DNA of 61,737 nucleotides, the filler included, from a candidate division TA06 bacterium SM23_40 (GTDB lineage: Bacteria; LJUI01; SM1-40), in assembly GCA_001303705.1 (NCBI GenBank). It is 4 parts of 4 records of this genome, joined end to end, with 100 filler letters (N's around TTAATTAATTAA, not from the genome) between each part and the next. Parts side by side here need not be neighbours in the genome. Positions count along the whole stretch, not along the records: positions 1 to 31,276 come from LJUI01000012.1; 3 more parts are not named here. One strand, written 5' to 3'. Positions within the stretch are counted from its first letter, which is position 1. Each line of letters starts with the position of its first letter. Of the stretch, positions 1 through 61,737 are shown piece after piece. The notes beneath the pieces are model-generated. The model was not told where the DNA came from and did not search any database. It saw only the letters and a list, made by a program, of their open reading frames with translations. The translations under genes were made by a program, and so were the position numbers.

Positions 1-22
1 GTCCTCATCGAATGGATGCAGA

Positions 23-51
23 AATCTACCACATTTGAGCCGACCTGTCAA
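23..51 (-). promoter_or_regulatory. Putative sigma70 promoter pointing out of the window
   Basis: Minus strand TTGACA-17 nt-TAGATT, with TG extended -10. Confidence 0.55.
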
Positions 52-337
52 AGTAAAAGGACTAACCTCTTCCCCTCCCCTCGGGGGATCACACGAATTC
101 GATGAACGTGCACGAGATCCTCATAGCTCTCTCGTGCAGCCACCCAATCCGGGCGGTACAGGGACGCAGTACGGTGAACCTAGAGCCATTCTGGCAGCGA
201 GATCGGCACCGGGCCATGCCCTCGCCAGGGAGAGACGCTGCGCGAAGGACCCCGGGGGCTGCCCAGGCCAGAGCGAGCTCCGAGGGGATACACCGGCTCT
301 GCCAGACGGCGACCAGTGCTGAGCCGCGGAAAAGCCC

Positions 338-366
338 TTGACAAGCTTCGATTCCTATGATACAAA
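338..366 (+). promoter_or_regulatory. Putative sigma70 promoter for the 535-1707 gene
   Basis: TTGACA (338-343), 17 nt spacer, TGn-TACAAA (361-366). Confidence 0.6.
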
Positions 367-534
367 ATATCGATACATCAGCAGGTGTCACCGCCAACGA
401 GGATGGAAAGGGGGTGGGGCCGGGAGCTGTCAGCAGCGCCTCCTCTCCCGAGAGGAGTGAGGAGACAAGACGCTTCCTTGAACGATATCGGTGGACAGCA
501 CGGAAATCAATGCACGGCGTTACGGGAGGGTTGA

Positions 535-1707
535 ATGATGAAGTGGATCTGGCGTGCATGTATGGTGGGTGCTCTCGGGAGCTTACTCGTCGTGACAGCA
601 GCGGTGGCGCGGGATATCGACCAAGATGGTAGGGATGAGCTCACTGGTGATCTCGTTCCCGCGACCTCACCCGGTAATCCAATGGCGGACGGGCCCATCC
701 ACTCGATCTACCTGGGCGGCCTGGGGATCACCGGCAACATCAATGCGGCCACGTGGGAGTCCGACGGTATGACCTCCGCACCCAACGGCGCAACCGGGTA
801 CCTGTGGGTGGGCGACACCGGTAACAACATCGTCTACAAGATCGATGCGACCGTCCCGATGATCGTGGCGACCCTCTATCTCGGCGTTAACCTCGACGGC
901 CTCGGGTGGGATGGGCAGTATCTCATCGTCCATGATAGTGGCGGACTGGTCCACCAGGTGGATCCGACCACTGGCGCAGTGGTGGCGTCTGTCCCCAGCG
1001 TCTGCGGGTGGCCGCACGGCATCTCTTGGAAAGCGGACAACTCGCCCTGGTCTGACCAGTGGATGTGGGAACCCGACTTCAGTGGCGGTATGGTGCATCA
1101 GGTGCAGTACTTCACCAATACGATCGGCTTCTCCTTCATGGATGGCGGATCGGTAATCGGCTCGCTTACCGATGGGTGGCGCACCTGGACATCCGACTTC
1201 GGGACCGACAATTACTACCAGTATGACATCGCCACCGGAGCCTTGCTCAACTCACTGTATGTTGGCGCCGTCAACGGTAACCCGCGCGATGGAACATGGG
1301 ACGGGCACCATCTGTGGGACGTCACCTGGTGGAATGGCAACTGGGCCTGGCAGTGGGACCTCTATACCGAGCTGTCGATGTACGAGGTGACTATCTGCCC
1401 GAATCCGAAGTATACTGCGGTCCAGCGAGGCCAGGTACTCACCCTCATGATCGGCATCAAGAACCATACGGCCTCCCCCCAGACTGTGAAGGGGACGCTC
1501 GAGGTGTACGACTGCAATGGAGTCCTCAGGGTAGTTGAGGGCCCGAGGACGATTAACATGGCCCCCGGGATGGTGATCAACTACGCGTGGCACAAGACAT
1601 GCCCGATGGGCGCTCCTTTAGGCATCTACAAGGTGCGCACCATCATCGAGGACATGAATTACAACGAGATACACGAGGACTGGTGCGTGGTCGAAGTGAT
1701 CCCGTGA
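535..1707 (+). CDS. Secreted Trp/Gly-rich protein, probable beta-propeller plus C-terminal Ig-like domain
   Basis: GGGAGG RBS, signal peptide (..AAVA-RD), repeated GLGWDG/GISW/DGTWDG..LW blade-like motifs. Confidence 0.7.
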   Translation: MMKWIWRACMVGALGSLLVVTAAVARDIDQDGRDELTGDLVPATSPGNPMADGPIHSIYLGGLGITGNINAATWESDGMTSAPNGATGYLWVGDTGNNIVYKIDATVPMIVATLYLGVNLDGLGWDGQYLIVHDSGGLVHQVDPTTGAVVASVPSVCGWPHGISWKADNSPWSDQWMWEPDFSGGMVHQVQYFTNTIGFSFMDGGSVIGSLTDGWRTWTSDFGTDNYYQYDIATGALLNSLYVGAVNGNPRDGTWDGHHLWDVTWWNGNWAWQWDLYTELSMYEVTICPNPKYTAVQRGQVLTLMIGIKNHTASPQTVKGTLEVYDCNGVLRVVEGPRTINMAPGMVINYAWHKTCPMGAPLGIYKVRTIIEDMNYNEIHEDWCVVEVIP

Positions 1708-1769
1708 TCTCGCGGTCTCGATCATTGAGGGCGATCACAGAAGATTGATATCAGGTGACGCCTGCTGCG

Positions 1770-1802
1770 AGGACGCCGCCCCCTTTTTCGGGGCGGCGTC
1801 CT
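1770..1802. terminator. Hairpin between convergent genes, likely terminator
   Basis: GGACGCCGCCCC-7 nt loop-GGGGCGGCGTCC perfect 12-bp stem. Confidence 0.75.
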
Positions 1803-1836
1803 TTACGCTTATCCTGCGCACCGAGATAGCGTCTCG

Positions 1837-2958
1837 CTATTCACCCAACACGCGTTCGTAGTATGTTTCATATCGGGGCACGACAAGCTTTGTCTCGAAA
1901 ACTTCCTTCGCCCGCTGCCGAGCCTTCTTCCCCATCTCATCTCTCTTTCCAGTGTCCTCGAGAATCGAAATAGCGTACCCCGCCATTTCCTCAACGGCGC
2001 CGACAGGGGCGAGATATCCCGTCTCTCCATGGGTGACTACTTCGACAAGCCCCCCCTTATCCGTACCGATGACCGGGACCTCGCAGCTCATCGCCTCGAG
2101 AGCAGAGAGACCGAAGCTCTCCTGATCGCTGGGCAGTACATAGACATCCGCGAAGCAAAGAAGATCTTCAATCGAATCCTGCATGCCGAGAAAGCGAACC
2201 CGATCCCCGATCCCGAGCTCCCGGGCCTTCCGCTCCGCGGGCACCCGCTCCGGTCCGTCACCAACCATGACAAGACGTGCTGGCAGGCGCTCCACGACGC
2301 GCGCAAACATGCCGACGACGTCGAGGATCCGTTTAACTGGCCTGAAGTTCGAGATGTGCATCACCACCCGCTCGTCCGGAGAGGCAAACATCTCGCGCTC
2401 ACATCTCCTGGCCTGGCGCGAGAATTGCACAGTATCGACGAAGTTGGGAATGACCTCAATGTCACGCTCGACGTGAAACTGCGTAATCGTCTCACGTCTC
2501 AAATAGTCAGAGACGGCCGTCACCCCGTCGCTCTTCTCGATGCTGAATCTCGTAATCTCGTGGAAAGAAGGGTCGTTGCCCACGAGCGTGATGTCAGTAC
2601 CGTGGAGAGTCGTGACCACCTTTATCCCGCGCGGTTCGATCATCTTTCTCGCCAGGTACGCGCACGCTGCATGAGGGATGGCGTAGTGGACATGCAACAG
2701 ATCGAGGTCAGAGAGCTGCGTCACCTCGGCCATCTTGGCTGCCAGGGCGAGCGAGTAGGGTGGGTACCGGAAGAGGGGATAGCTCATCACCTCGACTTCA
2801 TGGAAGAAGATCCCCTCCTCGAAACGCCCGAATCGCTGGGGTGAGGCGTAAGCGATGAAGTGTACGAGATGGCCGCGCCTGGCGAGCTCCTTTCCCAGCT
2901 CAGAGGCCACCACCCCGCTCCCTCCATAGGTTGGGTAACAGGTCATCCCGATCCGCAT
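1837..2958 (-). CDS. bshA: N-acetyl-alpha-D-glucosaminyl L-malate synthase (bacillithiol biosynthesis)
   Basis: [54 protein letters not shown]; close to bshC. Confidence 0.93.
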
Positions 2959-2986
2959 GCGAAGCCTTTCTGATCAAACCCTCAGT

Positions 2987-3022
2987 GATATTCGGACACA
3001 CAACGATATTCGGACACACAAC
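2987..3022 (+). repeat. Perfect tandem 18-nt duplication
   Basis: GATATTCGGACACACAAC x2. Confidence 0.9.
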
Positions 3023-3178
3023 CGAGCGCCACGCCCAGGCCCCCGGAGACGCCGCAGCCCACGTACCTTCCCGGCGCCTACTCTTCTTGACCGCAGGGCG
3101 TGCCGCGGAGCAAGGGCTGTCGAGACTACCCCATCACCTCAAGATCAGGCATCCATACCCGGCGCAGCACCTCCTTTC

Positions 3179-4816
3179 CTACCCGAGGTACACGACGTGG
3201 TGCACGAATTCGTCGACATCGACGGCTTCCATGAGCTGGGGCAGCAGGGAGGGACCGTAGCGAATGAGATACGGAAAGACATTCAGGACTCGCTCCTGCA
3301 ACTGCCCCTCGGGAAAGAGGTGAACACTCGCTTTGTCGAGCTGTTGGATGAGTACCTCATTCGTCTTCTTGTGAGCACGCACGACTTTTTCTTCGAACTG
3401 AGAGAGCTGATGGCCCATTTTCGACCTGATCTGCTCGGCCGGCTTCGTGAGATTCGGGTCAATCGCCGACGCCTCCTGTTCGAGCTCCCCAAATGCAAGA
3501 TCGATCGCCTCCCTTGCGTTGGCAAAAGCAGCAGTCACGGACTCCGGGAGGGTATCTCGTGCATGAGCCATGGTCACCTCTCCCACGCCTCGCTTCAGTT
3601 GCTCGAACGAAAGACTGTACTTGTCCAGAACCTTCGCAACCTTTGCTTCCATGAGGGTAAGACTCAGACGGGGATAGATGATGGGAGGAGTCAGACCGAA
3701 ATGCTGATAAACACCGGGCAACTGACCGAAGTAGTCGATCTCACCGGGCCCACCCACATAGGCTGCCGTCGGAAAGACGCAATCCTGCAACACCGGGCGC
3801 AGGGCGACGTTTCCGCTGAACCGCTGCGGCTCCCGCTCGAGCAGATCGAGCAGATCATCGGCCGAGTAGTTCCTCTTCGACTCTCCGACATGATAGCCAC
3901 TATCCGCATACCGGAGTCGGCAGCGCCGACCATCTTCGTATATGAAGATATTTGTCACGCCAGGCACGGTTGCGATTGGAGAGCGGTACCCTGATGCTTC
4001 CAGGCGTTCTGCACCCTTCCTCAGCTCGTCTGCGCTGGCCAGTGGCTGTACAAGTTCTTTCTGGAAAATGGGCTTCATGAGAGCACGGAGCGCCGGCTCC
4101 CCTGGCTCCACAATGACCAGACCCCATTTGCCAAAAAGCCGGGCCATGATGCGTGAAAACCACTCGCCGAACGATCCAGAGGATGCGAGCGTATCGGTCA
4201 ACAGCCCGATCAACGCACCCTTGAATTCTGTGTCAGGGGTGCCAGCGCACAGCTTGTCGACAAGGTCTGTTGCCGCTCCCTCCAGCGGTATGTAAGAGGA
4301 CGAGTGGGCATCGATATCCCCTTCGGGGCGATACTCGATCCTTCGCAGCGAACCCTCACGATCCACAAGATGGAAGTGGTTCACCTCCGCGAAGTCGTGG
4401 TCTTCGCTTGCATTCCAGAAGACCGGCACGAAGGGAATGCCGTGCACCTCGGCGAGAGACCTGCAGAGAGATATGACGGTGAGAGCCTTGTAGATAGTGT
4501 ACAGGGGACCGGTAAGCGCGCCCGACTGCTGTCCGGTTATGACTGCCATCGAACGGGAATCGCCGAGCAACGCAATGCTGCGGAGAGTTTCGGGAGAAGA
4601 TCCGATACGACGGTTGTACTCCTCGAGTGCGGCTGCGAGCGCCGAGCGATCGCCGTGGCACTCCTGCTCGCGCTCGATCGCCCGACGCCAACTCTCGCTC
4701 TCCCGGGGATCGTCGGGGAGAAAGTCCCGAACCCTGTCAGGATGAGCAATGTAGTCGGCGAAGAGACCGTGTCCCCGCAGACGGGCAAGATCTATCTTGT
4801 CGACACGAAGTGACAC
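3179..4816 (-). CDS. bshC: Bacillithiol biosynthesis cysteine-adding enzyme
   Basis: VITGQQ..LTGPLYTIYKA, VFWNASEDHDFAE, FSGNVALRP, YVGGPGEIDY, LQERVLN. Confidence 0.92.
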   Translation of the reverse strand: MSLRVDKIDLARLRGHGLFADYIAHPDRVRDFLPDDPRESESWRRAIEREQECHGDRSALAAALEEYNRRIGSSPETLRSIALLGDSRSMAVITGQQSGALTGPLYTIYKALTVISLCRSLAEVHGIPFVPVFWNASEDHDFAEVNHFHLVDREGSLRRIEYRPEGDIDAHSSSYIPLEGAATDLVDKLCAGTPDTEFKGALIGLLTDTLASSGSFGEWFSRIMARLFGKWGLVIVEPGEPALRALMKPIFQKELVQPLASADELRKGAERLEASGYRSPIATVPGVTNIFIYEDGRRCRLRYADSGYHVGESKRNYSADDLLDLLEREPQRFSGNVALRPVLQDCVFPTAAYVGGPGEIDYFGQLPGVYQHFGLTPPIIYPRLSLTLMEAKVAKVLDKYSLSFEQLKRGVGEVTMAHARDTLPESVTAAFANAREAIDLAFGELEQEASAIDPNLTKPAEQIRSKMGHQLSQFEEKVVRAHKKTNEVLIQQLDKASVHLFPEGQLQERVLNVFPYLIRYGPSLLPQLMEAVDVDEFVHHVVYLG

Positions 4817-5266
4817 GATATCGTTCCTCTCATGGACATCCTTCCCACGGAGCGGACACCAGATCGATCCTATGAGCCTCCAGTCCGGAGAAGGAACTAT
4901 CTCCGCTTCGCCTCGGCGAGCGGAGAATTATCCCCTGACACGCTTTCCCCTCTGTGCTGAGCGTGGACAGCCACAGGAAACTCGAAGTCGTTCTCGACAC
5001 GGCAGCACCTGCTCGCGCCAACTCTATCGCAGCCATAAAAGGCCGGTCAAGACCTTTCTTGGGCCAGGACCGGGACGCTGACGCTCCGTCGGAGGTGGCG
5101 GCGGGCTCTGATCGGAGTAATCGGCCCGGGGGAAGTGACCTCTGGCGAGCCTCGTGCAAGGGGAGCGGTGGAGAGCCCGGTGGACGGCAACAAAGGAGAG
5201 CATGATGCCAGGCGCGGTGGAGAGCCTGTTGCTGAGCAGCTTTAGTGGGGCACCCGCGCGGGGAGC

Positions 5267-5944
5267 CTACGTCTCCCTTCCCGACTCGATCTGCGAGGCA
5301 AGCCAATCGGTCCACCGATCGACTCCCTCGCCGGTGCGGCAGGAAGTTTGGAATATCTGGAGTTGAGCGTTGACCGTAAGCGCTGATTGCCTCGCCTGCT
5401 CGATGTCGAAATCGATACCCTCGACGAGATCAGTCTTGTTGATCACAAGGACGTCTGACTCGCGGAAGGCGAGTGGATACTTCGTGAGTTTGTCGTCACC
5501 CTCAGGCGTGCTCAGTATGGTTACGCGGATATCCTCTCCTAGCCGGTAGTTCGCCGGACAGACGAGGTTGCCGACATTTTCGATAAACAGCACTCTTATG
5601 TCATCGAGGGATAATGAAGAAAGGGCAGCCTTCACCATCCGTGCATCGAGGTGACATGCCCCCCCTGTATTGATCTGAACAGAGGGCACGCCGACCTCAG
5701 CGATACGGCGAGCATCAACGTCGCCCGTGATGTCGCCCTCCACCACGGCGCAGGGATATCGCGGAGTGAGCTGCTCGAGCGTGCGTACGAGAAGACTCGT
5801 CTTCCCCGCTCCCGGCGAGGACATCAGGTCGACGACAAAAATCCCGTGCTTGTCGAACGTCTCCCGGTTCTCTCTCGCCAGCATCTCATTGGCGGCGAGA
5901 ATGTCCCGTACTACCTTGATCTCCACGGCTTCGCCTCCGGACAA
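5267..5944 (-). CDS. hypB: Hydrogenase nickel incorporation GTPase
   Basis: SSPGAGKT, TGGACHLDA, ENVGNLVCPA, EGDDK, NKTD. Confidence 0.95.
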   Translation of the reverse strand: MSGGEAVEIKVVRDILAANEMLARENRETFDKHGIFVVDLMSSPGAGKTSLLVRTLEQLTPRYPCAVVEGDITGDVDARRIAEVGVPSVQINTGGACHLDARMVKAALSSLSLDDIRVLFIENVGNLVCPANYRLGEDIRVTILSTPEGDDKLTKYPLAFRESDVLVINKTDLVEGIDFDIEQARQSALTVNAQLQIFQTSCRTGEGVDRWTDWLASQIESGRET

Positions 5945-5979
5945 ATATGCATCACTCCCCGTCGCTCGCGTCTTCTCTC

Positions 5980-6321
5980 CTATTCCACGTCAAGGGAGAC
6001 TATCGCCAACTCGCGCCCCGTGAGTATCTCAACATCACCAGATTCACACACGCGACAGATGAACTCCCATGCCTCCACCCCCGATTCCGCTCCACAGCTC
6101 CTACACCGGATCGTGAGCGGGATCTCCGTTATCTTCAGCGTGGCGCCCTCGGCGGCCGTACCCTTGCTGGAGATCTCAAACCCAAACTCGAGCGGCTCAC
6201 GCTGAACGCCGCTCATCCGTCCGAGCTGCAGGTTGATCCCAACGACCCTCGAGGCCCCGTGGGCCTGAGCTTCCTCTACGGCCGTTTCCACAATCGATTG
6301 GGCAACCGACAGCTCATGCAC
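5980..6321 (-). CDS. hypA: Hydrogenase maturation nickel metallochaperone
   Basis: GTG start giving MHELSVA; CxxC..CxxC; GREL C-terminus (start moved from 6465). Confidence 0.92.
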   Translation of the reverse strand: MHELSVAQSIVETAVEEAQAHGASRVVGINLQLGRMSGVQREPLEFGFEISSKGTAAEGATLKITEIPLTIRCRSCGAESGVEAWEFICRVCESGDVEILTGRELAIVSLDVE

Positions 6322-6382
6322 GATGAGTACTCCTGGAAGAGAGCCTTCCGGACCGGCGTCCTGTGTGCTCTGGAGAAGCGTC

Positions 6383-7255
6383 TTAGGCGGGGACCCGCTC
6401 TCGCAGTAGCGGCTCTGGATTGACGATATGCTTGCCCAGCGCCAATTCTTTGTGGGACAGCCCAAACGCCAGCCCCATCAACTGGGTAAAGTAGAAGGTG
6501 GGCATGTTGCCGTAGTCAACGCCGTACTTCTCTTCGATCTCGGTGAGACGGGTATCCAGATTCGCATGACAGAGTGGACAGGCGACGGCAATGGCGTCAG
6601 CACCGACCGCCTTCGCCTCGTTGAAGATATCGTTGACCAGCTTTAGCACAATATCTGTCTCAGTGAGCGAGAAGACGCCTCCACAGCATTCAGTCTTGTA
6701 CGACCAATCGACTGTTGGAATGCCGACACTCTGGAGCACTCTATCCATAGTGACCGGGTATTCACAGACATCGAACTGAGCGGCCTTCGGGGGCCTGGTG
6801 AGAAGACAGCCATAGTAGCACGCCACTTTCAGATCCGACAAATCTCGCTTGACATGGCTTCGTAACGTCCCACTATCCACCCGGTCAAACATCTCCAGGG
6901 GATGTATCACGTGGATCTGCCCCTGGAACGAAGATCCGACAACCTCATCAACATCTTTCCTCAGTTCTTCATCCTCCCCGATCTCATATAGAGCAATCTT
7001 GAAGCGGGAGAAACAGGCCGCACACGGAACTACCATCTCCTCCAGCTTGGTGCGTTCAGCAAGCACCAGATTCTTCATCGGCATCGCAAGCGAGAGTAAC
7101 CGAGAGGTCGAATGAGCGGGCGACGTGCCACAGCATAGCCATCCCGGAACCTCTTCGAGCTCAATCCCGAGGCTTTGACAGACGGCCTTGAACGATTCGT
7201 CGAACTCGGTGCCTGTCGAGTGGAGGGAGCATCCTGGGTAGTACGCGTATTTCAT
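6383..7255 (-). CDS. hdrB: Heterodisulfide reductase subunit B
   Basis: Two intact CCG domains: YYPGC..WLCCG..PCAAC and YYGC..ECCG..ACPLC. Confidence 0.93.
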   Translation of the reverse strand: MKYAYYPGCSLHSTGTEFDESFKAVCQSLGIELEEVPGWLCCGTSPAHSTSRLLSLAMPMKNLVLAERTKLEEMVVPCAACFSRFKIALYEIGEDEELRKDVDEVVGSSFQGQIHVIHPLEMFDRVDSGTLRSHVKRDLSDLKVACYYGCLLTRPPKAAQFDVCEYPVTMDRVLQSVGIPTVDWSYKTECCGGVFSLTETDIVLKLVNDIFNEAKAVGADAIAVACPLCHANLDTRLTEIEEKYGVDYGNMPTFYFTQLMGLAFGLSHKELALGKHIVNPEPLLRERVPA

Positions 7256-7830
7256 CTCGTGACCCTCTTTTCCTTCTTCTTGACCCGGGAAAATAGCCGC
7301 CAGGTGGCGATGGTTCTGCCAAGGCTGAGGCTGGGGAGCATCTTCAGTTTTCCTTTTCGCATCATCTTCATGCCCAAGCCCATGTCCTTGAAGAAATCCC
7401 TGGTGAGCATCTTCAGCATCATCATCATCCCGACCTCGTACATCCGCCCGAACAGCCTGATAGTGGTGAGTCCGCTCCTATAGAACGAGGCAACCCCTGG
7501 CACAGGCGGCTGTATCCCACGTCGGCGGGCGATGATCTTCGCAGCATCCATCACTTTCGCGATGTCGACATCCTGCGGACATCGGGTCGTACAGGTCTCG
7601 CATGCTGCACACATCCACATCGTCTTGCTATGAAGGATGAGATCGTCAAGTCCGAGCCGGACGGCGTGGATGAGCTGCGCGGGAGTGTAATCCATCGCGT
7701 AGCTTGTCGGGCAGCCAGCAGTGCATTTGTTGCACTGGAAGCACAAGTTGACGTCGACGCCGCTTTCGAGCTTGAATGCTCTGGCCAGCTCGGAGGTCGG
7801 TGTGACGAGACCTATCGTTGATTCGTTCAT
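7252..7830 (-). CDS. hdrC: Heterodisulfide reductase subunit C
   Basis: CFQCNKCTAGCP and WMCAACETCTTRCP; overlaps hdrB start. Confidence 0.92.
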   Translation of the reverse strand: MNESTIGLVTPTSELARAFKLESGVDVNLCFQCNKCTAGCPTSYAMDYTPAQLIHAVRLGLDDLILHSKTMWMCAACETCTTRCPQDVDIAKVMDAAKIIARRRGIQPPVPGVASFYRSGLTTIRLFGRMYEVGMMMMLKMLTRDFFKDMGLGMKMMRKGKLKMLPSLSLGRTIATWRLFSRVKKKEKRVTR

Positions 7831-8330
7831 TTCGATCCGCCCCCTAGATATCTCTCGTAGATCAGCTTTCCTGCATTACGCACAGCCTCCTGGACCGGTG
7901 GAGAGAGCCCGGGCTCGACCGCATCGGGAATAGTCAGCGGCTGGCAGGCCAGCACGACGACATCGATGTGGCAGAAGTCGTGCAGCTCCTTGAGGAGATT
8001 CGTCGTCGGAATCTGGTGAATCGAGAAATCACTCAGGTTCCGCTCGGGAAAGTCCTCGAGGCTCACCGGGAAGACCTCCCCGGGCTTTCGACCGCAATCC
8101 ACCGTATCGACGACGACGATCCGGCCGGGCCTCTCGTCGGCGAGGGCGATGTCGAATAACACCTCCCTCACGCTACTTCCCACACTCAGAACGCAGACGT
8201 CGTCAGGAATCTCGTAGCTGTCGCTGATGGTCTCCGCCACGGCCGGACCGAAGCCGTCGTCGCCGAACAGTACATTCCCGCAGCCGAGAATGACCGTGGA
8301 CTTGCCACGCCATTCCATCGACCCGTACAT
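7827..8330 (-). CDS. Hydrogenase maturation protease (HycI/HyaD/FrhD family)
   Basis: ILGCGNVLFGDDGFGP, VVVDT, SIHQ; follows the large subunit; start inferred at ATG 8330. Confidence 0.9.
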   Translation of the reverse strand: MYGSMEWRGKSTVILGCGNVLFGDDGFGPAVAETISDSYEIPDDVCVLSVGSSVREVLFDIALADERPGRIVVVDTVDCGRKPGEVFPVSLEDFPERNLSDFSIHQIPTTNLLKELHDFCHIDVVVLACQPLTIPDAVEPGLSPPVQEAVRNAGKLIYERYLGGGSK

Positions 8331-8365
8331 TTCAACCCTCACAACGCGTGAGCTTCCGGCCGCAA

Positions 8366-9808
8366 TCAGCTCGAAAGAGTGTCGATCACCTCGCCCGCGG
8401 CATTTCGGATCTCGATCTTGACAGGAATCGTCCCGTCGAGCTTGTGCGTCGCGCAGGAAAGACACGGATCATAGGCACGGATCGCCATCTCAACACGGTT
8501 CAGGATCCCCTGATCGTACTTGCCGTCTTTGATCAGGGAGGTAGCTGCCTGCTTCACCGACATGTTGATGGGTCCGTTGTTGTGAGTCGTGCCGACGATC
8601 AGGTTACAGTCGGTGATCATACCGTTCTCGTCGGTCTCATAGTCATGGATCAGTGTCCCCCGCGGCGCCTCGGTGCAGCCTACCCCTCGAGCGGCGCGAG
8701 GCTTGACCGGTACCCTGGTCTCCCTGCTGGTGATCTCCGGATCGTTGAGGAGCTGCACAACGAGCTCAGCATTGTACAGGAGCTCAATGAGGCGCGCCCA
8801 GTTGTACAAGAGAGTCTGCTGAGCCGGCCGGCCGAAGTTCTCGCGGAACTCCGCCAGCTCCTGATTCGCGAGCGGTGTGTCGATCTTGTCACAGACATTG
8901 ATACGCGCCAGCGTATTCGTCCGATAGATCCCGACAGGATTGTCGAGATCCATCGAGAAGTTCCCCCATTTCTTGGCGTACGGAAACTTCAGGTAGGTCC
9001 ACGGCTCGATGTGCTCGGCGATGTAGTCCGTATAGTCCTTGTACTCAAACTCCTCGTAGGAACCATCCGGCTTCATCAGTCGCGCCTTCCCATCGTATAG
9101 ATTGAGCCCACCCTCGTCGGTGACGGTGCCCAGGAAGCCGGTAGTGATGACGCCGATTGTCTTCACCGCATCGAGATACTTCGGGAAGAGGCTCTCTTTG
9201 GCAAAGGAGATCGCGAACTTGGCAAACTCGAGCATCTCCTCCGCCATCGGCAAGATCTCATCCCGCTCTTTCTGTGTGAGCGGCTTGCTGAACCCCCCCG
9301 GCACCGCGGTGACAGGATGGATCGACTTGCCAGAGACGACGTGGAGCAGGTGCGCCCCGAGCCAACGCGATCTGACAACCTTCTTCCCGATCTCCGGGTT
9401 CGTCTGAGCGATGCCGATGACGTTTCTCACCGAATAGTCGGCATCAGGACCCATGACGAAGTCCGGACCTGCCAGAAAGAAGAAGTGGAGGATGTGCTCT
9501 TCACAGAATGCTATCGCGTTGCAGAGTTCACGCAGCTTGCGGCCGGCAGGAGGAGGCTCCACCCCGAAGACCACGTCGCACGCCTTGGCCGATGCCAGGT
9601 GATGCGACCAGGGACAGACGCCGCAGATGCTCGTCGTGATGCGGGGCAACTCCTCGACAGGGCGGCCGATACAGAACTTCTCGAACCCCCGGAGCTCCAC
9701 AATCTGGCACATTGCATCAGCCACATTCCCGGCGTCATCGAGCTCAATCGTGACCTTTGCGTGACCCTCCAATCTGGTGACCGGTGCGATCGTTATCGTC
9801 TTGCCCAT
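8366..9808 (-). CDS. mvhA: [NiFe]-hydrogenase large subunit, MvhA type (group 3c)
   Basis: PVTRLEGH, ICGVC (L1), EAPRGTLIH, RAYDPCLSCATH (L2) with cleavable C-terminal tail. Confidence 0.93.
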   Translation of the reverse strand: MGKTITIAPVTRLEGHAKVTIELDDAGNVADAMCQIVELRGFEKFCIGRPVEELPRITTSICGVCPWSHHLASAKACDVVFGVEPPPAGRKLRELCNAIAFCEEHILHFFFLAGPDFVMGPDADYSVRNVIGIAQTNPEIGKKVVRSRWLGAHLLHVVSGKSIHPVTAVPGGFSKPLTQKERDEILPMAEEMLEFAKFAISFAKESLFPKYLDAVKTIGVITTGFLGTVTDEGGLNLYDGKARLMKPDGSYEEFEYKDYTDYIAEHIEPWTYLKFPYAKKWGNFSMDLDNPVGIYRTNTLARINVCDKIDTPLANQELAEFRENFGRPAQQTLLYNWARLIELLYNAELVVQLLNDPEITSRETRVPVKPRAARGVGCTEAPRGTLIHDYETDENGMITDCNLIVGTTHNNGPINMSVKQAATSLIKDGKYDQGILNRVEMAIRAYDPCLSCATHKLDGTIPVKIEIRNAAGEVIDTLSS

Positions 9809-9820
9809 CTTCTTCTCTCC

Positions 9821-10768
9821 TTATCGCTTCGGGAGCGGCCGCAGCCGCTTCTGTGCGCCGATGTACCTGTTCAGCAGCGCCCTTCTATCCTCCACCTGCT
9901 TGGGATCGAGGCCGATGGACGAAATGGCACCGAGCATATCGACCATCGGATTGGCGCCCTTCCGGATGGGGCCGAAACAACCCCGGCACGGCATGTACCC
10001 CTTGACACACCGAGGCACGATCTCCTCGCCCTCTCCCACCATTGACTGGCCGCAGCCGGCTCGCGTCACCGGACCGAGACAGAGGTACCCCTGCTCCATG
10101 AAGCAGCGTGTGTTCTCCCAGGGCCCGTCCTGGTCGAACTGCATATCCTCGAGCAGCCTCTTGATCTGGCCGCCTGCTGCCTTCTTTTCGCGCTTCGTCG
10201 GACACTCATCACAGACACTCCGCTCCGGCAGGTCAAACGGTTTCCCCTCCAGGATCGCGGTGAGCGCGTTGACAATAAGGACCGGTGCCGTCGGGCAACC
10301 CGGAATGTACGCATCGACGTTCACGACCTCATCGATGGCATAGACCCGATCAAGCAATGGCGGTATATTCTCGCTGGGCGTGTCCGCCGCATCGGTCGTC
10401 TTCGACTCCCGATAGACCTTGTCGTATAGCTCTTCGAGCGTCCACATGTTCGCCAGCGCCGGTATGCCGCCGAAGCAGGCACATGACCCGAGGGCAACGA
10501 GGGTCTTACACTTTTTCCTCATCTCTTCGGTCACGTGCTTCTCTTTCTCATTTCTCACACCGCCCGAGATGATTCCCACATCGGCCTCGGGGATCTCCAG
10601 CTCCGTCTTCTCCCCGGTCTGGCCATAATACTTGTGGTCCATGAGCACGGGCATGTGGACGAATTCCAGTTGCGGTAGAAGATCTAGCAACGGTTCCCCT
10701 ATGTCCAGAATCGTCACCTCACATCCGCCGCAGATGTTCAACCACTCTTCTGCCACTTTTGCTGGCAT
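9821..10768 (-). CDS. mvhG: [NiFe]-hydrogenase small subunit, MvhG type
   Basis: CGGC, ALGSCACFGGIP, IPGCP, SVCDECP, CLGPVTRAGC, PCRGCFGP. Confidence 0.92.
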   Translation of the reverse strand: MPAKVAEEWLNICGGCEVTILDIGEPLLDLLPQLEFVHMPVLMDHKYYGQTGEKTELEIPEADVGIISGGVRNEKEKHVTEEMRKKCKTLVALGSCACFGGIPALANMWTLEELYDKVYRESKTTDAADTPSENIPPLLDRVYAIDEVVNVDAYIPGCPTAPVLIVNALTAILEGKPFDLPERSVCDECPTKREKKAAGGQIKRLLEDMQFDQDGPWENTRCFMEQGYLCLGPVTRAGCGQSMVGEGEEIVPRCVKGYMPCRGCFGPIRKGANPMVDMLGAISSIGLDPKQVEDRRALLNRYIGAQKRLRPLPKR

Positions 10769-10791
10769 CTCTCTACCCTCCGCTAACGGTG

Positions 10792-10995
10792 CTACATTGG
10801 TGGCGGACCCTCAACAACCACCTCTGTGACCACCCTCCTCGTGAACAGATAGTGCTTCCTTTCCTCCTCGATCCTTCTCACCTCAAACTCGTCCTTCTCA
10901 TACCCCTCCTGAACCTTCTTCGCCTCTTCCTCGGTCTCGTACGTTGCGCCGTCCCACATGAACTTCTTACCATCGATAACCCGCGCAAGATCCAT
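10792..10995 (-). CDS. Small hypothetical protein between mvhD and mvhG
   Basis: 67 aa, GGAGGTG RBS, packed inside the operon. Confidence 0.7.
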   Translation of the reverse strand: MDLARVIDGKKFMWDGATYETEEEAKKVQEGYEKDEFEVRRIEEERKHYLFTRRVVTEVVVEGPPPM

Positions 10996-11014
10996 AATCC
11001 TGTGATCACCTCCT

Positions 11015-11431
11015 CTATGCTTTGTACGGACTCGGGCCGAGCTCTTTGATCTGCTCTGTCATCTCTGTCACGACCTGAGCAAACTTCTGCCCTTCAGACG
11101 CCGAGATCCACTCCAGGCGGAATCGTTCCGGTTCGAGTCCAAAGTCCTCCAGCATAAGCTCGATGGCCGTTGCTCTATCCTTCGCTTTCTCATTACCTTC
11201 CAGGTAATGGCATTCTCCCAGGTGTCACCCGCAGATGAGGACGCCGTCCGCTCCCTTCGTCAGAGCCTCTATGACCAGATTGGGGTGAATCATACCTGAG
11301 CACATGACCCTGATGATGCGCAGGCTGGGCGGATACTGGACCCTCGAGGTTCCCGCCAGATCTGCCCCCGCATAAGAGCACCAGTTGCATAGGAAGCCAA
11401 GGATGAGAGGTTGGAACTCATCGTTTGCCAT
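11015..11431 (-). CDS. mvhD: MvhD [2Fe-2S] subunit, selenocysteine at codon 69
   Basis: [27 protein letters not shown]-[TGA 11227-11225]-HLGECHY; frame continues through [13 protein letters not shown] to TAG; start overlaps hdrA stop (TGATG). Confidence 0.92.
11191..11209 (-). promoter_or_regulatory. Putative SECIS hairpin of mvhD
   Basis: CATTACCT-GGA-AGGTAATG perfect 8-bp stem, +16 to +34 after the TGA. Confidence 0.65.
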
Positions 11432-14400
11432 CAATAGACCTCCAGTGCTGCTTCGACCATGGCCATCAGCTGGTCGAGTTTGAATCCCCTGACGAAGATG
11501 CCCTTCTTCGGGCATGTCGCCTGGCAGACACCGCAACCCTTGCACTTCGCCTCGGCGACCTCGACCGTCTTCTTGATCTGACCTTCCTTCATGTATTCGA
11601 TGAGCGTAATCGCCTCAAAGGGACAGGGATCGACACAATAGGCACAGCCATCACAGTTCGCATCGACAACCTCCGATATCGTCGGCTCGAGTTCAACCTC
11701 CTCCTGCGACAGAATCGTAGCCGCCCTCGATGCTGCGCCTCCAGCCTGAGAGATGCTCTCATCAACAGTCTTCGGACAGTGAGCGAGCCCACACAGGAAT
11801 ATCCCATCAGTGGCGAAATCGATCGGCCTCAACTTCATGTGAGCTTCGAGGAAGAACTTGTCCCCGGTCAGCGAAACCTTGAGCATCTTCGACAGTTCTT
11901 CGGCGTCCGCACGCGGAATGATCGCCGCCGCGAGCACCAGCAGGTCCGGTCTGAGCTCGACGTCCGCGTTCAGCATCTCATCGTGAACTACCACGCGCAG
12001 CTTCCCATCCTGATGCGACACTTCGGGCTTCCGATCATCGTGGTAGCGGATGAAGCGGATGCCCATCCGGCGAGCCTCGGTGTAGTACTGTTCCCTCAGT
12101 CCGTACGTCCTGATATCGCGGTACAGAATGAAGACGTCCGCATCGGGCTGTAATTCCTTCATCTTCAGCGCGTTCTTGATCGCCTCCTGGCAGCAGACGC
12201 GGCTGCAGTACGGGCGATCGGGTTCACGCGATCCCACACACTGAATCATCGCCACGGACTTCAGGGACGCGAGATCCGATCCTGCCTCTGATGCGGCTGC
12301 CAGTCGCTCTTCGAACTCACGCTGCGTGATGACTCTCTCGTCCTGACCATAGAGATATTCTGTCGGCTTATATTCCTCCGCTCCGGTCGCCACGATGACC
12401 ACGCCATGTTCGATCTCGGTCTCGGTTCCGTTCTTGGCGATGGTCGACTTGAAGTTGCCAAAGAAGCCTTCAAACGCCGCGAGCCTGGACCCCATATGAA
12501 CCGTTATCTTGGGGTGATTCGTGGTCCGCTCGATCGTCTGAGCTAGCATCTTCTCGACGTCTTCGCCTCCGAGCAAGTAGTGAATGTGTCGCAGATTCCC
12601 ACCCAGCTCGTTCTCCCGCTCCACGATGTGGACCTCGAATCCCTGGTTGGCCAGATTGAGGGCTGCCGTCACGCCGCTCATCCCTCCGCCGATCACCAGG
12701 GCCGCATGGTTCACGGGAACGGACCGGGATACCAGAGGCTCGATCAGTCGGGCCTTGGCCAGGGCCATCCGGATCAGGTCCTTCGACTTCTCGGTAGCCG
12801 AAGCCGGCTCATGCATGTGCACCCACGTGCACTGATCGCGGATGTTGGCCATTTCGAAGAGATAGGGATTGAGGCCACCCTGACGCACGGTCTCACGGAA
12901 GAGCGGCTCGTGGGTCCTCGGGGTACAGGAGATGACCACGACGCGATTGAGGTCCTTCTCCTTGATCAGTTCCTTGATCCGCTCCTGGGTATCTGTCGAG
13001 CACGTGTAGAGATTATCCTCTACGTGCACCACGTCCGGCTGATCCTTAGTGTATCCAACAAGACTGGGGACATCGGCCACTCCCCCGATGTTCTTTCCGC
13101 AGTGGCAGATGAATACCCCGATGCGCGGGTCCTGCCCGCAGACGTCCTTTTCCGGGGGATACTCCCGATGCGCAATGAGACTACCACGCTCTTCAGCGAG
13201 AAGCGCCATCGCATGCGACGCTGCGGCTGAGGCCTCCATTACCGTCTCGGGGATATCCTTCGGCTCCGAGAATGGACCGCAGACGTACACCCCTTCCTTG
13301 GAGGAGTCGACAGGAGATGACGTGTCGGTTACGGCGAAGCCGTACTGGTCGAGTTCGATCCCGAACGTGTCGGCCAGTTCCTTCACGCGCCGCGGCGGCC
13401 TCAATCCGCTCGACAGCACGACCATGTCAAACTCTTCCGTCACGAGCTCTCCGTCATCTCGCTGGTAGCTAATCAAGAGGTTACTGGAGGCAGGTATCTC
13501 CTTTATCGAGGAAGGACGGCACCTCGTGTATTTCACGCCAAGCTCCTTGGCACGATTGTAGTACTCATCGAATCCCTTGCCGAACGCACGCATGTCGATG
13601 AAGAAGATGTGGCACTCGAGCTCCAGATCGTGCTCTTTGGCGATGATCGCCTCCTTGGTCGCATACATGCAGCAGACTGAAGAGCAGTAGTCATGCTCGA
13701 CCTCTCGAGAACCGACGCACTGGATGAACGCAATCTTCCTGGGAGGCTTGCCGTCCGAAGGTCTGAGGACTGTCCCCTGAAACGGACCGCTCGCTGAGAG
13801 TATACGTTCGAACTGGAGGCTCGAAACGACGTTGAGATATCTGTCATACCCGAATTCTTTCTTGAGATCGGGGTCGAATAGCTCGAACCCGGGCGCGAGA
13901 ACAATTGCCCCCACTTCGACATCCTCAATCTTGTCCTGTTGCTCATAATCGATCGCATTCGCTTCGCAGAAGTTCTCGCACGATTTGCACGCATCCCTGA
14001 CGAAGTGAGCACACGTCTCAGGATCGATAACGGCGATCTTGGGGATGGCCTGGGGAAATGGGATGTACACGGACGAACGCTGGGCGAGCCCCATATCGTA
14101 GTCCGAAGTAATGGGCCTGACTTCGCGGGCGGTCACCTCGGAGAGATCCACGGCGTTCGTTGGACAGACGACAGTACATGCTCCGCAGGCGATGCAGATC
14201 GGGGAGTGCTTATCGAACGGCACCGCAACCTTCCTGTCCGGGCCACGGTTTATCAAGGTGACCGCACCGACGTTCATTCTCTCCTGGCAGATGCGGGTAC
14301 AGAGTCCACAGAGGATGCAGTCATCGTCCTTCTTCGGGAACCTGGTCTCCTCAATGCCCATCTCCCGCGCCATCTCCTGGATGTGCTCCGTCTCAGGACA

Positions 14401-14685
14401 CCGCGCGAGCAACAGTTCGAGCATGAGGCGCCGCGTCTTGAGGACCCTCTCTGTGTTGGTGCGAACCTCGAGTCCCTCCTGTGCGGGATAGACACAGGAT
14501 GCCTGGATCCTCGATCTCCCGTTTTGCACGAGCTCAACGAGGCAGACGCGACATGCTCCATACGGCGCGAGCGATTTGTGGTAGCATAGGGTCGGAATCC
14601 GTATCCCCAGCTGCTCGCACGCCTCCAGGATAGTCGTCCCCTCCTCCACACTGATCTGCTGGCCATCGATGGTCAGGTTAATCAT
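11431..14685 (-). CDS. NuoG/HydA-type N-terminal Fe-S domain fused to a tandem HdrA-like flavoprotein lacking its first FAD-binding N-terminus
   Basis: IPTLCYH..ACRVC..ASC [2Fe-2S], two CxxCxxCxxxC, then HdrA motifs [57 protein letters not shown]-terminal ferredoxin. Confidence 0.88.
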
Positions 14686-15139
14686 TGCTCTCCCTGTCCC
14701 TTGTATCGAAGTAGTAGATGGAATCGCCCTTCCTATGTTCGAATCGGAGTTCGATCTCCGGCCTACCGGTTATGATTGTGCGTATCGTCTCGTAGATATC
14801 CCCCAAAGGTTTTCTGTCTGGATGGCTATATCGGAAAACTGCCCGTACCTTCGTCCCCTTGCCGGGTCCAGATGCGAGTTGAAGCTCTCCTTCACACTCC
14901 CTGGCGGCCTGCGCGAGGAGGGGCAGCCCTAATCCCACTCTCCTCGTCGTCCTCGTTGTGAAGAACGGATCGAGTGCCTTCTGTTGGGTTTCCGCATCCA
15001 TCCCCTTCCCATCATCCACAATCTCTATCACCAGAAGATCATGCTCGGCATCTTCGTCGATCCTGATTTCGATCGTCTTAGCCGATGCGCTGAGAGAATT
15101 CTCGACTATGTCGAGTATGTGAAGGGAAAGATCCTCCAC
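14678..15139 (-). CDS. Stand-alone HATPase (histidine kinase-like ATP-binding) protein
   Basis: DLSLHILDIVENS, DDGKGM, DPFFTT, VGLGL; no HisKA domain. Confidence 0.85.
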   Translation of the reverse strand: MEDLSLHILDIVENSLSASAKTIEIRIDEDAEHDLLVIEIVDDGKGMDAETQQKALDPFFTTRTTRRVGLGLPLLAQAARECEGELQLASGPGKGTKVRAVFRYSHPDRKPLGDIYETIRTIITGRPEIELRFEHRKGDSIYYFDTRDRESND

Positions 15140-15140
15140 C

Positions 15141-15860
15141 TTAGTGAACTGTCACCTTCCTTCCGTCCTTGTCGAGCAACGCCAGTTCGATCTCGTCGAT
15201 CGTGGCCTCCTCCAGCGTAAACGTCGTAGTGGCCCTTCCGATATCACTCAGAAAATGGGCATCGGAACAGGTGATCACAGGATAGTCCTTCCACGCCTCG
15301 GCGGCCTGCGGACGAGACACCTCCAGGGCATCGAGCCCGAGGGCTGGCGGGATGAAGCCAAGCTGTCCGATGATACTGAACCCTTCTCGATCTACGTGAG
15401 AAGCAATCGCGAGCCCCTGGAGGCGGTGGACCGCCTGAACCACCTCTTCTACCGCAAGCGTCGTAGCCCCGATCAGCAATTTCGTGTTCGATCCTATGAC
15501 CCGGTCATACTCATCGACTATCGTCTGAGGCCCGAACGCCTCCTCGTCGTTTTCCCCCGGCAGGCTGTCGTATACGATACGCTGCATCTCACGCAGGCTG
15601 GCCTCTGTGCGGAACAGCCCAAGGATATGAACTTCCTCGCGCGACGTTATCTCCATACCGGGGATGACGCAAAGCCCCTCACTCTCTCCGGCCCTCGTCA
15701 CAGCATCCACGTTATCCATCGAGTTATGATCACAAATCGCGATTATATCGAGGCCAACCTGCTTCGCCTGTCTTACAATCATCCTGGGGATCATCTCCGG
15801 ATCCGCGCATGGAGAGAGACATGTGTGGAGATGCAGATCTGCACTGAACTCCCTCATCAT
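15141..15860 (-). CDS. PHP-domain phosphoesterase
   Basis: DLHLHTCLSPC, ICDHN, EEVHIL, SHVD, SDAH. Confidence 0.88.
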   Translation of the reverse strand: MMREFSADLHLHTCLSPCADPEMIPRMIVRQAKQVGLDIIAICDHNSMDNVDAVTRAGESEGLCVIPGMEITSREEVHILGLFRTEASLREMQRIVYDSLPGENDEEAFGPQTIVDEYDRVIGSNTKLLIGATTLAVEEVVQAVHRLQGLAIASHVDREGFSIIGQLGFIPPALGLDALEVSRPQAAEAWKDYPVITCSDAHFLSDIGRATTTFTLEEATIDEIELALLDKDGRKVTVH

Positions 15861-16201
15861 CTCGTCCCGGAGATTCCCAGCTCGTAGAGCTTGCCAACGA
15901 CCTCAAACGTCGGCATGTCGGTCACCATGATGGGCATCGCTTCCTGCTCTGCCGCTTCCAGAGTCCCCTCCTCCGGTTCCCTCCCATTGACGAGCACGAT
16001 TCCCGCGAGCTTGTTCATCGAGGCGACCGCCACGATGTTCTGATGAATCTGAAGCGTGATCCAGATATCTCCTTCGTTGCTATTGGCGATCACGTCGCTG
16101 AGGAGATCGCTGGCGTATCCTCCGGTCACGTCTTCGCCAAGCTTTTCTTTCCCGCTTCTAACAGACAGGTCGAGCCGGTCTACTATCTCGGACAGCTTCA
16201 A
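15857..16201 (-). CDS. DRTGG/HPr-kinase N-terminal-like domain protein
   Basis: GGYASDLLSDV, WITLQ.HQNIVAVA. Confidence 0.82.
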   Translation of the reverse strand: MKLSEIVDRLDLSVRSGKEKLGEDVTGGYASDLLSDVIANSNEGDIWITLQIHQNIVAVASMNKLAGIVLVNGREPEEGTLEAAEQEAMPIMVTDMPTFEVVGKLYELGISGTR

Positions 16202-17127
16202 GATCCTCTCCCCTGCTCAGTAAATATGCAGACCTTCAGATGAGTCCCTGATCCGACATCCGAGGTGAGCACCATTTCATCGGCGCACTTCTGGATATTG
16301 TTCAGACCCATACCCGCTCCAAACCCGAGCTCTCTCACCCACTCCGGAGCCGTCGAATACCCCGGCTGCATCGCCTTCTCTACGTCAGGGATACCCGGAC
16401 CCGAGTCCCTCACGTCAACCACGATCTTCTCGGGATCGATCTCGCACGATATCTTGCCCCCCGGCGTGTACACAACCACATTCATCTCCGCCTCATACGT
16501 CGCAATGGCGACCCGGCGGACGATACGGGGATCTATCCCCAGACGCCTCAGCGTTGTCTTCAGCCCGCTGGCACTCTCCCCCGCCCGCTCGAAGTCCTGA
16601 CCGACGACGTCATACTCGAACAAGAGCTTCGTCCGGTCGGCCAGAATGTCCTCAAAGATATGGCTCGCGCGATAGCGATGGATCTCTTCCTCGCTGTAGT
16701 CGATCTCGAGCTTCCTCAGAAGCCCCTCAATAACGAGACCCGCGGTAATGATCCCCACCAGCTCGTTCGTTTCGCGATCGATGACGGGGAACCGGCCGTA
16801 GCCAAGTTGCTCCAGTTTGTTGACAGCGGTCACGAGTGGCTCGTCGGCGTACAGCGTCTTCACATCGCGCGTCATCTTTGCCCCTATGGGGCAATCATCT
16901 TCTCTGTTTGCCAACCACTTGATGAAGTCCTCCAGGCTGATGATACCGACGAGTGCATCGCCCTCTACCACGGGAGCGCCTGAAATCCGATTGACGCGAA
17001 GAATCTCCCTCAGTTCGCTCATCTGGGTAGTCGGTCCGACAGTGATCACTTTTCTCCGCATCACCTCCTGAACCTTCATCTCGTATACGAGTTCTTGAAT
17101 CTTGGTGATCTTCTCGTCTCGATTCAA
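16198..17127 (-). CDS. CBS-pair domain fused to RsbW/RsbT-type Ser/Thr kinase
   Basis: Two CBS repeats, then AGESAS..YEAEMN..DSGPGI..GFGAGMGL. Confidence 0.85.
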   Translation of the reverse strand: MNRDEKITKIQELVYEMKVQEVMRRKVITVGPTTQMSELREILRVNRISGAPVVEGDALVGIISLEDFIKWLANREDDCPIGAKMTRDVKTLYADEPLVTAVNKLEQLGYGRFPVIDRETNELVGIITAGLVIEGLLRKLEIDYSEEEIHRYRASHIFEDILADRTKLLFEYDVVGQDFERAGESASGLKTTLRRLGIDPRIVRRVAIATYEAEMNVVVYTPGGKISCEIDPEKIVVDVRDSGPGIPDVEKAMQPGYSTAPEWVRELGFGAGMGLNNIQKCADEMVLTSDVGSGTHLKVCIFTEQGRGS

Positions 17128-17490
17128 CTAACCACTCTCCGTCGCCTCATAGTCGCCCGGGAGGCCCTCGGTATAGAGCCGGCCACAGGCCTCAAACATC
17201 CGGAACCTGGTTGCGAGCAACGGAATGTTCTTGAGCTGAGCCAGCTTGACGGTCTCATCTGTGGGCTTCTTCCCGCGCACGAAACAGATCGCGACGATAT
17301 CTTGCATCTCTGCCGTTCGCACTGTCTGCTGATTCGTCAGCCCGGTGAGTAAGAGTGAAGCAGGCTTGATGAAGGCGAGGACGTCGCTCATAAGATCGGA
17401 GCCGCAGCCCATCTTGACCCTACGATGCAGAAGATCTTTTCCCACGATGACCTCAGCCTCCAGTACTCTCCTCACGTCCTCGAGAGTCAT
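17128..17490 (-). CDS. DRTGG-domain protein
   Basis: GSDLMSDVL, LLLTGL, VRGKKP, MFEACGRLY; start inferred at ATG 17490. Confidence 0.82.
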   Translation of the reverse strand: MTLEDVRRVLEAEVIVGKDLLHRRVKMGCGSDLMSDVLAFIKPASLLLTGLTNQQTVRTAEMQDIVAICFVRGKKPTDETVKLAQLKNIPLLATRFRMFEACGRLYTEGLPGDYEATESG

Positions 17491-17495
17491 GCTCT

Positions 17496-17678
17496 TCACC
17501 AAGGCTCTCCTCTTTTCCAGTCGACTAGAGCATGTTCGAACTCGCATCGCTCACAACGGTACCATCTCGGACACGGTCTATACGACGACACCCGTGAGCC
17601 CGAGAACTTGCAGAGCTGCCATGCAGCCTTATAGCTCTCGTTTCTCTCCTTCTTTTCTGTATCCGACTCGCCATTCAT
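17496..17678 (-). CDS. Small four-Cys protein, possible metal-binding
   Basis: 60 aa, C..SYRPC..YRCERCEF; fills the gap in the operon. Confidence 0.6.
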   Translation of the reverse strand: MNGESDTEKKERNESYKAAWQLCKFSGSRVSSYRPCPRWYRCERCEFEHALVDWKRGEPW

Positions 17679-17702
17679 GGATTCTCGTCCCCCATCCTGT
17701 GG

Positions 17703-20700
17703 CTATCCGTGAGCTTCGAGATCGCAGCGGAGACAACGCTTTGCCTCAAGTATCGCCATCTCCTTGGTCAGACCAAGCTCTACTTCTTCGTAACTACGCT
17801 TTCTCTGCTCGACCTCCAGCAGCGGCATCTCGGGGCGATCAAGGTTCCGCCCTTCTTCCTCGGCCAGCTTGACCGGTTCGACCTCCATCAACGGCTTGAC
17901 AACGTCATAGGTTCTCTCCAGGCTCTCGCCCCTGAGGAATTTGTGTATGGACTCAGCCGCAAGTTTCCCGTCGCCGATGGAGTTGGTCACGCTGACCGGT
18001 CCGCTCACCACTTCGCCTCCTGCGAAAACGCCATCCTTGTTGGTGGCCAGAGTCTCGGGATCGACGACAAGCGTGTTACTCTTCGAGATCTCGAAATCGT
18101 GCCCCTCGGGCAAGAACGAGAGATCCGGCTCCTGCATGATGACGGGAATGAACGTGTCGGCCTCGATAGTGAACTCAGAGCCCTTTACCGGAACGGGCCG
18201 CCGGGGACCCCGTCCGTTGCCGCCCCGCTTCGCCATCCGCACACACTCTACGCCCTTGACCTTACCGTTTCCTGATACAATCCTGGTCGGCTTTGCCAAC
18301 TCCTCGAGCCGGACGCCCTCAGCCAGTGCAGCACGGATCTCGCCCTCGGGGGCGGCCATCTCCTGGCGACTCCTCCAGAATACAACGAGAACGTCCCTGG
18401 CTCCCAGACGCAGAGCGGTGCGCGCCACATCGATCGCAGCGCTGCTGCCTCCCACGACACAGACTTTCTCGCCGACCTGCGGATTCTCTTTGAGATTGAC
18501 GGCCCGGAGCAGCGCGAGCGGGTCCAGGACGCCATCTACATCCTCTCCTGGTATCCCGAGTTTCCGGCTCTTTCCTGCACCAGTGGCAATGAGGACAGCC
18601 TTGTACCCATCATTGAACAGAGCATCGATATCCCGCACCGGCGAGTCTATCTTGATCTCCACGCCAGTCTTCTTGATGTAGTCGATCTCTCGATCGACGA
18701 GGTCCTTGGGCAGTCTGAATTCCGGAATCCAGACTGAGAGCATGCCACCGGGCACGGGCAGAGCCTCGAAGATCGTGACCGGGTAGCCGCGACGGGCCAG
18801 GAAGTACCCGGCGCTCAGCCCGGCCGGGCCAGACCCGATGATCGCCACCTTCTCCTCATACCGCTGAGGCGGGGGCTTGACCTTCGGCGTCGCACCCGAG
18901 GAACGCTCATAGTCTGCAACGAATCTCTTGAGCGCCCTGATGGCAATCGGCTTACCCCACTCCCCGGCACGGCACTTCAGTTCGCACATCTGAGGACAGA
19001 CGCGTCCACAGACAGCAGGCAGGGGGTTCTTCTCTCTGATCAGCTCCATCGCTTTCTCGAACTCAGCGCGCGCAATCAGCCCGATGTACCCGGCGGCGTC
19101 CTGGTCGAGCGGGCACGAATACTGACAGGGGGAGGAGATGATCTGCTTGCAGACGACAGCCGGACATCTCTTGTACTTGATGTGTGCTTCGTATTCGTCA
19201 CGGAAATAGCGGATCGTGCTCAATACGGGGTTCGGCGCGGTCCCTCCGAGGGCACAGAGCGACGCGTCCTGAATGGCCTGGCCTAGCTCCTCGAGCATTG
19301 CGATATCGCCTTCCTCCCCCTTGCCCTGGCAGATTCGCTCGAGCACCTTCCACATCACCTCGACGCCCTCGCGGCAGGCAGTGCACTTACCGCACGATTC
19401 GTCGCGCAGGAAGTCAGTGAAGTAACGGGCAACGTCAACGATGCATGTCTCCTCGTCCATGACGATCAGACCACCCGAGCCCATGATCGAACCGGCTTCG
19501 GCCAGGCGTTCGTAGTCGATGGGGAGATCGAGAAGCCTCTCGGGAATGCAGCCGCCGGACGGACCCCCTGTCTGGACCGCCTTGAACTTCTTGTCTCCGG
19601 GGATGCCGCCACCGATATCGAAGACGATCTCACGCATGGTGATTCCCATCGGAACCTCTACGAGCCCGGTATTGCGAACCTTTCCGACCACTGAGAAGAC
19701 CTTCGTTCCTTTGCTCGTCTCGGTCCCGATGCTGGCGAACCACTCCCCTCCGCGATTGATGATCTCGGGAACGTTCGCCCACGTCTCCACATTGTTGATA
19801 TTGGTCGGTTCTCCCCAGACTCCCGAATCGACCGGAAACGGCGGCCGAACGCGGGGCTCAGGGGGATTCCCCTCTAGAGAGGCTATAAGCGATGTCTCCT
19901 CGCCACAGACGAATGCGCCTGCCCCCCGCTGCACCTTGACATCAAAGTCGAATCCTGTTCCGAGAATGTCCTCCCCGAGCAACCCATACTCCTTTGCCTG
20001 TTCTATGGCCAATAGCAGCCTTTCCCGCGCGAGAGGGTACTCGTGTCTGATGTAGATGTGGCCCTGGGATGCACCGATCGCCCGCGCTCCAATGAGCATC
20101 CCCTCCAGTACGGTATGAGGATCTGACTCAATGATACTTCGATCCATGAACGCGCCCGGGTCGCCCTCATCGGCGTTGCAGACGATGTGCTTCCGTTCTC
20201 CCTTGGCGCGTCGAGCCAACTCCCACTTCTTCCCGGTAGGGAACCCAGCGCCGCCGCGGCCCCGCAACCCGGACTCCTTGATCTCCTCGATGATCCCCTC
20301 AGGAGTCATCTCGGTGAGAGCCTTGACGAGCGCAGTGTATCCACCGCGAGCGATGTATTCGTCGATCTTCTCTGGATCTATCAGTCCACGATTCCTCAGG
20401 GCGACCAGTCGCTGCTTGCCGAAGAACCCGATATCGGCCATTATCGGCACGGGCATCTCCTCTGCTGGAGGCGTGTACATCAGCTTCTTGACGGGCCGGC
20501 CCTTGAGGAAGTGCTCCTCGACCAGATGAGGTATCTCCTCTTCGGTCAGCAGCTGGTAGAAGATCCCCTCAGGCAGAACATGCATGACCGGCCCCTGGGC
20601 ACAGAACCCGTTGCAGCCGGTCATGACGATCCCAACTTCATGTTCGAGCTCATGCTTCCTCAGCTCGCGCTCCAGGGCTTCCTTTACCTTGAACGACCTA

Positions 20701-20759
20701 TTCGATACGCAGCCCGTTCCTGCGCAGAGCATCAGATGTGTCCTGTATTTCTCCATCAA
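17703..20759 (-). CDS. HydB/NuoF (NADH/FMN) subunit fused to a GltD/NfnB-like flavoprotein domain
   Basis: CAGTGC..GCNGFC, LRGRGGAGFPTG, NADEGDPGAFMDR, GGPSGG, ESCGKCTACR, then CQYSCP, CGRVCPQMC, GSGPAG, RCLRC. Confidence 0.9.
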   Translation of the reverse strand: MMEKYRTHLMLCAGTGCVSNRSFKVKEALERELRKHELEHEVGIVMTGCNGFCAQGPVMHVLPEGIFYQLLTEEEIPHLVEEHFLKGRPVKKLMYTPPAEEMPVPIMADIGFFGKQRLVALRNRGLIDPEKIDEYIARGGYTALVKALTEMTPEGIIEEIKESGLRGRGGAGFPTGKKWELARRAKGERKHIVCNADEGDPGAFMDRSIIESDPHTVLEGMLIGARAIGASQGHIYIRHEYPLARERLLLAIEQAKEYGLLGEDILGTGFDFDVKVQRGAGAFVCGEETSLIASLEGNPPEPRVRPPFPVDSGVWGEPTNINNVETWANVPEIINRGGEWFASIGTETSKGTKVFSVVGKVRNTGLVEVPMGITMREIVFDIGGGIPGDKKFKAVQTGGPSGGCIPERLLDLPIDYERLAEAGSIMGSGGLIVMDEETCIVDVARYFTDFLRDESCGKCTACREGVEVMWKVLERICQGKGEEGDIAMLEELGQAIQDASLCALGGTAPNPVLSTIRYFRDEYEAHIKYKRCPAVVCKQIISSPCQYSCPLDQDAAGYIGLIARAEFEKAMELIREKNPLPAVCGRVCPQMCELKCRAGEWGKPIAIRALKRFVADYERSSGATPKVKPPPQRYEEKVAIIGSGPAGLSAGYFLARRGYPVTIFEALPVPGGMLSVWIPEFRLPKDLVDREIDYIKKTGVEIKIDSPVRDIDALFNDGYKAVLIATGAGKSRKLGIPGEDVDGVLDPLALLRAVNLKENPQVGEKVCVVGGSSAAIDVARTALRLGARDVLVVFWRSRQEMAAPEGEIRAALAEGVRLEELAKPTRIVSGNGKVKGVECVRMAKRGGNGRGPRRPVPVKGSEFTIEADTFIPVIMQEPDLSFLPEGHDFEISKSNTLVVDPETLATNKDGVFAGGEVVSGPVSVTNSIGDGKLAAESIHKFLRGESLERTYDVVKPLMEVEPVKLAEEEGRNLDRPEMPLLEVEQRKRSYEEVELGLTKEMAILEAKRCLRCDLEAHG

Positions 20760-20785
20760 CTGGCTCCCTCTATCTCTCGAACTAT

Positions 20786-21169
20786 CTAGGATACCCGTTC
20801 ACTCCCTATCGCAAGAGCATATTCGGTTACGATCTGGCCGCCGAGTACGTGTTCCTCGAATATCCGGTTCGCCTTCTCCTCAGTGAGATCGATATACTTG
20901 ACAGGAGCCTCTCCCTTGAGCTCGATCGTAGCCATGGGCTCGTGGGCACAGAGACCAGCGCAACCAGACGTGGTGAGGATAATGTCCTTTAACTGCCTCG
21001 CTTCCACCAGACCGAGGAACGCGCTCATGATCTTGCGTGCGCCGGCAGCGATTCCGCACGTCCCCATATGCACAGTGATTTTCGCCCTGGCATCGCCGTC
21101 ACGCAGGCTCATCGTCCTCGCCATCGTCTCCCTGATCCTCTCCAGATCACCAGGCGTCAACTTGGGCAC
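20786..21169 (-). CDS. Thioredoxin-like [2Fe-2S] ferredoxin (HydD/HndB-like)
   Basis: VHMGTCGIAAGAR, SGCAGLCAHEP. Confidence 0.85.
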   Translation of the reverse strand: MPKLTPGDLERIRETMARTMSLRDGDARAKITVHMGTCGIAAGARKIMSAFLGLVEARQLKDIILTTSGCAGLCAHEPMATIELKGEAPVKYIDLTEEKANRIFEEHVLGGQIVTEYALAIGSERVS

Positions 21170-21182
21170 GGTTCACTCTCCT

Positions 21183-22091
21183 CTAGTCCTTGTATCTATC
21201 GAGGAGCGCGACGGCGTCGGCCGCGTTCAGCTTGCCGTAGAGATCGTCTCCTATCGTAATGACGGGAGAGAGACCGCAACACCCGATGCAGCGCACTCCT
21301 TGCAGTGTGAATTGCATGTCCGGCGTCGTTTCGCCTACCTTGATGTCGAGCTCACGCTCGAACCGATCGAGGATCCTACCTGCACCCTTGACGTGACAGG
21401 CAGTACCCAAGCAGACAGTGATGATATGCTTTCCTCTCGGCACCAGGCTGAACGACTTGTAGAAGGTGGCTATCCGCACGATATGTTCAATCGGTATCCG
21501 CTTCGCCTGCGATATACGCACCAGAACGTCGGCGGGCAGCCAGTTGAACTCTTCGCTGATGTCCTGGAGGATCGGAACGAGGACCTCCTGACCGCCGTCG
21601 TATCGGTCGAGAATCTCGTCAACCTTTCCACGCATTGACACATCGAGATCGATCTCCGGCAGGAGGGCGGGCTCGAGATAGGCAAGGTTTCTCACAAGGC
21701 AGTTCTCGACACACTCGCCGCAGCCCGTGCATTTGTCTTCGTCTATGTATCGGGCCTTCCTCCTCACGCGGACCACGAATCTTCCGGCCGCCCCCTCTAC
21801 CTCCTCAACCTCGGAGTAGGCGAGCTTCTCGATATTGAAATGACTCCCGCAATCGACCATCCGGGGAGCAAGCGTACACATGGCGCAGTCGTTGGTGGGA
21901 AAGGTCTTATCCAGCTGGGCCATCACTCCCCCGATCGACGGCCCTCTCTCCACCAGATAGACTTTGTATCCGGAGTCGGCAAGATCGAGCGACGCCTGCA
22001 TCCCTCCGATTCCGCCACCGACGACCATTACCGCCCCGACTTTCTTGTCGCTCCCTTCCGCCGTTTCTTTGCTATCGTTCTCTTCCGCCAT
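21183..22091 (-). CDS. HdrA N-terminal FAD-binding fragment fused to NuoE/HydC [2Fe-2S] domain
   Basis: VGGGIGG, SIGGVMAQLDKTFPTNDCAMC, RYIDEDKCTGCGECVENC, then ATFYKSF, VCLGTACHVKG, RCIGCC; start inferred at ATG 22091. Confidence 0.88.
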   Translation of the reverse strand: MAEENDSKETAEGSDKKVGAVMVVGGGIGGMQASLDLADSGYKVYLVERGPSIGGVMAQLDKTFPTNDCAMCTLAPRMVDCGSHFNIEKLAYSEVEEVEGAAGRFVVRVRRKARYIDEDKCTGCGECVENCLVRNLAYLEPALLPEIDLDVSMRGKVDEILDRYDGGQEVLVPILQDISEEFNWLPADVLVRISQAKRIPIEHIVRIATFYKSFSLVPRGKHIITVCLGTACHVKGAGRILDRFERELDIKVGETTPDMQFTLQGVRCIGCCGLSPVITIGDDLYGKLNAADAVALLDRYKD

Positions 22092-22158
22092 TTGCAGAAC
22101 CTCGTCCCTGTGAGAGTCAGCGCCGGCTACACGCCGGCAGATGCTTATCGCGGACTGC

Positions 22159-22176
22159 TTGTGAATTATTTCACGT
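22159..22176. promoter_or_regulatory. Rex-like operator
   Basis: TTGTGAA-TTAT-TTCACGT versus consensus TTGTGAA-N4-TTCACAA. Confidence 0.7.
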
Positions 22177-22241
22177 AAATTGAGAAGAAAAAACACCCCA
22201 GTCGGGTCGTCGCCCGAGGCTATTTCCTCCGCTCCATACCA

Positions 22242-22270
22242 TTTATACACGTATGCTATTCGGACGTCAA
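22242..22270 (-). promoter_or_regulatory. Putative sigma70 promoter of the redox operon
   Basis: TTGACG-17 nt-TATAAA on the minus strand. Confidence 0.65.
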
Positions 22271-22620
22271 GAAAAATCGACGCCCGAGACGAAGTCGGTC
22301 TCTCGCGCGCGCTCCAGCCCTTGCTCAGCCGGGCAGGCGGCCGCCCAAGGAACGGCAAGAAGGCTCTCTCTACGGCAACCCCGCCCCCGAACAGGGCGCC
22401 CCATATCCACCAATCCCGGCCCTATGTCACCGGGAATACATGACTTATCTTGATCGTGGTACTGCCAGATCCCGTGCGCAGCGCCGGCTCCAGTAGCCTT
22501 CCAGGTCCCGACAGTCCCCAAAACGACCCGACAAGATCCGACAATCTTCCACTATAATTTAACACAACAGGACGGACGCAGGTTCCTCACGCCCCTCAGC
22601 CGCCTGGACAGCCCTTTCCG

Positions 22621-23580
22621 TCAGAGATGGACCACGAGGCTTACGCGGTGCGCGCTGCCCAGCTCAACATAGGGCGAGTAGGCGTAGTCGACGCGCATCT
22701 TCTGCCACGTCGCTCCCATACCGAACGACATCCCGCCCAGAACATCCTTCTCCGACCCCACCTTGAGCTGAGACCCGAGTGTATTGTATCCAGCACGGAT
22801 CGTGAACAGCGGGTGAGGCAGAACCTCCGCTCCCAGGCGGAGGGAGGGATCATTATCGAATGGCACTGCCACATCGAGCACGCCGACGGCGAAAGGCGCA
22901 GGTCGATATGCACCCCCGATGCGGATCTCGGTGGGGAGCGGATCCTTCTCGTCGATGAACGCACCGGTCTGGGTACCGAGATTGAGGACCGCCGCCCCCG
23001 CAGTCAGGCCCGGAACCCTGGACCGGTACAGGACTCCCAGATCCAATGCCACGCCGTGCGCCGAATAATCATCTATCGTCTGGTACAGCCCCTTGAGCGA
23101 TACCCCGGCCCACACGTCCGGCACCACCTCCCTGCCATAAGCCATGGCCAGAGCAAGTGCACTTGAGCCAAATGTGCCCAGGTCATTTCCCTGCTCGTCG
23201 AGCTTGGGGATGTCGCCGCTCGTCAGGTAGCTGAGCCCGACGCCGACCGCGTTGGTCTCGTCGAGCGGCCAGAGAAGGCCGGCAAACCCGGACTGAATAC
23301 CGGCAAGATAGTTGAGATACGTCGTGGTCGCCTGTCGCTCGCCGACGGCAGCCAAGCCTCCCGGATTCCAGTAGATTGCACTCACATCATCAGCCAGACC
23401 CGTGAATGCGCTCCCCATCGCGACGGGCCGTGCCCCGATTCCGATCTTGACGAAGTTGAAGCCGGTCGTGCCGATCTCATCCGAGCCGAATGCCAGGGCG
23501 CGAGAGGCAAGCGCTGCGGTCATCATCAGCATGAGGACCACGATACTGGTTCGCTGCACGATGGACACCTTCTCGAACAT
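22621..23580 (-). CDS. PorV/PorQ-family outer membrane protein
   Basis: Signal peptide, IGARPVAMGSAF.GLADDVSAIYWNPGGL, DYAY..LG.AHRVSL. Confidence 0.8.
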   Translation of the reverse strand: MFEKVSIVQRTSIVVLMLMMTAALASRALAFGSDEIGTTGFNFVKIGIGARPVAMGSAFTGLADDVSAIYWNPGGLAAVGERQATTTYLNYLAGIQSGFAGLLWPLDETNAVGVGLSYLTSGDIPKLDEQGNDLGTFGSSALALAMAYGREVVPDVWAGVSLKGLYQTIDDYSAHGVALDLGVLYRSRVPGLTAGAAVLNLGTQTGAFIDEKDPLPTEIRIGGAYRPAPFAVGVLDVAVPFDNDPSLRLGAEVLPHPLFTIRAGYNTLGSQLKVGSEKDVLGGMSFGMGATWQKMRVDYAYSPYVELGSAHRVSLVVHL

Positions 23581-23826
23581 CAGAGGGTCCCCCTTCCTAC
23601 CTACAACCCGTTCTCAACTGCCGTACTTGATACATCGTCGAACGTCCCGAGGCGATCATACCAGATGATCATGCATGGGTCAACCGGAAACGCAGAACTC
23701 GAGGCCATCGCCACAGGCCACATCTCCCCGCACGGGCGCGGCTACCCATGCCCCCGCACCGACCGTTGCCGGAGAGTTGCGGGGACGACACTCCAGGAGA
23801 GAGCTGCGCTAACCGAGAGAGCTGTA

Positions 23827-25272
23827 CTAACCAGACGCCAGCTTGCGCCGCAGCAGCTGGTTTACTATCTTCGGGTTTGCCCGGCCCTTTGTCTCCTCCA
23901 TCACCTGTCCGACGAAGTACCCGAGAAGCTTCTCCTCTCCCCTCCTGTACCGCACGACTTCCCCGGGATTGGCCGCGATGACGCGGTCGACCACTGCCTC
24001 CAGCCTCGCCTCATCGCTCATCTGGCGAAGACCCAGCTCATCGACCGCCTCCTCCGGTTCCAGGCCGGGCCTCTCCAGCATCGCCGGGAACACATTCTCT
24101 CGTGCCGCGATGCCGCTCACGGCGCCGTCTGCAACAAGACGGATGAGCGCCGCGAGCTTCTCCGCCGCGACGGACGGGGCATTGACATCCCACTTCCCTT
24201 CGTTCACTGCCGATGCCACCACGCCGACGATCCACTTCGCCGCCTCGTTCCCATCCCCACATGCCTTCGCCACGGCCTCGAAGTAGTCGGCCACGGCCGG
24301 GGATGAAGCACAGACCGCTGCCTGTTCGGGCGCAATCCCATATCCACTGACGAACCGCGCACGTTTAGCTCGCGGTAGCTCGGGAAGTTCGGCCCGGATC
24401 TGCGCCGCCAGATCACGACCGAGCGTTACCGCCGTCAGATCCGGCTCAGGGAAGTATCGATAATCGTGCGCCTCCTCCTTCACCCGCATCGGGCTTGCCC
24501 GCTGCGCCCGCTCGTCCCAGAGCATGGTCGCCTGCTCCACCTTCTCACCGCGCTCCAGAATGCCGATATGGCGCTCGATCTCGAACGCAATAGCACGTTC
24601 CACGTTTCGGAACGAGTTGAGATTCTTGAGTTCGGTGCGGGTCCCGAACTCCTTGTAGCCCCGGGGACGAACCGATATATTCGGCTCGCACCGCATCTGT
24701 CCTTTCTCCATGTCCGCGTCTGAGATCCCTGCGTACTCGATGACCTCCTTGAGAGCGGCGAGATAGGCATGGGCCTCAGCCGGCGTCCTGAGGTCCGGCT
24801 CACTCACGATCTCCAGAAGCGGCACCCCGCACCGATTGAAGTCGACGAATGAGACATCGGACTCGCCCTCGGAATGAATGAGTTTGCCCGCATCTTCCTC
24901 GATGAGCAGGTGCCTGATGCCGATCTCCTTCTGTTGCCCCTCGACTTCGATCTCGATCCTTCCGTGCCGGGCGAGGGGAGCGCCGAACTGCGTTATCTGA
25001 TAGCCCTTGGGCAGGTCTGGATAGAAGTAATTCTTTCGGGCGAACGCGGCTCGCTCAACGATCTCGTCGCAGACCAGAGTCACGGCTGCCTTCAGCCCGA
25101 GCTCGACGGCCTTTCTATTGAGCACGGGAAGCGCACCCGGCAGGCCAAGACAGACCGGACAGGTTTGGGTATTGGGCTCGGCTCCGAAGGCCGTGCTGCA
25201 CCCACAGTAGATCTTCGAGGCCGTCTTGAGCTGGACGTGGACCTCCATCCCGATGATCGCCTCATACTCCAT
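23827..25272 (-). CDS. gatB: Asp/Glu-tRNA amidotransferase subunit B
   Basis: IGMEVHVQL, RKNYFYPDLPKGYQITQ, EEDAGK, DYRYFPEPDL. Confidence 0.97.
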   Translation of the reverse strand: MEYEAIIGMEVHVQLKTASKIYCGCSTAFGAEPNTQTCPVCLGLPGALPVLNRKAVELGLKAAVTLVCDEIVERAAFARKNYFYPDLPKGYQITQFGAPLARHGRIEIEVEGQQKEIGIRHLLIEEDAGKLIHSEGESDVSFVDFNRCGVPLLEIVSEPDLRTPAEAHAYLAALKEVIEYAGISDADMEKGQMRCEPNISVRPRGYKEFGTRTELKNLNSFRNVERAIAFEIERHIGILERGEKVEQATMLWDERAQRASPMRVKEEAHDYRYFPEPDLTAVTLGRDLAAQIRAELPELPRAKRARFVSGYGIAPEQAAVCASSPAVADYFEAVAKACGDGNEAAKWIVGVVASAVNEGKWDVNAPSVAAEKLAALIRLVADGAVSGIAARENVFPAMLERPGLEPEEAVDELGLRQMSDEARLEAVVDRVIAANPGEVVRYRRGEEKLLGYFVGQVMEETKGRANPKIVNQLLRRKLASG

Positions 25273-26755
25273 CCGCTGATCTCCTCACAGGAATGTCGAG
25301 CTCGGGCCATCGGTGTCGCCACTCAGCTGTCTGCTCGTACGCATAGGCGATCCGAAACAGGGTCTTCTCGTCGAAAGGTCGGCCGAGAAGCTGGAGGCCG
25401 ACGGGAAAGCCGTCCCCGGTATACCCGCAGGGAATCGATATGCCCGGGATCCCGGCCAGATTGGCAGAGGTGTTGTAGATGTCAGCGAGGTACAGCGCCA
25501 GGGGGTCGTCGAGCTTCTCGCCGAGCCGGAAGGCAGGCGTAGGGTAGGTCGGCGTTGCCAGGCAATCGACGCTGGCGAAAGCCTCCTCGAAGTCGCGACG
25601 TATGAGCGAGCGGACCTTCTGAGCCCGCAGGTAGTAGGCTTCGTAGTACCCGGCCGAGAGGACGTATGCGCCGAGCATGATGCGTCGCTTCACCTCGTTG
25701 CCGAACCCATCGTGCCTGGTGCGGGAATACATTCCCGCCAGATCATCGAAATCCTCAGCACGGAATCCGTACCCGATGCCGTCGTACCGTGCCAAATTGC
25801 TCGAGGCCTCTGCCGTAGCGACCAACTGATAGACCGCCACTCCATACTCGGTATGGGGAAGCGAGACATCTACGACCTCGGCACCGAGTCCGGCCAGATG
25901 GTCGATCGCGTCCCTCACGGCCGACTCGACCTCTGGATCGATCCCCTCCGCAAAGTACTCCCGCGGTACGCCGATCCTGAGGCCTCTGACCTCGCCTGTC
26001 AGGTAGTCGTGGTAGTTCGGTACGGGCAGAGCGGCAGACGTCGAGTCGCGGGGGTCGTGGCCAGCGATGATACTGAGGAGCAGTGCGCAGTCCTCCACCG
26101 ATCTGGCCATCGCGCCGATCTGATCAAGAGACGAAGCGAACGCAACGAGGCCGTACCGGGAAACACGGCCATAGGTGGGCTTGATCCCGACGACCCCGCA
26201 CAGGCCAGCCGGCTGCCTCGTCGAGCCGCCTGTATCCGTGCCGAGAGCGAGCGTTGTCTCGCCGGCGGCGAGGGCGGCGGCCGAGCCGCCGCTCGATCCT
26301 CCAGGCACACGGAGCAGATCCCACGGATTCGCCACCGGCCCATAGTAGGAATATTCGTTCGACGCGCCCATCCCGAACTCATCGAGGTTCGTCTTGCCGA
26401 GAATGATGGCATCGGCTGCCCTGAGCCTGGCCACAGCGGTCGCGTCATACTGCGGCCTGTACCGCGAGAGGATGCGTGAGCCACAGGTCGTCTCCACTCC
26501 CTGGGTGCAGATGTTGTCTTTCACGGCAACCGGTATGCCCGCAAGGGGGGAGAGCTCATCCCCCGAGGCTATCTTCGCATCGACTTCCTTCGCCTTTGCG
26601 TGGGCACGCTCTTCGAGCAACGTAATGTAGGCGTTGACCGACTGATCGACCGCCCTGATCCTGGCGAAGAACGCTCCTGTAATGTCCCTCGCCGATATCA
26701 CCCGTTTCCGGAGAAGGCGGCCGATCTCGCCCACGCCCAGACGGTAGAGGTGCAA
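25262..26755 (-). CDS. gatA: Asp/Glu-tRNA amidotransferase subunit A
   Basis: Amidase signature PGGSSGGS, GTDTGGS, SSNLARYDG. Confidence 0.97.
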   Translation of the reverse strand: MHLYRLGVGEIGRLLRKRVISARDITGAFFARIRAVDQSVNAYITLLEERAHAKAKEVDAKIASGDELSPLAGIPVAVKDNICTQGVETTCGSRILSRYRPQYDATAVARLRAADAIILGKTNLDEFGMGASNEYSYYGPVANPWDLLRVPGGSSGGSAAALAAGETTLALGTDTGGSTRQPAGLCGVVGIKPTYGRVSRYGLVAFASSLDQIGAMARSVEDCALLLSIIAGHDPRDSTSAALPVPNYHDYLTGEVRGLRIGVPREYFAEGIDPEVESAVRDAIDHLAGLGAEVVDVSLPHTEYGVAVYQLVATAEASSNLARYDGIGYGFRAEDFDDLAGMYSRTRHDGFGNEVKRRIMLGAYVLSAGYYEAYYLRAQKVRSLIRRDFEEAFASVDCLATPTYPTPAFRLGEKLDDPLALYLADIYNTSANLAGIPGISIPCGYTGDGFPVGLQLLGRPFDEKTLFRIAYAYEQTAEWRHRWPELDIPVRRSADGV

Positions 26756-26794
26756 TATCAGCTCCTTTCCTGCGTGCCGCGGCCACCCAACCGT

Positions 26795-27145
26795 TCACAC
26801 CACACCCGAATCATCGGTCTCGATGATGCGCGGCGCGGCGACAAACCCGTTCCGAGAACTGGGCGCGCTCCCTATCGCCTCATCTCGGGAGAGCGATGGG
26901 CGCACCACATCATCCCGCAGGACGTTCTCCATCAGGATCACGTGCGAGGTCGGCTCCACATTCTCTATGTCGATCTCGTTGAGCTTCGCCACATATTCGA
27001 GGATCGCTCCGAGGCGCACCCGAAACCACTCAATCTCTCGATCCGTCAGCTCCAGCCTCGCCAGGTGGGCGATGTGCCTCACCTCATCGGCGGTGATGAC
27101 GGGGTCCGCGCCCGGTCTCCCACCGTCTTCTCGGCCTGAACTCAC
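26795..27145 (-). CDS. gatC: Asp/Glu-tRNA amidotransferase subunit C
   Basis: EVRHIAHLARL, VEPTSH, LRDDV; GTG start after AAGGAGGT inferred. Confidence 0.9.
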   Translation of the reverse strand: MSSGREDGGRPGADPVITADEVRHIAHLARLELTDREIEWFRVRLGAILEYVAKLNEIDIENVEPTSHVILMENVLRDDVVRPSLSRDEAIGSAPSSRNGFVAAPRIIETDDSGVV

Positions 27146-27374
27146 CCTTCTAGTTACCTCCTTCTTTGTAGCGCAGGCATCCTCTGTGGCGCAGGCATCG
27201 CCCCGGCGACACCTCCCGCGACGATTGCTCTCTTCGGCGAAGATACCAGGCGCCGCGGGCCACTCCCCGCCCAGCGCGGACGACGCTCCGACCACGATAG
27301 CGTGCGAGTCTGCATGATTCTGTCACCACGGTCAGCCCGTCGCCAGCCCGGTGGCTCGTATTCCTGGCACGCCT

Positions 27375-28862
27375 CTACCGGATGAGTGCCATCCGCCTCG
27401 TCTCGGCGTGGCCCCCCGCCCTGAGGCAGTAGAAGTACACTCCGCTCGCTACCCGGTGCCCCGCTTCATCGCGCCCGTCCCACACGACGTTATGCAGACC
27501 AGCTGGCAGTGTGCGCGACACCAAGGTCCGCACTCGTGCGCCGCTGATATCGTAGATGGTGAGACTGATCTGCTGACGGTCGGGGAGCGCGTAGCTGATG
27601 GTCGTCGTCGCGCGAAACGGATTGGGACGGTTCTGTGAGAGCGACCAGCGCCTCCGGGGATGCAAGACATCATGCCCCTCCGACACCTGTACTGTATCCT
27701 CGGGCTCGGTCTTGATCAGGTACACATCGAAGTCGCCCGCACCAAACGATTCCGTCCACCCGGCGATGACATAACCAGAATCCGCTGTCTGCGCGACTGA
27801 GTACCCCCAATCATCCTCCGGACCGCCAAAGGTTCGTGTCCAGACCGTATCACCTGCATCATCGGTCTTGACCAGGTACACATCACTCCCGCCAGCGCCG
27901 AACTCATACGTCCTCCCCACGACGACGTACCCACCGTCAGTTGTCTGTTCAACTCCACTGCCCCAATCAACGGCCCGCCCGCCATAGGTACGAGTCCAGA
28001 CGGTGTCGCCCACACCATCGGTCTTGATCAGGTAGACATTGCACGGCCCGCCCCCGAACGAACGGGTCTTTCCCACAACGATATACCCTCCGTCGGCCGT
28101 CTCATCGACCGAATAGCCCTCATCATCGTCGGGGCCGCCGTAAGTACGAGTCCAGACGGTATCGCCCGAATCGTCAGTCCTGATGAGATAGACATCGTCT
28201 CCACCCGCACCGTATGACCGACTCCTCCCCGCTATGATATATCCCCCATCGGCCGTCTCTCTGACCGAAAACCCGAGATCCGGATCGGTGTCACCATAGG
28301 TCTGGACCCAGACCGCATCTCCGATACTGTCGGCCTTGATGAGGATAACATCCCACGAGCCCGCGCCCAAAGATCTGGTCCCTCCCGCAACAACGTATCC
28401 TCTATCGGCCGTTTGCCTCACCGAGAAACCCAGATCCGGATCCGGCCCGCCATATGCACGTGTCCATAGCGTATCGCCGGCACTATCAGTTCTGATGAGA
28501 TAGATGTCGTCTCTGCCAGCACCGTAGGAACTTGTCCATCCCGCGGCGATATACCCCCCATCATCCGTCTCCTCGACTGAGTAGGCGTACTCCACCTCCT
28601 CCCCGCCATAGGTACGTGTCCACGTTGTTTCGCCGGCAGCGTCTGTGCGGATCAGATAGACATCACTCTCGCCGGCACCGAACGAGAACGTACGTCCTGC
28701 GACGATGAATCCCCCGTCACTCGTCTCAACTGCAGAATATCCTTCGTCTTTATCCACCCCGCCAAAGGTCTGCTCGAAAACATACTGAGCCCCGACGGAC
28801 AACGGCACCAACCACGTGACTGCGATCATCCAGCAGACAGGAGCGCATAACCACTTCGGCAC
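27375..28862 (-). CDS. Secreted repeat protein (about seven ~50-aa blades) with FlgD/T9SS-like C-terminal domain
   Basis: Repeats TYGG..D.G.SV..T.DGGYIVAG..DVYLIKTD; C-terminal QNRPNPF..WDGRD..SGVYF. Confidence 0.85.
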   Translation of the reverse strand: MPKWLCAPVCWMIAVTWLVPLSVGAQYVFEQTFGGVDKDEGYSAVETSDGGFIVAGRTFSFGAGESDVYLIRTDAAGETTWTRTYGGEEVEYAYSVEETDDGGYIAAGWTSSYGAGRDDIYLIRTDSAGDTLWTRAYGGPDPDLGFSVRQTADRGYVVAGGTRSLGAGSWDVILIKADSIGDAVWVQTYGDTDPDLGFSVRETADGGYIIAGRSRSYGAGGDDVYLIRTDDSGDTVWTRTYGGPDDDEGYSVDETADGGYIVVGKTRSFGGGPCNVYLIKTDGVGDTVWTRTYGGRAVDWGSGVEQTTDGGYVVVGRTYEFGAGGSDVYLVKTDDAGDTVWTRTFGGPEDDWGYSVAQTADSGYVIAGWTESFGAGDFDVYLIKTEPEDTVQVSEGHDVLHPRRRWSLSQNRPNPFRATTTISYALPDRQQISLTIYDISGARVRTLVSRTLPAGLHNVVWDGRDEAGHRVASGVYFYCLRAGGHAETRRMALIR

Positions 28863-29173
28863 GGCGGATCCTCCCTTCGGCTCGTGCTCGGGCGGCCGTC
28901 GGCAAGCCGACAGACACGCAAGCTCTCTCCAAGAAGAGATGGCGACCCACACACCTCCTGTCCTCGCCACCATGACCATCTGTGTGCTCGAAACACTCCC
29001 GGGTGAGACTGCGTCTCGATTGTCCGGGTACGGGAGTCTTCCCCGGCTCAGGAATAGCGGAAGGCGACCGTGTGATGGAATCAGCGTGCTCTCTCATTCG
29101 GAAAGCGAGTGCATCACCTCCCCATTCCCCTACACGATCGTACGCCGGACGCTCAGGTCGTAACGCATACTCC

Positions 29174-31276
29174 TCACGCCGGCTCGAGGCGGGCGTACTT
29201 GAGGAGAACTTTCTTCTCCCGTCCGTCGACGAGGACCATTGTTGCTTTCGCCCGGTCCCCGCTTCCCTCTATCGCCAGGATCTTCCCAAGACCCCACTGG
29301 GGATGACGTACGACAGATCCCACGTGCACATCGATGTCCTCGGTCTCTCTCCCTACCGGATCATGCCCCTCGGGCCAGACGATCAGCTCGGGCGGTATCT
29401 CGTCGATGAACCGCGAGGGCTCACCGTAGGAGATATTCGAACCCCGCCGTCGCCGATATGCATATGCCAGGTACAGCGATCGACATGCCCTGGTCACGGC
29501 GACATAGAAGAGGCGGCGCTCTTCTTCCATCTCTTCCGGGTCGTACAGAGCAGATGAGTGGGGGAAAAGGCCCTCCTCCAGCCCCGTCACGAAGACGGTA
29601 GGAAACTCCAGCCCCTTGGCGTTGTGAGCTGTCATGAGCGTCACCGCATCGGCCGGCTCCTCCCAATCGTCGATCTCGGCTACGAGCGAGGTCTGGGCGA
29701 GGAAGGAATCGAGGCCCGGTTCATCCGATGTGAGGGCGAATTCGACTGCGGCGGCGAGAAGCTCCTCCACGTTCTCCCGTCTCGCGTCGGCCTCCACCGT
29801 CCCCTCCTCCTTCAATGCCTTGAGATATCCGGACTCCTCGAGCACGCGCGCCACTATCTCGCCTACATCGAGCTCGTGACGCACCTCACTCAGGCGGCCG
29901 ATCAACCCGGCGAGATCGACAAGAGCATCTCGCCTTCCGGACGAGATCGTCCTGAGGTCACCGGCCCGGCCTATCGTCTCGAGAAGCGTGATGCCCTCTG
30001 CCCGCGCGAACGCCTCCAGGTCCTGTACCGTCTTCTCGCCGATGCCGCGGCGCGGCACGTTGAGGATACGCCGCAGGCTCTCGGTGTCACGCGGGTTGGA
30101 GATCACTTTCAGATAGGCGAGGACATCCTTCACTTCCTTCCGCTCATAGAAGCGTACTCCCCCCACTATCACATAGGGAAGACCGGCGCGACGCAGGGCA
30201 TCCTCCAGCGCCCGGCTCTGAGCATTCGTCCGATAGAGGACGACAAGCTCGCCGAGCTTGAGCGATGCGCCCCTGGTGAGGCGCTCGATCTCATCCGCCA
30301 CACGGTACCCTTCCTCCTCCTCGTCATCCGCCTCCATGAGGATGATTTCGCTCCCCTCGTCATTGCGCGTCCATAGCTCTTTTCCCTTGCGGCCCCGGTT
30401 GTTGGCCACGACGGACGAGGCAGCTCTCAATATGATCTTCGTGGACCGGTAATTCTCCTCCAGCCGGATTACCGTTGCCTCCGGGAAGTCTCGTTCGAAC
30501 TCGAGGATATTCCGGATGTCAGCACCACGCCACATGTAGATCGACTGGTCATCATCGCCGACGACACAGATGTTCCGGTGCTTTGCCGAGAGGAGACTCG
30601 CCAGCTGGTACTGGGCGTGATTCGTATCCTGATACTCATCGATCAGAACATGTTGGAATCGCTCAGCATATTGTGCACCGATTGCGGGATGGTCGCGCAG
30701 CAGGTGGACAGCGTGGACAATGATATCGTCAAAGTCCATCGCATTTCGTTCGCGCAGTCCTTCCTGGTACGCCTGGTACACCTTCACGACGATGCGCTCG
30801 AACGGCCCCGCCGCGAACTTGAGATACTCCTCGGGAGTGACAAGATCACTCTTCGCGCGGGATATATAGGCGAGTACTGCCCTGGGGGCGTAGCGGGTGG
30901 TCGAGATGTTGAGGGCAGTCATCGTCCGCTTGATCAAGCTGACCTGCTCCCCTTCATCATAGATCGAGAAATTGGACGAGAATCCGAGAGGAGTTCCGTC
31001 ACGCCGCAGCATGCGTGCACACATAGCGTGGAAGGTCCCGATCCAGAGGCCGAGCTCGCGCCGCCCGATGAGCTCACGCACCCTTCCCTTCATCTCCTCT
31101 GCAGCTTTGTTTGTGAAGGTGACGGCAATGATCCGATGCGGCCGTACCCCCATCTCCTTGATCAGGTAGGCAATGCGATGCGTGAGCACCCGGGTCTTCC
31201 CGCTGCCCGCGCCTGCCAATATGAGGAGAGGCCCCCCGTGATGGGCTACGGCCTCCCGCTGCCTCTCGTTCAGTCT
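29174..31276 (-). CDS. pcrA: UvrD/PcrA ATP-dependent DNA helicase (5' end cut at the gap)
   Basis: LNERQREAV..AGAGSGKT, DEYQDTN, VGDDDQSIY, NYRS, AKGLEF, EERRLFYVA. Confidence 0.93.
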   Translation of the reverse strand, partial: RLNERQREAVAHHGGPLLILAGAGSGKTRVLTHRIAYLIKEMGVRPHRIIAVTFTNKAAEEMKGRVRELIGRRELGLWIGTFHAMCARMLRRDGTPLGFSSNFSIYDEGEQVSLIKRTMTALNISTTRYAPRAVLAYISRAKSDLVTPEEYLKFAAGPFERIVVKVYQAYQEGLRERNAMDFDDIIVHAVHLLRDHPAIGAQYAERFQHVLIDEYQDTNHAQYQLASLLSAKHRNICVVGDDDQSIYMWRGADIRNILEFERDFPEATVIRLEENYRSTKIILRAASSVVANNRGRKGKELWTRNDEGSEIILMEADDEEEEGYRVADEIERLTRGASLKLGELVVLYRTNAQSRALEDALRRAGLPYVIVGGVRFYERKEVKDVLAYLKVISNPRDTESLRRILNVPRRGIGEKTVQDLEAFARAEGITLLETIGRAGDLRTISSGRRDALVDLAGLIGRLSEVRHELDVGEIVARVLEESGYLKALKEEGTVEADARRENVEELLAAAVEFALTSDEPGLDSFLAQTSLVAEIDDWEEPADAVTLMTAHNAKGLEFPTVFVTGLEEGLFPHSSALYDPEEMEEERRLFYVAVTRACRSLYLAYAYRRRRGSNISYGEPSRFIDEIPPELIVWPEGHDPVGRETEDIDVHVGSVVRHPQWGLGKILAIEGSGDRAKATMVLVDGREKKVLLKYARLEPA

Positions 31277-31376
31277 NNNNNNNNNNNNNNNNNNNNNNNN
31301 NNNNNNNNNNNNNNNNNNNNTTAATTAATTAANNNNNNNNNNNNNNNNNNNNNNNNNNNNNNNNNNNNNNNNNNNN
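31277..31376. other. Artificial contig linker
   Basis: N run, TTAATTAATTAA six-frame stop, N run. Confidence 0.98.
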
Positions 31377-33134
31377 ATTCTCGTCATGTGACCGGGGAGC
31401 GTAATAGGCCTTGGCCTGGGCGAGGGTGGCACCGATGTGGTAGATGTCCTGGACGAAGAGCATGGCGTAGAACCGCTGGTCGAACCGATCGGAGTACCCG
31501 TATTCCGGATTCCCCGGCGACCCCCAGCCGTAGCGCGAGTTGCCGATGAATGCGACGCCGCCTCCGTTGGGGTTGTTGACGAAGTGCTCGGCGATGCAAT
31601 CGTAGTCGAATGCGGCCGGCCAGCAGCCGATTGAGTAGAGGATGCCGTTGCGGGGATGGTTCGTCAGCGCGTCCATATCGCTCGGGCTGAGCGATCCGCT
31701 CCCCACGCTCATGATCGTTGTGTTTGCATGCCCTGCGTGGTTGGTGACGTTCTGTCCCTCGTTCAGCGCCGCCATCACCGTGGCGTGGCTCTCGTTCCCG
31801 AGCCGTTCATAGAGCTTGGTGATGGGATCGAAATCAGGCGGGACATAGAGGTCGTCGATCAGATCCTTGGCCACTCCGCCGTCGGTGTACGGGTTCGACC
31901 AGAGGATCTCTGCGGCGAAGAGCATGTTGAGCTCGTAGTCGGTAGGTGGGTCTATCTCATAGGTGAGCACTTTGTTGACCCAGGCCTGTGCCTCCGAGAC
32001 CGAGCTCGTTGATGCCCGCCCGACGAAGACGTCCGGGTACAGATCGACCTCGTCGTCGACCTCACCGTAGGTCTGGTTCTGATTCGCATTCCAGGTGCCG
32101 TCGAGGTCGGCATAGTACAGGTCGCACTGGAGATCGTTTTCGTCAGGATAGAATCCGGCCTGGCAATCCATGGCGAACGCGATCCGCGCGGGCACGACGT
32201 TGGTGTCGCCGCCGAGGAGCACCCAGACCGTCGACCAGTTCTGATAGGCGTCGATGATGAAATTGCGGATCCGGTCCTGATTATCGACGCCCTGATAGTT
32301 GCTGTAGATCCAGTCCGTCGTCACGATCTTCGCCGGCGTCCCGGACTTCGTCTTCCAGTCCGCAAGCGGCTGGAAGGCGGAGACATAGGAAGGGCCGGTC
32401 ACGATGACATATTCGTACACGTCCGTCTCGCCCTGCCGCGGAGTGGACCCGGAAGGCGAAGGAGCGCACTCGGCAAGATAGTTCTGGTTATGGACGATGC
32501 GAGCCACTGCCCTCTCATAGATGCGGCTCGCGGTCTCGGTGCGACGGCGCACCTCGCGCGGCGCTCGATCGCTCGCACCATAGTGGATCTCGAGCTCGAT
32601 CTCGGTGTACAGACTGAGCCGCCCGGAGGCCGGCACATAGGAGAGAGGATAGACGAGGATGTCGGCCACCTCATATCCGCCGAGGTATCCGGTTCCTGCA
32701 TGGATGACTACCCTCTCCGGGAAGCCGGCCGTCGATCCGTACACCTCGGGGGCGGGTTCGACGAACGGCGGCGGTTCATGTGACAGTTCGGGCATGGCGA
32801 GGATCGCAGGCGGCTGGGCCGGGAGGATATGATACCTGCCGGGGAGCTCGGTTGAGCTCCTGGCGTTCACCTCGATCCTCTCGATCTCCGTGCCCGGGGG
32901 GAGCGCGAGCTGAACGAGGTCGACCGGGAGCTGCGGAGCCCCCACCTCGCTCATCAGATCCGCATCCCTCAATGTGACGAGGTCGAAGTCTCGACTTCTC
33001 GAGAACTCGAGATCATCGGCCGTGTAGTAGAGCGTGTGGCGCAGTGTGCCCGGGCTGCCGGCAAGGGATCCCCACGCAAGCGCCGCCACCAGTACGACGG
33101 CCATCACTATACCGGTCCTGACATCCGGTCTCAT
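31377..33134 (-). CDS. Gingipain-family (C25) cysteine peptidase with propeptide, 3' truncated
   Basis: Signal peptide, VGAPQLP propeptide, ADWKTKSG, VLLGGD, VFVGR, catalytic NHAGH and SIGC. Confidence 0.88.
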
Positions 33135-33664
33135 CGATCTTCCTCCTCCCATGGCATGCCATGGCATGTAGTGAGTCGTGTGAAGACATTATCTGGCGTG
33201 GGCCAGCCCCCTTCCCATGGAGAGCGAATGCCCGCGCATCGGGTCCTGCCAAGAGCACGGGCTTCGGTCCGCTATTCCATCTAGATCCCACCCTTCAGTC
33301 ACTGGCCCCGCAAACGGTTACATTCCGGCCGGGCCGCCCCGTCTCCGGCAGATGGGCGAGACACAGGGTCGACTACTCGAATGGTGGCTCCCGATCTCCA
33401 TTCGCCGAAGGGGGACGATGTGGCCTCAGCTTCGATATAGCATATCGCAACCAGGGCCAGAAGTCAAGCGATTATGGCGATCGACGGGAAGTGCCTCGGA
33501 GCAAGCCGCCTCGTCTCGGCAGAAGGGGTCGTCCTGCCGGGCTTCTCTGATCTGGGGCACCCTCTGTTCGGAGATTCCCCGACGGAAATGAGTCGGCCAG
33601 TGGGATCGGTCGCCCGCGGGCAGCACAAAGAGGGATAGAGGTCGGCACGGGGCCGGCCGGCAGC

Positions 33665-34057
33665 TCAGAACGAGTAGCGTATCCCGAACTGGTTGATCGG
33701 CTCGGGAATGAAGGTTCCGTGGATACGCTGCACATTCACCTTGAGGCCCCGCCAGATGGGCTTCACGATGCCCGCCTCGAGGTAGTAGTCGAAATCCTCC
33801 TCCGACTGTTGATGGTTGAAGTCGGCGGTGAGCTCGATGTCGAACGACCACCCCAGCTTGATGCTGTTGATTGCGATCACCTGGAGCGTCTGTCCTGCCT
33901 CCTCTCCGTCGTCCAGTACGTTGAGATAGGCCGAGACCTCGTTCACGAGCGGGGTGAACGATACAATCTCGGCCGAAGCGGCGGCGGCGGAGAGGAGAAG
34001 GCCGGCTGTGACACAGGTTGCCCAGGTGACTCGTCTCTGTCCACGGCATTGGACCAT
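33665..34057 (-). CDS. Small exported protein, possible outer-membrane beta-strand protein
   Basis: Signal peptide (AAAASA-E), amphipathic strands, C-terminal GIRYSF. Confidence 0.55.
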   Translation of the reverse strand: MVQCRGQRRVTWATCVTAGLLLSAAAASAEIVSFTPLVNEVSAYLNVLDDGEEAGQTLQVIAINSIKLGWSFDIELTADFNHQQSEEDFDYYLEAGIVKPIWRGLKVNVQRIHGTFIPEPINQFGIRYSF

Positions 34058-34136
34058 TGAACTCGCCCTCCCGATAACGCGAGCGGTACGTGCGTGCCAG
34101 CCTGTCCATCATCCCGCTGGCTGCTCATTGATGAGA

Positions 34137-34574
34137 TCACTGCGCAGGTTCGTAGACCTCCAGCTTGCTCGTCCAGCTCTCTCTCCACTCGATCTTGTCG
34201 ATGATAATTCGCAGAACACAGTACTCCTCCATCTCCGGGCCCTGGGGGAAGTGCTGACTCAGGTCGAAGGTGGCAAGGCTCCAGACCCGCTTCTTCTGCT
34301 TCATATCATTGACTATCTCGCACCTGCCGAGGAGAGTGGCTGCTTTGTCGCCCCTGGGAAGTTCGACGAAAGCGAGACAGATGTTGGGGTTCTTCTTGAT
34401 CTGTCGCACCTTTCTTGATGTGCAGAACGTCGCCACCCAGACCGACATGTCGTCTTCGACGATGGGAGTAACAGGGCGCACTCTCGGCTGGTCTCCATCG
34501 CACGTTGCGAGGTACGCAGGGGATGCGTTCTCTCTCATGATCGTTACGATCGTCTCCTCTGTCGATGGACTCAT
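34137..34574 (-). CDS. Pyridoxamine 5'-phosphate oxidase-like FMN-binding protein
   Basis: YLATCDGDQPRVRP, SRKVRQIKKNP; start inferred at ATG 34574 after GGGAGGGA. Confidence 0.8.
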   Translation of the reverse strand: MSPSTEETIVTIMRENASPAYLATCDGDQPRVRPVTPIVEDDMSVWVATFCTSRKVRQIKKNPNICLAFVELPRGDKAATLLGRCEIVNDMKQKKRVWSLATFDLSQHFPQGPEMEEYCVLRIIIDKIEWRESWTSKLEVYEPAQ

Positions 34575-34972
34575 GATCTTCGTCCCTCCCTTGGTGCAGG
34601 GGATCCGCCGCGAGGTGTGCTCGGGCGGCACGTGCCGGTCGGCGGAACCCGGGCGCCTGCGCCCCAGCTCAGCGACCGTACTCAGTTCCGGAACGTGAGG
34701 TCCGGGAAGTCGTGACATCTTACCACGGGATCGATCCCCGGGCAAATCCTTTGCATCTGGCCGGTGGGGGGTCGGATCTGGCCCGAGAGGGGCCGCGCTC
34801 TTGCCGGCCTCCCGACGAGTCCGTCGGACGGTCTCAAGGCTGGCGAGGCGGCCATTTCACTCGGGCCACAGATCCTGATGTATCGCTGGGACGGCTGCGT
34901 CGTGCCTGGAGATGAGCGGGGATCGTGAACGGGAGCCATCTTGGGACACCGGGCTCATGAGGTCGGGCCCCA

Positions 34973-35001
34973 TTGACAAAGGAAGGTGGATCGGCTAGGG
35001 T
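34973..35001 (+). promoter_or_regulatory. Putative nadE promoter
   Basis: TTGACA-17 nt-TAGGGT. Confidence 0.45.
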
Positions 35002-35064
35002 GGTGCATGCTCGGCAGGTGTGGGCGAGCACCTTCTCTAGACTCACGGAAGGAGGTTCTCTTCG

Positions 35065-36831
35065 ATGAGGATTCTTCGCGTCGCGCTGGCACAGATCAAC
35101 TCGACAGTCGGAGATCTCTCGGGCAACGCCGCGAAGATCGTCGACTATATCGAGCGAGCTCGCGATGTCGGCGCCGATGTCGTTGCGTTCCCGGAGATGG
35201 CACTGAGCGGATATCCCCCGGAAGATCTGTTGCTGAAGCCGCGGTACAGGCGGGACAACCGCGAGTACCTCCAGGAGATCGTGAGACAGACCGGCGGGCT
35301 GGCCGCGGTAGTGGGGTTTGTCGATGGAGATGAGGGTGGATCGATCTACAATGCGGCAGCCGTGGCGAGCGACGGGACACTACACGGGGTGTACCGAAAG
35401 ATGCTCCTCCCCAACTACGGGGTCTTCGACGAGAAGCGCTACTTCTCGCCCGGTTCTGGCTGCCCCGTCTTCGTGATCCGGGGGGTGACGGTGGGCGTCA
35501 ATGTCTGTGAGGATATCTGGGAGTCGTGGGGCCCGACTGCCTGTCAGGCGAGGGACGGGCAGGCCGAGCTGATCATCAACATCAGCGCCTCCCCGTATCA
35601 CGCCGGGAAGTGGCGCGACCGGGAGGAGATGCTGGCCGGCCGTGCGTCGGAAAATCGTGTCTTCGTCGCCTATAATAATATGGTAGGGGGACAGGACGAG
35701 CTCGTTTTCGACGGACATGGCCTCATCCTCGCCCCGGGAGGAGAGCTCATCGCGCGCGGCAGGGCGTTTCAGGAGGACCTTATCGTCGCCGATCTCGACA
35801 TGAGTCAGGTTCAGGAGGCGCGGCAGGGCGAGACCCGGGGAAGAAGGGCGTCCGGACCGCCGCCGGTGAATGCTCCTCCGGCCCAGTGGGAGCTCGAGCG
35901 CATAGAGGTCTCCCCCGGACCGCTCTCTTCCGAGCGCGTCCCCATCCCGCCGCGGGATGTGAAGCCGCCCGAGGTTCTCGAGGAGATATATGAGGCCCTC
36001 GTCCTCGGGGTTCGCGACTACGTCCGCAAGAATGGGTTCGAGACGGTCGTCATCGGCGTCAGCGGGGGGATCGATTCCGCCCTCGTGGCGGCGATCGCTG
36101 CCGACGCCCTGGGTCCGGAGCACGTGAAGGGCGTGGTGATGCCTTCGCCGTATACGAGCGACCGGAGCATGCAGGACGCGGCCCGGCTGATCGACCGTCT
36201 CGAGATATCATCGATGACGGTCGACATCACTTCTACCTACGAGTCGTATCTCTCGATGCTCGAGGGGCCGTTCGCCGGTGCAGCGCCGGACGTGACAGAG
36301 GAGAACATCCAGGCGAGGATCCGCGGGAACATCCTCATGGGTCTATCGAACAAGTTCGGATGGCTCGTCCTGACGACGGGGAACAAGAGCGAGATGGCGG
36401 TCGGATATGCGACGCTGTACGGCGATATGGCGGGCGGGTTCGCCGTGATCAAGGATGTGCCGAAGACGATGGTTTACGAGTTGGCCCGTTATCGCAACGG
36501 GCGATCCGCGGGCGGTCCCGTCATACCCGACACGATCATCAACAAGCCGCCCAGCGCCGAGCTGAAGGACGGGCAGATAGACCAGGATACCCTGCCGCCC
36601 TATGAGATCCTCGATCCTATCCTGAAGGCGTACGTGGAGGAGGACCGGTCGCTGAGCGAGATCGTCGGCATGGGGTACGACGAGGCGACCGTCCGCCGCG
36701 TCATCGCCATGGTCGATCGCGCCGAGTACAAGCGGCGACAGGCACCACCCGGGATCAAGATCACCCCGCGCGCGTTCGGCAAGGACCGGCGCCTGCCGAT
36801 CACCAACTGGTACGGGCGGGAGCGCAGATGA
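35065..36831 (+). CDS. nadE: Glutamine-dependent NAD+ synthetase
   Basis: Nitrilase domain (FPE, YRK, VCEDIW), SGGIDS, ENIQARIRG, TGNKSE, EYKRRQ. Confidence 0.96.
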   Translation: MRILRVALAQINSTVGDLSGNAAKIVDYIERARDVGADVVAFPEMALSGYPPEDLLLKPRYRRDNREYLQEIVRQTGGLAAVVGFVDGDEGGSIYNAAAVASDGTLHGVYRKMLLPNYGVFDEKRYFSPGSGCPVFVIRGVTVGVNVCEDIWESWGPTACQARDGQAELIINISASPYHAGKWRDREEMLAGRASENRVFVAYNNMVGGQDELVFDGHGLILAPGGELIARGRAFQEDLIVADLDMSQVQEARQGETRGRRASGPPPVNAPPAQWELERIEVSPGPLSSERVPIPPRDVKPPEVLEEIYEALVLGVRDYVRKNGFETVVIGVSGGIDSALVAAIAADALGPEHVKGVVMPSPYTSDRSMQDAARLIDRLEISSMTVDITSTYESYLSMLEGPFAGAAPDVTEENIQARIRGNILMGLSNKFGWLVLTTGNKSEMAVGYATLYGDMAGGFAVIKDVPKTMVYELARYRNGRSAGGPVIPDTIINKPPSAELKDGQIDQDTLPPYEILDPILKAYVEEDRSLSEIVGMGYDEATVRRVIAMVDRAEYKRRQAPPGIKITPRAFGKDRRLPITNWYGRERR

Positions 36832-37148
36832 GCGGGGGCCCGGAACGACAGGTGCGCCTCTCGTGAGGACCTGGCTGCTCGCCCTCGAATCGCCCCTCCC
36901 TGACGGGCCGGCCTGTGCGAGTCAGAGCGCGGAGGGCACGGACCGGGGCAAAGGCCACAGACTGAGGCGGAGTCCCGTCTTGTCGAAACAGGGCCGCAGG
37001 TGGACGTCATGGGTACTGTTGCCATTCGCATAGCAACAGTCGACAGGGGCAGCGGAATAGTACGCAGGCCCCCGGCGGCCCCTGGGCCCCAGGGGAGCAG
37101 AGATGTAGCAACAGTTAACCCTTGAGTAGAGACTGTTGCATTTTTCTC

Positions 37149-37177
37149 TTGACAAGTTTTTAGACGTGTGATACAAT
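37149..37177 (+). promoter_or_regulatory. Strong sigma70-type promoter
   Basis: TTGACA-17 nt-TACAAT with TG extension, AT-rich context. Confidence 0.7.
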
Positions 37178-37248
37178 CGCATCTAGAAGTTCGAAGATGT
37201 GATTTGTTGATGTTCGGCGTAGTTCAGGAGGATTAGCAGGCAGAATGA

Positions 37249-37292
37249 GCTGCTGCTGTTCCCGGGACGCGTGAGGGGCGGCAGCAGTTTTG
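37249..37292 (+). terminator. Terminator-like hairpin in the leader
   Basis: GCTGCTGCTGTTCC pairs with GGGGCGGCAGCAGT, followed by a short T tract. Confidence 0.5.
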
Positions 37293-37484
37293 TCACATAT
37301 CGTTACATAGTTCGAGGTTCCCTTTGGGGGTAAGGGAACTCGGCCTAGCTGGTGGGTCGGACAAGCGTCGTTCTTCGTGTGTTAGGGGCCTCGATTGCAG
37401 TAGGAGTCGGGGCCTTTCTGTACTTATTGGGGTCCGACTCGCAAGTGGAACCAACATCGATCGCCGAGGACGTGGAGGAAGGCG

Positions 37485-38903
37485 ATGATTCCATCGAGAA
37501 AAGAGACCGGAGGGAAGACCCGCGAAACAGGCACCGGAGAGCGGAGTGAAATTCTACTCGTCGGCCCTGACGGAGAGGTTGCCTCTCTCCTCGACGGGTT
37601 TGGTGCCGGGCAGCGGGTAGCGATCTCTCTGGAAACGAGCCGGGATCGGGCGCTACAGCGCATGAGGCGAGATCCGCCGGCAGTCGTCCTCATCGGCACG
37701 GACGGGCAGATCGAAGAGAGTCTTCTCTTCGTGCAGCGGGCGAAGGAGGCGGCGCCACAGACCGGGCTCGTTGTCGTTTGCGATCCGACGCAGGTCGGCG
37801 TTGCACTCGAGGCATTGCAGATGGGGGTACACGATCTGCTCATCATGCCCATAGAACGTGAGGAACTGGAGAACGTGATCACGTCTCTGATCTCTCCCGG
37901 AGTCGACATGGGGAACGGGCTCCGTCCGGAGGTGCGGGCGGCGTTCCTCGAGTCGAGTCTTGTCGGTGCATCGAGCGAGATCGCGCAGGTGAAGCGAACG
38001 ATCCACAAGGTCGCGGACTCCGGATTGAGTGTGCTCATCACGGGAGAGAGCGGGACCGGTAAGGAGCTTGTCGCCCGGGCACTTCACGCACTCTCCGGAC
38101 GTGTGAGGGGGCCGTTTGTCAAAGTGAACTGCGCCGCTCTGCCCGATGAGCTTTTGGAGGCGGAGCTCTTCGGATATCAGCGGGGGGCGTTCACGAGTGC
38201 ATACCGCACGAAGCCCGGGAGGTTTGAATACGCCCACGGCGGCACGATTTTCCTCGATGAGATCGGCGAGCTCCCGCTTGGTGTGCAGTCGAAGCTCCTG
38301 CAAGTCCTGGAACAGAGAGAGTTCGTCAGGTTGGGAGGGAAGAGGAGCATCAAGGTAGACGTACGGATCGTGGCGGCAACGAACCGTCCGCTCGCGCAGG
38401 CACTCTCGGAAGGGATGATCCGTGAGGATCTTCTCTATCGAATCAATGAGACGACGATCCACCTCCCGCGGCTCGCAGACAGGGTCGAGGACATTCCGGT
38501 ATTAATGGAACACTTTCTCCGGAAATACAGCCTCGAGTTCGGCAAGGAGATGCGGTCGGTCAGTACAGGGACGATACGGAGCCTTCTGCAGCACGACTGG
38601 CCGGGCAACGTGCGGGAGTTGGAGACATTTATCAAGAAGGTAATCGTCTTCGGAGATGAGGTGGCAGCTATCGGCTCGCTCGACGTGGGGCAGCGAAACA
38701 CGACACCCGATCCCGAACAGGTCTCTTCGACGGCATCCCCGTCGCTGAAGGAGATCGGGATCGAGGCCACACGCCGGGCAGAGCGTCCGGTGATCGTGGA
38801 GGCGCTGAACCGCACCCGATGGAACCGCCGTCAGGCCGCCAAGTTGCTCGGCATCAGCTACGGATGCCTTCTCAATAAGATCAAGAAGTATGAAATCGAG
38901 TGA
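37485..38903 (+). CDS. Sigma54-dependent transcriptional activator (NtrC/Fis family) with degenerate receiver
   Basis: GESGTGKE, VNCAAL, GAFTSA, FLDEIGE, WPGNVREL, C-terminal HTH. Confidence 0.9.
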   Translation: MIPSRKETGGKTRETGTGERSEILLVGPDGEVASLLDGFGAGQRVAISLETSRDRALQRMRRDPPAVVLIGTDGQIEESLLFVQRAKEAAPQTGLVVVCDPTQVGVALEALQMGVHDLLIMPIEREELENVITSLISPGVDMGNGLRPEVRAAFLESSLVGASSEIAQVKRTIHKVADSGLSVLITGESGTGKELVARALHALSGRVRGPFVKVNCAALPDELLEAELFGYQRGAFTSAYRTKPGRFEYAHGGTIFLDEIGELPLGVQSKLLQVLEQREFVRLGGKRSIKVDVRIVAATNRPLAQALSEGMIREDLLYRINETTIHLPRLADRVEDIPVLMEHFLRKYSLEFGKEMRSVSTGTIRSLLQHDWPGNVRELETFIKKVIVFGDEVAAIGSLDVGQRNTTPDPEQVSSTASPSLKEIGIEATRRAERPVIVEALNRTRWNRRQAAKLLGISYGCLLNKIKKYEIE

Positions 38904-39023
38904 TCGACATATCCCATGGGGCGTAAGCCCGTTCGGGAATTGCAGAGATTGTGATGAGTGTGCCCCTGACGGTGGTCCCCGCGGCCATCGGGGCTTCTCC
39001 GACAACAAGGAGGCAACCAGACC

Positions 39024-39998
39024 ATGAGATTCACGATGAACCGTCTAGCGCGCATTCTCGTTCCGCCTCTATCCATCTGTCTCATCGCCGGTCCGGCCCT
39101 GTCCGCGGCGTCTGAGGGAATTGGAAGTGAGTATGTCATCGGGGTCGGCGATGAGCTGGCGGTCGACGTGTGGCAGGAGCAGAGTCTCTCCTCGACCGCG
39201 ACCGTGGCGAACGATGGCAAGATCCTGCTGCCGGCGATCGGCCCTGTTGATGCCGCGGGTGAGACCCCATCGGGACTGGGGCAGGAGATCGCGCGTCGGC
39301 TCTCTAACTTCAACCCGCGCATATCGCAGGTGACGGTGAGGGTAGTCGGATACCGCAGCCGCTCAGTATCGGTACTCGGGGAGGTAGCATCGCCCGGGCG
39401 GTATGGATTCGCCGAAATCCCCGATCTTCTCGCGGTCCTCGGCGAGGCCGGTGGCCCGACACCCGAAGCGCGCCTCTCGGAGGTCGTGATTGTCCACGGA
39501 GATGGGAACGGAGAGACGCGCGAGGTAGTCGATCTCGAACGGTATATCGAAGCGGGCGAACCCTCATCGCTTCCCGGGCTCAGGCCAGGGGATACGGTCT
39601 TCGTGCCGGGAGCCACGGAAGGTGCGAGCCTCGGTCGGAATGTCGTCTATGTGTACGGCGAAGTTCGAGACCCGGGCATCTATCCTCTGAGCGATGGCGC
39701 GGACGTCGTGGAAGCGCTGTTGATGGCCGGCGGAACGACCGAGCAGGCCGACGACTCCGATGTCAAGGTCATATCGCGCAGCTCTCATGTGAGGCCGCTC
39801 CAGATCGATGTGCCGAAACTGATGAACCAGGGCTCGATGGACAGCGTACCGAAACTCCGGCCAGGCGATACGGTCGTCGTGGGCAGGCGGAGTGAGTTCT
39901 GGTCGGGCTTCTGGGATCGTTCGCGGGAAGTGACGCTCATCGTATCGGCGGTCGCTTCGCTCTACTTCAGCTACCACATCTACCGGAGTGTGAGATAG
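39024..39998 (+). CDS. Polysaccharide export protein (Wza/SLBB family)
   Basis: YVIGVGDEL, DGKILLP.IG, two SLBB domains (VLGEV..PG, LRPGDTV). Confidence 0.85.
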   Translation: MRFTMNRLARILVPPLSICLIAGPALSAASEGIGSEYVIGVGDELAVDVWQEQSLSSTATVANDGKILLPAIGPVDAAGETPSGLGQEIARRLSNFNPRISQVTVRVVGYRSRSVSVLGEVASPGRYGFAEIPDLLAVLGEAGGPTPEARLSEVVIVHGDGNGETREVVDLERYIEAGEPSSLPGLRPGDTVFVPGATEGASLGRNVVYVYGEVRDPGIYPLSDGADVVEALLMAGGTTEQADDSDVKVISRSSHVRPLQIDVPKLMNQGSMDSVPKLRPGDTVVVGRRSEFWSGFWDRSREVTLIVSAVASLYFSYHIYRSVR

Positions 39999-40020
39999 CT
40001 CCGGGGAAGGAGATTGAGGC

Positions 40021-41446
40021 ATGGCATCGAATGCTGAAGAGCGCGTCGATCTAACCCAGTACTGGCGCATCCTGGTGCGCCGCAGATGGCTCCTGATGGG
40101 GCCGCTCGCGGTCGTCCTCGTGGGCGCCGCAGTTGGCAGTCGACTGGCCCGGCCCGTGTACGAGTCGGGAGCAACGATCCTGATACAACCGCGGCAGCCC
40201 CTGTCTCGCTCTCTCGAGCAGCTCCTCCTCGGTGACCGCAACCTTGCGAGCCGGGAGAGGGCGAGTGCGCTCGCTGAGAGAGTGCGAAGCCCTGACCATC
40301 TCCGCTCTGTGATCGATGCGCTGGGCCTGGCCAGCGACCCCGATCTCCGGCTGGCGGCGGCTCAGGCGATGGAGGATGACCCCGGCGGTCACTCTCTCGA
40401 TGAGATCATCGAACGGAGGCTCATCGGCCGGCTGCGGGGCATGATTGCCGTGGAATCGCGGGGGGCGAACCTGTTTCGCATCTCCGTTCGGGGCGAAGAT
40501 CCTGCGCTGGTACATCGGATCGCCAGGAGCCTGCTTCATGTGATGCAGGAACGTGCGCTGCAGAATGAGTTGGAGAGGGCGAGCTCGATCCAGCAGTTCA
40601 GCGCCGATCAACTTGCGCTGTACCAAGAGCGCCTTGCCGATGCCGAGGAGCGCCTCACGCGCTATCGGAAGGAGATCGCCGCCCGGGCGATCGGTGGGAC
40701 GGTTGTCGACGCCACAAATCTGAGCCAGGCCTCGGCGCTCGTCGACCAGTTCGAAAGCGAGATCGCTGCTCTCGAGGCAGAAATCGAGGATTACTCCGCA
40801 ACGGTAGCCGCGCTGGGACAGCGGCTCGCCGCAGACGCAGGGATCGAAACCCAGACGGATGAAGCACTAAGGATTGCCCGTCGCCTCGTGCCCCTGTTCA
40901 TAACGGCCTCATGGATGGACCCGGAGGTGATGCACCAGAGCGCGGAGCTGGCGCGCACCAGGGACGAGATCCGCCAGGCACTCACTCGCGCCGCTGCCGT
41001 GGAGGTCGCGACGGGCGAAGAAGAGGACGCGATCGCCTGCGCGCTCGCCGCAGTTGATCTGCGTATCGCCAAAGCGAAGCGGGCGACGATCCGGGGGCTG
41101 ATCTATCAGTACCGTGAATCTGTTGTAACGGCCCCGGAGGATGATCTCACCCTCGCTCGCCTCGAGGCAGAGGTGGAGAGGAACCGAGAGATATACAACA
41201 CGCTACTCGAACAGAGTGGGGCTGCAGAGCTCTCCAAGGCTGTGGGAGAACTGGAGATCGAGCGGAGTTTCGAGATTCTTGTATCTCCTTCGCTCCCCCT
41301 GAGTCCGGTGAGCCCGGATCGCAAGAAGGCGTTATGTCTCGGCGCCCTCGTCGGCCTTGTGCTCGGGATTGTGGCTGTCTTCGTGGTGGAGTACGCAGAC
41401 CGGTCGTTGAAGAGTATCGAAGAGGCCGAGGAGTATCTCGAACTGC
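40021..41446 (+). CDS. Polysaccharide chain-length determinant (Wzc/GumC family), 3' truncated
   Basis: DLTQYWRILVRRRWL + TM, coiled coil, PVSPDR + TM, EYADRSLKS. Confidence 0.85.
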
Positions 41447-41546
41447 NNNNNNNNNNNNNNNNNNNNNNNNNNNNNNNNNNNNNNNNNNNNTTAATTAATT
41501 AANNNNNNNNNNNNNNNNNNNNNNNNNNNNNNNNNNNNNNNNNNNN
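41447..41546. other. Artificial contig linker
   Basis: N run, TTAATTAATTAA, N run. Confidence 0.98.
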
Positions 41547-41605
41547 GGGTGCCGTCCGGAGTGCGAAGCCGAGGGACGGCTGCATTAGATTAAGGAACAA
41601 GACGA

Positions 41606-42793
41606 ATGGCAATCGTGAGACCGTGCGGAAGAGGGAAAGTCGTGGGAGGGGGAATACTCCTGTTGTCAGCAATCGCTCCCCTTGCCGGAGTGGCGGTTCC
41701 GGTATGGGGAGCGGGGATGATCGAAGGAGTGCTCCGTAACTACACGACCGGCGAGACCGTCCCTCATCGTTCCGTAATATTGCAGAAAGTTGGAGAGACA
41801 GAGGAGCTGGGGGCGTGGCAGACCATGACCGATGGTCGCGGCCGGTTCCGTTTCGAGGGAGTCGAGATTGATACCCTTGTCTTCTATTACGTCTTTGCCG
41901 ATTACGAGGGTGGGAGCTACTCGAGTGCTCCCCTCGAGCTGGCGGCGACCGCCCCACGTGCCACCATTGAGCTGGCTGTCTATTCCTCATCGCCCGATCC
42001 TGAGGGAGTGACCATCCCGGTACACCATATTATCATCGATGATGCGGGAGAGGCCGTGGTCGTCTCCGAGTACATCCAGCTCATGAACGTCTCTGAGACG
42101 AGCTATATGGGTGAAGCTGATGCCCCTCTGGAAGGGATCGGATTCCGCCAGAGGCTCCCGTCAGGGCATCACGGCCTGGAAGTCATGGATGGCCTGATGG
42201 AGTGCTGCCTGGGGTTTGAGGGCGATGATCTCGTCGAGACGATGGCGATCACTCCCGGGTACCGGGATGTGGCGTTTCGCTATCGCCTGGGAAAATCTTC
42301 CACCCTGGACTTCTCCCGCCCGGTCATCTTCCCGACGCGGGCGTTCCATGTCATGGTGGAAGAGGGTGTGGGAGAAGTCGCCGCACCGGGGCTCGAGATG
42401 CGAGGGGCGTCCACGGTGAGAGGTGTCTCCTATACCACCTATGTTGGCGCCGACCTCGAGGCCGGGCATGAAATCGGGGTGCGGCTCACGCTGACGCGAG
42501 GGCGTCCAGTGCGGGCGCTGGTCTGGATCATCGTCGGGCTCGCTGTTGTCGTGGGGCCGGCCGTTATGATACGTCTCACAAGGGGACGCCGCGAGCGCAC
42601 GGGGGGCAGCGAGACCCCTCCTCGGCGACATCCGGTTGGTGAAGAGTCAGTTGGCGAGGCCTACCGGTACCTGATCAGTGTTCTCGATGAGGCATTGGGC
42701 GACGGCATGATCGAGCCCAAGGCCCACCGGAGGGTGCGTGCGGAGCTTGAGGCGAAACTCGATGAGCTCCTTCCAGAGGAAGAAGATCGGTGA
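41606..42793 (+). CDS. Exported membrane-anchored protein with carboxypeptidase-regulatory-like domain, upstream of ccmA
   Basis: Signal peptide, IEGVLRNYTTG..TDGRGRFRFE, one C-proximal TM; overlaps ccmA start. Confidence 0.65.
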   Translation: MAIVRPCGRGKVVGGGILLLSAIAPLAGVAVPVWGAGMIEGVLRNYTTGETVPHRSVILQKVGETEELGAWQTMTDGRGRFRFEGVEIDTLVFYYVFADYEGGSYSSAPLELAATAPRATIELAVYSSSPDPEGVTIPVHHIIIDDAGEAVVVSEYIQLMNVSETSYMGEADAPLEGIGFRQRLPSGHHGLEVMDGLMECCLGFEGDDLVETMAITPGYRDVAFRYRLGKSSTLDFSRPVIFPTRAFHVMVEEGVGEVAAPGLEMRGASTVRGVSYTTYVGADLEAGHEIGVRLTLTRGRPVRALVWIIVGLAVVVGPAVMIRLTRGRRERTGGSETPPRRHPVGEESVGEAYRYLISVLDEALGDGMIEPKAHRRVRAELEAKLDELLPEEEDR

Positions 42794-43557
42794 CCGCACG
42801 GCTCTCGACAGAAGGCGTGGGCAAGTCGTTCGGCACGCACCGGGTCCTCTCTGATGTCGATCTGGAGGTACGGAGCGGCGAGACGCTCGGTCTCTTCGGG
42901 CCGAACGGATCGGGGAAGACGACCCTGACGTACATTCTGGCCACACTCCTTCAGCCGAGCGAAGGCGTGGTCAAGTTCGACGGTGACGATTGGCGAACGC
43001 GCCCACGCGGCATAAGGCGTCAGATCGGCTTTCTCTCCCACCGGGCGCAGTTGTACGGGGAGCTGACGGCGCGGGAGAATCTGGAATTCTATGCAGGGAT
43101 ATACGGCGTTCCTCATCGCCGTGCTCGGGCGCGCGAGCTTCTCGAGCTGGTCTCTCTCGCCCCGTTCGAAGGTGAGGAGGTGAAGGTTTTCTCCCGCGGG
43201 ATGACCCAGCGGCTCTCTGTGGCTAAGGCCCTGCTCCATGATCCTCCTGTGCTTCTGTTCGACGAGCCGTTCGAAGGGCTCGATGCCTCCGGGCGGGAGA
43301 TCGTCTGCGATATCATGGAGCGAGAGCGTGAGCGAGGTAAGGCGGTCTTCCTTGTGACCCACGATCTCGAGCTCGCCCACCGATTGGCGACAGAGCTAGT
43401 CCTCCTCGTCGACGGTACGATCGCGCGGAGATACGACACGTCTTCGGTCGGGCTGGGCGAAGTCGATACTGAATACCGGAGATACACGGAGGGAGAGAAG
43501 GATCAGATCGTCGGTGGCGGGGCGAGGTACTCATGGCCAGAGGCATTCTGTTTCTGA
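42790..43557 (+). CDS. ccmA: Heme ABC exporter ATP-binding subunit
   Basis: GPNGSGKT, FSRGM, FDEPF; followed by ccmB and ccmC. Confidence 0.85.
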   Translation: MTARLSTEGVGKSFGTHRVLSDVDLEVRSGETLGLFGPNGSGKTTLTYILATLLQPSEGVVKFDGDDWRTRPRGIRRQIGFLSHRAQLYGELTARENLEFYAGIYGVPHRRARARELLELVSLAPFEGEEVKVFSRGMTQRLSVAKALLHDPPVLLFDEPFEGLDASGREIVCDIMERERERGKAVFLVTHDLELAHRLATELVLLVDGTIARRYDTSSVGLGEVDTEYRRYTEGEKDQIVGGGARYSWPEAFCF

Positions 43558-44204
43558 TACTGAAAGATATCCGATTGCAGATTCGCAGTGTCGACGCGAT
43601 CGCGGCCATGTTCATTATGGGTCTCCTCGTGGTGCTCATCTTCATCTTCGGGTTTGGCCCGATCATCACCAAACCGGCAGAAGTGGCCGGCGTCGTGATC
43701 TGGGTTGGACTTTCGTTCTCGGCGGTGATCGGGCTCTCCCGCTCGTTCGAGGTTGAGTGGCGCGAGGAGGGGTTCCGGGCGTTCCGGCTCGCCGGACTCG
43801 ATCCGGGAGCGATCTACCTGGGCAAAGTAGTCTTGAATGTCGTAATGCTGCTGCTCGTCGCGCTCGTGCTCGTTCCCGTCACACTCGTATTTCTCGATGT
43901 GCTGCGCCCGGGGGCACTGGTTCTCCTCGGCGTCGTGATCTTCATGGGAGTCGTCGGGCTATCGGCGGTGGGGGGGATCCTCTCCGCCGTCTCCTCTCAG
44001 ACCAGGGGGAGGGAGAGCTTGCTGTCGGTGCTTCTCTTCCCGCTCCTCATCCCGGCTCTCATTTCGGCGGTGAAGTGCACGCGCGCCCTGCTCGTAGGGG
44101 GGACGCTGGCGGGGGCGGGGAATTGGCTCCGTCTTCTCGGGGTATACGATCTCATCTTTCTTGCTGCCGCATTTCTACTATTTGAGTACGTGATCGAAGA
44201 GTGA
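43533..44204 (+). CDS. ccmB: Heme exporter permease
   Basis: About six TM helices, RSFEVE, IYLGK, RESLLSVLLFPL. Confidence 0.88.
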   Translation: MARGILFLILKDIRLQIRSVDAIAAMFIMGLLVVLIFIFGFGPIITKPAEVAGVVIWVGLSFSAVIGLSRSFEVEWREEGFRAFRLAGLDPGAIYLGKVVLNVVMLLLVALVLVPVTLVFLDVLRPGALVLLGVVIFMGVVGLSAVGGILSAVSSQTRGRESLLSVLLFPLLIPALISAVKCTRALLVGGTLAGAGNWLRLLGVYDLIFLAAAFLLFEYVIEE

Positions 44205-44205
44205 G

Positions 44206-44946
44206 GTGATTGAGATGCCTCCGAGGAAGGGGCATGGCTGTTCACAGGGAGGCCAACCGGCGGGGTGGGATTCACTGGCGGCTATGGGGATCGTGGCGGG
44301 GGTTTCGATGCTCGTCTCGCTGGTGCTCATCCTCTTCTTTGCTCCGCTTGAGAAGGAGATGGGCATCGTCCAGAAGATATTTTACGTTCATGTCGCGAGC
44401 GCCTTCGCCGCCTTTACCGCCTTCGGCCTCACCTTCATATGCAGCATCGCCTATCTCGTGAGGAGGAGCAGGGCCTACGACCAGGTAGCCGCGTCGTCGG
44501 TCGAGGTCGGGCTCGTCTTCTGTACCATCGTGCTCCTCACCGGGCCGATCTGGGCGAAAGCAGCGTGGGGCGTATGGTGGACGTGGGATCCCCGCCTGAC
44601 GACAACTCTGGTGCTGTGGCTGATCTACGTCGGATACCTCCTCCTCCGCGCTTCAGCGATGAGGGAGCGGAGGCGAGCAGTCGCGGCGGTGTACGGGATC
44701 ATCGGATTTATCGATGTGCCGATAGTCTTCATGTCTATCAGGTGGTGGCGCACGATCCATCCGGTCGTCATCGAGTTGGGCGGGATCGGACTCAGCCCGC
44801 GGATGAAACTTGTCTTTTTCATCACGTTGCTTGCCTTCTTCCTCTGGTATCTCTATCTGTTGATGATACGGTGGCGGGTAGCTGCACTGGAGGAGGAGAT
44901 AGATGATCTGCGAAAGCGGCGGATTTCGGAAGGATCGATCCCATGA
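44206..44946 (+). CDS. ccmC: Heme exporter/cytochrome c biogenesis protein
   Basis: IFYVH, WWD motif TGPIWAKAAWGVWWTWDPRLTT, WWRTIHP. Confidence 0.92.
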   Translation: MIEMPPRKGHGCSQGGQPAGWDSLAAMGIVAGVSMLVSLVLILFFAPLEKEMGIVQKIFYVHVASAFAAFTAFGLTFICSIAYLVRRSRAYDQVAASSVEVGLVFCTIVLLTGPIWAKAAWGVWWTWDPRLTTTLVLWLIYVGYLLLRASAMRERRRAVAAVYGIIGFIDVPIVFMSIRWWRTIHPVVIELGGIGLSPRMKLVFFITLLAFFLWYLYLLMIRWRVAALEEEIDDLRKRRISEGSIP

Positions 44947-45056
44947 TCTACTTTGCCGCTGCCTATCTCATCGTCTGGGCCATCTTTCTGTCTTATGGAT
45001 TGATTCTGGGGGGGAGGCTGAGGCGGGCCGAGCGCCGAATCCGCAGCAGCCGGTAG
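44943..45056 (+). CDS. ccmD: CcmD-like small membrane protein (37 aa, not in ORF track)
   Basis: MIYFAAAYLIVWAIFLSYGLILGGRLRRAERRIRSSR; ATGA overlap with ccmC stop. Confidence 0.8.
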   Translation: MIYFAAAYLIVWAIFLSYGLILGGRLRRAERRIRSSR

Positions 45057-45203
45057 GGCCGGAGCCTGTTGAACGACATGGCCCGGCTGAGAAGGGATGG
45101 TATAGGCTGTTTGCCGGCTGCCGGCGGAGCGACTCGTGTCTTCCTGTCCCACTCGACGGCAGAGATCGAATGTTGACATAAGGCAGGTCGAAGGAGATGG
45201 AAG

Positions 45204-45593
45204 ATGATCAGCTATGGTTTTGAGAAACAGACGGATCTGCCGTTCGGACGAGCGCTGGAGGTAGTGTCGGAAGAGTTGAAGAAGGAGGGATTCGGGATCC
45301 TGACGGAGATCGACGTAAAGGAGAAGTTCAGGGAAAAACTCGGCATCGACTTCAAGAAGTATATCATACTTGGCGCATGCAACCCGCCGCTTGCACACCA
45401 GGCGATTCTCGCCGAGGAGAACATCGGGCTGATGCTGCCCTGTAATGTTATTGTGTATGAGAAAGAGAAGGGAACCGGGATCGCCGTCATCAAGCCGACA
45501 GCGGCGATGGGGATGATCGCTAACGAGAAACTGAGAGGGGTCGCGGAAGAGGTCGAGGCGAAACTGAGAAAGGTATTCGATTCCATTCCGTAG
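45204..45593 (+). CDS. DUF302 family protein
   Basis: GFGILTEID, ILGACNP, IGLMLPCNV. Confidence 0.88.
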   Translation: MISYGFEKQTDLPFGRALEVVSEELKKEGFGILTEIDVKEKFREKLGIDFKKYIILGACNPPLAHQAILAEENIGLMLPCNVIVYEKEKGTGIAVIKPTAAMGMIANEKLRGVAEEVEAKLRKVFDSIP

Positions 45594-45795
45594 AAGGAAT
45601 CGACTGGCGGAGTTTCGGAAGGCCCGCTGCAGGGCGGCGGGCGTACGGACGTGCAGTCCGCTGGCTGTTCGCAGGCTGCCGGAATCAGCCAGCCGGGATC
45701 GGGAGCAGGCCTTATTGATGTCCCGGGAGTGAGCTGGTTTTGCGGTCCGTACGATGTGTCGATAGGCTCACCCCAGCCAACGATGGAGGAGAACG

Positions 45796-47847
45796 ATGCG
45801 GTACGAGAGAGTGCTACTGATCGCCATGGCGATCGTGTTGTCGGTCAGTGTCCTGTCGGCGATTGCATCAGAGCGGATGGTGCTGGCAGAGGGATTCACT
45901 AACACCGGGTGAGCGTCGTGTCCGCCGGCCGACAGTGTGTTGGCCTTTCTTGCCGAAACATACGATACCATTCTGGCTGTCATTTCGTACCATACCTGGT
46001 GGCCGAGTGGAGCGGATCCGTTCTATCTGGCGAATATCGCCGAGAGCACTGCCCGGATCAACTACTACGGGGTCAACTACACCCCTGATTCCTGGTTCGA
46101 TGGAACGCTCCATGGAGAGTGGATCTGGACTACCTGGGAGAGTAAGGTTCTGAGCCGGTACAGTGTGGCGAGCCCCCTCGAGATACACCTCGACGCGACG
46201 CTGGCTGAGGTGCCGATGGGAGGCAGGGTGACCGCCACTGTGCTGCAGACCGAACCATCCGTGCCCTCGGATCTGCGGCTGCGGTTCGCAGTCACCGAGT
46301 CTGCCCTCGGTTACGGCGGCGAGGAGTACGAGGATGTGTTCCGCGACATGTTCCCGGATGTCGCGGGAGTCTCGATCGTGACCATCTTCGGCGACAGCAT
46401 CACTGAATCGGCCGATTTCATCGTCTCTCCGGAGTGGGATCTCGCCAACTCCGAGATCGTCGTCTTCGTTCAGAGCGATGTGACGCGCGAGGTCGTCCAG
46501 GCGGCGAAGATGGATGTCCCTCTCGACGTGCCATACTGCAGGGCGGTCGGCGTCGTCGTGAATGACAGCGGCGGCGACGGCGACGGACGGGCAGAGGGGG
46601 GGGAGACGGTCGATCTCGTCATCACTATCGAGAACGGCGAGGGCTGGCTCGATGCCACGAATGTCTTCGCGGTGCTGAGGACTGACGATGCCGATGTCAC
46701 GGTGACCGATTCGACAACTGCTTTCCCCGACCTTCCCGCGGGATCCTCGGGGTACAACGAAGGAGATGACCTCACGATCTCTGTGGCGCCGGGTGCGGAG
46801 CCGCACCTCGCCCGGTTCGAGCTCGAGATCAGCACAGATCCCCCGAACTTCGCCCCCACCGATAGTTTCTCGCTCATCATTGGACATCCCGCTGTGATGC
46901 TCATCGACGACGACGGCGGCGGGTCGCTGGAGGAGGAATACCGCACAATACTTGCTGATAGCCTGCACCTCTTCCACGATGAATGGTCGGTGGCAGAACA
47001 GGGATCCCCTGACGGGGCCTGGCTGGCGAACTCTCAGGTGGTGATCTGGTTTACGGGGACGGACACCGCGACGACGCTCGGACCGGACGATATCGTTGCG
47101 TTGAGCAGCTATCTCGATCAGGGCGGAGCGCTGTTCATCAACGGCTCGGGAATCGGGCGGGACATCGGATCGGGGCCGTTCTACGCGGACTACCTCCACA
47201 GCACCTATGTGGGGACGACGGCTGACTATGTCGTACGGGGCGTGCCCGGGCATCCAATCGTCGGCGACTCGATGTTGGTGCTGCTGTGGACAGAGCCCAA
47301 GGAGATCATCTTGCCGGCAACAGGCGGCGACGCCATGCTGTACTATGACCAGGGTGGGGATGCCGCTGTCACGTACGATGACAGCTATCAGGTCGTGTAC
47401 CTGGGATTCAGATTCGAGGCGATCGAGGAAGGCGCTCCGGTGGGCATCCGCAAGTATGAACTGATGGGGCGGATACTGAACTGGATGGGGATCGTTGGTG
47501 TCGGAGACAAGGGCGAGGAAGGCGGTTTTGCCCTCGGAGAACCGCCTCGGCTTCTCGCTCCTAATCGCCCGAATCCATTCCCCGACGCTACTACTATTCA
47601 GTATGTGGTGCCCGGCCGGTCGTCCGGTCGAGTCCCGGTCAGGCTGATGATCTACAATATTCTCGGGCAGCGGGTACGCACCCTCGTCGACCGCGAACTG
47701 ACTCCGGGAGCGTACACCGTGACCTGGGATGGACGCGACAGTGCGGGGATCCAGGCCGGCAGCGGCATCTACTTCTGTCGCCTGGAGGCCGGCGAGGCAT
47801 CCGATGTGAGGAAACTGGTACGTATGAGAGGTACCAGCTCGAGATGA
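45796..47847 (+). CDS. Exported Omp28/thioredoxin-like protein with UxxC motif (probable selenoprotein) and FlgD/T9SS-like C-terminal domain
   Basis: GGAGGAG RBS, ATG 45796, signal peptide, [10 protein letters not shown]-[TGA 45910-45912]-ASCP in frame with the 636-aa [23 protein letters not shown]. Confidence 0.82.
45927..45945 (+). promoter_or_regulatory. Putative SECIS hairpin
   Basis: GGCCGACA-GTG-TGTTGGCC, 8-bp stem (one G-U), loop G at +23 after the TGA. Confidence 0.6.
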
Positions 47848-47881
47848 ACAAGTGGTGGCAGGGTGGATTGCAGAGGCTCAG

Positions 47882-50341
47882 ATGGGTACGAGGACGGTCG
47901 ATCTCCACATAGAAGGGATGAACTGCGCCAGCTGCGTGGCGAGGATCGAAAAGGGACTGGCACGGCTTGAGGGCGTGGACGAGGTGAGCGCAAACCTCGC
48001 TACCGAGCGGGCGACCGTCAGCTTCGATCCTGACGTTGTCGGGATCGACCGCCTCATCGAGGAGGTCTCAAACCTCGGGTATCGGGCGGTCACCGAGCGG
48101 CTCACATTGCCTATCGAGGGGATGACCTGCGCCGCATGTGTTGCCCGGGTGGAGCGTGCGCTCAGCGAGGTCGATGGCGTAGTCGGCGCGAATGTCAATT
48201 TCGCTACTGAGCAGGCGACCGTCGACTTTCAGCCGTCACTGGTGACACTCGATCGGCTGAGCGAGGCTGTGGACGCGGCGGGCTACAGAGTCGGCAGGCT
48301 GGAGGGGGAGGAAGAACCGGCTGATGCCGAACGGCTCGCCAGAGGGCGGGAAGTACGCGTCCTCAAACTGAAGCTCGCCATCGGTGTCTCTGTAAGTGCC
48401 GTTCTCTTCGTCGGCATGCTCCGCATGTGGATTCCGGTAATACCTTCCATCTTCTCCAATCCGTATCTCCAGTTTGTCATTGCCACGCCCGTCCAATTCT
48501 GGGTAGGATGGCAGTTCTACCGTGGGTTCTGGAAGGCGCTTCTCCATCGCACCGCCGACATGAATACGCTGATCGCCGTGGGCACTTCCGCGGCGTACCT
48601 GTATAGTCTCGTCGCCACATTCGTTCCCCAGTGGCTTGCCCAGGCGGGCCAGGGGCGGGAGGTCTACTATGACACCGCGGTGATGATCGTCACGTTGATC
48701 ATATTGGGGCGATTCCTCGAGGCCCGGGCCAAGGGGCAGGCGTCAGAAGCAATTCGACAGCTGATCGGTCTGCAGCCGAAGATGGCGCGGGTGAGGCGGG
48801 ACGGAGTGGAGGTCGATATCCGAGTTGAAGACGTGCAGGTCGGCGACCTCGTCATCGTGCGCCCGGGCGAGAGGATCCCGGTCGATGGCCGGGTGCGGGA
48901 GGGATACTCCAGTGTCGATGAATCGATGTTGACCGGCGAGAGCATCCCTGTCGAGAAGGGCATCGGCGACCAGGTCATCGGGGCGACGATCAACAAGACA
49001 GGGAGCTTCGTCTTCGAGGCCATCAACGTTGGCAGAGAGACGGCACTGGCTCAGATCATTAGGCTCGTTCAGGAGGCGCAGGGGTCGAAGGCTCCGATTC
49101 AGCGTCTGGCCGATCGCGTGGCGAGTATCTTTGTGCCGGCCGTGATCGCCATCGCTGCCGTCACTTTCCTCATCTGGTTGTTTTTCGGCCCCGAGCCCTC
49201 GCTCACATTCGCGCTCGTCAACTTCGTCGCCGTATTGATCGTCGCCTGCCCCTGCGCTCTGGGGCTCGCAACGCCGACGGCGATCATGGTGGGGACGGGC
49301 AGGGGCGCGCAGCTCGGGATATTGATCCGTGGAGGTGAATCCCTCGAAGTCGCACATCGCTTGCGTTCGGTCATCTTTGACAAGACGGGAACGCTCACGG
49401 AAGGTAAGCCGCGTGTTACCGACGTGATTGCACTGGGGAATGTGGGAGAGAGCGAGATCATTCGCCTGGCGGCGTCGGCGGAGCGCGGGTCAGAACATCC
49501 GCTCGGCGAGGCTCTGGTGGAGAAGGCGGCGGAGCGCGGGATCGAGCTGTCGAGGGCGGAACAGTTCGATACCCTGCCCGGCCTCGGGGTGCGCGCCACC
49601 GTCAGTGGAAGAAGCCTCACCATAGGTAATATGAAGATGGCGGAGGGCGATGGGCTGGAGACGAGCGGGGCCACCGAGCATCTCGAGCGGCTTTCCGGCG
49701 AAGGGAAGACACCTGTCATCATCGCCGAGGACGGAGTGATTCTGGGAGTGGTGGCGGTAGCCGACACACTAAAGGATCATGCGGCGGAAGCGGTAGGTTC
49801 ACTTCACAGGCTCGGGCTCGAGGTACTGATGATCACCGGTGATAACAAGAGGACCGCGGACGCAATCGCCGGTGATGTGGGGATCGATCGCGTGCTTGCC
49901 GAGGTGTTGCCGCACGAGAAGGCGGGCGAGGTTAAGACGCTCCAGGATGCTGGGCGGATCGTCGCTATGGTCGGGGATGGCATCAACGACTCACCGGCCC
50001 TGGCCCAGGCAGACCTCGGGATCGCGATCGGGACGGGCACCGATGTGGCCATGGAGGCGTCTGACATCACGCTCATCACCGGAGATGTGAGAGGAGTGGT
50101 GACTGCGATCGAGCTTTCACGCCAGACGGTGCGGACCATCAAACAGAACCTGTTCTGGGCGTTCTTCTACAATAGCGCCTTCATACCCGTGGCGGCCGGG
50201 GTCCTGTACCCGGCGTTTGGCATCCTGCTCAATCCGGTCTTCGCCGCTGTGGCCATGGCGTTCAGCTCCGTATCGGTTGTGACGAACTCCCTCAGGTTGC
50301 GGCGATTCAAGCCGCGGGTTGTGTCGGGAGGCCGACCGTGA
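47882..50341 (+). CDS. copA: Copper-translocating P1B-type ATPase
   Basis: Two GMxCxxC HMA domains, TGES, CPC, DKTGT, SEHP, GDGIND, YN and MxxSS. Confidence 0.95.
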
Positions 50342-50422
50342 TGAGGGGGGCCGGTTCTCGGTGGCGAGTCTGTTGAGGAGCGCATCGGGGACGTTCTCGA
50401 AGATCGGGGAGGTTCGATTCCA

Positions 50423-50557
50423 GTGATAGGGATGGCCGCTCTACTCGTTGTGCTGGTGCTCGTCTGGGTCTTCGTCACAATGGGAGTCGTCCTGTCGGTC
50501 TGGTGGTGGCGGATCCGGCGAAGAGAGGGGAAGGGTGAGCGCTCCGATAAGTCCTGA
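50423..50557 (+). CDS. Small single-TM protein (44 aa, not in ORF track)
   Basis: GGGGAGG RBS, hydrophobic stretch then basic tail WWWRIRRREGK. Confidence 0.5.
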   Translation: MIGMAALLVVLVLVWVFVTMGVVLSVWWWRIRRREGKGERSDKS

Positions 50558-50878
50558 CTCTGGTTGCGGCAGCTTGGCGAGCCTGCAGGGTGGGACCGCT
50601 TTCCTGGAGCGGAAGGAAAAGATCACTGTCTGTAAAAACTGTCGGCCACCTGCGGATGTGCGCTGTGGCCGACATTGTTCGAACGTGACGCAGCAGGTAG
50701 AGGTGGCATCCTCTGTTTCTGAGACCTCCTGACGAAGGCGACTGTTGCCTGGGGGAGACTGACGGAAGCGACAGAAGGTTGTGTCCGTCTCAGTTAAGGC
50801 GAGGAATGGCTGCGGGCGGTGTCGGTGTGTCGGCGCCCAGATAGGCATGAAGATAGGAGTTGCTTGCCGGAGGCCTTG

Positions 50879-51605
50879 ATGCGCGACTGGACGAGCGGGA
50901 GTGTGGTTGGAAATGTATGGCATCTCGCATTGCCGATGATGCTGTCTAATTTCCTTCAGACGACGTACAACTTCGTCGACATGGTCTTCGTGGGGAGGCT
51001 CGGGCCTGAGGCCGTTGCGGCCGTCGCACTGGCCGGGACGCTCCTCATGGTCATCATCACTATCGCTGTCGGCCTGCAGATAGGCACGGCGGCAATGGTA
51101 GCGAGATTCGTGGGAGCGCGCGATGAGTCGAGCGCGGGCGATGTTGCCGTCCAGTCGCTCTTGCTCGGGATCGCGGGATCGGTAGGTCTTGTCTTCTTTG
51201 GCTGGTTCCTCGCCAGGCCCACGCTCATGCTCCTCGGCGGGAGAGGAGAGGTGCTCGAGCTGGCTACCGGATACCTTCGTGTCATGTTCAGCGGCTCGAT
51301 CGCCATCTTCTTACTCTTCCTATCGAGTGCAGTCCTCCAGGGGTCAGGGGATGCCCTGACCCCACTCAAGGCCCTTACTCTGTCGAACACCGCTAACGTC
51401 ATCCTCGACCCGTTGCTCATATTCGGCCCATGGATCTTCCCCGCGCTCGGAGTTCAGGGGGCGGCATATGCAACGGTGACCGCGCGCGGCCTGGGTGTGA
51501 TCTTCGTCCTGAGTGTTCTTCTCCGCGGTCGGTCTCGGGTGAGAGTGCGATGGAGGAAAGTGAGGCTCAATATCGGGATGATGTGGCGCGTCGTACGTAT
51601 CGCGG
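50879..51605 (+). CDS. MATE family efflux transporter, 3' truncated
   Basis: LALPMM, YNFVDMVFVGRLG, GDALTP, NVILDPLLIFG, GAAYAT. Confidence 0.9.
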
Positions 51606-51705
51606 NNNNNNNNNNNNNNNNNNNNNNNNNNNNNNNNNNNNNNNNNNNNTTAATTAATTAANNNNNNNNNNNNNNNNNNNNNNNNNNNNNNNNNNNNNNN
51701 NNNNN
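51606..51705. other. Artificial contig linker
   Basis: N run, TTAATTAATTAA, N run. Confidence 0.98.
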
Positions 51706-52043
51706 TCATTCCCCACCCGCGTCGGGTACCCGAGCGCTCCCTCGATGAGCGAGGCGAGCGGCACCTCGCCCCAGCCGGGCAGATTCGGCGGGATACGAAC
51801 GACGCCGCGACTCGGATCCACGAGTCCCGGCGCCCCAATGCCGATGGCCTCCACCTCTTCTCCGGAAGACGAGACTATGGTCCTCGCTGCCTCCACCAGA
51901 CGCGAGACAACTGCATCGACCCCATCTGCGGCGCCGGTACTGAGGCAGTGCCTCTGGCGCACTGATCCGCGTTCATCGACAAGCGCAGCCCGGATGTTGG
52001 TCCCGCCAAGATCGATTCCGATCACACATCGGCCAGGGCGCAA
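51706..52043 (-). CDS. ROK family sugar kinase, 3' truncated
   Basis: IGIDLGGT, IGIGAPG, PPNLPGW. Confidence 0.85.
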
Positions 52044-52177
52044 CAGATCCCTCCTGTCGAGGATGCGAGATGCCGGAGAAACGGCACAGCCACATGCCCC
52101 AGTGCACGTGCCCCGGTGCGCATGTGACCGGTGCGAACGCTGAGAACCTGCCGACTGTGCAATTCAGCCGGGTGGTG

Positions 52178-53503
52178 TCAACCTTTGGGCTCTCGATCGG
52201 CGGCGGTGAGGGAATAGACCTGTTCGATAAGACGCTCATCCGCCGCCCCCAGTGTTCGGTCCCGCCTTGCGCAGACCGTACGTGCGTTCTCAATGGCCTG
52301 GTCGAGCCGATGTTCCACGAACCCGTCCGGCGAATCCCACGAGAACGCGGGAACGAACTTCGGCGTCGGCCCACGCCCCCCCAGTATGTTGCAGAATGGC
52401 CCAATGACCGCGCCAGTATCGATCAACGTGCCGATCCCTGTCTTCGTATGGTCTCCGATGAAACATCCCACCTTGAGGAGGCCCGATTCGACTTCCTCGC
52501 CTCCGACCATGACACGCACTGATCGGTAGTTATTCTTCAGATCTGAGTTCGTCGTCAGTGCTCCGAGATTCGTCCACGAACAGACGTACGCGTGACCGAT
52601 GAATCCCTCATGATGCTTGTTCACATGGGAAAGAAAGATAGACTGCTCAACTTCTCCTGCGACGCGACAACAGTCGCCGATGCTCGTGCCCGGCCGGATC
52701 TTCGCTCCATCGACCACCACACTGTCGCCGATGAAGCAGGGACCGGAGATGATTGTGGGAGGTCTTATGACTGTCCACTCTCCAATCAGGACCGGCCCAT
52801 CTGTGAGATCGATGACGACAGAGGGATCGACCCTCGCACTCCCCGCGATCTCGAGGCGCGCCCCGCCGGCCGAGAAGGCGGTGCCGGTCTCACCTTCCTC
52901 CCCGAGGACCACGACCCCCGGGGGGGCGCTGGCCAGCCCGGGCCGCTCCAGGAGCTGAGCGTCACGTGCAATCAGGCACGGGTTGGCCTCGATCAGATCC
53001 CAGGGGTAGGTGGCGAGCAGCGCTTCCCCCGGGCCGAGCGACGCAAACGCCTCCCGCGCCGGGAAGGTCCCCCGGATCTCCTCGAGAACGGCCTTCGAGA
53101 CCGGGGCCGCGAGACGGTCTCTCCAGGCGCGGAGCGACTCCCCCGTGAGCCGAAAGCCGACTACCTGTCCGCGGCAGAGAAAGACCTCATCATCTCCCTC
53201 CAGCGGAAGATCTCCTCTCTCCACATCGAGTAGCCTGCCGCTGAGAAAGAGAGCTGATCCCTCGATCGCACGCAGGTCATTGCATGAGGTGGCTGGCACT
53301 GAGTCCCGTGTGCTCTCCACAAGGTAGTCGCGCACGAGCAGGTGGAGTTCCGCCTCGGGAAATGTGACCCGGACTCGCTCGCTCAATGTCGCCGCCCCGC
53401 ACAAGAGCTCGAACACAGGGCGGAAGTAGACCAGAGGAAGTAACTTCTCGAACCCCTCGTCCTCATACAGACAGAGATGCTCCACACTCATCTCCTCTCT
53501 CAC
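52178..53503 (-). CDS. GlmU-related putative sugar nucleotidyl/acyl transferase
   Basis: LLPLVYFRPVFELLCG, hexapeptide repeats, NKHHEGFIGH, NSDLKNNY, GDHTKTGI. Confidence 0.8.
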   Translation of the reverse strand: MREEMSVEHLCLYEDEGFEKLLPLVYFRPVFELLCGAATLSERVRVTFPEAELHLLVRDYLVESTRDSVPATSCNDLRAIEGSALFLSGRLLDVERGDLPLEGDDEVFLCRGQVVGFRLTGESLRAWRDRLAAPVSKAVLEEIRGTFPAREAFASLGPGEALLATYPWDLIEANPCLIARDAQLLERPGLASAPPGVVVLGEEGETGTAFSAGGARLEIAGSARVDPSVVIDLTDGPVLIGEWTVIRPPTIISGPCFIGDSVVVDGAKIRPGTSIGDCCRVAGEVEQSIFLSHVNKHHEGFIGHAYVCSWTNLGALTTNSDLKNNYRSVRVMVGGEEVESGLLKVGCFIGDHTKTGIGTLIDTGAVIGPFCNILGGRGPTPKFVPAFSWDSPDGFVEHRLDQAIENARTVCARRDRTLGAADERLIEQVYSLTAADREPKG

Positions 53504-56103
53504 CAGCTCAGTCGAAGACCCGAGGCCACCTGGCGCGGTGGTCCCACTCTCGTCGGATCGCCGCGCCGGACGTTGGCTTTCTGGACATTTTCCTTATTTA
53601 GCAGGTTCTCGGCCTCCACGAATAGCGAGAGAATCATATTGTTGAACCGGAAATCCTTGTTCGCCCTGACGTCGAGCGTGCTCGTCCAGGGCAGGGTCAC
53701 CGAGTTCTTGGCTACCTGACCCTTGCTCTGCGCGGCGGTCTCAGGTGTATACGGCACTCCGCTCCCGAACCGCCACTTGACATTGATCCCCCAATCTGCC
53801 GGAAGGAGTACCGGGCCGATGCGCGGAGCATCCTCTCCCACGCGGAGGTCAGCCACCATATAGATGGCGTGCCGCTGATCCCAGTCGAGGGGGTACAGCC
53901 TGAGTGCCTCGCCGAGTTCGTATTGCTCGAAGCTCTCCTTGTCGCGGGAGGTCTTCCCCTCGGCCTTAGAGAGGGTGTAGCTTGCGCTCCCCGTCAGGTA
54001 CCGACCGTAGCGCTTCTCGATCTCCGCCTCGAGGCCGGTCACTTCGCCATACGAGGAGTTCGTGAGTTGCCACTTCTCGAACGTAGCAACCCCCACCCGC
54101 GACTTCTCGGCATCGACAAGATCCTTGATATCCTTGCGGAAGAGAGAGACCTCTGCGACGATGTCGCTCGTCACGATGTGTGAGACGCGGACCTCGTAGG
54201 CGACGGTCAACTGGGGATCGAGACCAGGGTTGCCGATGAGCGATTCCTGCCCGCGAAATTCCTCGGTCAGATAGACGTACTGGAGCTCGGGCATCTGGTA
54301 GAAGTGACCATATGACATGAAGATGACGTCTCGATCCGTCACGGGGTAGGAGAGCCCGATGCGCGGGCTCACATATCCTTTGACGCGCGTGATCGAATCG
54401 GCCACCTGTTCCCCGGGCATGAAATAGTCATACCGAAGGCCGAGATTGGCGATCAATCCTTCCGTCTCGAGTTTGTCCTGGACGTAGATAGCGCCGGAGG
54501 TGGGGTAGACGTGGTACACATCCCGACCCCAGCCCCAACCCGGCCATGGCCCCAGCTCGTCGTCGAAGGGGCTGAAGACCTGTATCCCGGGATCGAGCAG
54601 CTCCACCTTCTCCAGATCGTAGTAGTGAAGATCGAGGCCGGCCTTCGCCTGATGCTGTTGATGGACTTGGGCCGTGATGTCCCACTTCATGGAGTGTATT
54701 TTCGTCCGATGCGAGTGCCACAACGAGTCGAACCCGAACTCATAGAACCCGTCGCCGTCAATATCGTACCCACGCTCCCAGTAGGCAGGCGGATCTGGGC
54801 CTACGAGCGATTCCTCGACCGCCAACAGTGCCCCCAGCTGCGGCGGGGTCTTCCCTCCTGGTGCGAAATCCTGACGCGTGTCGAAGGATCCGAGGCGCAA
54901 GCTGAAGAATGCCCACCCGGATAGCGACTGGTCCCATGCCAGGCTCCATGCATCTTCTCGCTCGCGATAGTCCTGACCACGAAATGGCTCCTCGAGCCAT
55001 TCGTGGCGATAGCGCTGGTACCGGCTCCTGTCGAGACGATAGCCGAGCGTGAACCGCGACCCCACGTTGCGCCGATGGGAAAGCTTAGCTGAGAATCCGT
55101 AGTCGTTCTCCTGGCGGTCGTGAAGAGAGAATCCGAGCACGTCATGTGCGGGGTGCTCCCTGCCGAGAGGCGTATAGGTGTCTGAGAAATCACCGTATCC
55201 CGAGACGTAGAATCGCGTCTTCCCACCCGGCCGCACCCCGATGGCCGGGAGCAGATAGCCGGTCAACGGCTCAGGCCCCGCCAGATTGAACGCAACATAG
55301 TCGCGCTTGGCCCCTGCGATATCGCCGGGCGCGATCTTGTCGGACTTGTACAGTAGCTCCCCCGTCTCCTGCGAGAATCCACCCTTGGTGATCACATTCA
55401 CCACGCCGGACTGGGCCTCACCGTATTCGGCGTTGAACCCCCCCGTGATGATCTCAACCTCCTCCACCTCCCCGACCGGGATCTCGAGTTGCGTGCCGCC
55501 GCCTACGAGTTTGTCGTTGACGGGGAGGCCGTCGATGACATAGAGGATCTCGTCTCCCCTCCCACCGCGCAAGTGGATCTCATCTGATCGCACGTCGCGC
55601 ACGACACTCGGCTCGAGCTCCAATACCTCGCTCAGACTCTCCGTGCCGGCTGTCTTCGCTACCTCCGCGCCGCTCATGATCCGTGCAGTGTACGTCACAT
55701 CGCGCCTGATGAGCGGGCGCTCGGCGACGACTTCGATCCCCGATCCCAACTCGATCGCGGTCTGAGTGAGTGCGACATCGACACGGCTGGTCAGGTCCGC
55801 ACTCACCTGCACGTCCGCGACGATAGGCGATCCGTAGCCTATCACCGAGACCTGTAATGAGTAGATACCGATCGGGACATTGACGATATTGTAGTATCCC
55901 TTGTCGTCGGCCGCGGCGCCGAGGGTAGTGCCTACCACCATCACCTGAGCTATCGGCAACGCCTCTCCTGTCTCAGCATCGGTGATGCGACCGGCGATCT
56001 TCCCTGTCGTCCCACCCTCCACCTCCATCACTACCATCATCGATAGGAGCGAGACGATAATCCATAGTACGGTACACCGCTTCATTGCATTCTCCTTGCT
56101 CAC
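53500..56103 (-). CDS. TonB-dependent receptor
   Basis: GTTGKIAG, HLRGGR, TGGFNAEYG..SGVVN, NLGLRYD, C-terminal LRLSW. Confidence 0.9.
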   Translation of the reverse strand: MSKENAMKRCTVLWIIVSLLSMMVVMEVEGGTTGKIAGRITDAETGEALPIAQVMVVGTTLGAAADDKGYYNIVNVPIGIYSLQVSVIGYGSPIVADVQVSADLTSRVDVALTQTAIELGSGIEVVAERPLIRRDVTYTARIMSGAEVAKTAGTESLSEVLELEPSVVRDVRSDEIHLRGGRGDEILYVIDGLPVNDKLVGGGTQLEIPVGEVEEVEIITGGFNAEYGEAQSGVVNVITKGGFSQETGELLYKSDKIAPGDIAGAKRDYVAFNLAGPEPLTGYLLPAIGVRPGGKTRFYVSGYGDFSDTYTPLGREHPAHDVLGFSLHDRQENDYGFSAKLSHRRNVGSRFTLGYRLDRSRYQRYRHEWLEEPFRGQDYREREDAWSLAWDQSLSGWAFFSLRLGSFDTRQDFAPGGKTPPQLGALLAVEESLVGPDPPAYWERGYDIDGDGFYEFGFDSLWHSHRTKIHSMKWDITAQVHQQHQAKAGLDLHYYDLEKVELLDPGIQVFSPFDDELGPWPGWGWGRDVYHVYPTSGAIYVQDKLETEGLIANLGLRYDYFMPGEQVADSITRVKGYVSPRIGLSYPVTDRDVIFMSYGHFYQMPELQYVYLTEEFRGQESLIGNPGLDPQLTVAYEVRVSHIVTSDIVAEVSLFRKDIKDLVDAEKSRVGVATFEKWQLTNSSYGEVTGLEAEIEKRYGRYLTGSASYTLSKAEGKTSRDKESFEQYELGEALRLYPLDWDQRHAIYMVADLRVGEDAPRIGPVLLPADWGINVKWRFGSGVPYTPETAAQSKGQVAKNSVTLPWTSTLDVRANKDFRFNNMILSLFVEAENLLNKENVQKANVRRGDPTRVGPPRQVASGLRLSW

Positions 56104-56279
56104 ATTGACTCAGCCCACACCACCACTCCCGGACTACGGCTCCTACTACACCTCCTATTACTACACATTACCGACTCGCGGCGCAACCAAATACTGTTCT
56201 TCCATCACCCTCCGGATAGGGACCGGCGGCCCCCTGCCTGGGCAGCATGGTCCTATCCACAATAGCATCGACAGACCGA

Positions 56280-57587
56280 TCATGCCGCCCGGGAAGACGG
56301 TGAGCGCAGGAGGATGTCGGCGAGCGCTCCCGCGTACATAGCGATCCACGGAATCATGGGAAAATGGAACCGACTGCCCCCGAATGTCGCCAATACAACG
56401 ACCGTGAAGTATATCACAATCCACAATCCAAGTGTGGGGAATGATGCGAGCTTCGTGGACCGCCGAAATCTCAATAACGAGATGGATAGCAGGAACGCCG
56501 ATCCCACGGCCAGGTAATAAACGTGAGCAATCGCCTTCAGCACCCAGAACACGACCCGGCTCAGTCCTCCGGGAGAGCCCAGGCCGGCCTCATTCCAACT
56601 GATACCCTCCACATCGGAAGCGTAGAGGAACCAGAGTTTGGCGGGCCACAGCTTGATCGTGCGGACCGGATGCGCGGCGGCGTACCGGACGGCGAGCGTG
56701 CGCGCCAGCACATCCCGCTCGCGCTCGGTCTGTGCATCCTCAAGCATTGCGTCCATCTCGTCACTGAAGACGTACCGGCCATTGGCACAGGGGTTATTGC
56801 CGATCAGGAGATTGATCCCCCCATTGTTCGATACGTACACGAAATCGTCGAACAGACGATAGTTCCTCACGGTCCATGGCAGCAAAGTAATCGCCAGTAC
56901 GATGTAGAGTCCAGCGAACGAGACCAGACGTCTACGCAGTCCTCTGCTCCTGACGCACCTCATCGTCCCACTCCCGGCTACGACCATCGGCACAAGGATG
57001 GTCTGTGGCTTGACCAGGCACGCGAGCCCAAAGACAATCCCGGACACCGGCACCAGCCAAGCCTTCCGGCCACTCGAGATGAGGAGTAGCACCCCCAGCA
57101 ACAACAGGAAGACGAAGATGATCTCCGACCCCACAAGCGAACAGTAGGCGATGTGGTTCGGATAGAACGACAGAATCAGGAGAGTAGCTCTTCCCGCCAG
57201 TTCCGACCGGAAGAGCTTCTTCGCCATGTAGTATGAGAGAAGCAACACCCCCATCGAGACGATGACGTTCGCCGCCTTCGGCACCAGAAGAGATGTCCCG
57301 AATACCCGCAGGAGCAGCCCGAGAAAGGCAGGATATCCTACAGGCCAGTAGGCGGTCGGGATGCCGTCGACCGAATATCCTTTCCCCGCAGAAAGATCGA
57401 TGCCGCGCTCGTAGTACCAGCCGAAGTCGCTCACCGGTGCGGCATCGACACAGCGTATCCAGCAGACCCTCACCACGAAGGCGGCCACCAAACAGAGCGG
57501 CACGAAGTACCTGGCCCCCATTATTTCAGACAGTCGAGATCTCGGAGGTTCGATCTGGTTCATCACGCGATACGTGCGCTCCTCCAT
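56280..57587 (-). CDS. GT-C/ArnT-like membrane glycosyltransferase
   Basis: Polytopic; SDFGWY, TAYWPVGYP, PWTVRNY, SNNGGINL, RFHFP. Confidence 0.75.
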   Translation of the reverse strand: MEERTYRVMNQIEPPRSRLSEIMGARYFVPLCLVAAFVVRVCWIRCVDAAPVSDFGWYYERGIDLSAGKGYSVDGIPTAYWPVGYPAFLGLLLRVFGTSLLVPKAANVIVSMGVLLLSYYMAKKLFRSELAGRATLLILSFYPNHIAYCSLVGSEIIFVFLLLLGVLLLISSGRKAWLVPVSGIVFGLACLVKPQTILVPMVVAGSGTMRCVRSRGLRRRLVSFAGLYIVLAITLLPWTVRNYRLFDDFVYVSNNGGINLLIGNNPCANGRYVFSDEMDAMLEDAQTERERDVLARTLAVRYAAAHPVRTIKLWPAKLWFLYASDVEGISWNEAGLGSPGGLSRVVFWVLKAIAHVYYLAVGSAFLLSISLLRFRRSTKLASFPTLGLWIVIYFTVVVLATFGGSRFHFPMIPWIAMYAGALADILLRSPSSRAA

Positions 57588-57719
57588 CCCTCTCTGGTGA
57601 GTGAATCCCGGCGGGTACTACCGTGCCGGAGGGGGGAAGAAGAAAACGCCCTGCCCGAGGCCGGGGGAGCGCACACCGACCATAGCAGGGAAAGAGTTTA
57701 TCGTGCGGGGAGAGATCCA

Positions 57720-59045
57720 TCATGGATAGACGGTATCGAGAAGGCGGGGGAACGGTATCGTCTCCCGCAGATGGGGAAGGTTGCAGATCCAGGCCAGCGT
57801 TCGCTCCAACCCCAACCCGAACCCGGCATGCGGAACGGAGCCGTACCGGCGCAGATCGAGATACCACTCGAAGGCCTCTCTGGGCAGGCCGTGCTCCGCA
57901 ATGCGCCGCTCGAGGTTTTCCAGGTTGTCCTCACGCTGCCCCCCGCCGATGATCTCGCCGTACCCCTCCGGCGCGAGCGTATCGAACCCACGACAGTGCT
58001 TGGACGTCTCCTCATCCCGCTTCATGTAGAACGCCTTGCACCCAACCGGGAAATGATGTACGTGGAACGGCTGGTCATATTGATTAGATAGGAGCGTCTC
58101 ATCAGGAGCCCCGAAATCGCTCCCCCAGGTGAACTCCGACCCCTCTTCTTGAAGACGCTTAACGGCATCATCGTAGGAGATCCTCGGGAATGGGGCGCGT
58201 ACCCGCTCCAGCGGTGCCGTGTCCCGCTCCAGGATATCGAGTTCCTCACGCCGCTTCTCGAGAATCCGCTCCACGACGTAGACGACCAACTCCTCAGCCA
58301 ACCTCATATCCCCTTCCAGATCACAGTAGGCCACCTCCGGCTCGATCATCCAGAACTCGGTGAGATGCCGACGCGTCTTCGACTTCTCGGCGCGGAACGT
58401 AGGACCGAAGCAGTAGACCTTCCCCAGTGCCATACAGGCAGCTTCCATATACAGCTGGCCGCTCTGAGTGAGAAAGGCCGTGTCGTTGAAATAGCCGACT
58501 TCGAAAAGAGTGGTCGTACCCTCGACCGCCGCCGGGGTGAAGATCGGCGCATCGATAAGGACGAATCCCCTATCGTCGAAGAAATCCCGGCAGGCGCGGA
58601 CCAGCTCGGCGCGCACCTTGAGAATGGCCAGCTGGCGCCTGGACCGGAGCCACAGGTGGCGATGCGCCATGAGAAAAGCAACACCGTGTTCTTTCGGCGA
58701 GATCGGATAATCGGAGACGCTCTGAACGACCTCGAGCGAGGAGAGGACGAGTTCGTACCCGCCCGGAGCACGTGCATCGGCACGGACGACTCCGGAGACC
58801 ACGATCGACGACTCCTGTCCCAGGCTGTCAGCGAGCTCGAAAACCTCCGGCGACACTTCCCCTTTGCCGACTACAGCCTGAATGGTGCCGGTGCCATCGC
58901 GCACGAGCATGAAGTGGACCTTGCCGCTCGATCGCCTGTTATACAGCCATCCCTTGATCCTGATCTCCTCTCCCACGTGTTGACTGACGTCCGCGATCTC
59001 GATGTCGGTCAAGCCAGTCTCTCCTTCCACATATGGCGATGCCAC
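57720..59045 (-). CDS. asnS: Asparagine--tRNA ligase
   Basis: [37 protein letters not shown]. Confidence 0.93.
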
Positions 59046-59171
59046 GTATAAAGGATATACGCGACCATTCGCACGTGAGTCAATCTTGCTCGACCGCCCC
59101 AGCGCGCTGCGCGATGGGGCGACACCACAACGATCTCCTGCGATCTGCGTATCGGATCAGATCGGCAGAGA

Positions 59172-61139
59172 CTATCGATCGACGAACGAGGCGATCTTTC
59201 TGCCGCCCCTCTTCTGAGCCGCAGGCCGGTCTGCCCCGACCCGCCGTCCGGCCTCTTTCCCCCTCTCCTGGGCAAACCGCAGAACCCGATCCGCGATCTG
59301 CTCCGGGGTAAGACCGCAATGCTCGAGGAGCTTGCTCCGCGCCCCATGTTCGATGAACTCGTCTGGCAGGCCGATCGTATCGATCCGAGCCCGGGAGTGT
59401 CCGATCGCGGCAGCATATTCCAGAACCGCGGAGCCGAACCCGCCGGGTCGTACATTCTCCTCCAGTGTCACGAGACACGGCACATTCTCAAGAAGGTCTC
59501 CGATGAGGCAGGTGTCGATAGGCTTAACGAACCGAGCGTTGACGACTCCTGCCTCGATGCCGCGCTTAGCGAGGAGGTCCGCTGTCTGCAACGCGGGGTG
59601 GACCATCGCCCCGACAGCCAGGATCGCGACGTCCTTCCCCTGGCGCAGCGTCTCTGCCTTTCCCATTCGTATCTTGCGGATCCGGTACTCCAGCGGCACA
59701 CCCACTCCTCGGCCGCGCGGATACCGGATCGCGACCGGTCCCTTCCCGTAGCAGATGGCCGTCTTCAGCATACGACGCAGCTCATTCTCATCCTTGGGAG
59801 CCATCACGACGATATTGGGAATAAGACGCAGATAGGAGAGGTCGAATGTGCCATGATGTGTAGGACCATCTTCTCCCACAAGTCCTCCCCGGTCCATTGC
59901 GAAGACGACGGGCAGCTGCTGAAGGGCGACATCGTGAATCACCTGGTCGAACGCCCGCTGGAGGAAGGTCGAATAGATGGCAGCCACCGGTCTCAGCCCC
60001 CGGAGCGCGAGGCCGGCCGCGAATGTGACCGCATGCTGCTCGGCAATCCCGACATCATGGAACCGCCGCGGGAAGCGCTTGGCGAATTCCGTTAGCCCGG
60101 TTCCTTCGGCCATAGCTGCCGTAATGGCGACAATCCGCTCGTCTTCGGCAGCGAGCTGAATAAGCGTCTTGCCGAACACCTCGGTGTAGGTCGGCGCTCC
60201 TTTGGTCTTGATGGGCGTACCTGTGTCGACATCGAACGGCCCCAGTCCGTGGAATCGCGGCAGATTCTCCTCGGCCGGCCGATACCCCTTTCCTTTCTCC
60301 GTGAGGAGATGGACGAGAATGGGGCCGCGCAGACGTTTTGCCGCGCGAAGGGTCTTCGCCATCTCATCGATGTTGTGGCCGTCGATCGGGCCTATGTAGC
60401 GAAGCCCGAGTTCCTCGAACAAGATGCCGGGAAGAACAAGATTCTTCAGTCCCTCTTCAATGCGCTTCGCGAGGACTTTGGCGCGCCCCTCCAGTGAACG
60501 GGGGAGCTTTCCCATAAGCTCCCACACGTCCTTTCGAAACTCATTGTAGATCGGTGCCGTGATCAGCGTTGTCAGGTAGTGCGAAAGGGCGCCGACATTC
60601 TTGGAGATAGACATCCTGTTGTCATTGAGGACAATGACCATATTCTTCTTGAGGTGTCCAACTTGGTTCAACGCCTCGAAGGCGATGCCCGCCCCCAGCG
60701 CCCCATCCCCGATCACTGCAACAACTGAGAAGTCCTCCTTAGCGTTATCGCGTGCACAGGCGATCCCGAGCGCGGCCGAGATCGATGTGCCAGCATGGCC
60801 TACGTTGAAGACATCATATTCGCTCTCTTGCCGGCGAGGGAATCCGCTGAGCCCCCCGTGCCGACGCAATGTATGGAACCGCTTGCGACGACCGGTCAGG
60901 AGCTTGTGAGCATACGCCTGGTGTCCCACATCCCAGACGATTCGATCCTCCGGCGCGTCGAACGCGAGGTGGAGCGCAATAGTGAGTTCGACGACACCGA
61001 GGTTCGGCGCCAGATGTCCGCCGTTTCTCGCCACTACGTCGATGATCCGCGATCGGATCTCGGCGGCCAGTTTCGGAAGATCACTCTTCGGAATCGTCTT
61101 CAGGTCTGAGGGAGAGTCTATGAGGTCAAGCAAGGCCAA
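59172..61139 (-). CDS. dxs: 1-deoxy-D-xylulose-5-phosphate synthase
   Basis: GGHLAPNLG, WDVGHQAY.HK, GIAEQHA, YSTFLQR, DGPTH. Confidence 0.96.
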   Translation of the reverse strand: MALLDLIDSPSDLKTIPKSDLPKLAAEIRSRIIDVVARNGGHLAPNLGVVELTIALHLAFDAPEDRIVWDVGHQAYAHKLLTGRRKRFHTLRRHGGLSGFPRRQESEYDVFNVGHAGTSISAALGIACARDNAKEDFSVVAVIGDGALGAGIAFEALNQVGHLKKNMVIVLNDNRMSISKNVGALSHYLTTLITAPIYNEFRKDVWELMGKLPRSLEGRAKVLAKRIEEGLKNLVLPGILFEELGLRYIGPIDGHNIDEMAKTLRAAKRLRGPILVHLLTEKGKGYRPAEENLPRFHGLGPFDVDTGTPIKTKGAPTYTEVFGKTLIQLAAEDERIVAITAAMAEGTGLTEFAKRFPRRFHDVGIAEQHAVTFAAGLALRGLRPVAAIYSTFLQRAFDQVIHDVALQQLPVVFAMDRGGLVGEDGPTHHGTFDLSYLRLIPNIVVMAPKDENELRRMLKTAICYGKGPVAIRYPRGRGVGVPLEYRIRKIRMGKAETLRQGKDVAILAVGAMVHPALQTADLLAKRGIEAGVVNARFVKPIDTCLIGDLLENVPCLVTLEENVRPGGFGSAVLEYAAAIGHSRARIDTIGLPDEFIEHGARSKLLEHCGLTPEQIADRVLRFAQERGKEAGRRVGADRPAAQKRGGRKIASFVDR

Positions 61140-61153
61140 TGGTATCTCCTCCT

Positions 61154-61606
61154 TTACGTCCCCGGATACATCGCGAGGGCGAAAACGATCCCCAGGATCG
61201 CGCCGGCGATAACCTCGATCGGCGTGTGACCGATGAGCTCTCTCAGGTTCCGCTCAGGGATCCTCTTCGTCGCATAGAAGTCATCGAGAATACGGTTGAG
61301 AAGTTCAGCCTGCCTGCCTACCGATCCCCGCAGGCCAGCGGCATCGTACATCACCATTAGACTGAGCACAAGGGTGACGGCAAACAGAGCGGAACTGAAT
61401 CCACTCTCCAACCCCACGGTCACCGCGAGAGCGGCAACGGCTGCGGAGTGAGCACTCGGCATGCCGCCCATTTCCACGAACTGCTTGAAGTTGATGCGGC
61501 GCTCTCGCAGGTACGTCCCCACGACCTTAATGCACTGAGCCGTCAATCCACAGGCGATGCAGACCCAGAAGATGCGGTTGGCGAGAAACACGCCGCTTCC
61601 GCCCAT
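61154..61606 (-). CDS. Divergent PAP2 family (DUF212) protein
   Basis: GGMPSAHSA, VMYDAAGLR, LRELIGHTP.EV. Confidence 0.88.
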   Translation of the reverse strand: MGGSGVFLANRIFWVCIACGLTAQCIKVVGTYLRERRINFKQFVEMGGMPSAHSAAVAALAVTVGLESGFSSALFAVTLVLSLMVMYDAAGLRGSVGRQAELLNRILDDFYATKRIPERNLRELIGHTPIEVIAGAILGIVFALAMYPGT

Positions 61607-61640
61607 TGAGGAGATCCTCTTCCCCGGCTGCCCCGGCCTG

Positions 61641-61737
61641 TCAGAAAGTCCGGGCGATCAAGTAACGGCCCCACGCAGCCAACAGGTCTTTGTACCGCGA
61701 ATCCGGCAACACATCCAGAAACTCGAATGCACTATCG
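61641..61737 (-). CDS. 3' end of a probable polyprenyl synthetase (IspA-like), partial
   Basis: ..DSAFEFLDVLPDSRYKDLLAAWGRYLIARTF*; fits the usual ispA-DUF212-dxs order. Confidence 0.5.
   Translation of the reverse strand, partial: DSAFEFLDVLPDSRYKDLLAAWGRYLIARTF

Follow-up and report, generated by a model that had tools for sequence, protein, structure and literature searches.

An 18-gene cluster from an uncultured bacterium predicted to join an Mvh-type [NiFe] hydrogenase and HdrABC-type subunits to a HydBC-type NAD(P)H module

Introduction

In Geobacter metallireducens, the class II benzoyl-CoA reductase (BCRII, Bam-Bfu), Bam[(BC)2DEFGHI]2, is described in the available parts of two sources (PMC9304861; 10.64898/2026.04.10.717634) as containing a HydBC-type module (BamGH) with a short BfuA (BamI), a selenocysteine-containing MvhD-like adaptor (BamF, Sec19), a fused HdrA dimer (BamE) with one apparently bifurcating FAD domain, the first, and an HdrBC-like high-potential exit (BamD). 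As far as the available text of the latter goes, BamI and BamF couple the HydBC-type module to the HdrA dimer, and HydBC feeds the HdrA flavin on the input side, via a C-terminal ferredoxin domain and MvhD (10.64898/2026.04.10.717634). In the electron-bifurcating [NiFe] HydABCSL of Acetomicrobium mobile (7T2R; Bfu type 3), a HydBC core serves a [NiFe] hydrogenase and a full-length HydA (692 aa) bridges directly to HydSL. The Bfu-type transhydrogenases NfnABC and StnABC (9N5U, 9BOV, 8OH5) carry a GltD-like NADP(H) domain on a HydBC core, within BfuA. For Desulfobacterota (HdrL and HdrABC/HdrL of D. autotrophicum and S. fumaroxidans), the accessible portions of PMC2702500 and PMC5947623 describe a tandem HdrA that includes a GltD-type NAD(P)H domain and precedes MvhD.

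The window analysed here, 61,737 nucleotides of a candidate division TA06 bacterium, holds an 18-gene cluster whose closest known system is BCRII. Counterparts of the BCRII components listed above recur in it: a HydBC-type module and short BfuA, an MvhD-like adaptor with a probable selenocysteine, a fused HdrA dimer whose first FAD domain alone looks bifurcating, and an HdrBC-like exit. The cluster differs in having an Mvh-type [NiFe] hydrogenase and no tungsten BamBC module, in splitting HdrA FAD domain 1 and fusing the halves to NuoE and BfuA, in keeping HdrB and HdrC as separate proteins with both CCG motifs intact, and in carrying GltD on HydB instead of a ferredoxin-like domain. MvhA, HdrA and MvhD find their best structural-sequence matches in the MvhAGD-HdrABC and Vhu-Hdr complexes of hydrogenotrophic methanogens (5ODC, 8RVU, 9SFI), whose gene families likewise occur here in one cluster with intact HdrB and HdrC motifs; however, this cluster encodes a tandem HdrA that is both permuted and split, incorporates an NAD(P)H module, and belongs to a bacterium without known CoM-S-S-CoB. 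Whereas full-length HydA is the bridge in A. mobile, HdrA and MvhD form it here and HdrBC is added, and GltD has displaced the ferredoxin-like domain at the HydB C-terminus rather than joining BfuA as in NfnABC and StnABC. In HdrL, GltD is inserted within HdrA; the corresponding site in this cluster is occupied, over separate genes, by NuoE, ferredoxin, NuoF-GltD, five signalling genes and a BfuA-like domain.

Results

Organization and conservation of the cluster

The preliminary description of 18 co-oriented, tightly packed genes proved correct in number and content: 18 of 18 ORFs in 5267-22091 lie on the minus strand (Table 1), and at 16 of the 17 junctions neighbouring genes overlap or are separated by no more than 61 bp. 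Only the NuoF-GltD gene and the DRTGG gene after it are farther apart (155-212 bp); this spacer is long enough to accommodate an internal promoter, which counts against a single transcription unit. That description had named internal promoters or terminators and a loss of co-localisation as evidence against one operon. A consensus scan of the cluster found no excess of such sites, with 5 promoter-like (6.0 expected) and 5 terminator-like (9.3 expected) sites. Upstream of the first gene, a promoter-like site was recognized by eye; it is missing from the consensus scan, whose second hexamer must have T at position 6. A search of 22092-22620 gave no sigma-54-like match. The 18 genes most likely form one transcription unit, predicted to encode one soluble iron-sulfur flavoprotein complex and the proteins that mature and control it.

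Table 1. Genes and features of the cluster, in the order of transcription. Domain calls for the 18 genes are from Pfam and NCBIfam; residues refer to the encoded protein.
Feature	Position	Strand	Assignment and basis
Promoter-like site	22242..22270	-	TTGACG-17 nt-TATAAA, ~150 nt upstream of gene 1
Gene 1 (AE, 302 aa)	21183..22091	-	HdrA(N-half)-NuoE fusion
AE domain	residues 20-139		N-half of HdrA thioredoxin-reductase-like FAD domain; Pfam, PDB search, NCBIfam
AE domain	residues 156-302		NuoE/HydC-like [2Fe-2S] domain; Pfam, PDB search (HydC 8a6t_C), NCBIfam
Gene 2 (127 aa)	20786..21169	-	Thioredoxin-like ferredoxin, HydD/HndB-like; NCBIfam 2Fe-2S ferredoxin, E 1.2e-7
Gene 3 (1018 aa)	17703..20759	-	NuoF/HydB-GltD fusion
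HydB-GltD domain	residues 1-542		HydB/NuoF-like FMN/NADH subunit, N-terminal Trx-like [2Fe-2S] domain; Pfam, PDB search
HydB-GltD domain	residues 543-1013		GltD/NfnB-like 2x[4Fe-4S]+FAD+NAD(P)H domain; Pfam, PDB search
Genes 4-8	14678..17490	-	Signalling cassette; Pfam, NCBIfam
Gene 4	17128..17490	-	DRTGG
Gene 5	16198..17127	-	CBS-CBS-HATPase (SpoIIAB-like)
Gene 6	15857..16201	-	DRTGG
Gene 7	15141..15860	-	PHP phosphoesterase
Gene 8	14678..15139	-	HATPase
Gene 9 (GHdrA, 1084 aa)	11431..14685	-	NuoG/BfuA(HydA)-like-N-terminus-HdrA fusion
GHdrA domain	residues 1-185		BfuA/NuoG-like N-terminus, [2Fe-2S] + 2x[4Fe-4S], no H-cluster; Pfam, PDB 9mqx_A
GHdrA domain	residues ~186-517		C-half of HdrA FAD domain 1; Pfam, PDB 5odc_A
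GHdrA domain	residues 518-650		HdrA N-terminal domain; Pfam, PDB 5odc_A
GHdrA domain	residues 660-~1000		Second HdrA FAD domain; Pfam, PDB 5odc_A
GHdrA domain	residues 1005-1084		C-terminal 2x[4Fe-4S] domain; Pfam, PDB 5odc_A
Gene 10	11015..11431	-	MvhD
Gene 11 (67 aa)	10792..10995	-	No known family
Gene 12 (315 aa)	9821..10768	-	MvhG, small subunit
Gene 13 (480 aa)	8366..9808	-	MvhA, large subunit
Gene 14	7827..~8330	-	Hydrogenase maturation endopeptidase, FrhD/HycI type; Pfam, NCBIfam; start codon inferred
Gene 15	7252..7830	-	HdrC
Gene 16	6383..7255	-	HdrB
Genes 17-18	5267..6321	-	Nickel insertion; NCBIfam TIGR00100 + TIGR00073, both above cut-off
Gene 17	5980..6321	-	HypA
Gene 18	5267..5944	-	HypB

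Co-localisation is conserved. Of 164 relatives, 80 loci were kept for the synteny set; 50 of them have the fused N-terminus, and gene order is held in these 50, which come from MAGs of many phylum labels. Expressed as present/assessable among the 50, NuoF (34/34), NuoE (33/33) and the HdrA N-piece (31/31) are followed by MvhD (45/48), MvhA (25/30), MvhG (25/31, plus one locus in divergent orientation), HdrC (20/26) and HdrB (19/26). HdrB and HdrC lie upstream of the first gene in 19-20 of the 26 assessable relatives and downstream here, and have therefore been rearranged yet retained. L040 and L048 are the two HdrBC-less Bacteroidota-labelled loci that were scanned for QmoC; in both, a QmoC-like membrane protein (197-200 bits) precedes the first gene, which fits a high-potential exit in that slot.

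The split tandem HdrA

AE residues 20-139 align to HdrA 146-258 (PDB search), and GHdrA aligns to HdrA (5odc_A) in three stretches, 164-431 with HdrA 246-498, 518-752 with 2-237, and 902-1079 with 475-648. The pieces of FAD domain 1 thus abut at HdrA ~246-258, inside the inserted ferredoxin domain. The HydA-like N-terminus without an H-cluster reported earlier does exist as a domain, but not as a free-standing gene, since it constitutes the first 185 residues of GHdrA; residues 2-181 match BfuA of WOR-Bfu (9mqx_A, E 5e-40). The N-half in AE carries GGGIGG, NDCAMC and one CxxCxxCxxxC motif. Across 25 sequences covering several phylum labels, GxGxxG, NDCAMC and C121/124/127/131 of AE are invariant, as are C225/233/236/240, C323/334/338/339 and K344 of GHdrA. 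The second FAD domain of GHdrA has neither an NDCxxC motif nor an inserted ferredoxin domain. The Lys of the CCxxAxK motif is also kept there, so that NDCxxC alone distinguishes the two flavin sites. Judging from these alignments, the tandem HdrA, with FAD domain 1 split between AE and GHdrA, is what links the hydrogenase/Hdr and HydBC/Bfu-type modules.

The NAD(P)H module

HydB residues 4-542 match 7t2r_B (3-541; E 8e-232), and the motifs noted before, NADEGDPGAFMDR and GGPSG, were located at residues 195 and 398. In an alignment with the canonical HydB (597 aa) of a relative (locus L007), GltD takes the place of the C-terminal ferredoxin-like 2x[4Fe-4S] domain; residues 543-1013 match 9bov_A 102-567 and 9n5u_A (NfnA) 105-594. 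Canonical bifurcating-type HydB is kept in 20 of 36 relatives. The thioredoxin-like ferredoxin has three Cys only and is found in 33 of 34 assessable relatives.

Hydrogenase, MvhD and HdrBC

The [NiFe] hydrogenase MvhAG is assigned to the Mvh/Vhu type, with VhuA (467 bits) and VhuG (229 bits) as the top NCBIfam matches of MvhA and MvhG. MvhA, which matches 7t2r_D with E 1e-125, has the NiFe ligand pairs CGVC (62-65) and CLSC (449-452) and, C-terminal to these, an extension for proteolytic maturation. MvhD, a [2Fe-2S] adaptor, has an in-frame TGA at codon 69 (…ICG-U-HLGECHY) that probably encodes selenocysteine. Both tRNA-Sec and SelA are found in the genome; a local hairpin lies 3' of the TGA (fold z-score 0.0), and the position is Cys in 43 of 45 relatives and TGA in 2. 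The 67-aa protein between mvhD and mvhG has no Pfam or NCBIfam match and is found in 38 of 45 assessable relatives. A motif search found two CxxCxxCxxxC motifs in HdrC and both CCG motifs complete in HdrB. Neither an [FeFe] hydrogenase nor DsrC was found in the genome (89.8% complete).

Signalling genes

Not all of the genes belong to redox chemistry or maturation, as had been supposed, since five encode signalling-type proteins. These are probably regulators rather than redox subunits, and the CBS/DRTGG/HATPase/PHP cassette would probably tune activity or expression to energy or redox state. Its genes are found in 37-43 of 39-45 assessable relatives. The same cassette adjoins HdrA-free Bfu/HydABC-type operons and accompanies [FeFe] HydABC operons (7 of 13 BfuA ORFs scanned).

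Discussion

The union of Mvh/Hdr components and a HydBC-type NADH module in one unit, proposed in the preliminary description, is supported at the sequence level by two gene fusions, by the co-localisation conserved in 50 loci and by the lack of an excess of internal promoter-like or terminator-like sites, and the precedent it drew from BamB-I is upheld by BCRII, in which a fused HdrA dimer is linked to a HydBC-type module. HdrA, HydB and MvhD are present as it listed, except that HdrA is tandem and split, HydB is fused to GltD and MvhD is interrupted by TGA. What it pictured as MvhAGD-HdrABC set beside HydABC is instead a rebuilt scaffold around the split tandem HdrA. The hydrogenase/Hdr and NAD(P)H modules probably form one physically joined complex. 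The best explanation overall, in which we place a little more than even confidence, is that HdrA-type and HydBC-type bifurcation modules are hard-wired in this complex to couple H2, a disulfide and NAD(P)(H). A description of this split-HdrA/Bfu hydrogenase architecture was sought in the literature and none was found; it may represent a widespread, apparently undescribed means of tying hydrogen to cellular redox carriers, here in an uncultured sediment bacterium.

An electron path with its substrates can be proposed tentatively by analogy with the Mvh-Hdr structures of methanogens and with the BCRII cryo-EM preprint. H2 would be oxidised at the NiFe site, and MvhG and then MvhD would carry the electrons to the FAD bound by the split domain, the sole one keeping NDCxxC. 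HdrC would relay the high-potential electron to the pair of non-cubane clusters in HdrB, where it would reduce the disulfide; in Bacteroidota-labelled relatives the QmoC-like protein would hand it to quinone. The low-potential electron would move via the composite ferredoxin domain and the BfuA-like clusters to the HydBC core, where FMN would be the site of NAD+ reduction. NADP+ would be the acceptor at the GltD-type FAD domain that, in this copy, stands in for the ferredoxin-docking domain. Electrons may flow in either direction. Of the partners suggested earlier (H2, NAD(H), ferredoxin and a disulfide), H2, NAD(H) and the disulfide are retained, but ferredoxin coupling at this HydB is doubtful because a GltD-type NAD(P)H domain replaces the ferredoxin-like 2x[4Fe-4S] domain. 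Against the reading as a whole stand the Lys shared by both flavin sites, the failure to find DsrC in the genome (89.8% complete), and the missing ferredoxin-like domain of HydB, a trait of homologues reported to be non-bifurcating.

In BCRII, HydBC attaches at the input and not at the low-potential exit, so the order of the fusions may not mirror the electron path. Alternatively, the complex could be wired like BCRII toward H2, with HydBC confurcating electrons from NADH and a second donor (ferredoxin in canonical relatives, NADPH in this copy) and feeding the HdrA flavin through MvhD. The high-potential electron would go to HdrBC and the low-potential electron to external ferredoxin, and the complex would either serve fermentative H2 evolution or let H2 and NAD(P)H substitute for each other as mid-potential donors. 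The input-side position of HydBC in the available part of the BCRII structure report (10.64898/2026.04.10.717634) speaks for this wiring, as do the association of the cassette with [FeFe] HydABC operons and the ability of a NiFe module to serve a HydBC core, as given for A. mobile in the accessible text of PMC8880783. With no [FeFe] hydrogenase detected in the genome (89.8% complete), the complex could also be the cell's route of NADH disposal. We nevertheless regard this wiring as unlikely, given that HdrA is broken, and both Bfu fusions are made, at the inserted ferredoxin domain, through which the low-potential electron leaves Hdr and BamE, and that the complete disulfide-reducing site of HdrB would be superfluous to a plain confurcating hydrogenase.

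A non-bifurcating NAD(P)+-reducing hydrogenase with Hox-like function, in which HdrA and MvhD are wires and HdrBC has a side or redox-sensing role, is more improbable still. HydB homologues without the C-terminal ferredoxin-like domain are reported to be non-bifurcating in the available parts of 10.1101/2024.08.04.606487 and PMC11406978, and the HydB of this cluster is such a homologue; some HdrABC complexes outside methanogens are likewise thought not to bifurcate (PMC5861303, in the part available). Such a function would leave unexplained the invariance in 25 sequences of NDCxxC, of the Lys at the FAD site and of every cluster ligand in FAD domain 1, the canonical bifurcating-type HydB of 20 of 36 relatives, and the conserved HdrBC or QmoC slot. 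That Mvh-Hdr and an NAD(P)H oxidoreductase are two independent enzymes with merely adjoining genes is highly improbable. The gap of 155-212 bp would be consistent with it, as would the lack of hydrogenase genes in related loci L056, L060, L062 and L075; yet HdrA FAD domain 1 and the Bfu module each need polypeptides bearing parts of the other, and gene order is conserved in 50 loci. The gene fusions appear to bring the two-enzyme reading close to refutation. A single-chain HdrL-like form occurs in about 25 of the 80 loci and on contigs C98, C176 and C86 of the same genome.

Organization of the gene cluster

The 18 genes lie on the first contig of the window (C35), which belongs to a metagenome-assembled genome (MAG) of 2.88 Mb in 189 contigs that is 89.8% complete. 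All are on the minus strand, and at 16 of the 17 junctions the neighboring genes overlap or stand no more than 61 bp apart. The sole wider gap (155-212 bp) directly follows the gene for NuoF-GltD, a 1018-aa fusion of HydB (BfuB) with a GltD-type domain. Upstream of the first gene are 529 bp of noncoding DNA that include a near-consensus promoter-like site, TTGACG-17-TATAAA, found by eye. Internal promoters or terminators had been named in the preliminary description as signs of a divided unit, and a consensus scan for sigma-70-type signals and terminators found no excess of either inside the cluster (five promoter-like sites against 6.0 expected and five terminator-like sites against 9.3). The sigma-54 pattern matched 22 times in the window against 17.5 expected, with no match in the upstream DNA (22092-22620), and an Rfam scan of contig positions 1-31276 returned no family at gathering score. 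The flanking genes, encoding the bacillithiol synthesis protein BshC (E 1e-104) and a weakly PorV-like outer-membrane protein, are not conserved beside related clusters. The window joins C35 to C37, C38 and C39 at N runs, where adjacency is artificial.

Coordinates of features in the window, in the same MAG (C64) and in related loci (L numbers)
Feature	Location	Coordinates	Strand
Cluster of 18 ORFs	Window	5267-22091	-
First gene, AE (HdrA piece + NuoE/HydC-like domain)	Window	21183-22091	-
NuoF-GltD fusion	Window	17703-20759	-
GHdrA (BfuA/NuoG-like N-terminus + tandem HdrA)	Window	11431-14685	-
67-aa protein gene	Window	10792-10995	-
Near-consensus promoter-like site	Window	22270-22242	
BshC gene	Window	3179-4816	-
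PorV-like protein gene	Window	22621-23580	-
N runs	Window	31277-31376; 41447-41546; 51606-51705	
Truncated paralogous cluster copy	C64	1-9497	
QmoC-like membrane protein gene	L040	2905-4098	
QmoC-like membrane protein gene	L048	2793-3990	
Kinase/receiver insert	L001	13948-15923	
Kinase/receiver inserts	L013	14146-14550; 17139-19240	
Kinase/receiver insert	L010	15529-17395	
Kinase/receiver insert	L040	16327-18049	

A tandem HdrA divided between two fusion proteins

HdrA of the MvhAGD-HdrABC systems is one polypeptide with one FAD domain, whereas the HdrA of this cluster is a tandem whose first FAD domain is carried on two proteins. Domains were assigned by Pfam, NCBIfam and PDB sequence searches. 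Residues 2-181 of the 1084-aa scaffold protein GHdrA match the N-termini of HydA proteins and 9mqx_A (E 5e-40), the short BfuA of the WOR-Bfu complex (PMC12318220). No H-cluster domain is present, in agreement with the initial impression of a HydA-like N-terminus that lacks one. The His-ligated NADH-G_4Fe-4S_3 domain is also absent from this N-terminus by Pfam, although it occurs in the BfuA proteins scanned from loci associated with the five-gene cassette.

The remainder of GHdrA aligns with HdrA in three segments (residues 164-431 with HdrA 246-498, 518-752 with HdrA 2-237, and 902-1079 with HdrA 475-648), and the protein therefore contains the C-terminal two-thirds of a first HdrA followed by a second, nearly complete HdrA. 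The N-terminal part of FAD domain 1 that is absent from GHdrA (HdrA 146-258) is found in the 302-aa product of the first gene, AE, where it is fused before a NuoE/HydC-like domain. This piece possesses the dinucleotide-binding GGGIGG, the motif DKTFPTNDCAMC and one CxxCxxCxxxC motif. Since HdrA 146-258 is in AE and the rest in GHdrA, the break falls within the inserted ferredoxin domain, and each polypeptide keeps one cluster motif on its side of the break. The features of FAD domain 1 in the two proteins are invariant across alignments of 25 sequences. The second FAD domain retains GxGxxG and the Lys of CCxxAxK but has lost NDCxxC, and the inserted ferredoxin domain is absent from it.

The HydBC-type module and its GltD domain

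The Bfu family is defined by its BfuBC core (Schut et al. 2022, PMC9304861). NuoF-GltD contains the FMN/NAD(H) site of BfuB (Complex1_51K, E 2.8e-46), the NuoF-type [4Fe-4S] cluster (NADH_4Fe-4S, E 2.9e-33) and the N-terminal thioredoxin-like [2Fe-2S] domain (2Fe-2S_thioredx at residues 6-82, with Cys 12, 17, 49 and 53). BfuC, the NuoE/HydC-like [2Fe-2S] subunit, and the BfuA-type N-terminus are present as well, both fused onto pieces of HdrA. NuoF-GltD resembles Acetomicrobium mobile HydB (7t2r_B, E 8e-232) over residues 4-542 (or 3-541), and the HydB motifs quoted in the preliminary description lie within this stretch.

From residue 543 the protein continues as a GltD/NfnB-type domain similar to residues 105-594 of NfnA and 102-567 of 9bov_A, which are from Bfu-type transhydrogenases. 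This domain takes the place of the C-terminal ferredoxin-like 2x[4Fe-4S] domain of BfuB, the ferredoxin site, and alignment with the related locus L007, whose HydB is canonical (597 aa), puts the swap point directly after KRCPAVVCK. The replaced domain is the ferredoxin acceptor in HydBC-type enzymes (10.64898/2026.04.10.717634), and HydB proteins without it are reported to be non-bifurcating (PMC11406978; 10.1101/2024.08.04.606487). The GltD form occurs in 16 of 36 related NuoF-bearing clusters and the canonical form in the other 20; the sister clusters L006 (GltD) and L007 (canonical) differ in this respect.

Hydrogenase, MvhD and HdrBC

The hydrogenase consists of large and small subunits of the Mvh/Vhu type together with MvhD. 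VhuA is the top NCBIfam model for the large subunit at 467 bits (next ShyA at 168 and FrhA at 154), although this match and those to VhuG and the VhuD/HdrA2 C-terminus are all under the equivalog cut-offs of the models. Among solved chains, the large subunit is most similar to VhuA (9sfi_g, E 1e-127), then A. mobile HydL (7t2r_D, E 1e-125), MvhA (5odc_F, E 3e-122) and HoxH (5xf9_D, E 1e-109), and it has the ligand pairs CGVC and CLSC as well as a C-terminal extension. The cluster further encodes MvhG and a maturation protease, along with HypA and HypB, which are outside its conserved core (HypA in 3 and HypB in 1 of 80 related loci). HdrC has two CxxCxxCxxxC ([4Fe-4S]) motifs and both CCG motifs of HdrB are complete.

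The gene for MvhD has a single in-frame TGA, inside the motif ICG-U-HLGECHY, which is read as a predicted selenocysteine since tRNA-Sec and SelA are both found in the genome. A local 8-bp hairpin lies 3' of the TGA, but shuffled sequences fold as well as the 71-nt stretch (z 0.0), so the reading depends on homology, tRNA-Sec and SelA. Selenocysteine is rare at this position in the family: a tally made partly by eye from translations gave Cys in 43 of 45 relatives and TGA in 2. Between mvhD and mvhG is a gene, conserved in 38 of 45 assessable relatives, whose 67-aa product fits no known family and may act as an assembly factor or an additional subunit.

Distribution and variants of the cluster

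In a scan with one genome per species, relatives of GHdrA numbered 164, of which 80 were kept, all from MAGs, and 50 of these loci encode the BfuA-like N-terminus fused to HdrA. The synteny search across MAGs that had been proposed thus found co-localization to be conserved. By phylum labels as deposited, counted by hand from record titles, the 50 loci are from Planctomycetota of various names (26), Gemmatimonadota (10), Bacteroidota (7) and unnamed organisms (2), with one each from Nitrospirae, Aegiribacteria, WOR-3, Deltaproteobacteria and Desulfobacterales. The other 30 loci comprise HdrL-like single chains (an HdrA N-terminal piece, GltD and the HdrA remainder), mostly from Desulfobacterota, Aminicenantes and WOR-3; tandem HdrA proteins with no insert (L055, L057, L073); and proteins for which the N-terminal part is lost at a contig end or under the coverage cut-off (e.g. 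L038, L041, L045, L054). With the Bacteroidota form as query, a second scan found at least 614 relatives, with full-length forms in MAGs labelled Acidobacteriota, Aminicenantes, Actinomycetota, Verrucomicrobiota, Fidelibacterota and others, and all 79 loci among the matches listed are from MAGs of uncultured organisms. In a quick-mode maximum-likelihood tree of 49 full-length proteins (SH-aLRT support), the branching mostly tracks the phylum labels, and GHdrA is on a long branch (0.34) sister to a clade labelled Gemmatimonadota and Planctomycetota.

HdrCB is encoded 5' of the first gene in the relatives, whereas here it is 3' of the protease gene. The Bacteroidota-labelled loci have no HdrBC. 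In the two that were scanned, the place that HdrCB occupies elsewhere, before the first gene, is taken by a gene for a QmoC-like membrane protein (197-200 bits, under the equivalog cut-off of 300), and this suggests that these clusters are a quinone-linked variant. Some clusters of relatives also have genes for receiver-only response regulators and a sensor histidine kinase, which lie in one of two places, between the genes for the 67-aa protein and MvhG or between those for MvhA and the protease; the window copy has none.

Proposed electron path

Bacterial MAGs from sediments, soils and digesters commonly carry genes for Mvh-type (group 3c) hydrogenases and HdrABC, and to our knowledge no partners or substrates of these enzymes have been established outside methanogens. 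Every module of the cluster is already known. The literature searched contained no account of an Mvh-Hdr-HydBC cluster or a split HdrA, nor a precedent for the hydrogenase version, the HdrA split with its reciprocal fusions, the exchange of a ferredoxin domain for GltD on HydB, or the cassette.

Class II benzoyl-CoA reductase (BCRII, or BamB-I) had been suggested as a precedent, and two sources bear this out: coupling of HydBC-type and HdrA-type modules was proposed in principle for Bam-Bfu (PMC9304861) and shown structurally in a 2026 preprint (10.64898/2026.04.10.717634). BCRII shares with the cluster a fused HdrA dimer, an MvhD-like selenocysteine adaptor and a HydBC-type module, although here the first HdrA unit is split. 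It differs in its tungsten-pterin BamB with BamC, as no aldehyde-oxidoreductase-type gene is among the 18 ORFs. With NDCxxC and the inserted ferredoxin domain kept in the first FAD domain only, the cluster also mirrors BamE of BCRII. Only the first of the two fused HdrA units of BamE is judged bifurcating in the preprint, which places a Cys59-Cys62 pair on the low-potential path; we infer that this pair corresponds to NDCxxC. HdrL differs in that HdrA, GltD and HdrA form a single polypeptide, while GltD of the window is fused to NuoF and not to HdrA.

The gene fusions make it very likely, from sequence, that the HydBC-type module and HdrA belong to one complex, and homology together with synteny would add MvhD-MvhAG and HdrBC to it. 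Electrons from H2 would pass through MvhAG and MvhD to the first FAD. The high-potential electron would then go to HdrCB and a disulfide, or to QmoC and a quinone, and the low-potential electron would go through the composite ferredoxin domain and the BfuA-like clusters to HydBC, where NAD+ would be reduced and, in the window copy, NADP+ as well at the FAD of GltD. Alternatively, the HydBC module could feed the flavin by way of the C-terminal ferredoxin domain and MvhD, which is the route in the BCRII structure (10.64898/2026.04.10.717634). This possibility, drawn by analogy, is rated second. The series arrangement is favored because the split inserted ferredoxin domain, the point at which the low-potential electron leaves Hdr and BamE, has a Bfu fusion on either side.

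In its fullest form the series arrangement is a tentative proposal, rather unlikely to hold in every part. It would have an HdrA-type flavin and a HydBC-type FMN/FeS core act as two bifurcating machines in series, with the low-potential exit of the first feeding the second directly, so that disulfide or quinone reduction drives formation of NAD(P)H (and reduced ferredoxin in canonical variants) from H2 at very low partial pressure in many phyla. The long-sought function of 'methanogen-type' group 3c hydrogenases outside methanogens would thereby be accounted for, with the GltD swap retuning the output from ferredoxin to NADPH. The scheme gives a concrete, testable wiring of H2, a thiol/disulfide or quinone couple and NAD(P)(H) in one enzyme of two bifurcation modules. 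If true, it would extend to hydrogen metabolism the idea shown for benzoyl-CoA reductase, with bifurcation modules as stackable parts, and would explain how such bacteria use or produce H2 near thermodynamic limits.

Related genes in the same genome

Contig C64, outside the window, carries a second copy of the cluster, paralogous and truncated, with the end of GltD, the five-gene cassette, the fused HdrA, an MvhD that has Cys in place of the selenocysteine, and the start of MvhG. The C64 scaffold protein is 69% identical to GHdrA and the G+C content is the same, but the C64 protein nests inside the Gemmatimonadota-labelled clade, unlike the long-branch window copy. Contamination of the MAG is estimated at 1.3%, and the two copies may come from one organism or from two.

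GHdrA has 17 HdrA-like matches in its own genome, which also has 19 CCG-domain hits. The MAG is unusually rich in HdrA-type loci (on C98, C176, C86, C12, C171, C46 and C124), which include HdrL-like single chains and tandem HdrA+MvhD sets with HdrBC; C124 also carries a stand-alone set of NuoE, NuoF and a short NuoG. Neither an [FeFe] hydrogenase nor DsrC was found in this genome (89.8% complete), and DsrC was accordingly set aside as a substrate of HdrB. Bacillithiol, hinted at by the adjoining BshC gene, was rejected because BshC is in no related locus. The substrate of MvhAGD-HdrABC is CoM-S-S-CoB. The organism is thus rich in Hdr-type enzymes and without an obvious disulfide substrate.

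The five-gene cassette

The cassette encodes, in order, a DRTGG protein, a CBS-CBS-HATPase protein (SpoIIAB-like, E 3e-14), a second DRTGG protein, a PHP protein and an HATPase. Pfam and NCBIfam searches found no redox motifs or DNA-binding domains in the five proteins, and no literature linking DRTGG, hydrogenase and PHP was found. The CBS-HATPase protein has at least 590 relatives. Among 80 of their loci that were kept, NuoE or NuoF is within 7 kb in 61, only 12 of which, all from MAGs, have pieces of HdrA while 49 are HdrA-free, which makes the cassette a general companion of operons of the HydBC/Bfu type. The BfuA ORFs scanned from these loci (13) are [FeFe] HydA in 7 cases and of the molybdopterin type in 6. 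As a companion of many Bfu-type operons, the cassette would represent an unstudied control system for these enzymes. In two Anaerolineales-labelled MAGs (L103 and L115), DRTGG/CBS-HATPase genes are beside MvhG/MvhA/protease-like genes, with no NuoE or NuoF within 7 kb.

Follow-up and report, generated by a model that had tools for sequence, protein, structure and literature searches.

A tandem HdrA split between two fusion proteins probably joins an NADH module and a [NiFe] hydrogenase in a candidate division TA06 bacterium

Gene content of the operon

The window (the whole stretch of 61,737 nucleotides analysed, from the candidate division TA06 bacterium SM23_40) carries a minus-strand operon in which pieces of HdrA, a flavoprotein whose usual task is to split electron pairs, are fused to subunits of an NADH-oxidising module, one of NuoE/HydC and one of NuoG/HydA type. 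The operon extends downstream to 6383, beyond the range covered by the first-pass annotation. Its features, from high to low coordinates, are as follows.

21183-22091, minus strand: 302-aa ORF counted from an ATG (small fusion protein)
21672..22091, minus strand: HdrA N-fragment, residues 1-140 of the 302-aa protein (Pfam, structure alignment)
21183..21644, minus strand: NuoE/HydC/BfuC-type thioredoxin-like [2Fe-2S] domain, C-terminal to the HdrA N-fragment (PF01257, E 6.4e-45)
20786..21169, minus strand: 127-aa thioredoxin-like [2Fe-2S] ferredoxin (weak PF01257 match, E 0.0018)
17703..20759, minus strand: NuoF/HydB/BfuB-type FMN/NADH subunit in residues 1-542, continuing as a fused GltD/NfnB-like FAD/NAD(P)H module in 543-1013 (Pfam, structures)
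14678..17547, minus strand: putative five-gene regulatory cassette (Pfam), comprising the next five lines
17128-17547, minus strand: DRTGG
16198-17127, minus strand: CBS pair and HATPase
15857-16201, minus strand: DRTGG
15141-15860, minus strand: PHP
14678-15139, minus strand: HATPase_c
11431-14685, minus strand: 1084-aa ORF (large fusion protein)
14131..14685, minus strand: NuoG/HydA/BfuA-type N-terminus, residues 1-185 of the 1084-aa protein (Pfam Fer2_4 and Fer4; 9MQX_A, 8A6T_A)
13150..14130, minus strand: HdrA C-fragment, residues 186-512 (alignment to 5ODC_A and unsplit tandem HdrA)
11431..13149, minus strand: second HdrA module, residues 513-1084 (5ODC_A alignment)
11015..11431, minus strand: MvhD, 138 aa (PF02662 FlpD, E 1.7e-55)
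9821..10768, minus strand: [NiFe] hydrogenase small subunit, MvhG-like (PF01058, E 2.5e-29)
8366..9808, minus strand: [NiFe] hydrogenase large subunit, MvhA-like (PF00374)
7827..8465, minus strand: hydrogenase maturation protease, HycI family (PF01750)
7252..7830, minus strand: HdrC-like 2[4Fe-4S] protein (Fer4_8 and Fer4_17)
6383..7255, minus strand: HdrB with two CCG domains (PF02754)

The 302-aa protein had been described from the sequence as an HdrA FAD-binding N-terminus that stops after one ferredoxin motif and continues as NuoE/HydC, and this description was borne out by Pfam and by structure alignment. Pfam placed FAD/NAD Rossmann families at residues 21-62, one 4Fe-4S motif at 114-131 and a thioredoxin-like [2Fe-2S] domain of NuoE type at 157-301; against solved structures, residues 21-133 matched HdrA 5ODC_A 146-258 (E 1.5e-42) and residues 156-302 matched HydC 8A6T_C 16-162 (E 1.1e-42). 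The N-fragment consists of the first ~115 residues of the HdrA FAD domain, with the GGGIGG beta-alpha-beta (FAD-binding) motif and DKTFPTNDC69AMC72 (C72 corresponds to Cys197 of 5ODC_A), and the first Cys motif of the inserted ferredoxin domain (motif 1, C121xxC124xxC127xxxC131). The open frame upstream of the ATG extends to a TTG at 22358.

The 1084-aa protein had been read as a NuoG/HydA N-terminus followed by HdrA resuming at the break and a second HdrA module, and all three parts were recovered in structure alignments: residues 2-181 matched the NuoG-like chain 9MQX_A 5-185 (E 4.9e-40), residues 1-180 matched HydA1 8A6T_A 3-205, and three stretches matched 5ODC_A (164-431 on 246-498, 518-752 on 2-237, and 902-1079 on 475-648). 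The NuoG-type N-terminus has invariant cysteines, at 34, 45, 48 and 64 for a [2Fe-2S] cluster and in two CxxCxxCxxxC motifs (C123.. and C164..). The HdrA C-fragment contains ferredoxin motif 2 (C225-x7-C233-xx-C236-xxx-C240), the remainder of the thioredoxin-reductase/FAD domain, in which E293 and K344 correspond to E356 and K409 of 5ODC_A, and cluster Cys 323, 334, 338 and 339. The second module has an N-terminal Fe-S domain, a FAD domain lacking both the Cys197 motif and the inserted ferredoxin domain, and a C-terminal 2[4Fe-4S] domain. All motifs quoted in the first-pass annotation are present in the two proteins; its count of one unpaired motif per protein needed correction, as the first 260 residues of the large protein hold three Cys motifs, two of NuoG/HydA type (C123.., C164..) and HdrA motif 2, of which only motif 2 is unpaired.

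The two fusion genes are 6498 bases apart, in agreement with the earlier figure of ~6.5 kb. The 127-aa ferredoxin between them, previously called HydD, aligned with the N-terminal domains of BfuB-type chains and with the [2Fe-2S] ferredoxins 5ABR and 1F37, and its gene was found in 28 of 56 related loci. At least four of the five cassette genes occur in 18/56 of these loci, and the cassette is absent from the remainder; thioredoxin-like ferredoxin and DRTGG/PHP/HATPase genes are associated with hydABC operons. The NuoF part is nearest to the bifurcating BfuB chains 7T2R_B, 7Q4V_B and 8A6T_B (7T2R_B: residues 3-541 of 597, E 7.6e-232), and the C-terminal half of the protein matched 9BOV_A 102-567 and 9N5U_A 105-594.

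MvhD has an in-frame TGA at 11225-11227 (codon 69, ..LICG-TGA-HLGECHY..), which we read as a selenocysteine codon, and its gene lies directly downstream of the large fusion gene in 52 of 62 related loci. The [NiFe] large subunit matched 9SFI_g (E 9.7e-127), 7T2R_D (E 1.3e-125) and MvhA 5ODC_F (E 3.3e-122), and HdrB matched 9SFI_C (E 1.1e-43) and 5ODC_B (E 8.9e-39) over its full length. Mvh genes were present in at least 20/56 and HdrBC genes in at least 13/56 related loci, both lower bounds as flanks are cut; HdrCB lies directly upstream of the small fusion gene in 13/56 loci and downstream in the same operon in the TA06 window. On this gene distribution, Mvh and HdrBC may be partners that can be swapped, and not part of the core.

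Complementarity of the two HdrA pieces

The first-pass annotation had proposed to test whether the two proteins cover full-length tandem HdrA in a complementary way, and the alignments showed that they do. On 5ODC_A the pieces abut, the small protein covering 146-258 and the large one 246-498 (beginning at 246/259), and the same complementary mapping was obtained on the unsplit tandem HdrA of two related loci (L061, L080). The break lies directly behind motif 1. The parallel drawn earlier with HdrL holds for the domain, since both changes fall within the same inserted ferredoxin domain, but not for the position, the break being ~35 residues before the HdrL insertion point.

A complex of residues 1-150 of the small protein with residues 1-520 of the large one was modelled and scored 0.86, against 0.01 for the best of three controls; the 0.86 mark was reached by 58/80 solved complexes and 2/110 mismatched pairs, counts that are rough because own alignments were used. 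Agreement between runs was 91% of contacts or more, with a partner pLDDT of 83 or higher. In the tightest contacts, strand 21-24 lies against 258-263, and strand 113-117 against 220 and 244-251, so that in the model a Rossmann sheet and a ferredoxin sheet are predicted to form across the chains. An interface that passes its controls is thus predicted, although the model's pass may reflect mere likeness to solved single-chain HdrA. The earlier proposal that one FAD site and one ferredoxin domain assemble in trans gains support from the mapping, the co-occurrence described below and the model; the assembly would follow from these.

A different cluster topology, in which the FAD site is shared but C164.. 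pairs in cis with C225.. while the small-protein motif pairs with C123.. or forms its own cluster, would explain why phmmer and MAFFT align the last NuoG-type motif (C164..C174) with HdrA motif 1, and the next segment with the HdrA segment following motif 1; the model also places the small protein in contact with large-protein residues 132-137 and 162-173. We regard this topology as quite improbable, because C123.. and C164.. match the 2[4Fe-4S] part of NuoG-like/HydA chains without large gaps (9MQX_A 5-185), and because strand 113-117 in one sheet with 220 and 244-251 is the canonical ferredoxin fold, motif 1 and motif 2 meeting across chains.

Conservation, co-occurrence and integrity of the locus

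Both halves occur together on 56 independent contigs from many phyla, and the HdrA-N/NuoE fusion (~293 aa) was found in at least 120 protein clusters; some archaea, as well as many anaerobic bacteria, share the split arrangement. Whether the two fusions occur together, a check named in the first-pass annotation, was assessed in both directions. HdrA-N precedes NuoE in 51 loci; NuoG-N-HdrA-C lies downstream in 41 of them, and the remaining 10 are on contigs ending 45-5483 nt after NuoE, which gives 41/41 with enough flank. In reverse, 42 loci with the large fusion had the small gene upstream in 15, and contig ends cut 25; with a long upstream flank the count is 15/17, two loci (L120, L123) having the large fusion and no small gene nearby.

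These counts also bear on whether two fusions could be mimicked by an assembly error or by a frameshift in one long HdrL-like gene. The contig belongs to a metagenome-derived genome of 189 contigs, and assembly graphs break at conserved HdrA motifs, with contig ends at 12842, 19740, 20181 and 21904. Four sequencing runs have contigs that map to the window, however, and contigs of other runs bridge both junctions without differences (X1 record 4, 12844-19740; X1 record 6, 20152-21904; X5 record 20, 13333-14348); a run not flagged as a possible source crosses the NuoG-N/HdrA junction without difference, and five to seven complete genes separate the halves. With no sign of misassembly, and with dozens of independent contigs carrying both fusions, we consider an artefact refuted as far as sequence data allow and its probability negligible.

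Conservation was assessed in alignments of 29 sequences at 45-71% identity. Invariant residues were the DKTFPTND motif, C69, C72, C121/124/127/131 and the NuoE-domain C227, C232, C268 and C272 in the small protein, and C225/233/236/240, E293, K344, C323/334/338/339 and KDIP in the large protein. In a larger set of loci, DKTFPTxDCxx[C/U] was kept in 45/45 small proteins (U in 6), motif 1 in 43/45 small proteins and motif 2 in 60/62 large proteins. The accessible part of PMC12054007 lists K409 and E356 as hallmarks of HdrA that bifurcates.

The split module could instead be a relic whose pieces no longer form a FAD site and act at most as a docking scaffold, only the second, complete module being active. 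Dead HdrA modules do exist, because BamE, in the accessible part of its description, combines a bifurcating FAD with an FAD domain that does not bifurcate and is mainly structural (bioRxiv 10.64898/2026.04.10.717634); module 2 keeps GxGxxG and, in most sequences, the Lys/Glu positions. Against this stand the invariance of every FAD-site and cluster residue of the split module, the use of selenocysteine at the Cys197 equivalent in 6/45, the confinement of that residue and of the inserted ferredoxin domain to the split module, and the persistence of the N-fragment as a separate gene where it is unfused; we consider a relic very unlikely.

In several Desulfobacterales the N-fragment is a free-standing ORF beside a separate nuoE, and in a tree of the HdrA backbone split, HdrL-type and unsplit forms interleave. 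The architecture of a hyd cassette within hdrA, fused at both ends, is as first described, but insertion with fusion at both ends is for these two reasons too simple as a history.

Proposed enzyme and comparison with known systems

We consider it likely that the operon encodes one multi-subunit oxidoreductase built on tandem HdrA. In this proposal a tandem ("fused dimer") HdrA would serve as the base, its first module genetically split inside the inserted ferredoxin domain; the N-fragment would form the N-terminus of the NuoE/HydC (BfuC) subunit, and the C-fragment, after the NuoG/HydA-type (BfuA) N-terminus, would share a polypeptide with the second module. The fragments would form in trans one FAD site and one 2[4Fe-4S] domain with each cluster ligated by both chains, and C72 of the small protein would complete the N-domain cluster of module 2. 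The inserted ferredoxin domain is the low-potential exit in the available parts of work on fused-dimer HdrA (bioRxiv 10.64898/2026.04.10.717634, PMC9012536). In methanogens this arm reduces free ferredoxin. The HydBC/Bfu-type NADH/FMN module would thereby be covalently fixed to this low-potential arm, with MvhD and the [NiFe] hydrogenase at the normal electron entry and HdrBC at the high-potential exit. The first-pass annotation, whose HydABC-like NADH module clamped onto HdrA is supported, had missed MvhD, the hydrogenase and HdrCB; their presence in the operon would place the NADH module on the ferredoxin-reducing arm and not at electron entry. The best reading would be a Bfu-Hdr-Mvh complex that, more speculatively as to substrates and direction, might link H2, a disulfide/thiol couple and NAD(P)(H) in a reversible reaction by way of two serial coupling sites, whether or not ferredoxin takes part.

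Alternatively, a non-bifurcating HdrA and MvhD would simply conduct between a HydBC-type confurcating core and the [NiFe] hydrogenase. The product would be a hydrogenase that depends on NADH and ferredoxin (or NADPH), with HdrBC a separate enzyme. The large subunit is equally near the Bfu-coupled 7T2R_D and MvhA, HdrB is missing from the flanks in 43/56 loci, and many hosts are fermenters by record titles. Conservation of K344, E293, the Cys194/197 pair and all branch clusters, together with the position of HdrCB here and in the 13 loci noted above, makes this reading unlikely.

Homologues of all six subunits of the methanogen MvhADG-HdrABC complex (5ODC) are present, with FAD hallmarks and cluster cysteines kept; here the host is bacterial, HdrA is tandem and split, an NADH/NAD(P)H module is attached and no free-ferredoxin arm is evident. 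The NuoE, NuoF and NuoG-N parts are nearest to the Bfu family (HydABC, NiFe-HydABCSL, NfnABC, Stn; 8A6T_C, 7T2R_B, 9MQX_A/8A6T_A), but the BfuA part has HdrA in place of an H-cluster, pterin or other catalytic domain. To our knowledge, the C-terminal 2[4Fe-4S] domain of BfuB, which binds ferredoxin, is treated as invariant in the Bfu literature; in the TA06 window the GltD-like module stands in its place, while a relative (L012) retains it. Bfu-type bifurcation is uncertain here because the BfuB-type subunit lacks this domain.

HdrL, or "type III" HdrA, known from Desulfobacterium autotrophicum and ANME-1, carries in the accessible parts of its descriptions a GltD/NfnB-like NAD(P)H module within the inserted ferredoxin domain (PMC2702500, PMC9012536, PMC12054007), and it shares with the split form the tandem backbone, the following MvhD and the placing of an NAD(P)H-binding flavin module inside that domain. 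HdrL-type loci (L056-L090) are 41-59% identical to the HdrA parts here. HdrL is nevertheless a single polypeptide whose insert is one GltD-like domain after the FPQAVP strand, whereas the split-form "insert" comprises between 2 and 8 separate genes (NuoE, ferredoxin, NuoF, an optional cassette and NuoG-N), with a fusion at each end and nowhere else. Class II benzoyl-CoA reductase Bam[(BC)2DEFGHI]2 ("Bam-Bfu"), with HydBC/Bfu-type BamGHI and the fused-dimer HdrA BamE, is, in the available parts of these sources, the only characterised enzyme joining both in one complex (PMC9304861; bioRxiv 10.64898/2026.04.10.717634). Its inserted ferredoxin domain leads on to BamBC in the accessible part of the latter; here the Bfu subunits are covalently joined to that domain itself, HdrA is split and MvhD is left for the [NiFe] hydrogenase, and a Pfam scan of the operon ORFs found no tungsten subunit.

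Our literature search found no published description of a split-HdrA/NADH-module arrangement, which differs from both HdrL and benzoyl-CoA reductase II. Through it, two energy-coupling machines and a hydrogenase are probably held in one enzyme.

Gene layout and complementary mapping of the two HdrA parts

The genes considered here form a tight minus-strand run from 22091 to 6383 on one contig of the TA06 genome. This contig covers window 1-31276 only, and 31277-61737 consist of N or another contig, so that genes on either side of that point cannot be taken as neighbours.

Genes of the minus-strand run (coordinates in the window, strand, description)
22091-21183, minus: 302-aa protein (ORF); Pfam FAD Rossmann 21-62, single 4Fe-4S motif 114-131, NuoE-type thioredoxin-like [2Fe-2S] 157-301
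21169-20786, minus: 127-aa protein, ferredoxin (ORF)
20759-17703, minus: 1018-aa protein, NuoF/HydB type; Pfam N-terminal [2Fe-2S], FMN domain, NADH_4Fe-4S, then Fer4_20 and pyridine-nucleotide-disulfide oxidoreductase
17547-14678, minus: five small genes (DRTGG, CBS-CBS-HATPase, DRTGG, PHP, HATPase_c; Pfam)
14685-11431, minus: 1084-aa protein; Pfam Fer2_4 and Fer4 at the start, second Rossmann domain at 663, C-terminal dicluster domain
11431-11015, minus: MvhD; FlpD/MvhD PF02662 (E 1.7e-55) with in-frame TGA read through
10995-10792, minus: 67-aa ORF between mvhD and the hydrogenase small-subunit gene, without Pfam match
10768-9821, minus: [NiFe] hydrogenase small subunit
9808-8366, minus: [NiFe] hydrogenase large subunit; 9SFI_g, 7T2R_D and MvhA 5ODC_F match about equally
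8465-7827, minus: hydrogenase maturation protease
7830-7252, minus: HdrC-like
7255-6383, minus: HdrB, full-length match to methanogen HdrB

The 302-aa (small) and 1084-aa (large) proteins were mapped onto a solved HdrA from Methanothermococcus thermolithotrophicus (5ODC_A, 654 aa). Residues 21-133 of the small protein aligned to 5ODC_A 146-258 (E 1.5e-42) and residues 156-302 to HydC (8A6T_C, E 1.1e-42). In the large protein, residues 1-181 aligned to NuoG-like 9MQX_A 5-185 and to HydA1 8A6T_A 3-205, followed on 5ODC_A by 164-431 (to 246-498), 518-752 (to 2-237) and 902-1079 (to 475-648). From the ranges covered, the small protein ends and the large protein resumes between the two Cys motifs of the inserted ferredoxin domain. 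A second set of alignments used unsplit tandem HdrA ORFs (L061, Methanoperedens MAG; L080, Nitrospirota MAG) and HdrL-type ORFs (L062, L057 and L076). Here the small protein halts directly after CTGCGECVENC, and the large protein is colinear with unsplit tandem HdrA from a 17-residue stretch up to the C-terminus. The GltD insertion of HdrL (~480 aa) lies some 35 residues beyond the split point, past the FPQAVP strand and ahead of motif 2. The first-pass annotation had claimed an HdrA whose halves are carried on HydC- and HydA-type subunits, and the complementary mapping on both 5ODC_A and unsplit tandem HdrA confirmed it.

The FAD domain of thioredoxin-reductase fold is complete across two chains, with the GxGxxG beta-alpha-beta unit at small protein 21-62 and the G..PKDIP segment at large protein 470-479. 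The inserted 2[4Fe-4S] domain, a one-chain feature by the usual definition of HdrA, is likewise divided, with motif 1 on the 302-aa and motif 2 on the 1084-aa protein, both conserved. Mapping by hand from the alignments placed C72 of the small protein at Cys197 of 5ODC_A, and K344 and E293 of the large protein, both invariant in 29 sequences, at K409 and E356. Lys409 and Glu356 (5ODC numbering) at the flavin have been proposed as a mark of bifurcating HdrA (PMC12054007). The split module (module 1) has C72 and is without the N-domain; the second module of the large protein (module 2, HdrA') has the N-terminal Fe-S domain (518-650), no Cys in the segment aligned to DKTFPTNDC, and is without the inserted ferredoxin domain. 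Together, modules 1 and 2 have the composition of a tandem or fused-dimer HdrA (type II; BamE-like), and the same pattern of module complementarity has been described for tandem and fused HdrA of ANME archaea (PMC9012536).

We modelled small protein 1-150 with large protein 1-520, using our own alignments as input. The pair scored 0.86 versus 0.01 for the best of three controls; a score of this level was attained by 58 of the 80 solved complexes and by 2 of the 110 mismatched pairs, counts that are only rough with our own alignments. Model runs shared at least 91% of contacts, and partner pLDDT was at least 83. The closest contacts build a Rossmann sheet from strand 21-24 and 258-263, and a ferredoxin sheet from 113-117 with 220 and 244-251; the small protein also touches 464-505 and, in the NuoG-type cluster region, 162-173. 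An interface of the kind anticipated in the first-pass annotation is thus predicted with controls passed, and the model supports binding of the two proteins; since single-chain HdrA structures are already solved, the pass may reflect likeness to them only. The accompanying interpretation, that the halves may be one HdrA joined to an NADH module, is supported as far as computation allows.

Assembly, co-occurrence and conservation

Misassembly at the junctions, which could produce two such fusions artificially, was assessed by comparing the region 11000-22400 with the contigs that four public runs have there. Single contigs of X1, a possible source run, covered 12844-19740 and 20152-21904 with zero differences; X5 does not carry that flag, and one of its contigs, over 13333-14348, spanned the NuoG-N/HdrA junction near 14130, also with zero differences. 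No misassembly was seen, and the X1 and X5 contigs agree with the window. In all four runs, summed contig depth was 3- to 40-fold over neighbouring bins at 21668-22048 and 20144-20524, and contigs break nearby; these stretches are the most conserved HdrA and NuoF parts, common to other community members and paralogues.

Proteins with the HdrA-N/NuoE fusion form a large family of at least 120 clusters, of which the best 120 measure 280-302 aa at 69-100% identity and without exception have PF01257 and an FAD Rossmann family; among the matches listed, they carry the database names "NuoE", "NuoE family protein" and "heterodisulfide reductase subunit A". For co-occurrence, operon parts were placed by tblastn on at least 80 loci from one genome per GTDB species and at least 80 more from a metagenome scan with the NuoG-N/HdrA junction. 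HdrA-N followed by NuoE was found in 51 loci, of which 41 have the NuoG-N/HdrA-C fusion 1878-6284 nt downstream of nuoE, and the remaining 10 run out of sequence 45-5483 nt past nuoE. In the reverse direction, the NuoG-N/HdrA-C junction was found in 42 loci, with the small gene upstream in 15 and less than 5.8 kb of upstream DNA in 25; the exceptions are two metagenome loci, L120 (9704-12913) and L123 (9698-12916), with 9.7 kb upstream and no HdrA-N, NuoE or NuoF in it. The two fusions therefore occur together, as the earlier reading would have it, wherever the forward loci extend far enough, L120 and L123 being the reverse exceptions.

By record titles, hosts include Sedimentisphaerales, Spirochaetes, Eubacteriales, Melioribacter, Cloacimonadota, Acidobacteriota, Gemmatimonadales, Bacteroidetes, Stahlbacteria, Fibrobacterota, Desulfobacterales/Desulfatiglandales/Syntrophobacterales, Sumerlaeia, an uncultured archaeon, a Thermoplasmata archaeon, Desulfobacterota, Ignavibacteriota and Bacillota. 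Among 41 genomes of same-domain kin, a match spanning both halves of the small protein was found only in the TA06 genome itself (G000), G001 and G002. The small protein has 11 matches in the TA06 genome, among which are open frames of 1505 aa (C98, HdrL-sized) and 1049 aa (C12).

In seven Desulfobacterales loci (L037, L039, L042, L044, L046, L048 and L049), HdrA-N is a free-standing ORF with a true stop just past motif 1 and nuoE is separate; Desulfobacterales loci with a frame change likewise have HdrA-N ending after motif 1 and a separate nuoE. A conserved lone N-fragment of 125-135 aa would be hard to explain except as a subunit completing the C-fragment. In the in-frame Desulfobacterota relatives (L037, L039, L041, L042, L044, L046-L049 and L052), the codon equivalent to Cys197 is TGA (DCAM-U). 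DKTFPTxDCxx[C/U] is kept in 45 of 45 small proteins (U in 6) and motif 1 in 43 of 45; motif 2 is kept in 60 of 62 large proteins and the two NuoG-type motifs in all 62. In the 29-sequence alignments (45-71% identity), FAD-site residues and the cysteines of the checked clusters are invariant.

NADH module, partner genes and proposed working

The small protein has the features of BfuC, the NuoE-type subunit of the HydBC-type bifurcating (Bfu) family, BfuABC of Schut et al. 2022 (PF01257, E 6.4e-45, four invariant Cys). The N-terminus of the large protein is a candidate BfuA part, with a [2Fe-2S] and two CxxCxxCxxxC motifs, and is colinear with the 247-aa NuoG-like 9MQX_A. HydA/NuoG N-termini carry a His-ligated cluster motif, which was not seen by eye in this N-terminus. 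The closest matches of the NuoF part of the 1018-aa protein are B subunits from bifurcating enzymes (7T2R_B, E 7.6e-232, residues 3-541 of 597; 7Q4V_B, 8A6T_B and 9N5U_B), and those of the protein's C-terminal half are the GltD-like regions of 9BOV_A and 9N5U_A (NfnA). Compared with BfuB, the protein of the window retains the N-terminal domain, the FMN core and NADH_4Fe-4S, but has Fer4_20 and a GltD-like part where BfuB usually has its C-terminal 2[4Fe-4S] domain. In a Sedimentisphaerales relative (L012), the NuoF homologue is a complete BfuB of 597 aa with Fer4 at 543-593; this C-terminal domain has been described as the acceptor for external ferredoxin (bioRxiv 10.64898/2026.04.10.717634).

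Partner genes were counted in 56 two-half loci; the counts are lower bounds because flanks are cut. The NuoF-GltD fusion occurs in at least 8 and the 127-aa ferredoxin in at least 28; at least 18 have four or more genes of the five-gene cassette, at least 20 have Mvh genes and at least 13 have HdrB. MvhD follows the large gene directly in 52 of 62 loci, with 3 more cut by contig ends. These counts define a conserved core of HdrA-N(-NuoE), NuoF, NuoG-N-HdrA-C-HdrA' and MvhD, with hydrogenase and HdrBC as frequent partners. In L046:16622-19739 (Desulfobacterales-type), the core is followed by Fer4_8, Fer4_22 and FAD_binding_6/NAD_binding_1/DHODB-Fe-S (PyrK-like), with no [NiFe] hydrogenase, a gene order suggesting that partner modules at the MvhD side are exchangeable. 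A literature search on DRTGG, hydrogenase and PHP found no paper naming DRTGG among the matches listed.

In the window, genes for MvhA, MvhG, MvhD, HdrB and HdrC all accompany HdrA, completing the MvhADG-HdrABC gene set, with complex membership predicted. The in-frame TGA of MvhD (11225-11227, context LICG-TGA-HLGECHY) gives a full-length FlpD/MvhD when read as selenocysteine. The predicted RNA fold downstream of it has an 8-bp hairpin at 11191-11209, but the whole stretch folded no better than shuffles (z 0.19), giving no support for a SECIS element. Four more HdrA-like frames in the genome have one in-frame TGA each (contigs C86, C176 at two places, and C67), which fits a selenocysteine-using organism. 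A BshC gene (bacillithiol biosynthesis, E 1.1e-104) lies at 3179-4816 on the same minus strand, ~1.6 kb past hdrB and a hypB-like gene; from its nearness comes the idea of a low-molecular-weight thiol as HdrBC substrate.

What is established of the electron path in HdrA reportedly goes back to Wagner et al. 2017, as summarised in later papers. The flavin takes electrons via MvhD; the high-potential electron passes to the adjacent cluster and on to HdrC/HdrB, or to BamD in class II benzoyl-CoA reductase (BCRII), and the low-potential electron passes through the inserted ferredoxin domain to external ferredoxin, or to BamBC in BCRII (bioRxiv 10.64898/2026.04.10.717634). We infer the following mechanism for the split form. 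The inserted ferredoxin domain would be rebuilt from two chains that end in BfuC and BfuA, so that its clusters should feed directly into the Bfu-type FMN/NADH core. H2 (MvhAGD), a disulfide/thiol couple (HdrBC) and NAD(H) (FMN site) would then be coupled via two sites in series; a further participant would be NAD(P)(H) at the GltD-like site in the window and, in relatives with an intact BfuB ferredoxin domain, ferredoxin, with direction set by physiology. It is likely, in our view, that the halves form one functional HdrA module inside a Bfu-HdrA complex. Whether the complex of this organism also includes Mvh and HdrBC seems an evenly balanced question, and confidence in the net reaction is low.

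Relation to known systems, history and meaning

HdrL (type III HdrA) resembles the split form in having an NAD(P)H module within the inserted ferredoxin domain, but differs in being a single chain with a single inserted domain and a slightly different insertion point. Assignment to HdrL was rejected, the GltD-like module here being on the NuoF homologue and the HdrA frame being interrupted by separate genes. Bam/BCRII similarly pairs Bfu with a fused-dimer HdrA (PMC9304861; bioRxiv 10.64898/2026.04.10.717634); its Bfu-HdrA link, however, is the MvhD-like BamF on the entry side, whereas the Bfu parts here are fused to the inserted ferredoxin domain. Assignment to Bam was dropped, since no aldehyde-oxidoreductase-type (tungsten BamB) ORF was found among the 19 operon and flank ORFs scanned and the wiring differs. 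In Desulfurivibrio, NuoEFG homologues lie beside hydrogenase genes, with HdrA parts unmentioned in the accessible part of the source (PMC12142623). In the literature searched, an HdrA divided between NuoE and NuoG fusions is nowhere described; the 2021 HdrA review (Appel et al., BBA Bioenergetics 1862:148379) and the Bfu supplementary tables lay outside that search and could already name the arrangement. The locus is apparently an undescribed, widespread architectural variant joining two known bifurcating families.

In trees of the shared HdrA-C and HdrA' region, split, HdrL and unsplit forms interleave, with "split" changing at least 14 times across starred branches (FastTree, 119 rows) and at least 11 times in an IQ-TREE quick run (49 rows). 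The hypothesis that, on the HdrA backbone, the split form arose once was rejected: holding the 24 split rows together cost 1055 log-likelihood units (p-AU 2.9e-51, 49 rows), with groups set by architecture, though after the first tree had been viewed. HdrL and split forms are immediate tree neighbours in Acidobacteriota, and the junction layout is common to all split forms. The history may be one junction origin followed by recombination with resident HdrA paralogues, or repeated capture at one site. Two loci (L162:304-10335 and L165:1266-11392) show the order ferredoxin, unfused NuoE, NuoF-GltD, a direct fusion of NuoG-N to a module-2-like HdrA, and lastly a complete unsplit tandem HdrA, an order possibly intermediate between unsplit and split forms.

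Flavin-based electron bifurcation lets many anaerobes live near the thermodynamic limit. To date, benzoyl-CoA reductase II is the one enzyme in which HdrA has been found combined with HydBC/Bfu (PMC9304861; bioRxiv 10.64898/2026.04.10.717634). The split-HdrA family would be a second natural combination, widespread and wired differently, in which the split site would mark exactly which HdrA arm talks to the NADH module. By record titles, its members are frequent in lineages of sediment, peat, digesters and the subsurface, and because its genes are annotated piecemeal, the locus is probably read in metabolic reconstructions as distinct NuoEFG, Hdr and Mvh enzymes. The split FAD site also offers an easy handle on assembly and wiring. 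More tentatively, and with the balance somewhat against it, the inserted ferredoxin domain of tandem HdrA may be a modular socket repeatedly fitted with NAD(P)H modules (GltD in HdrL, the NuoE-NuoF-NuoG(N) cassette here), and in the Bfu version an FAD site that requires two chains, together with two inter-chain [4Fe-4S] clusters, would wire the low-potential output into a second coupling site. If so, this would be a two-stage bifurcation/confurcation machine, of a topology unlike that of benzoyl-CoA reductase II, with which anaerobes of at least 10 phyla would balance H2, a thiol/disulfide couple and NAD(P)H without a free ferredoxin intermediate.
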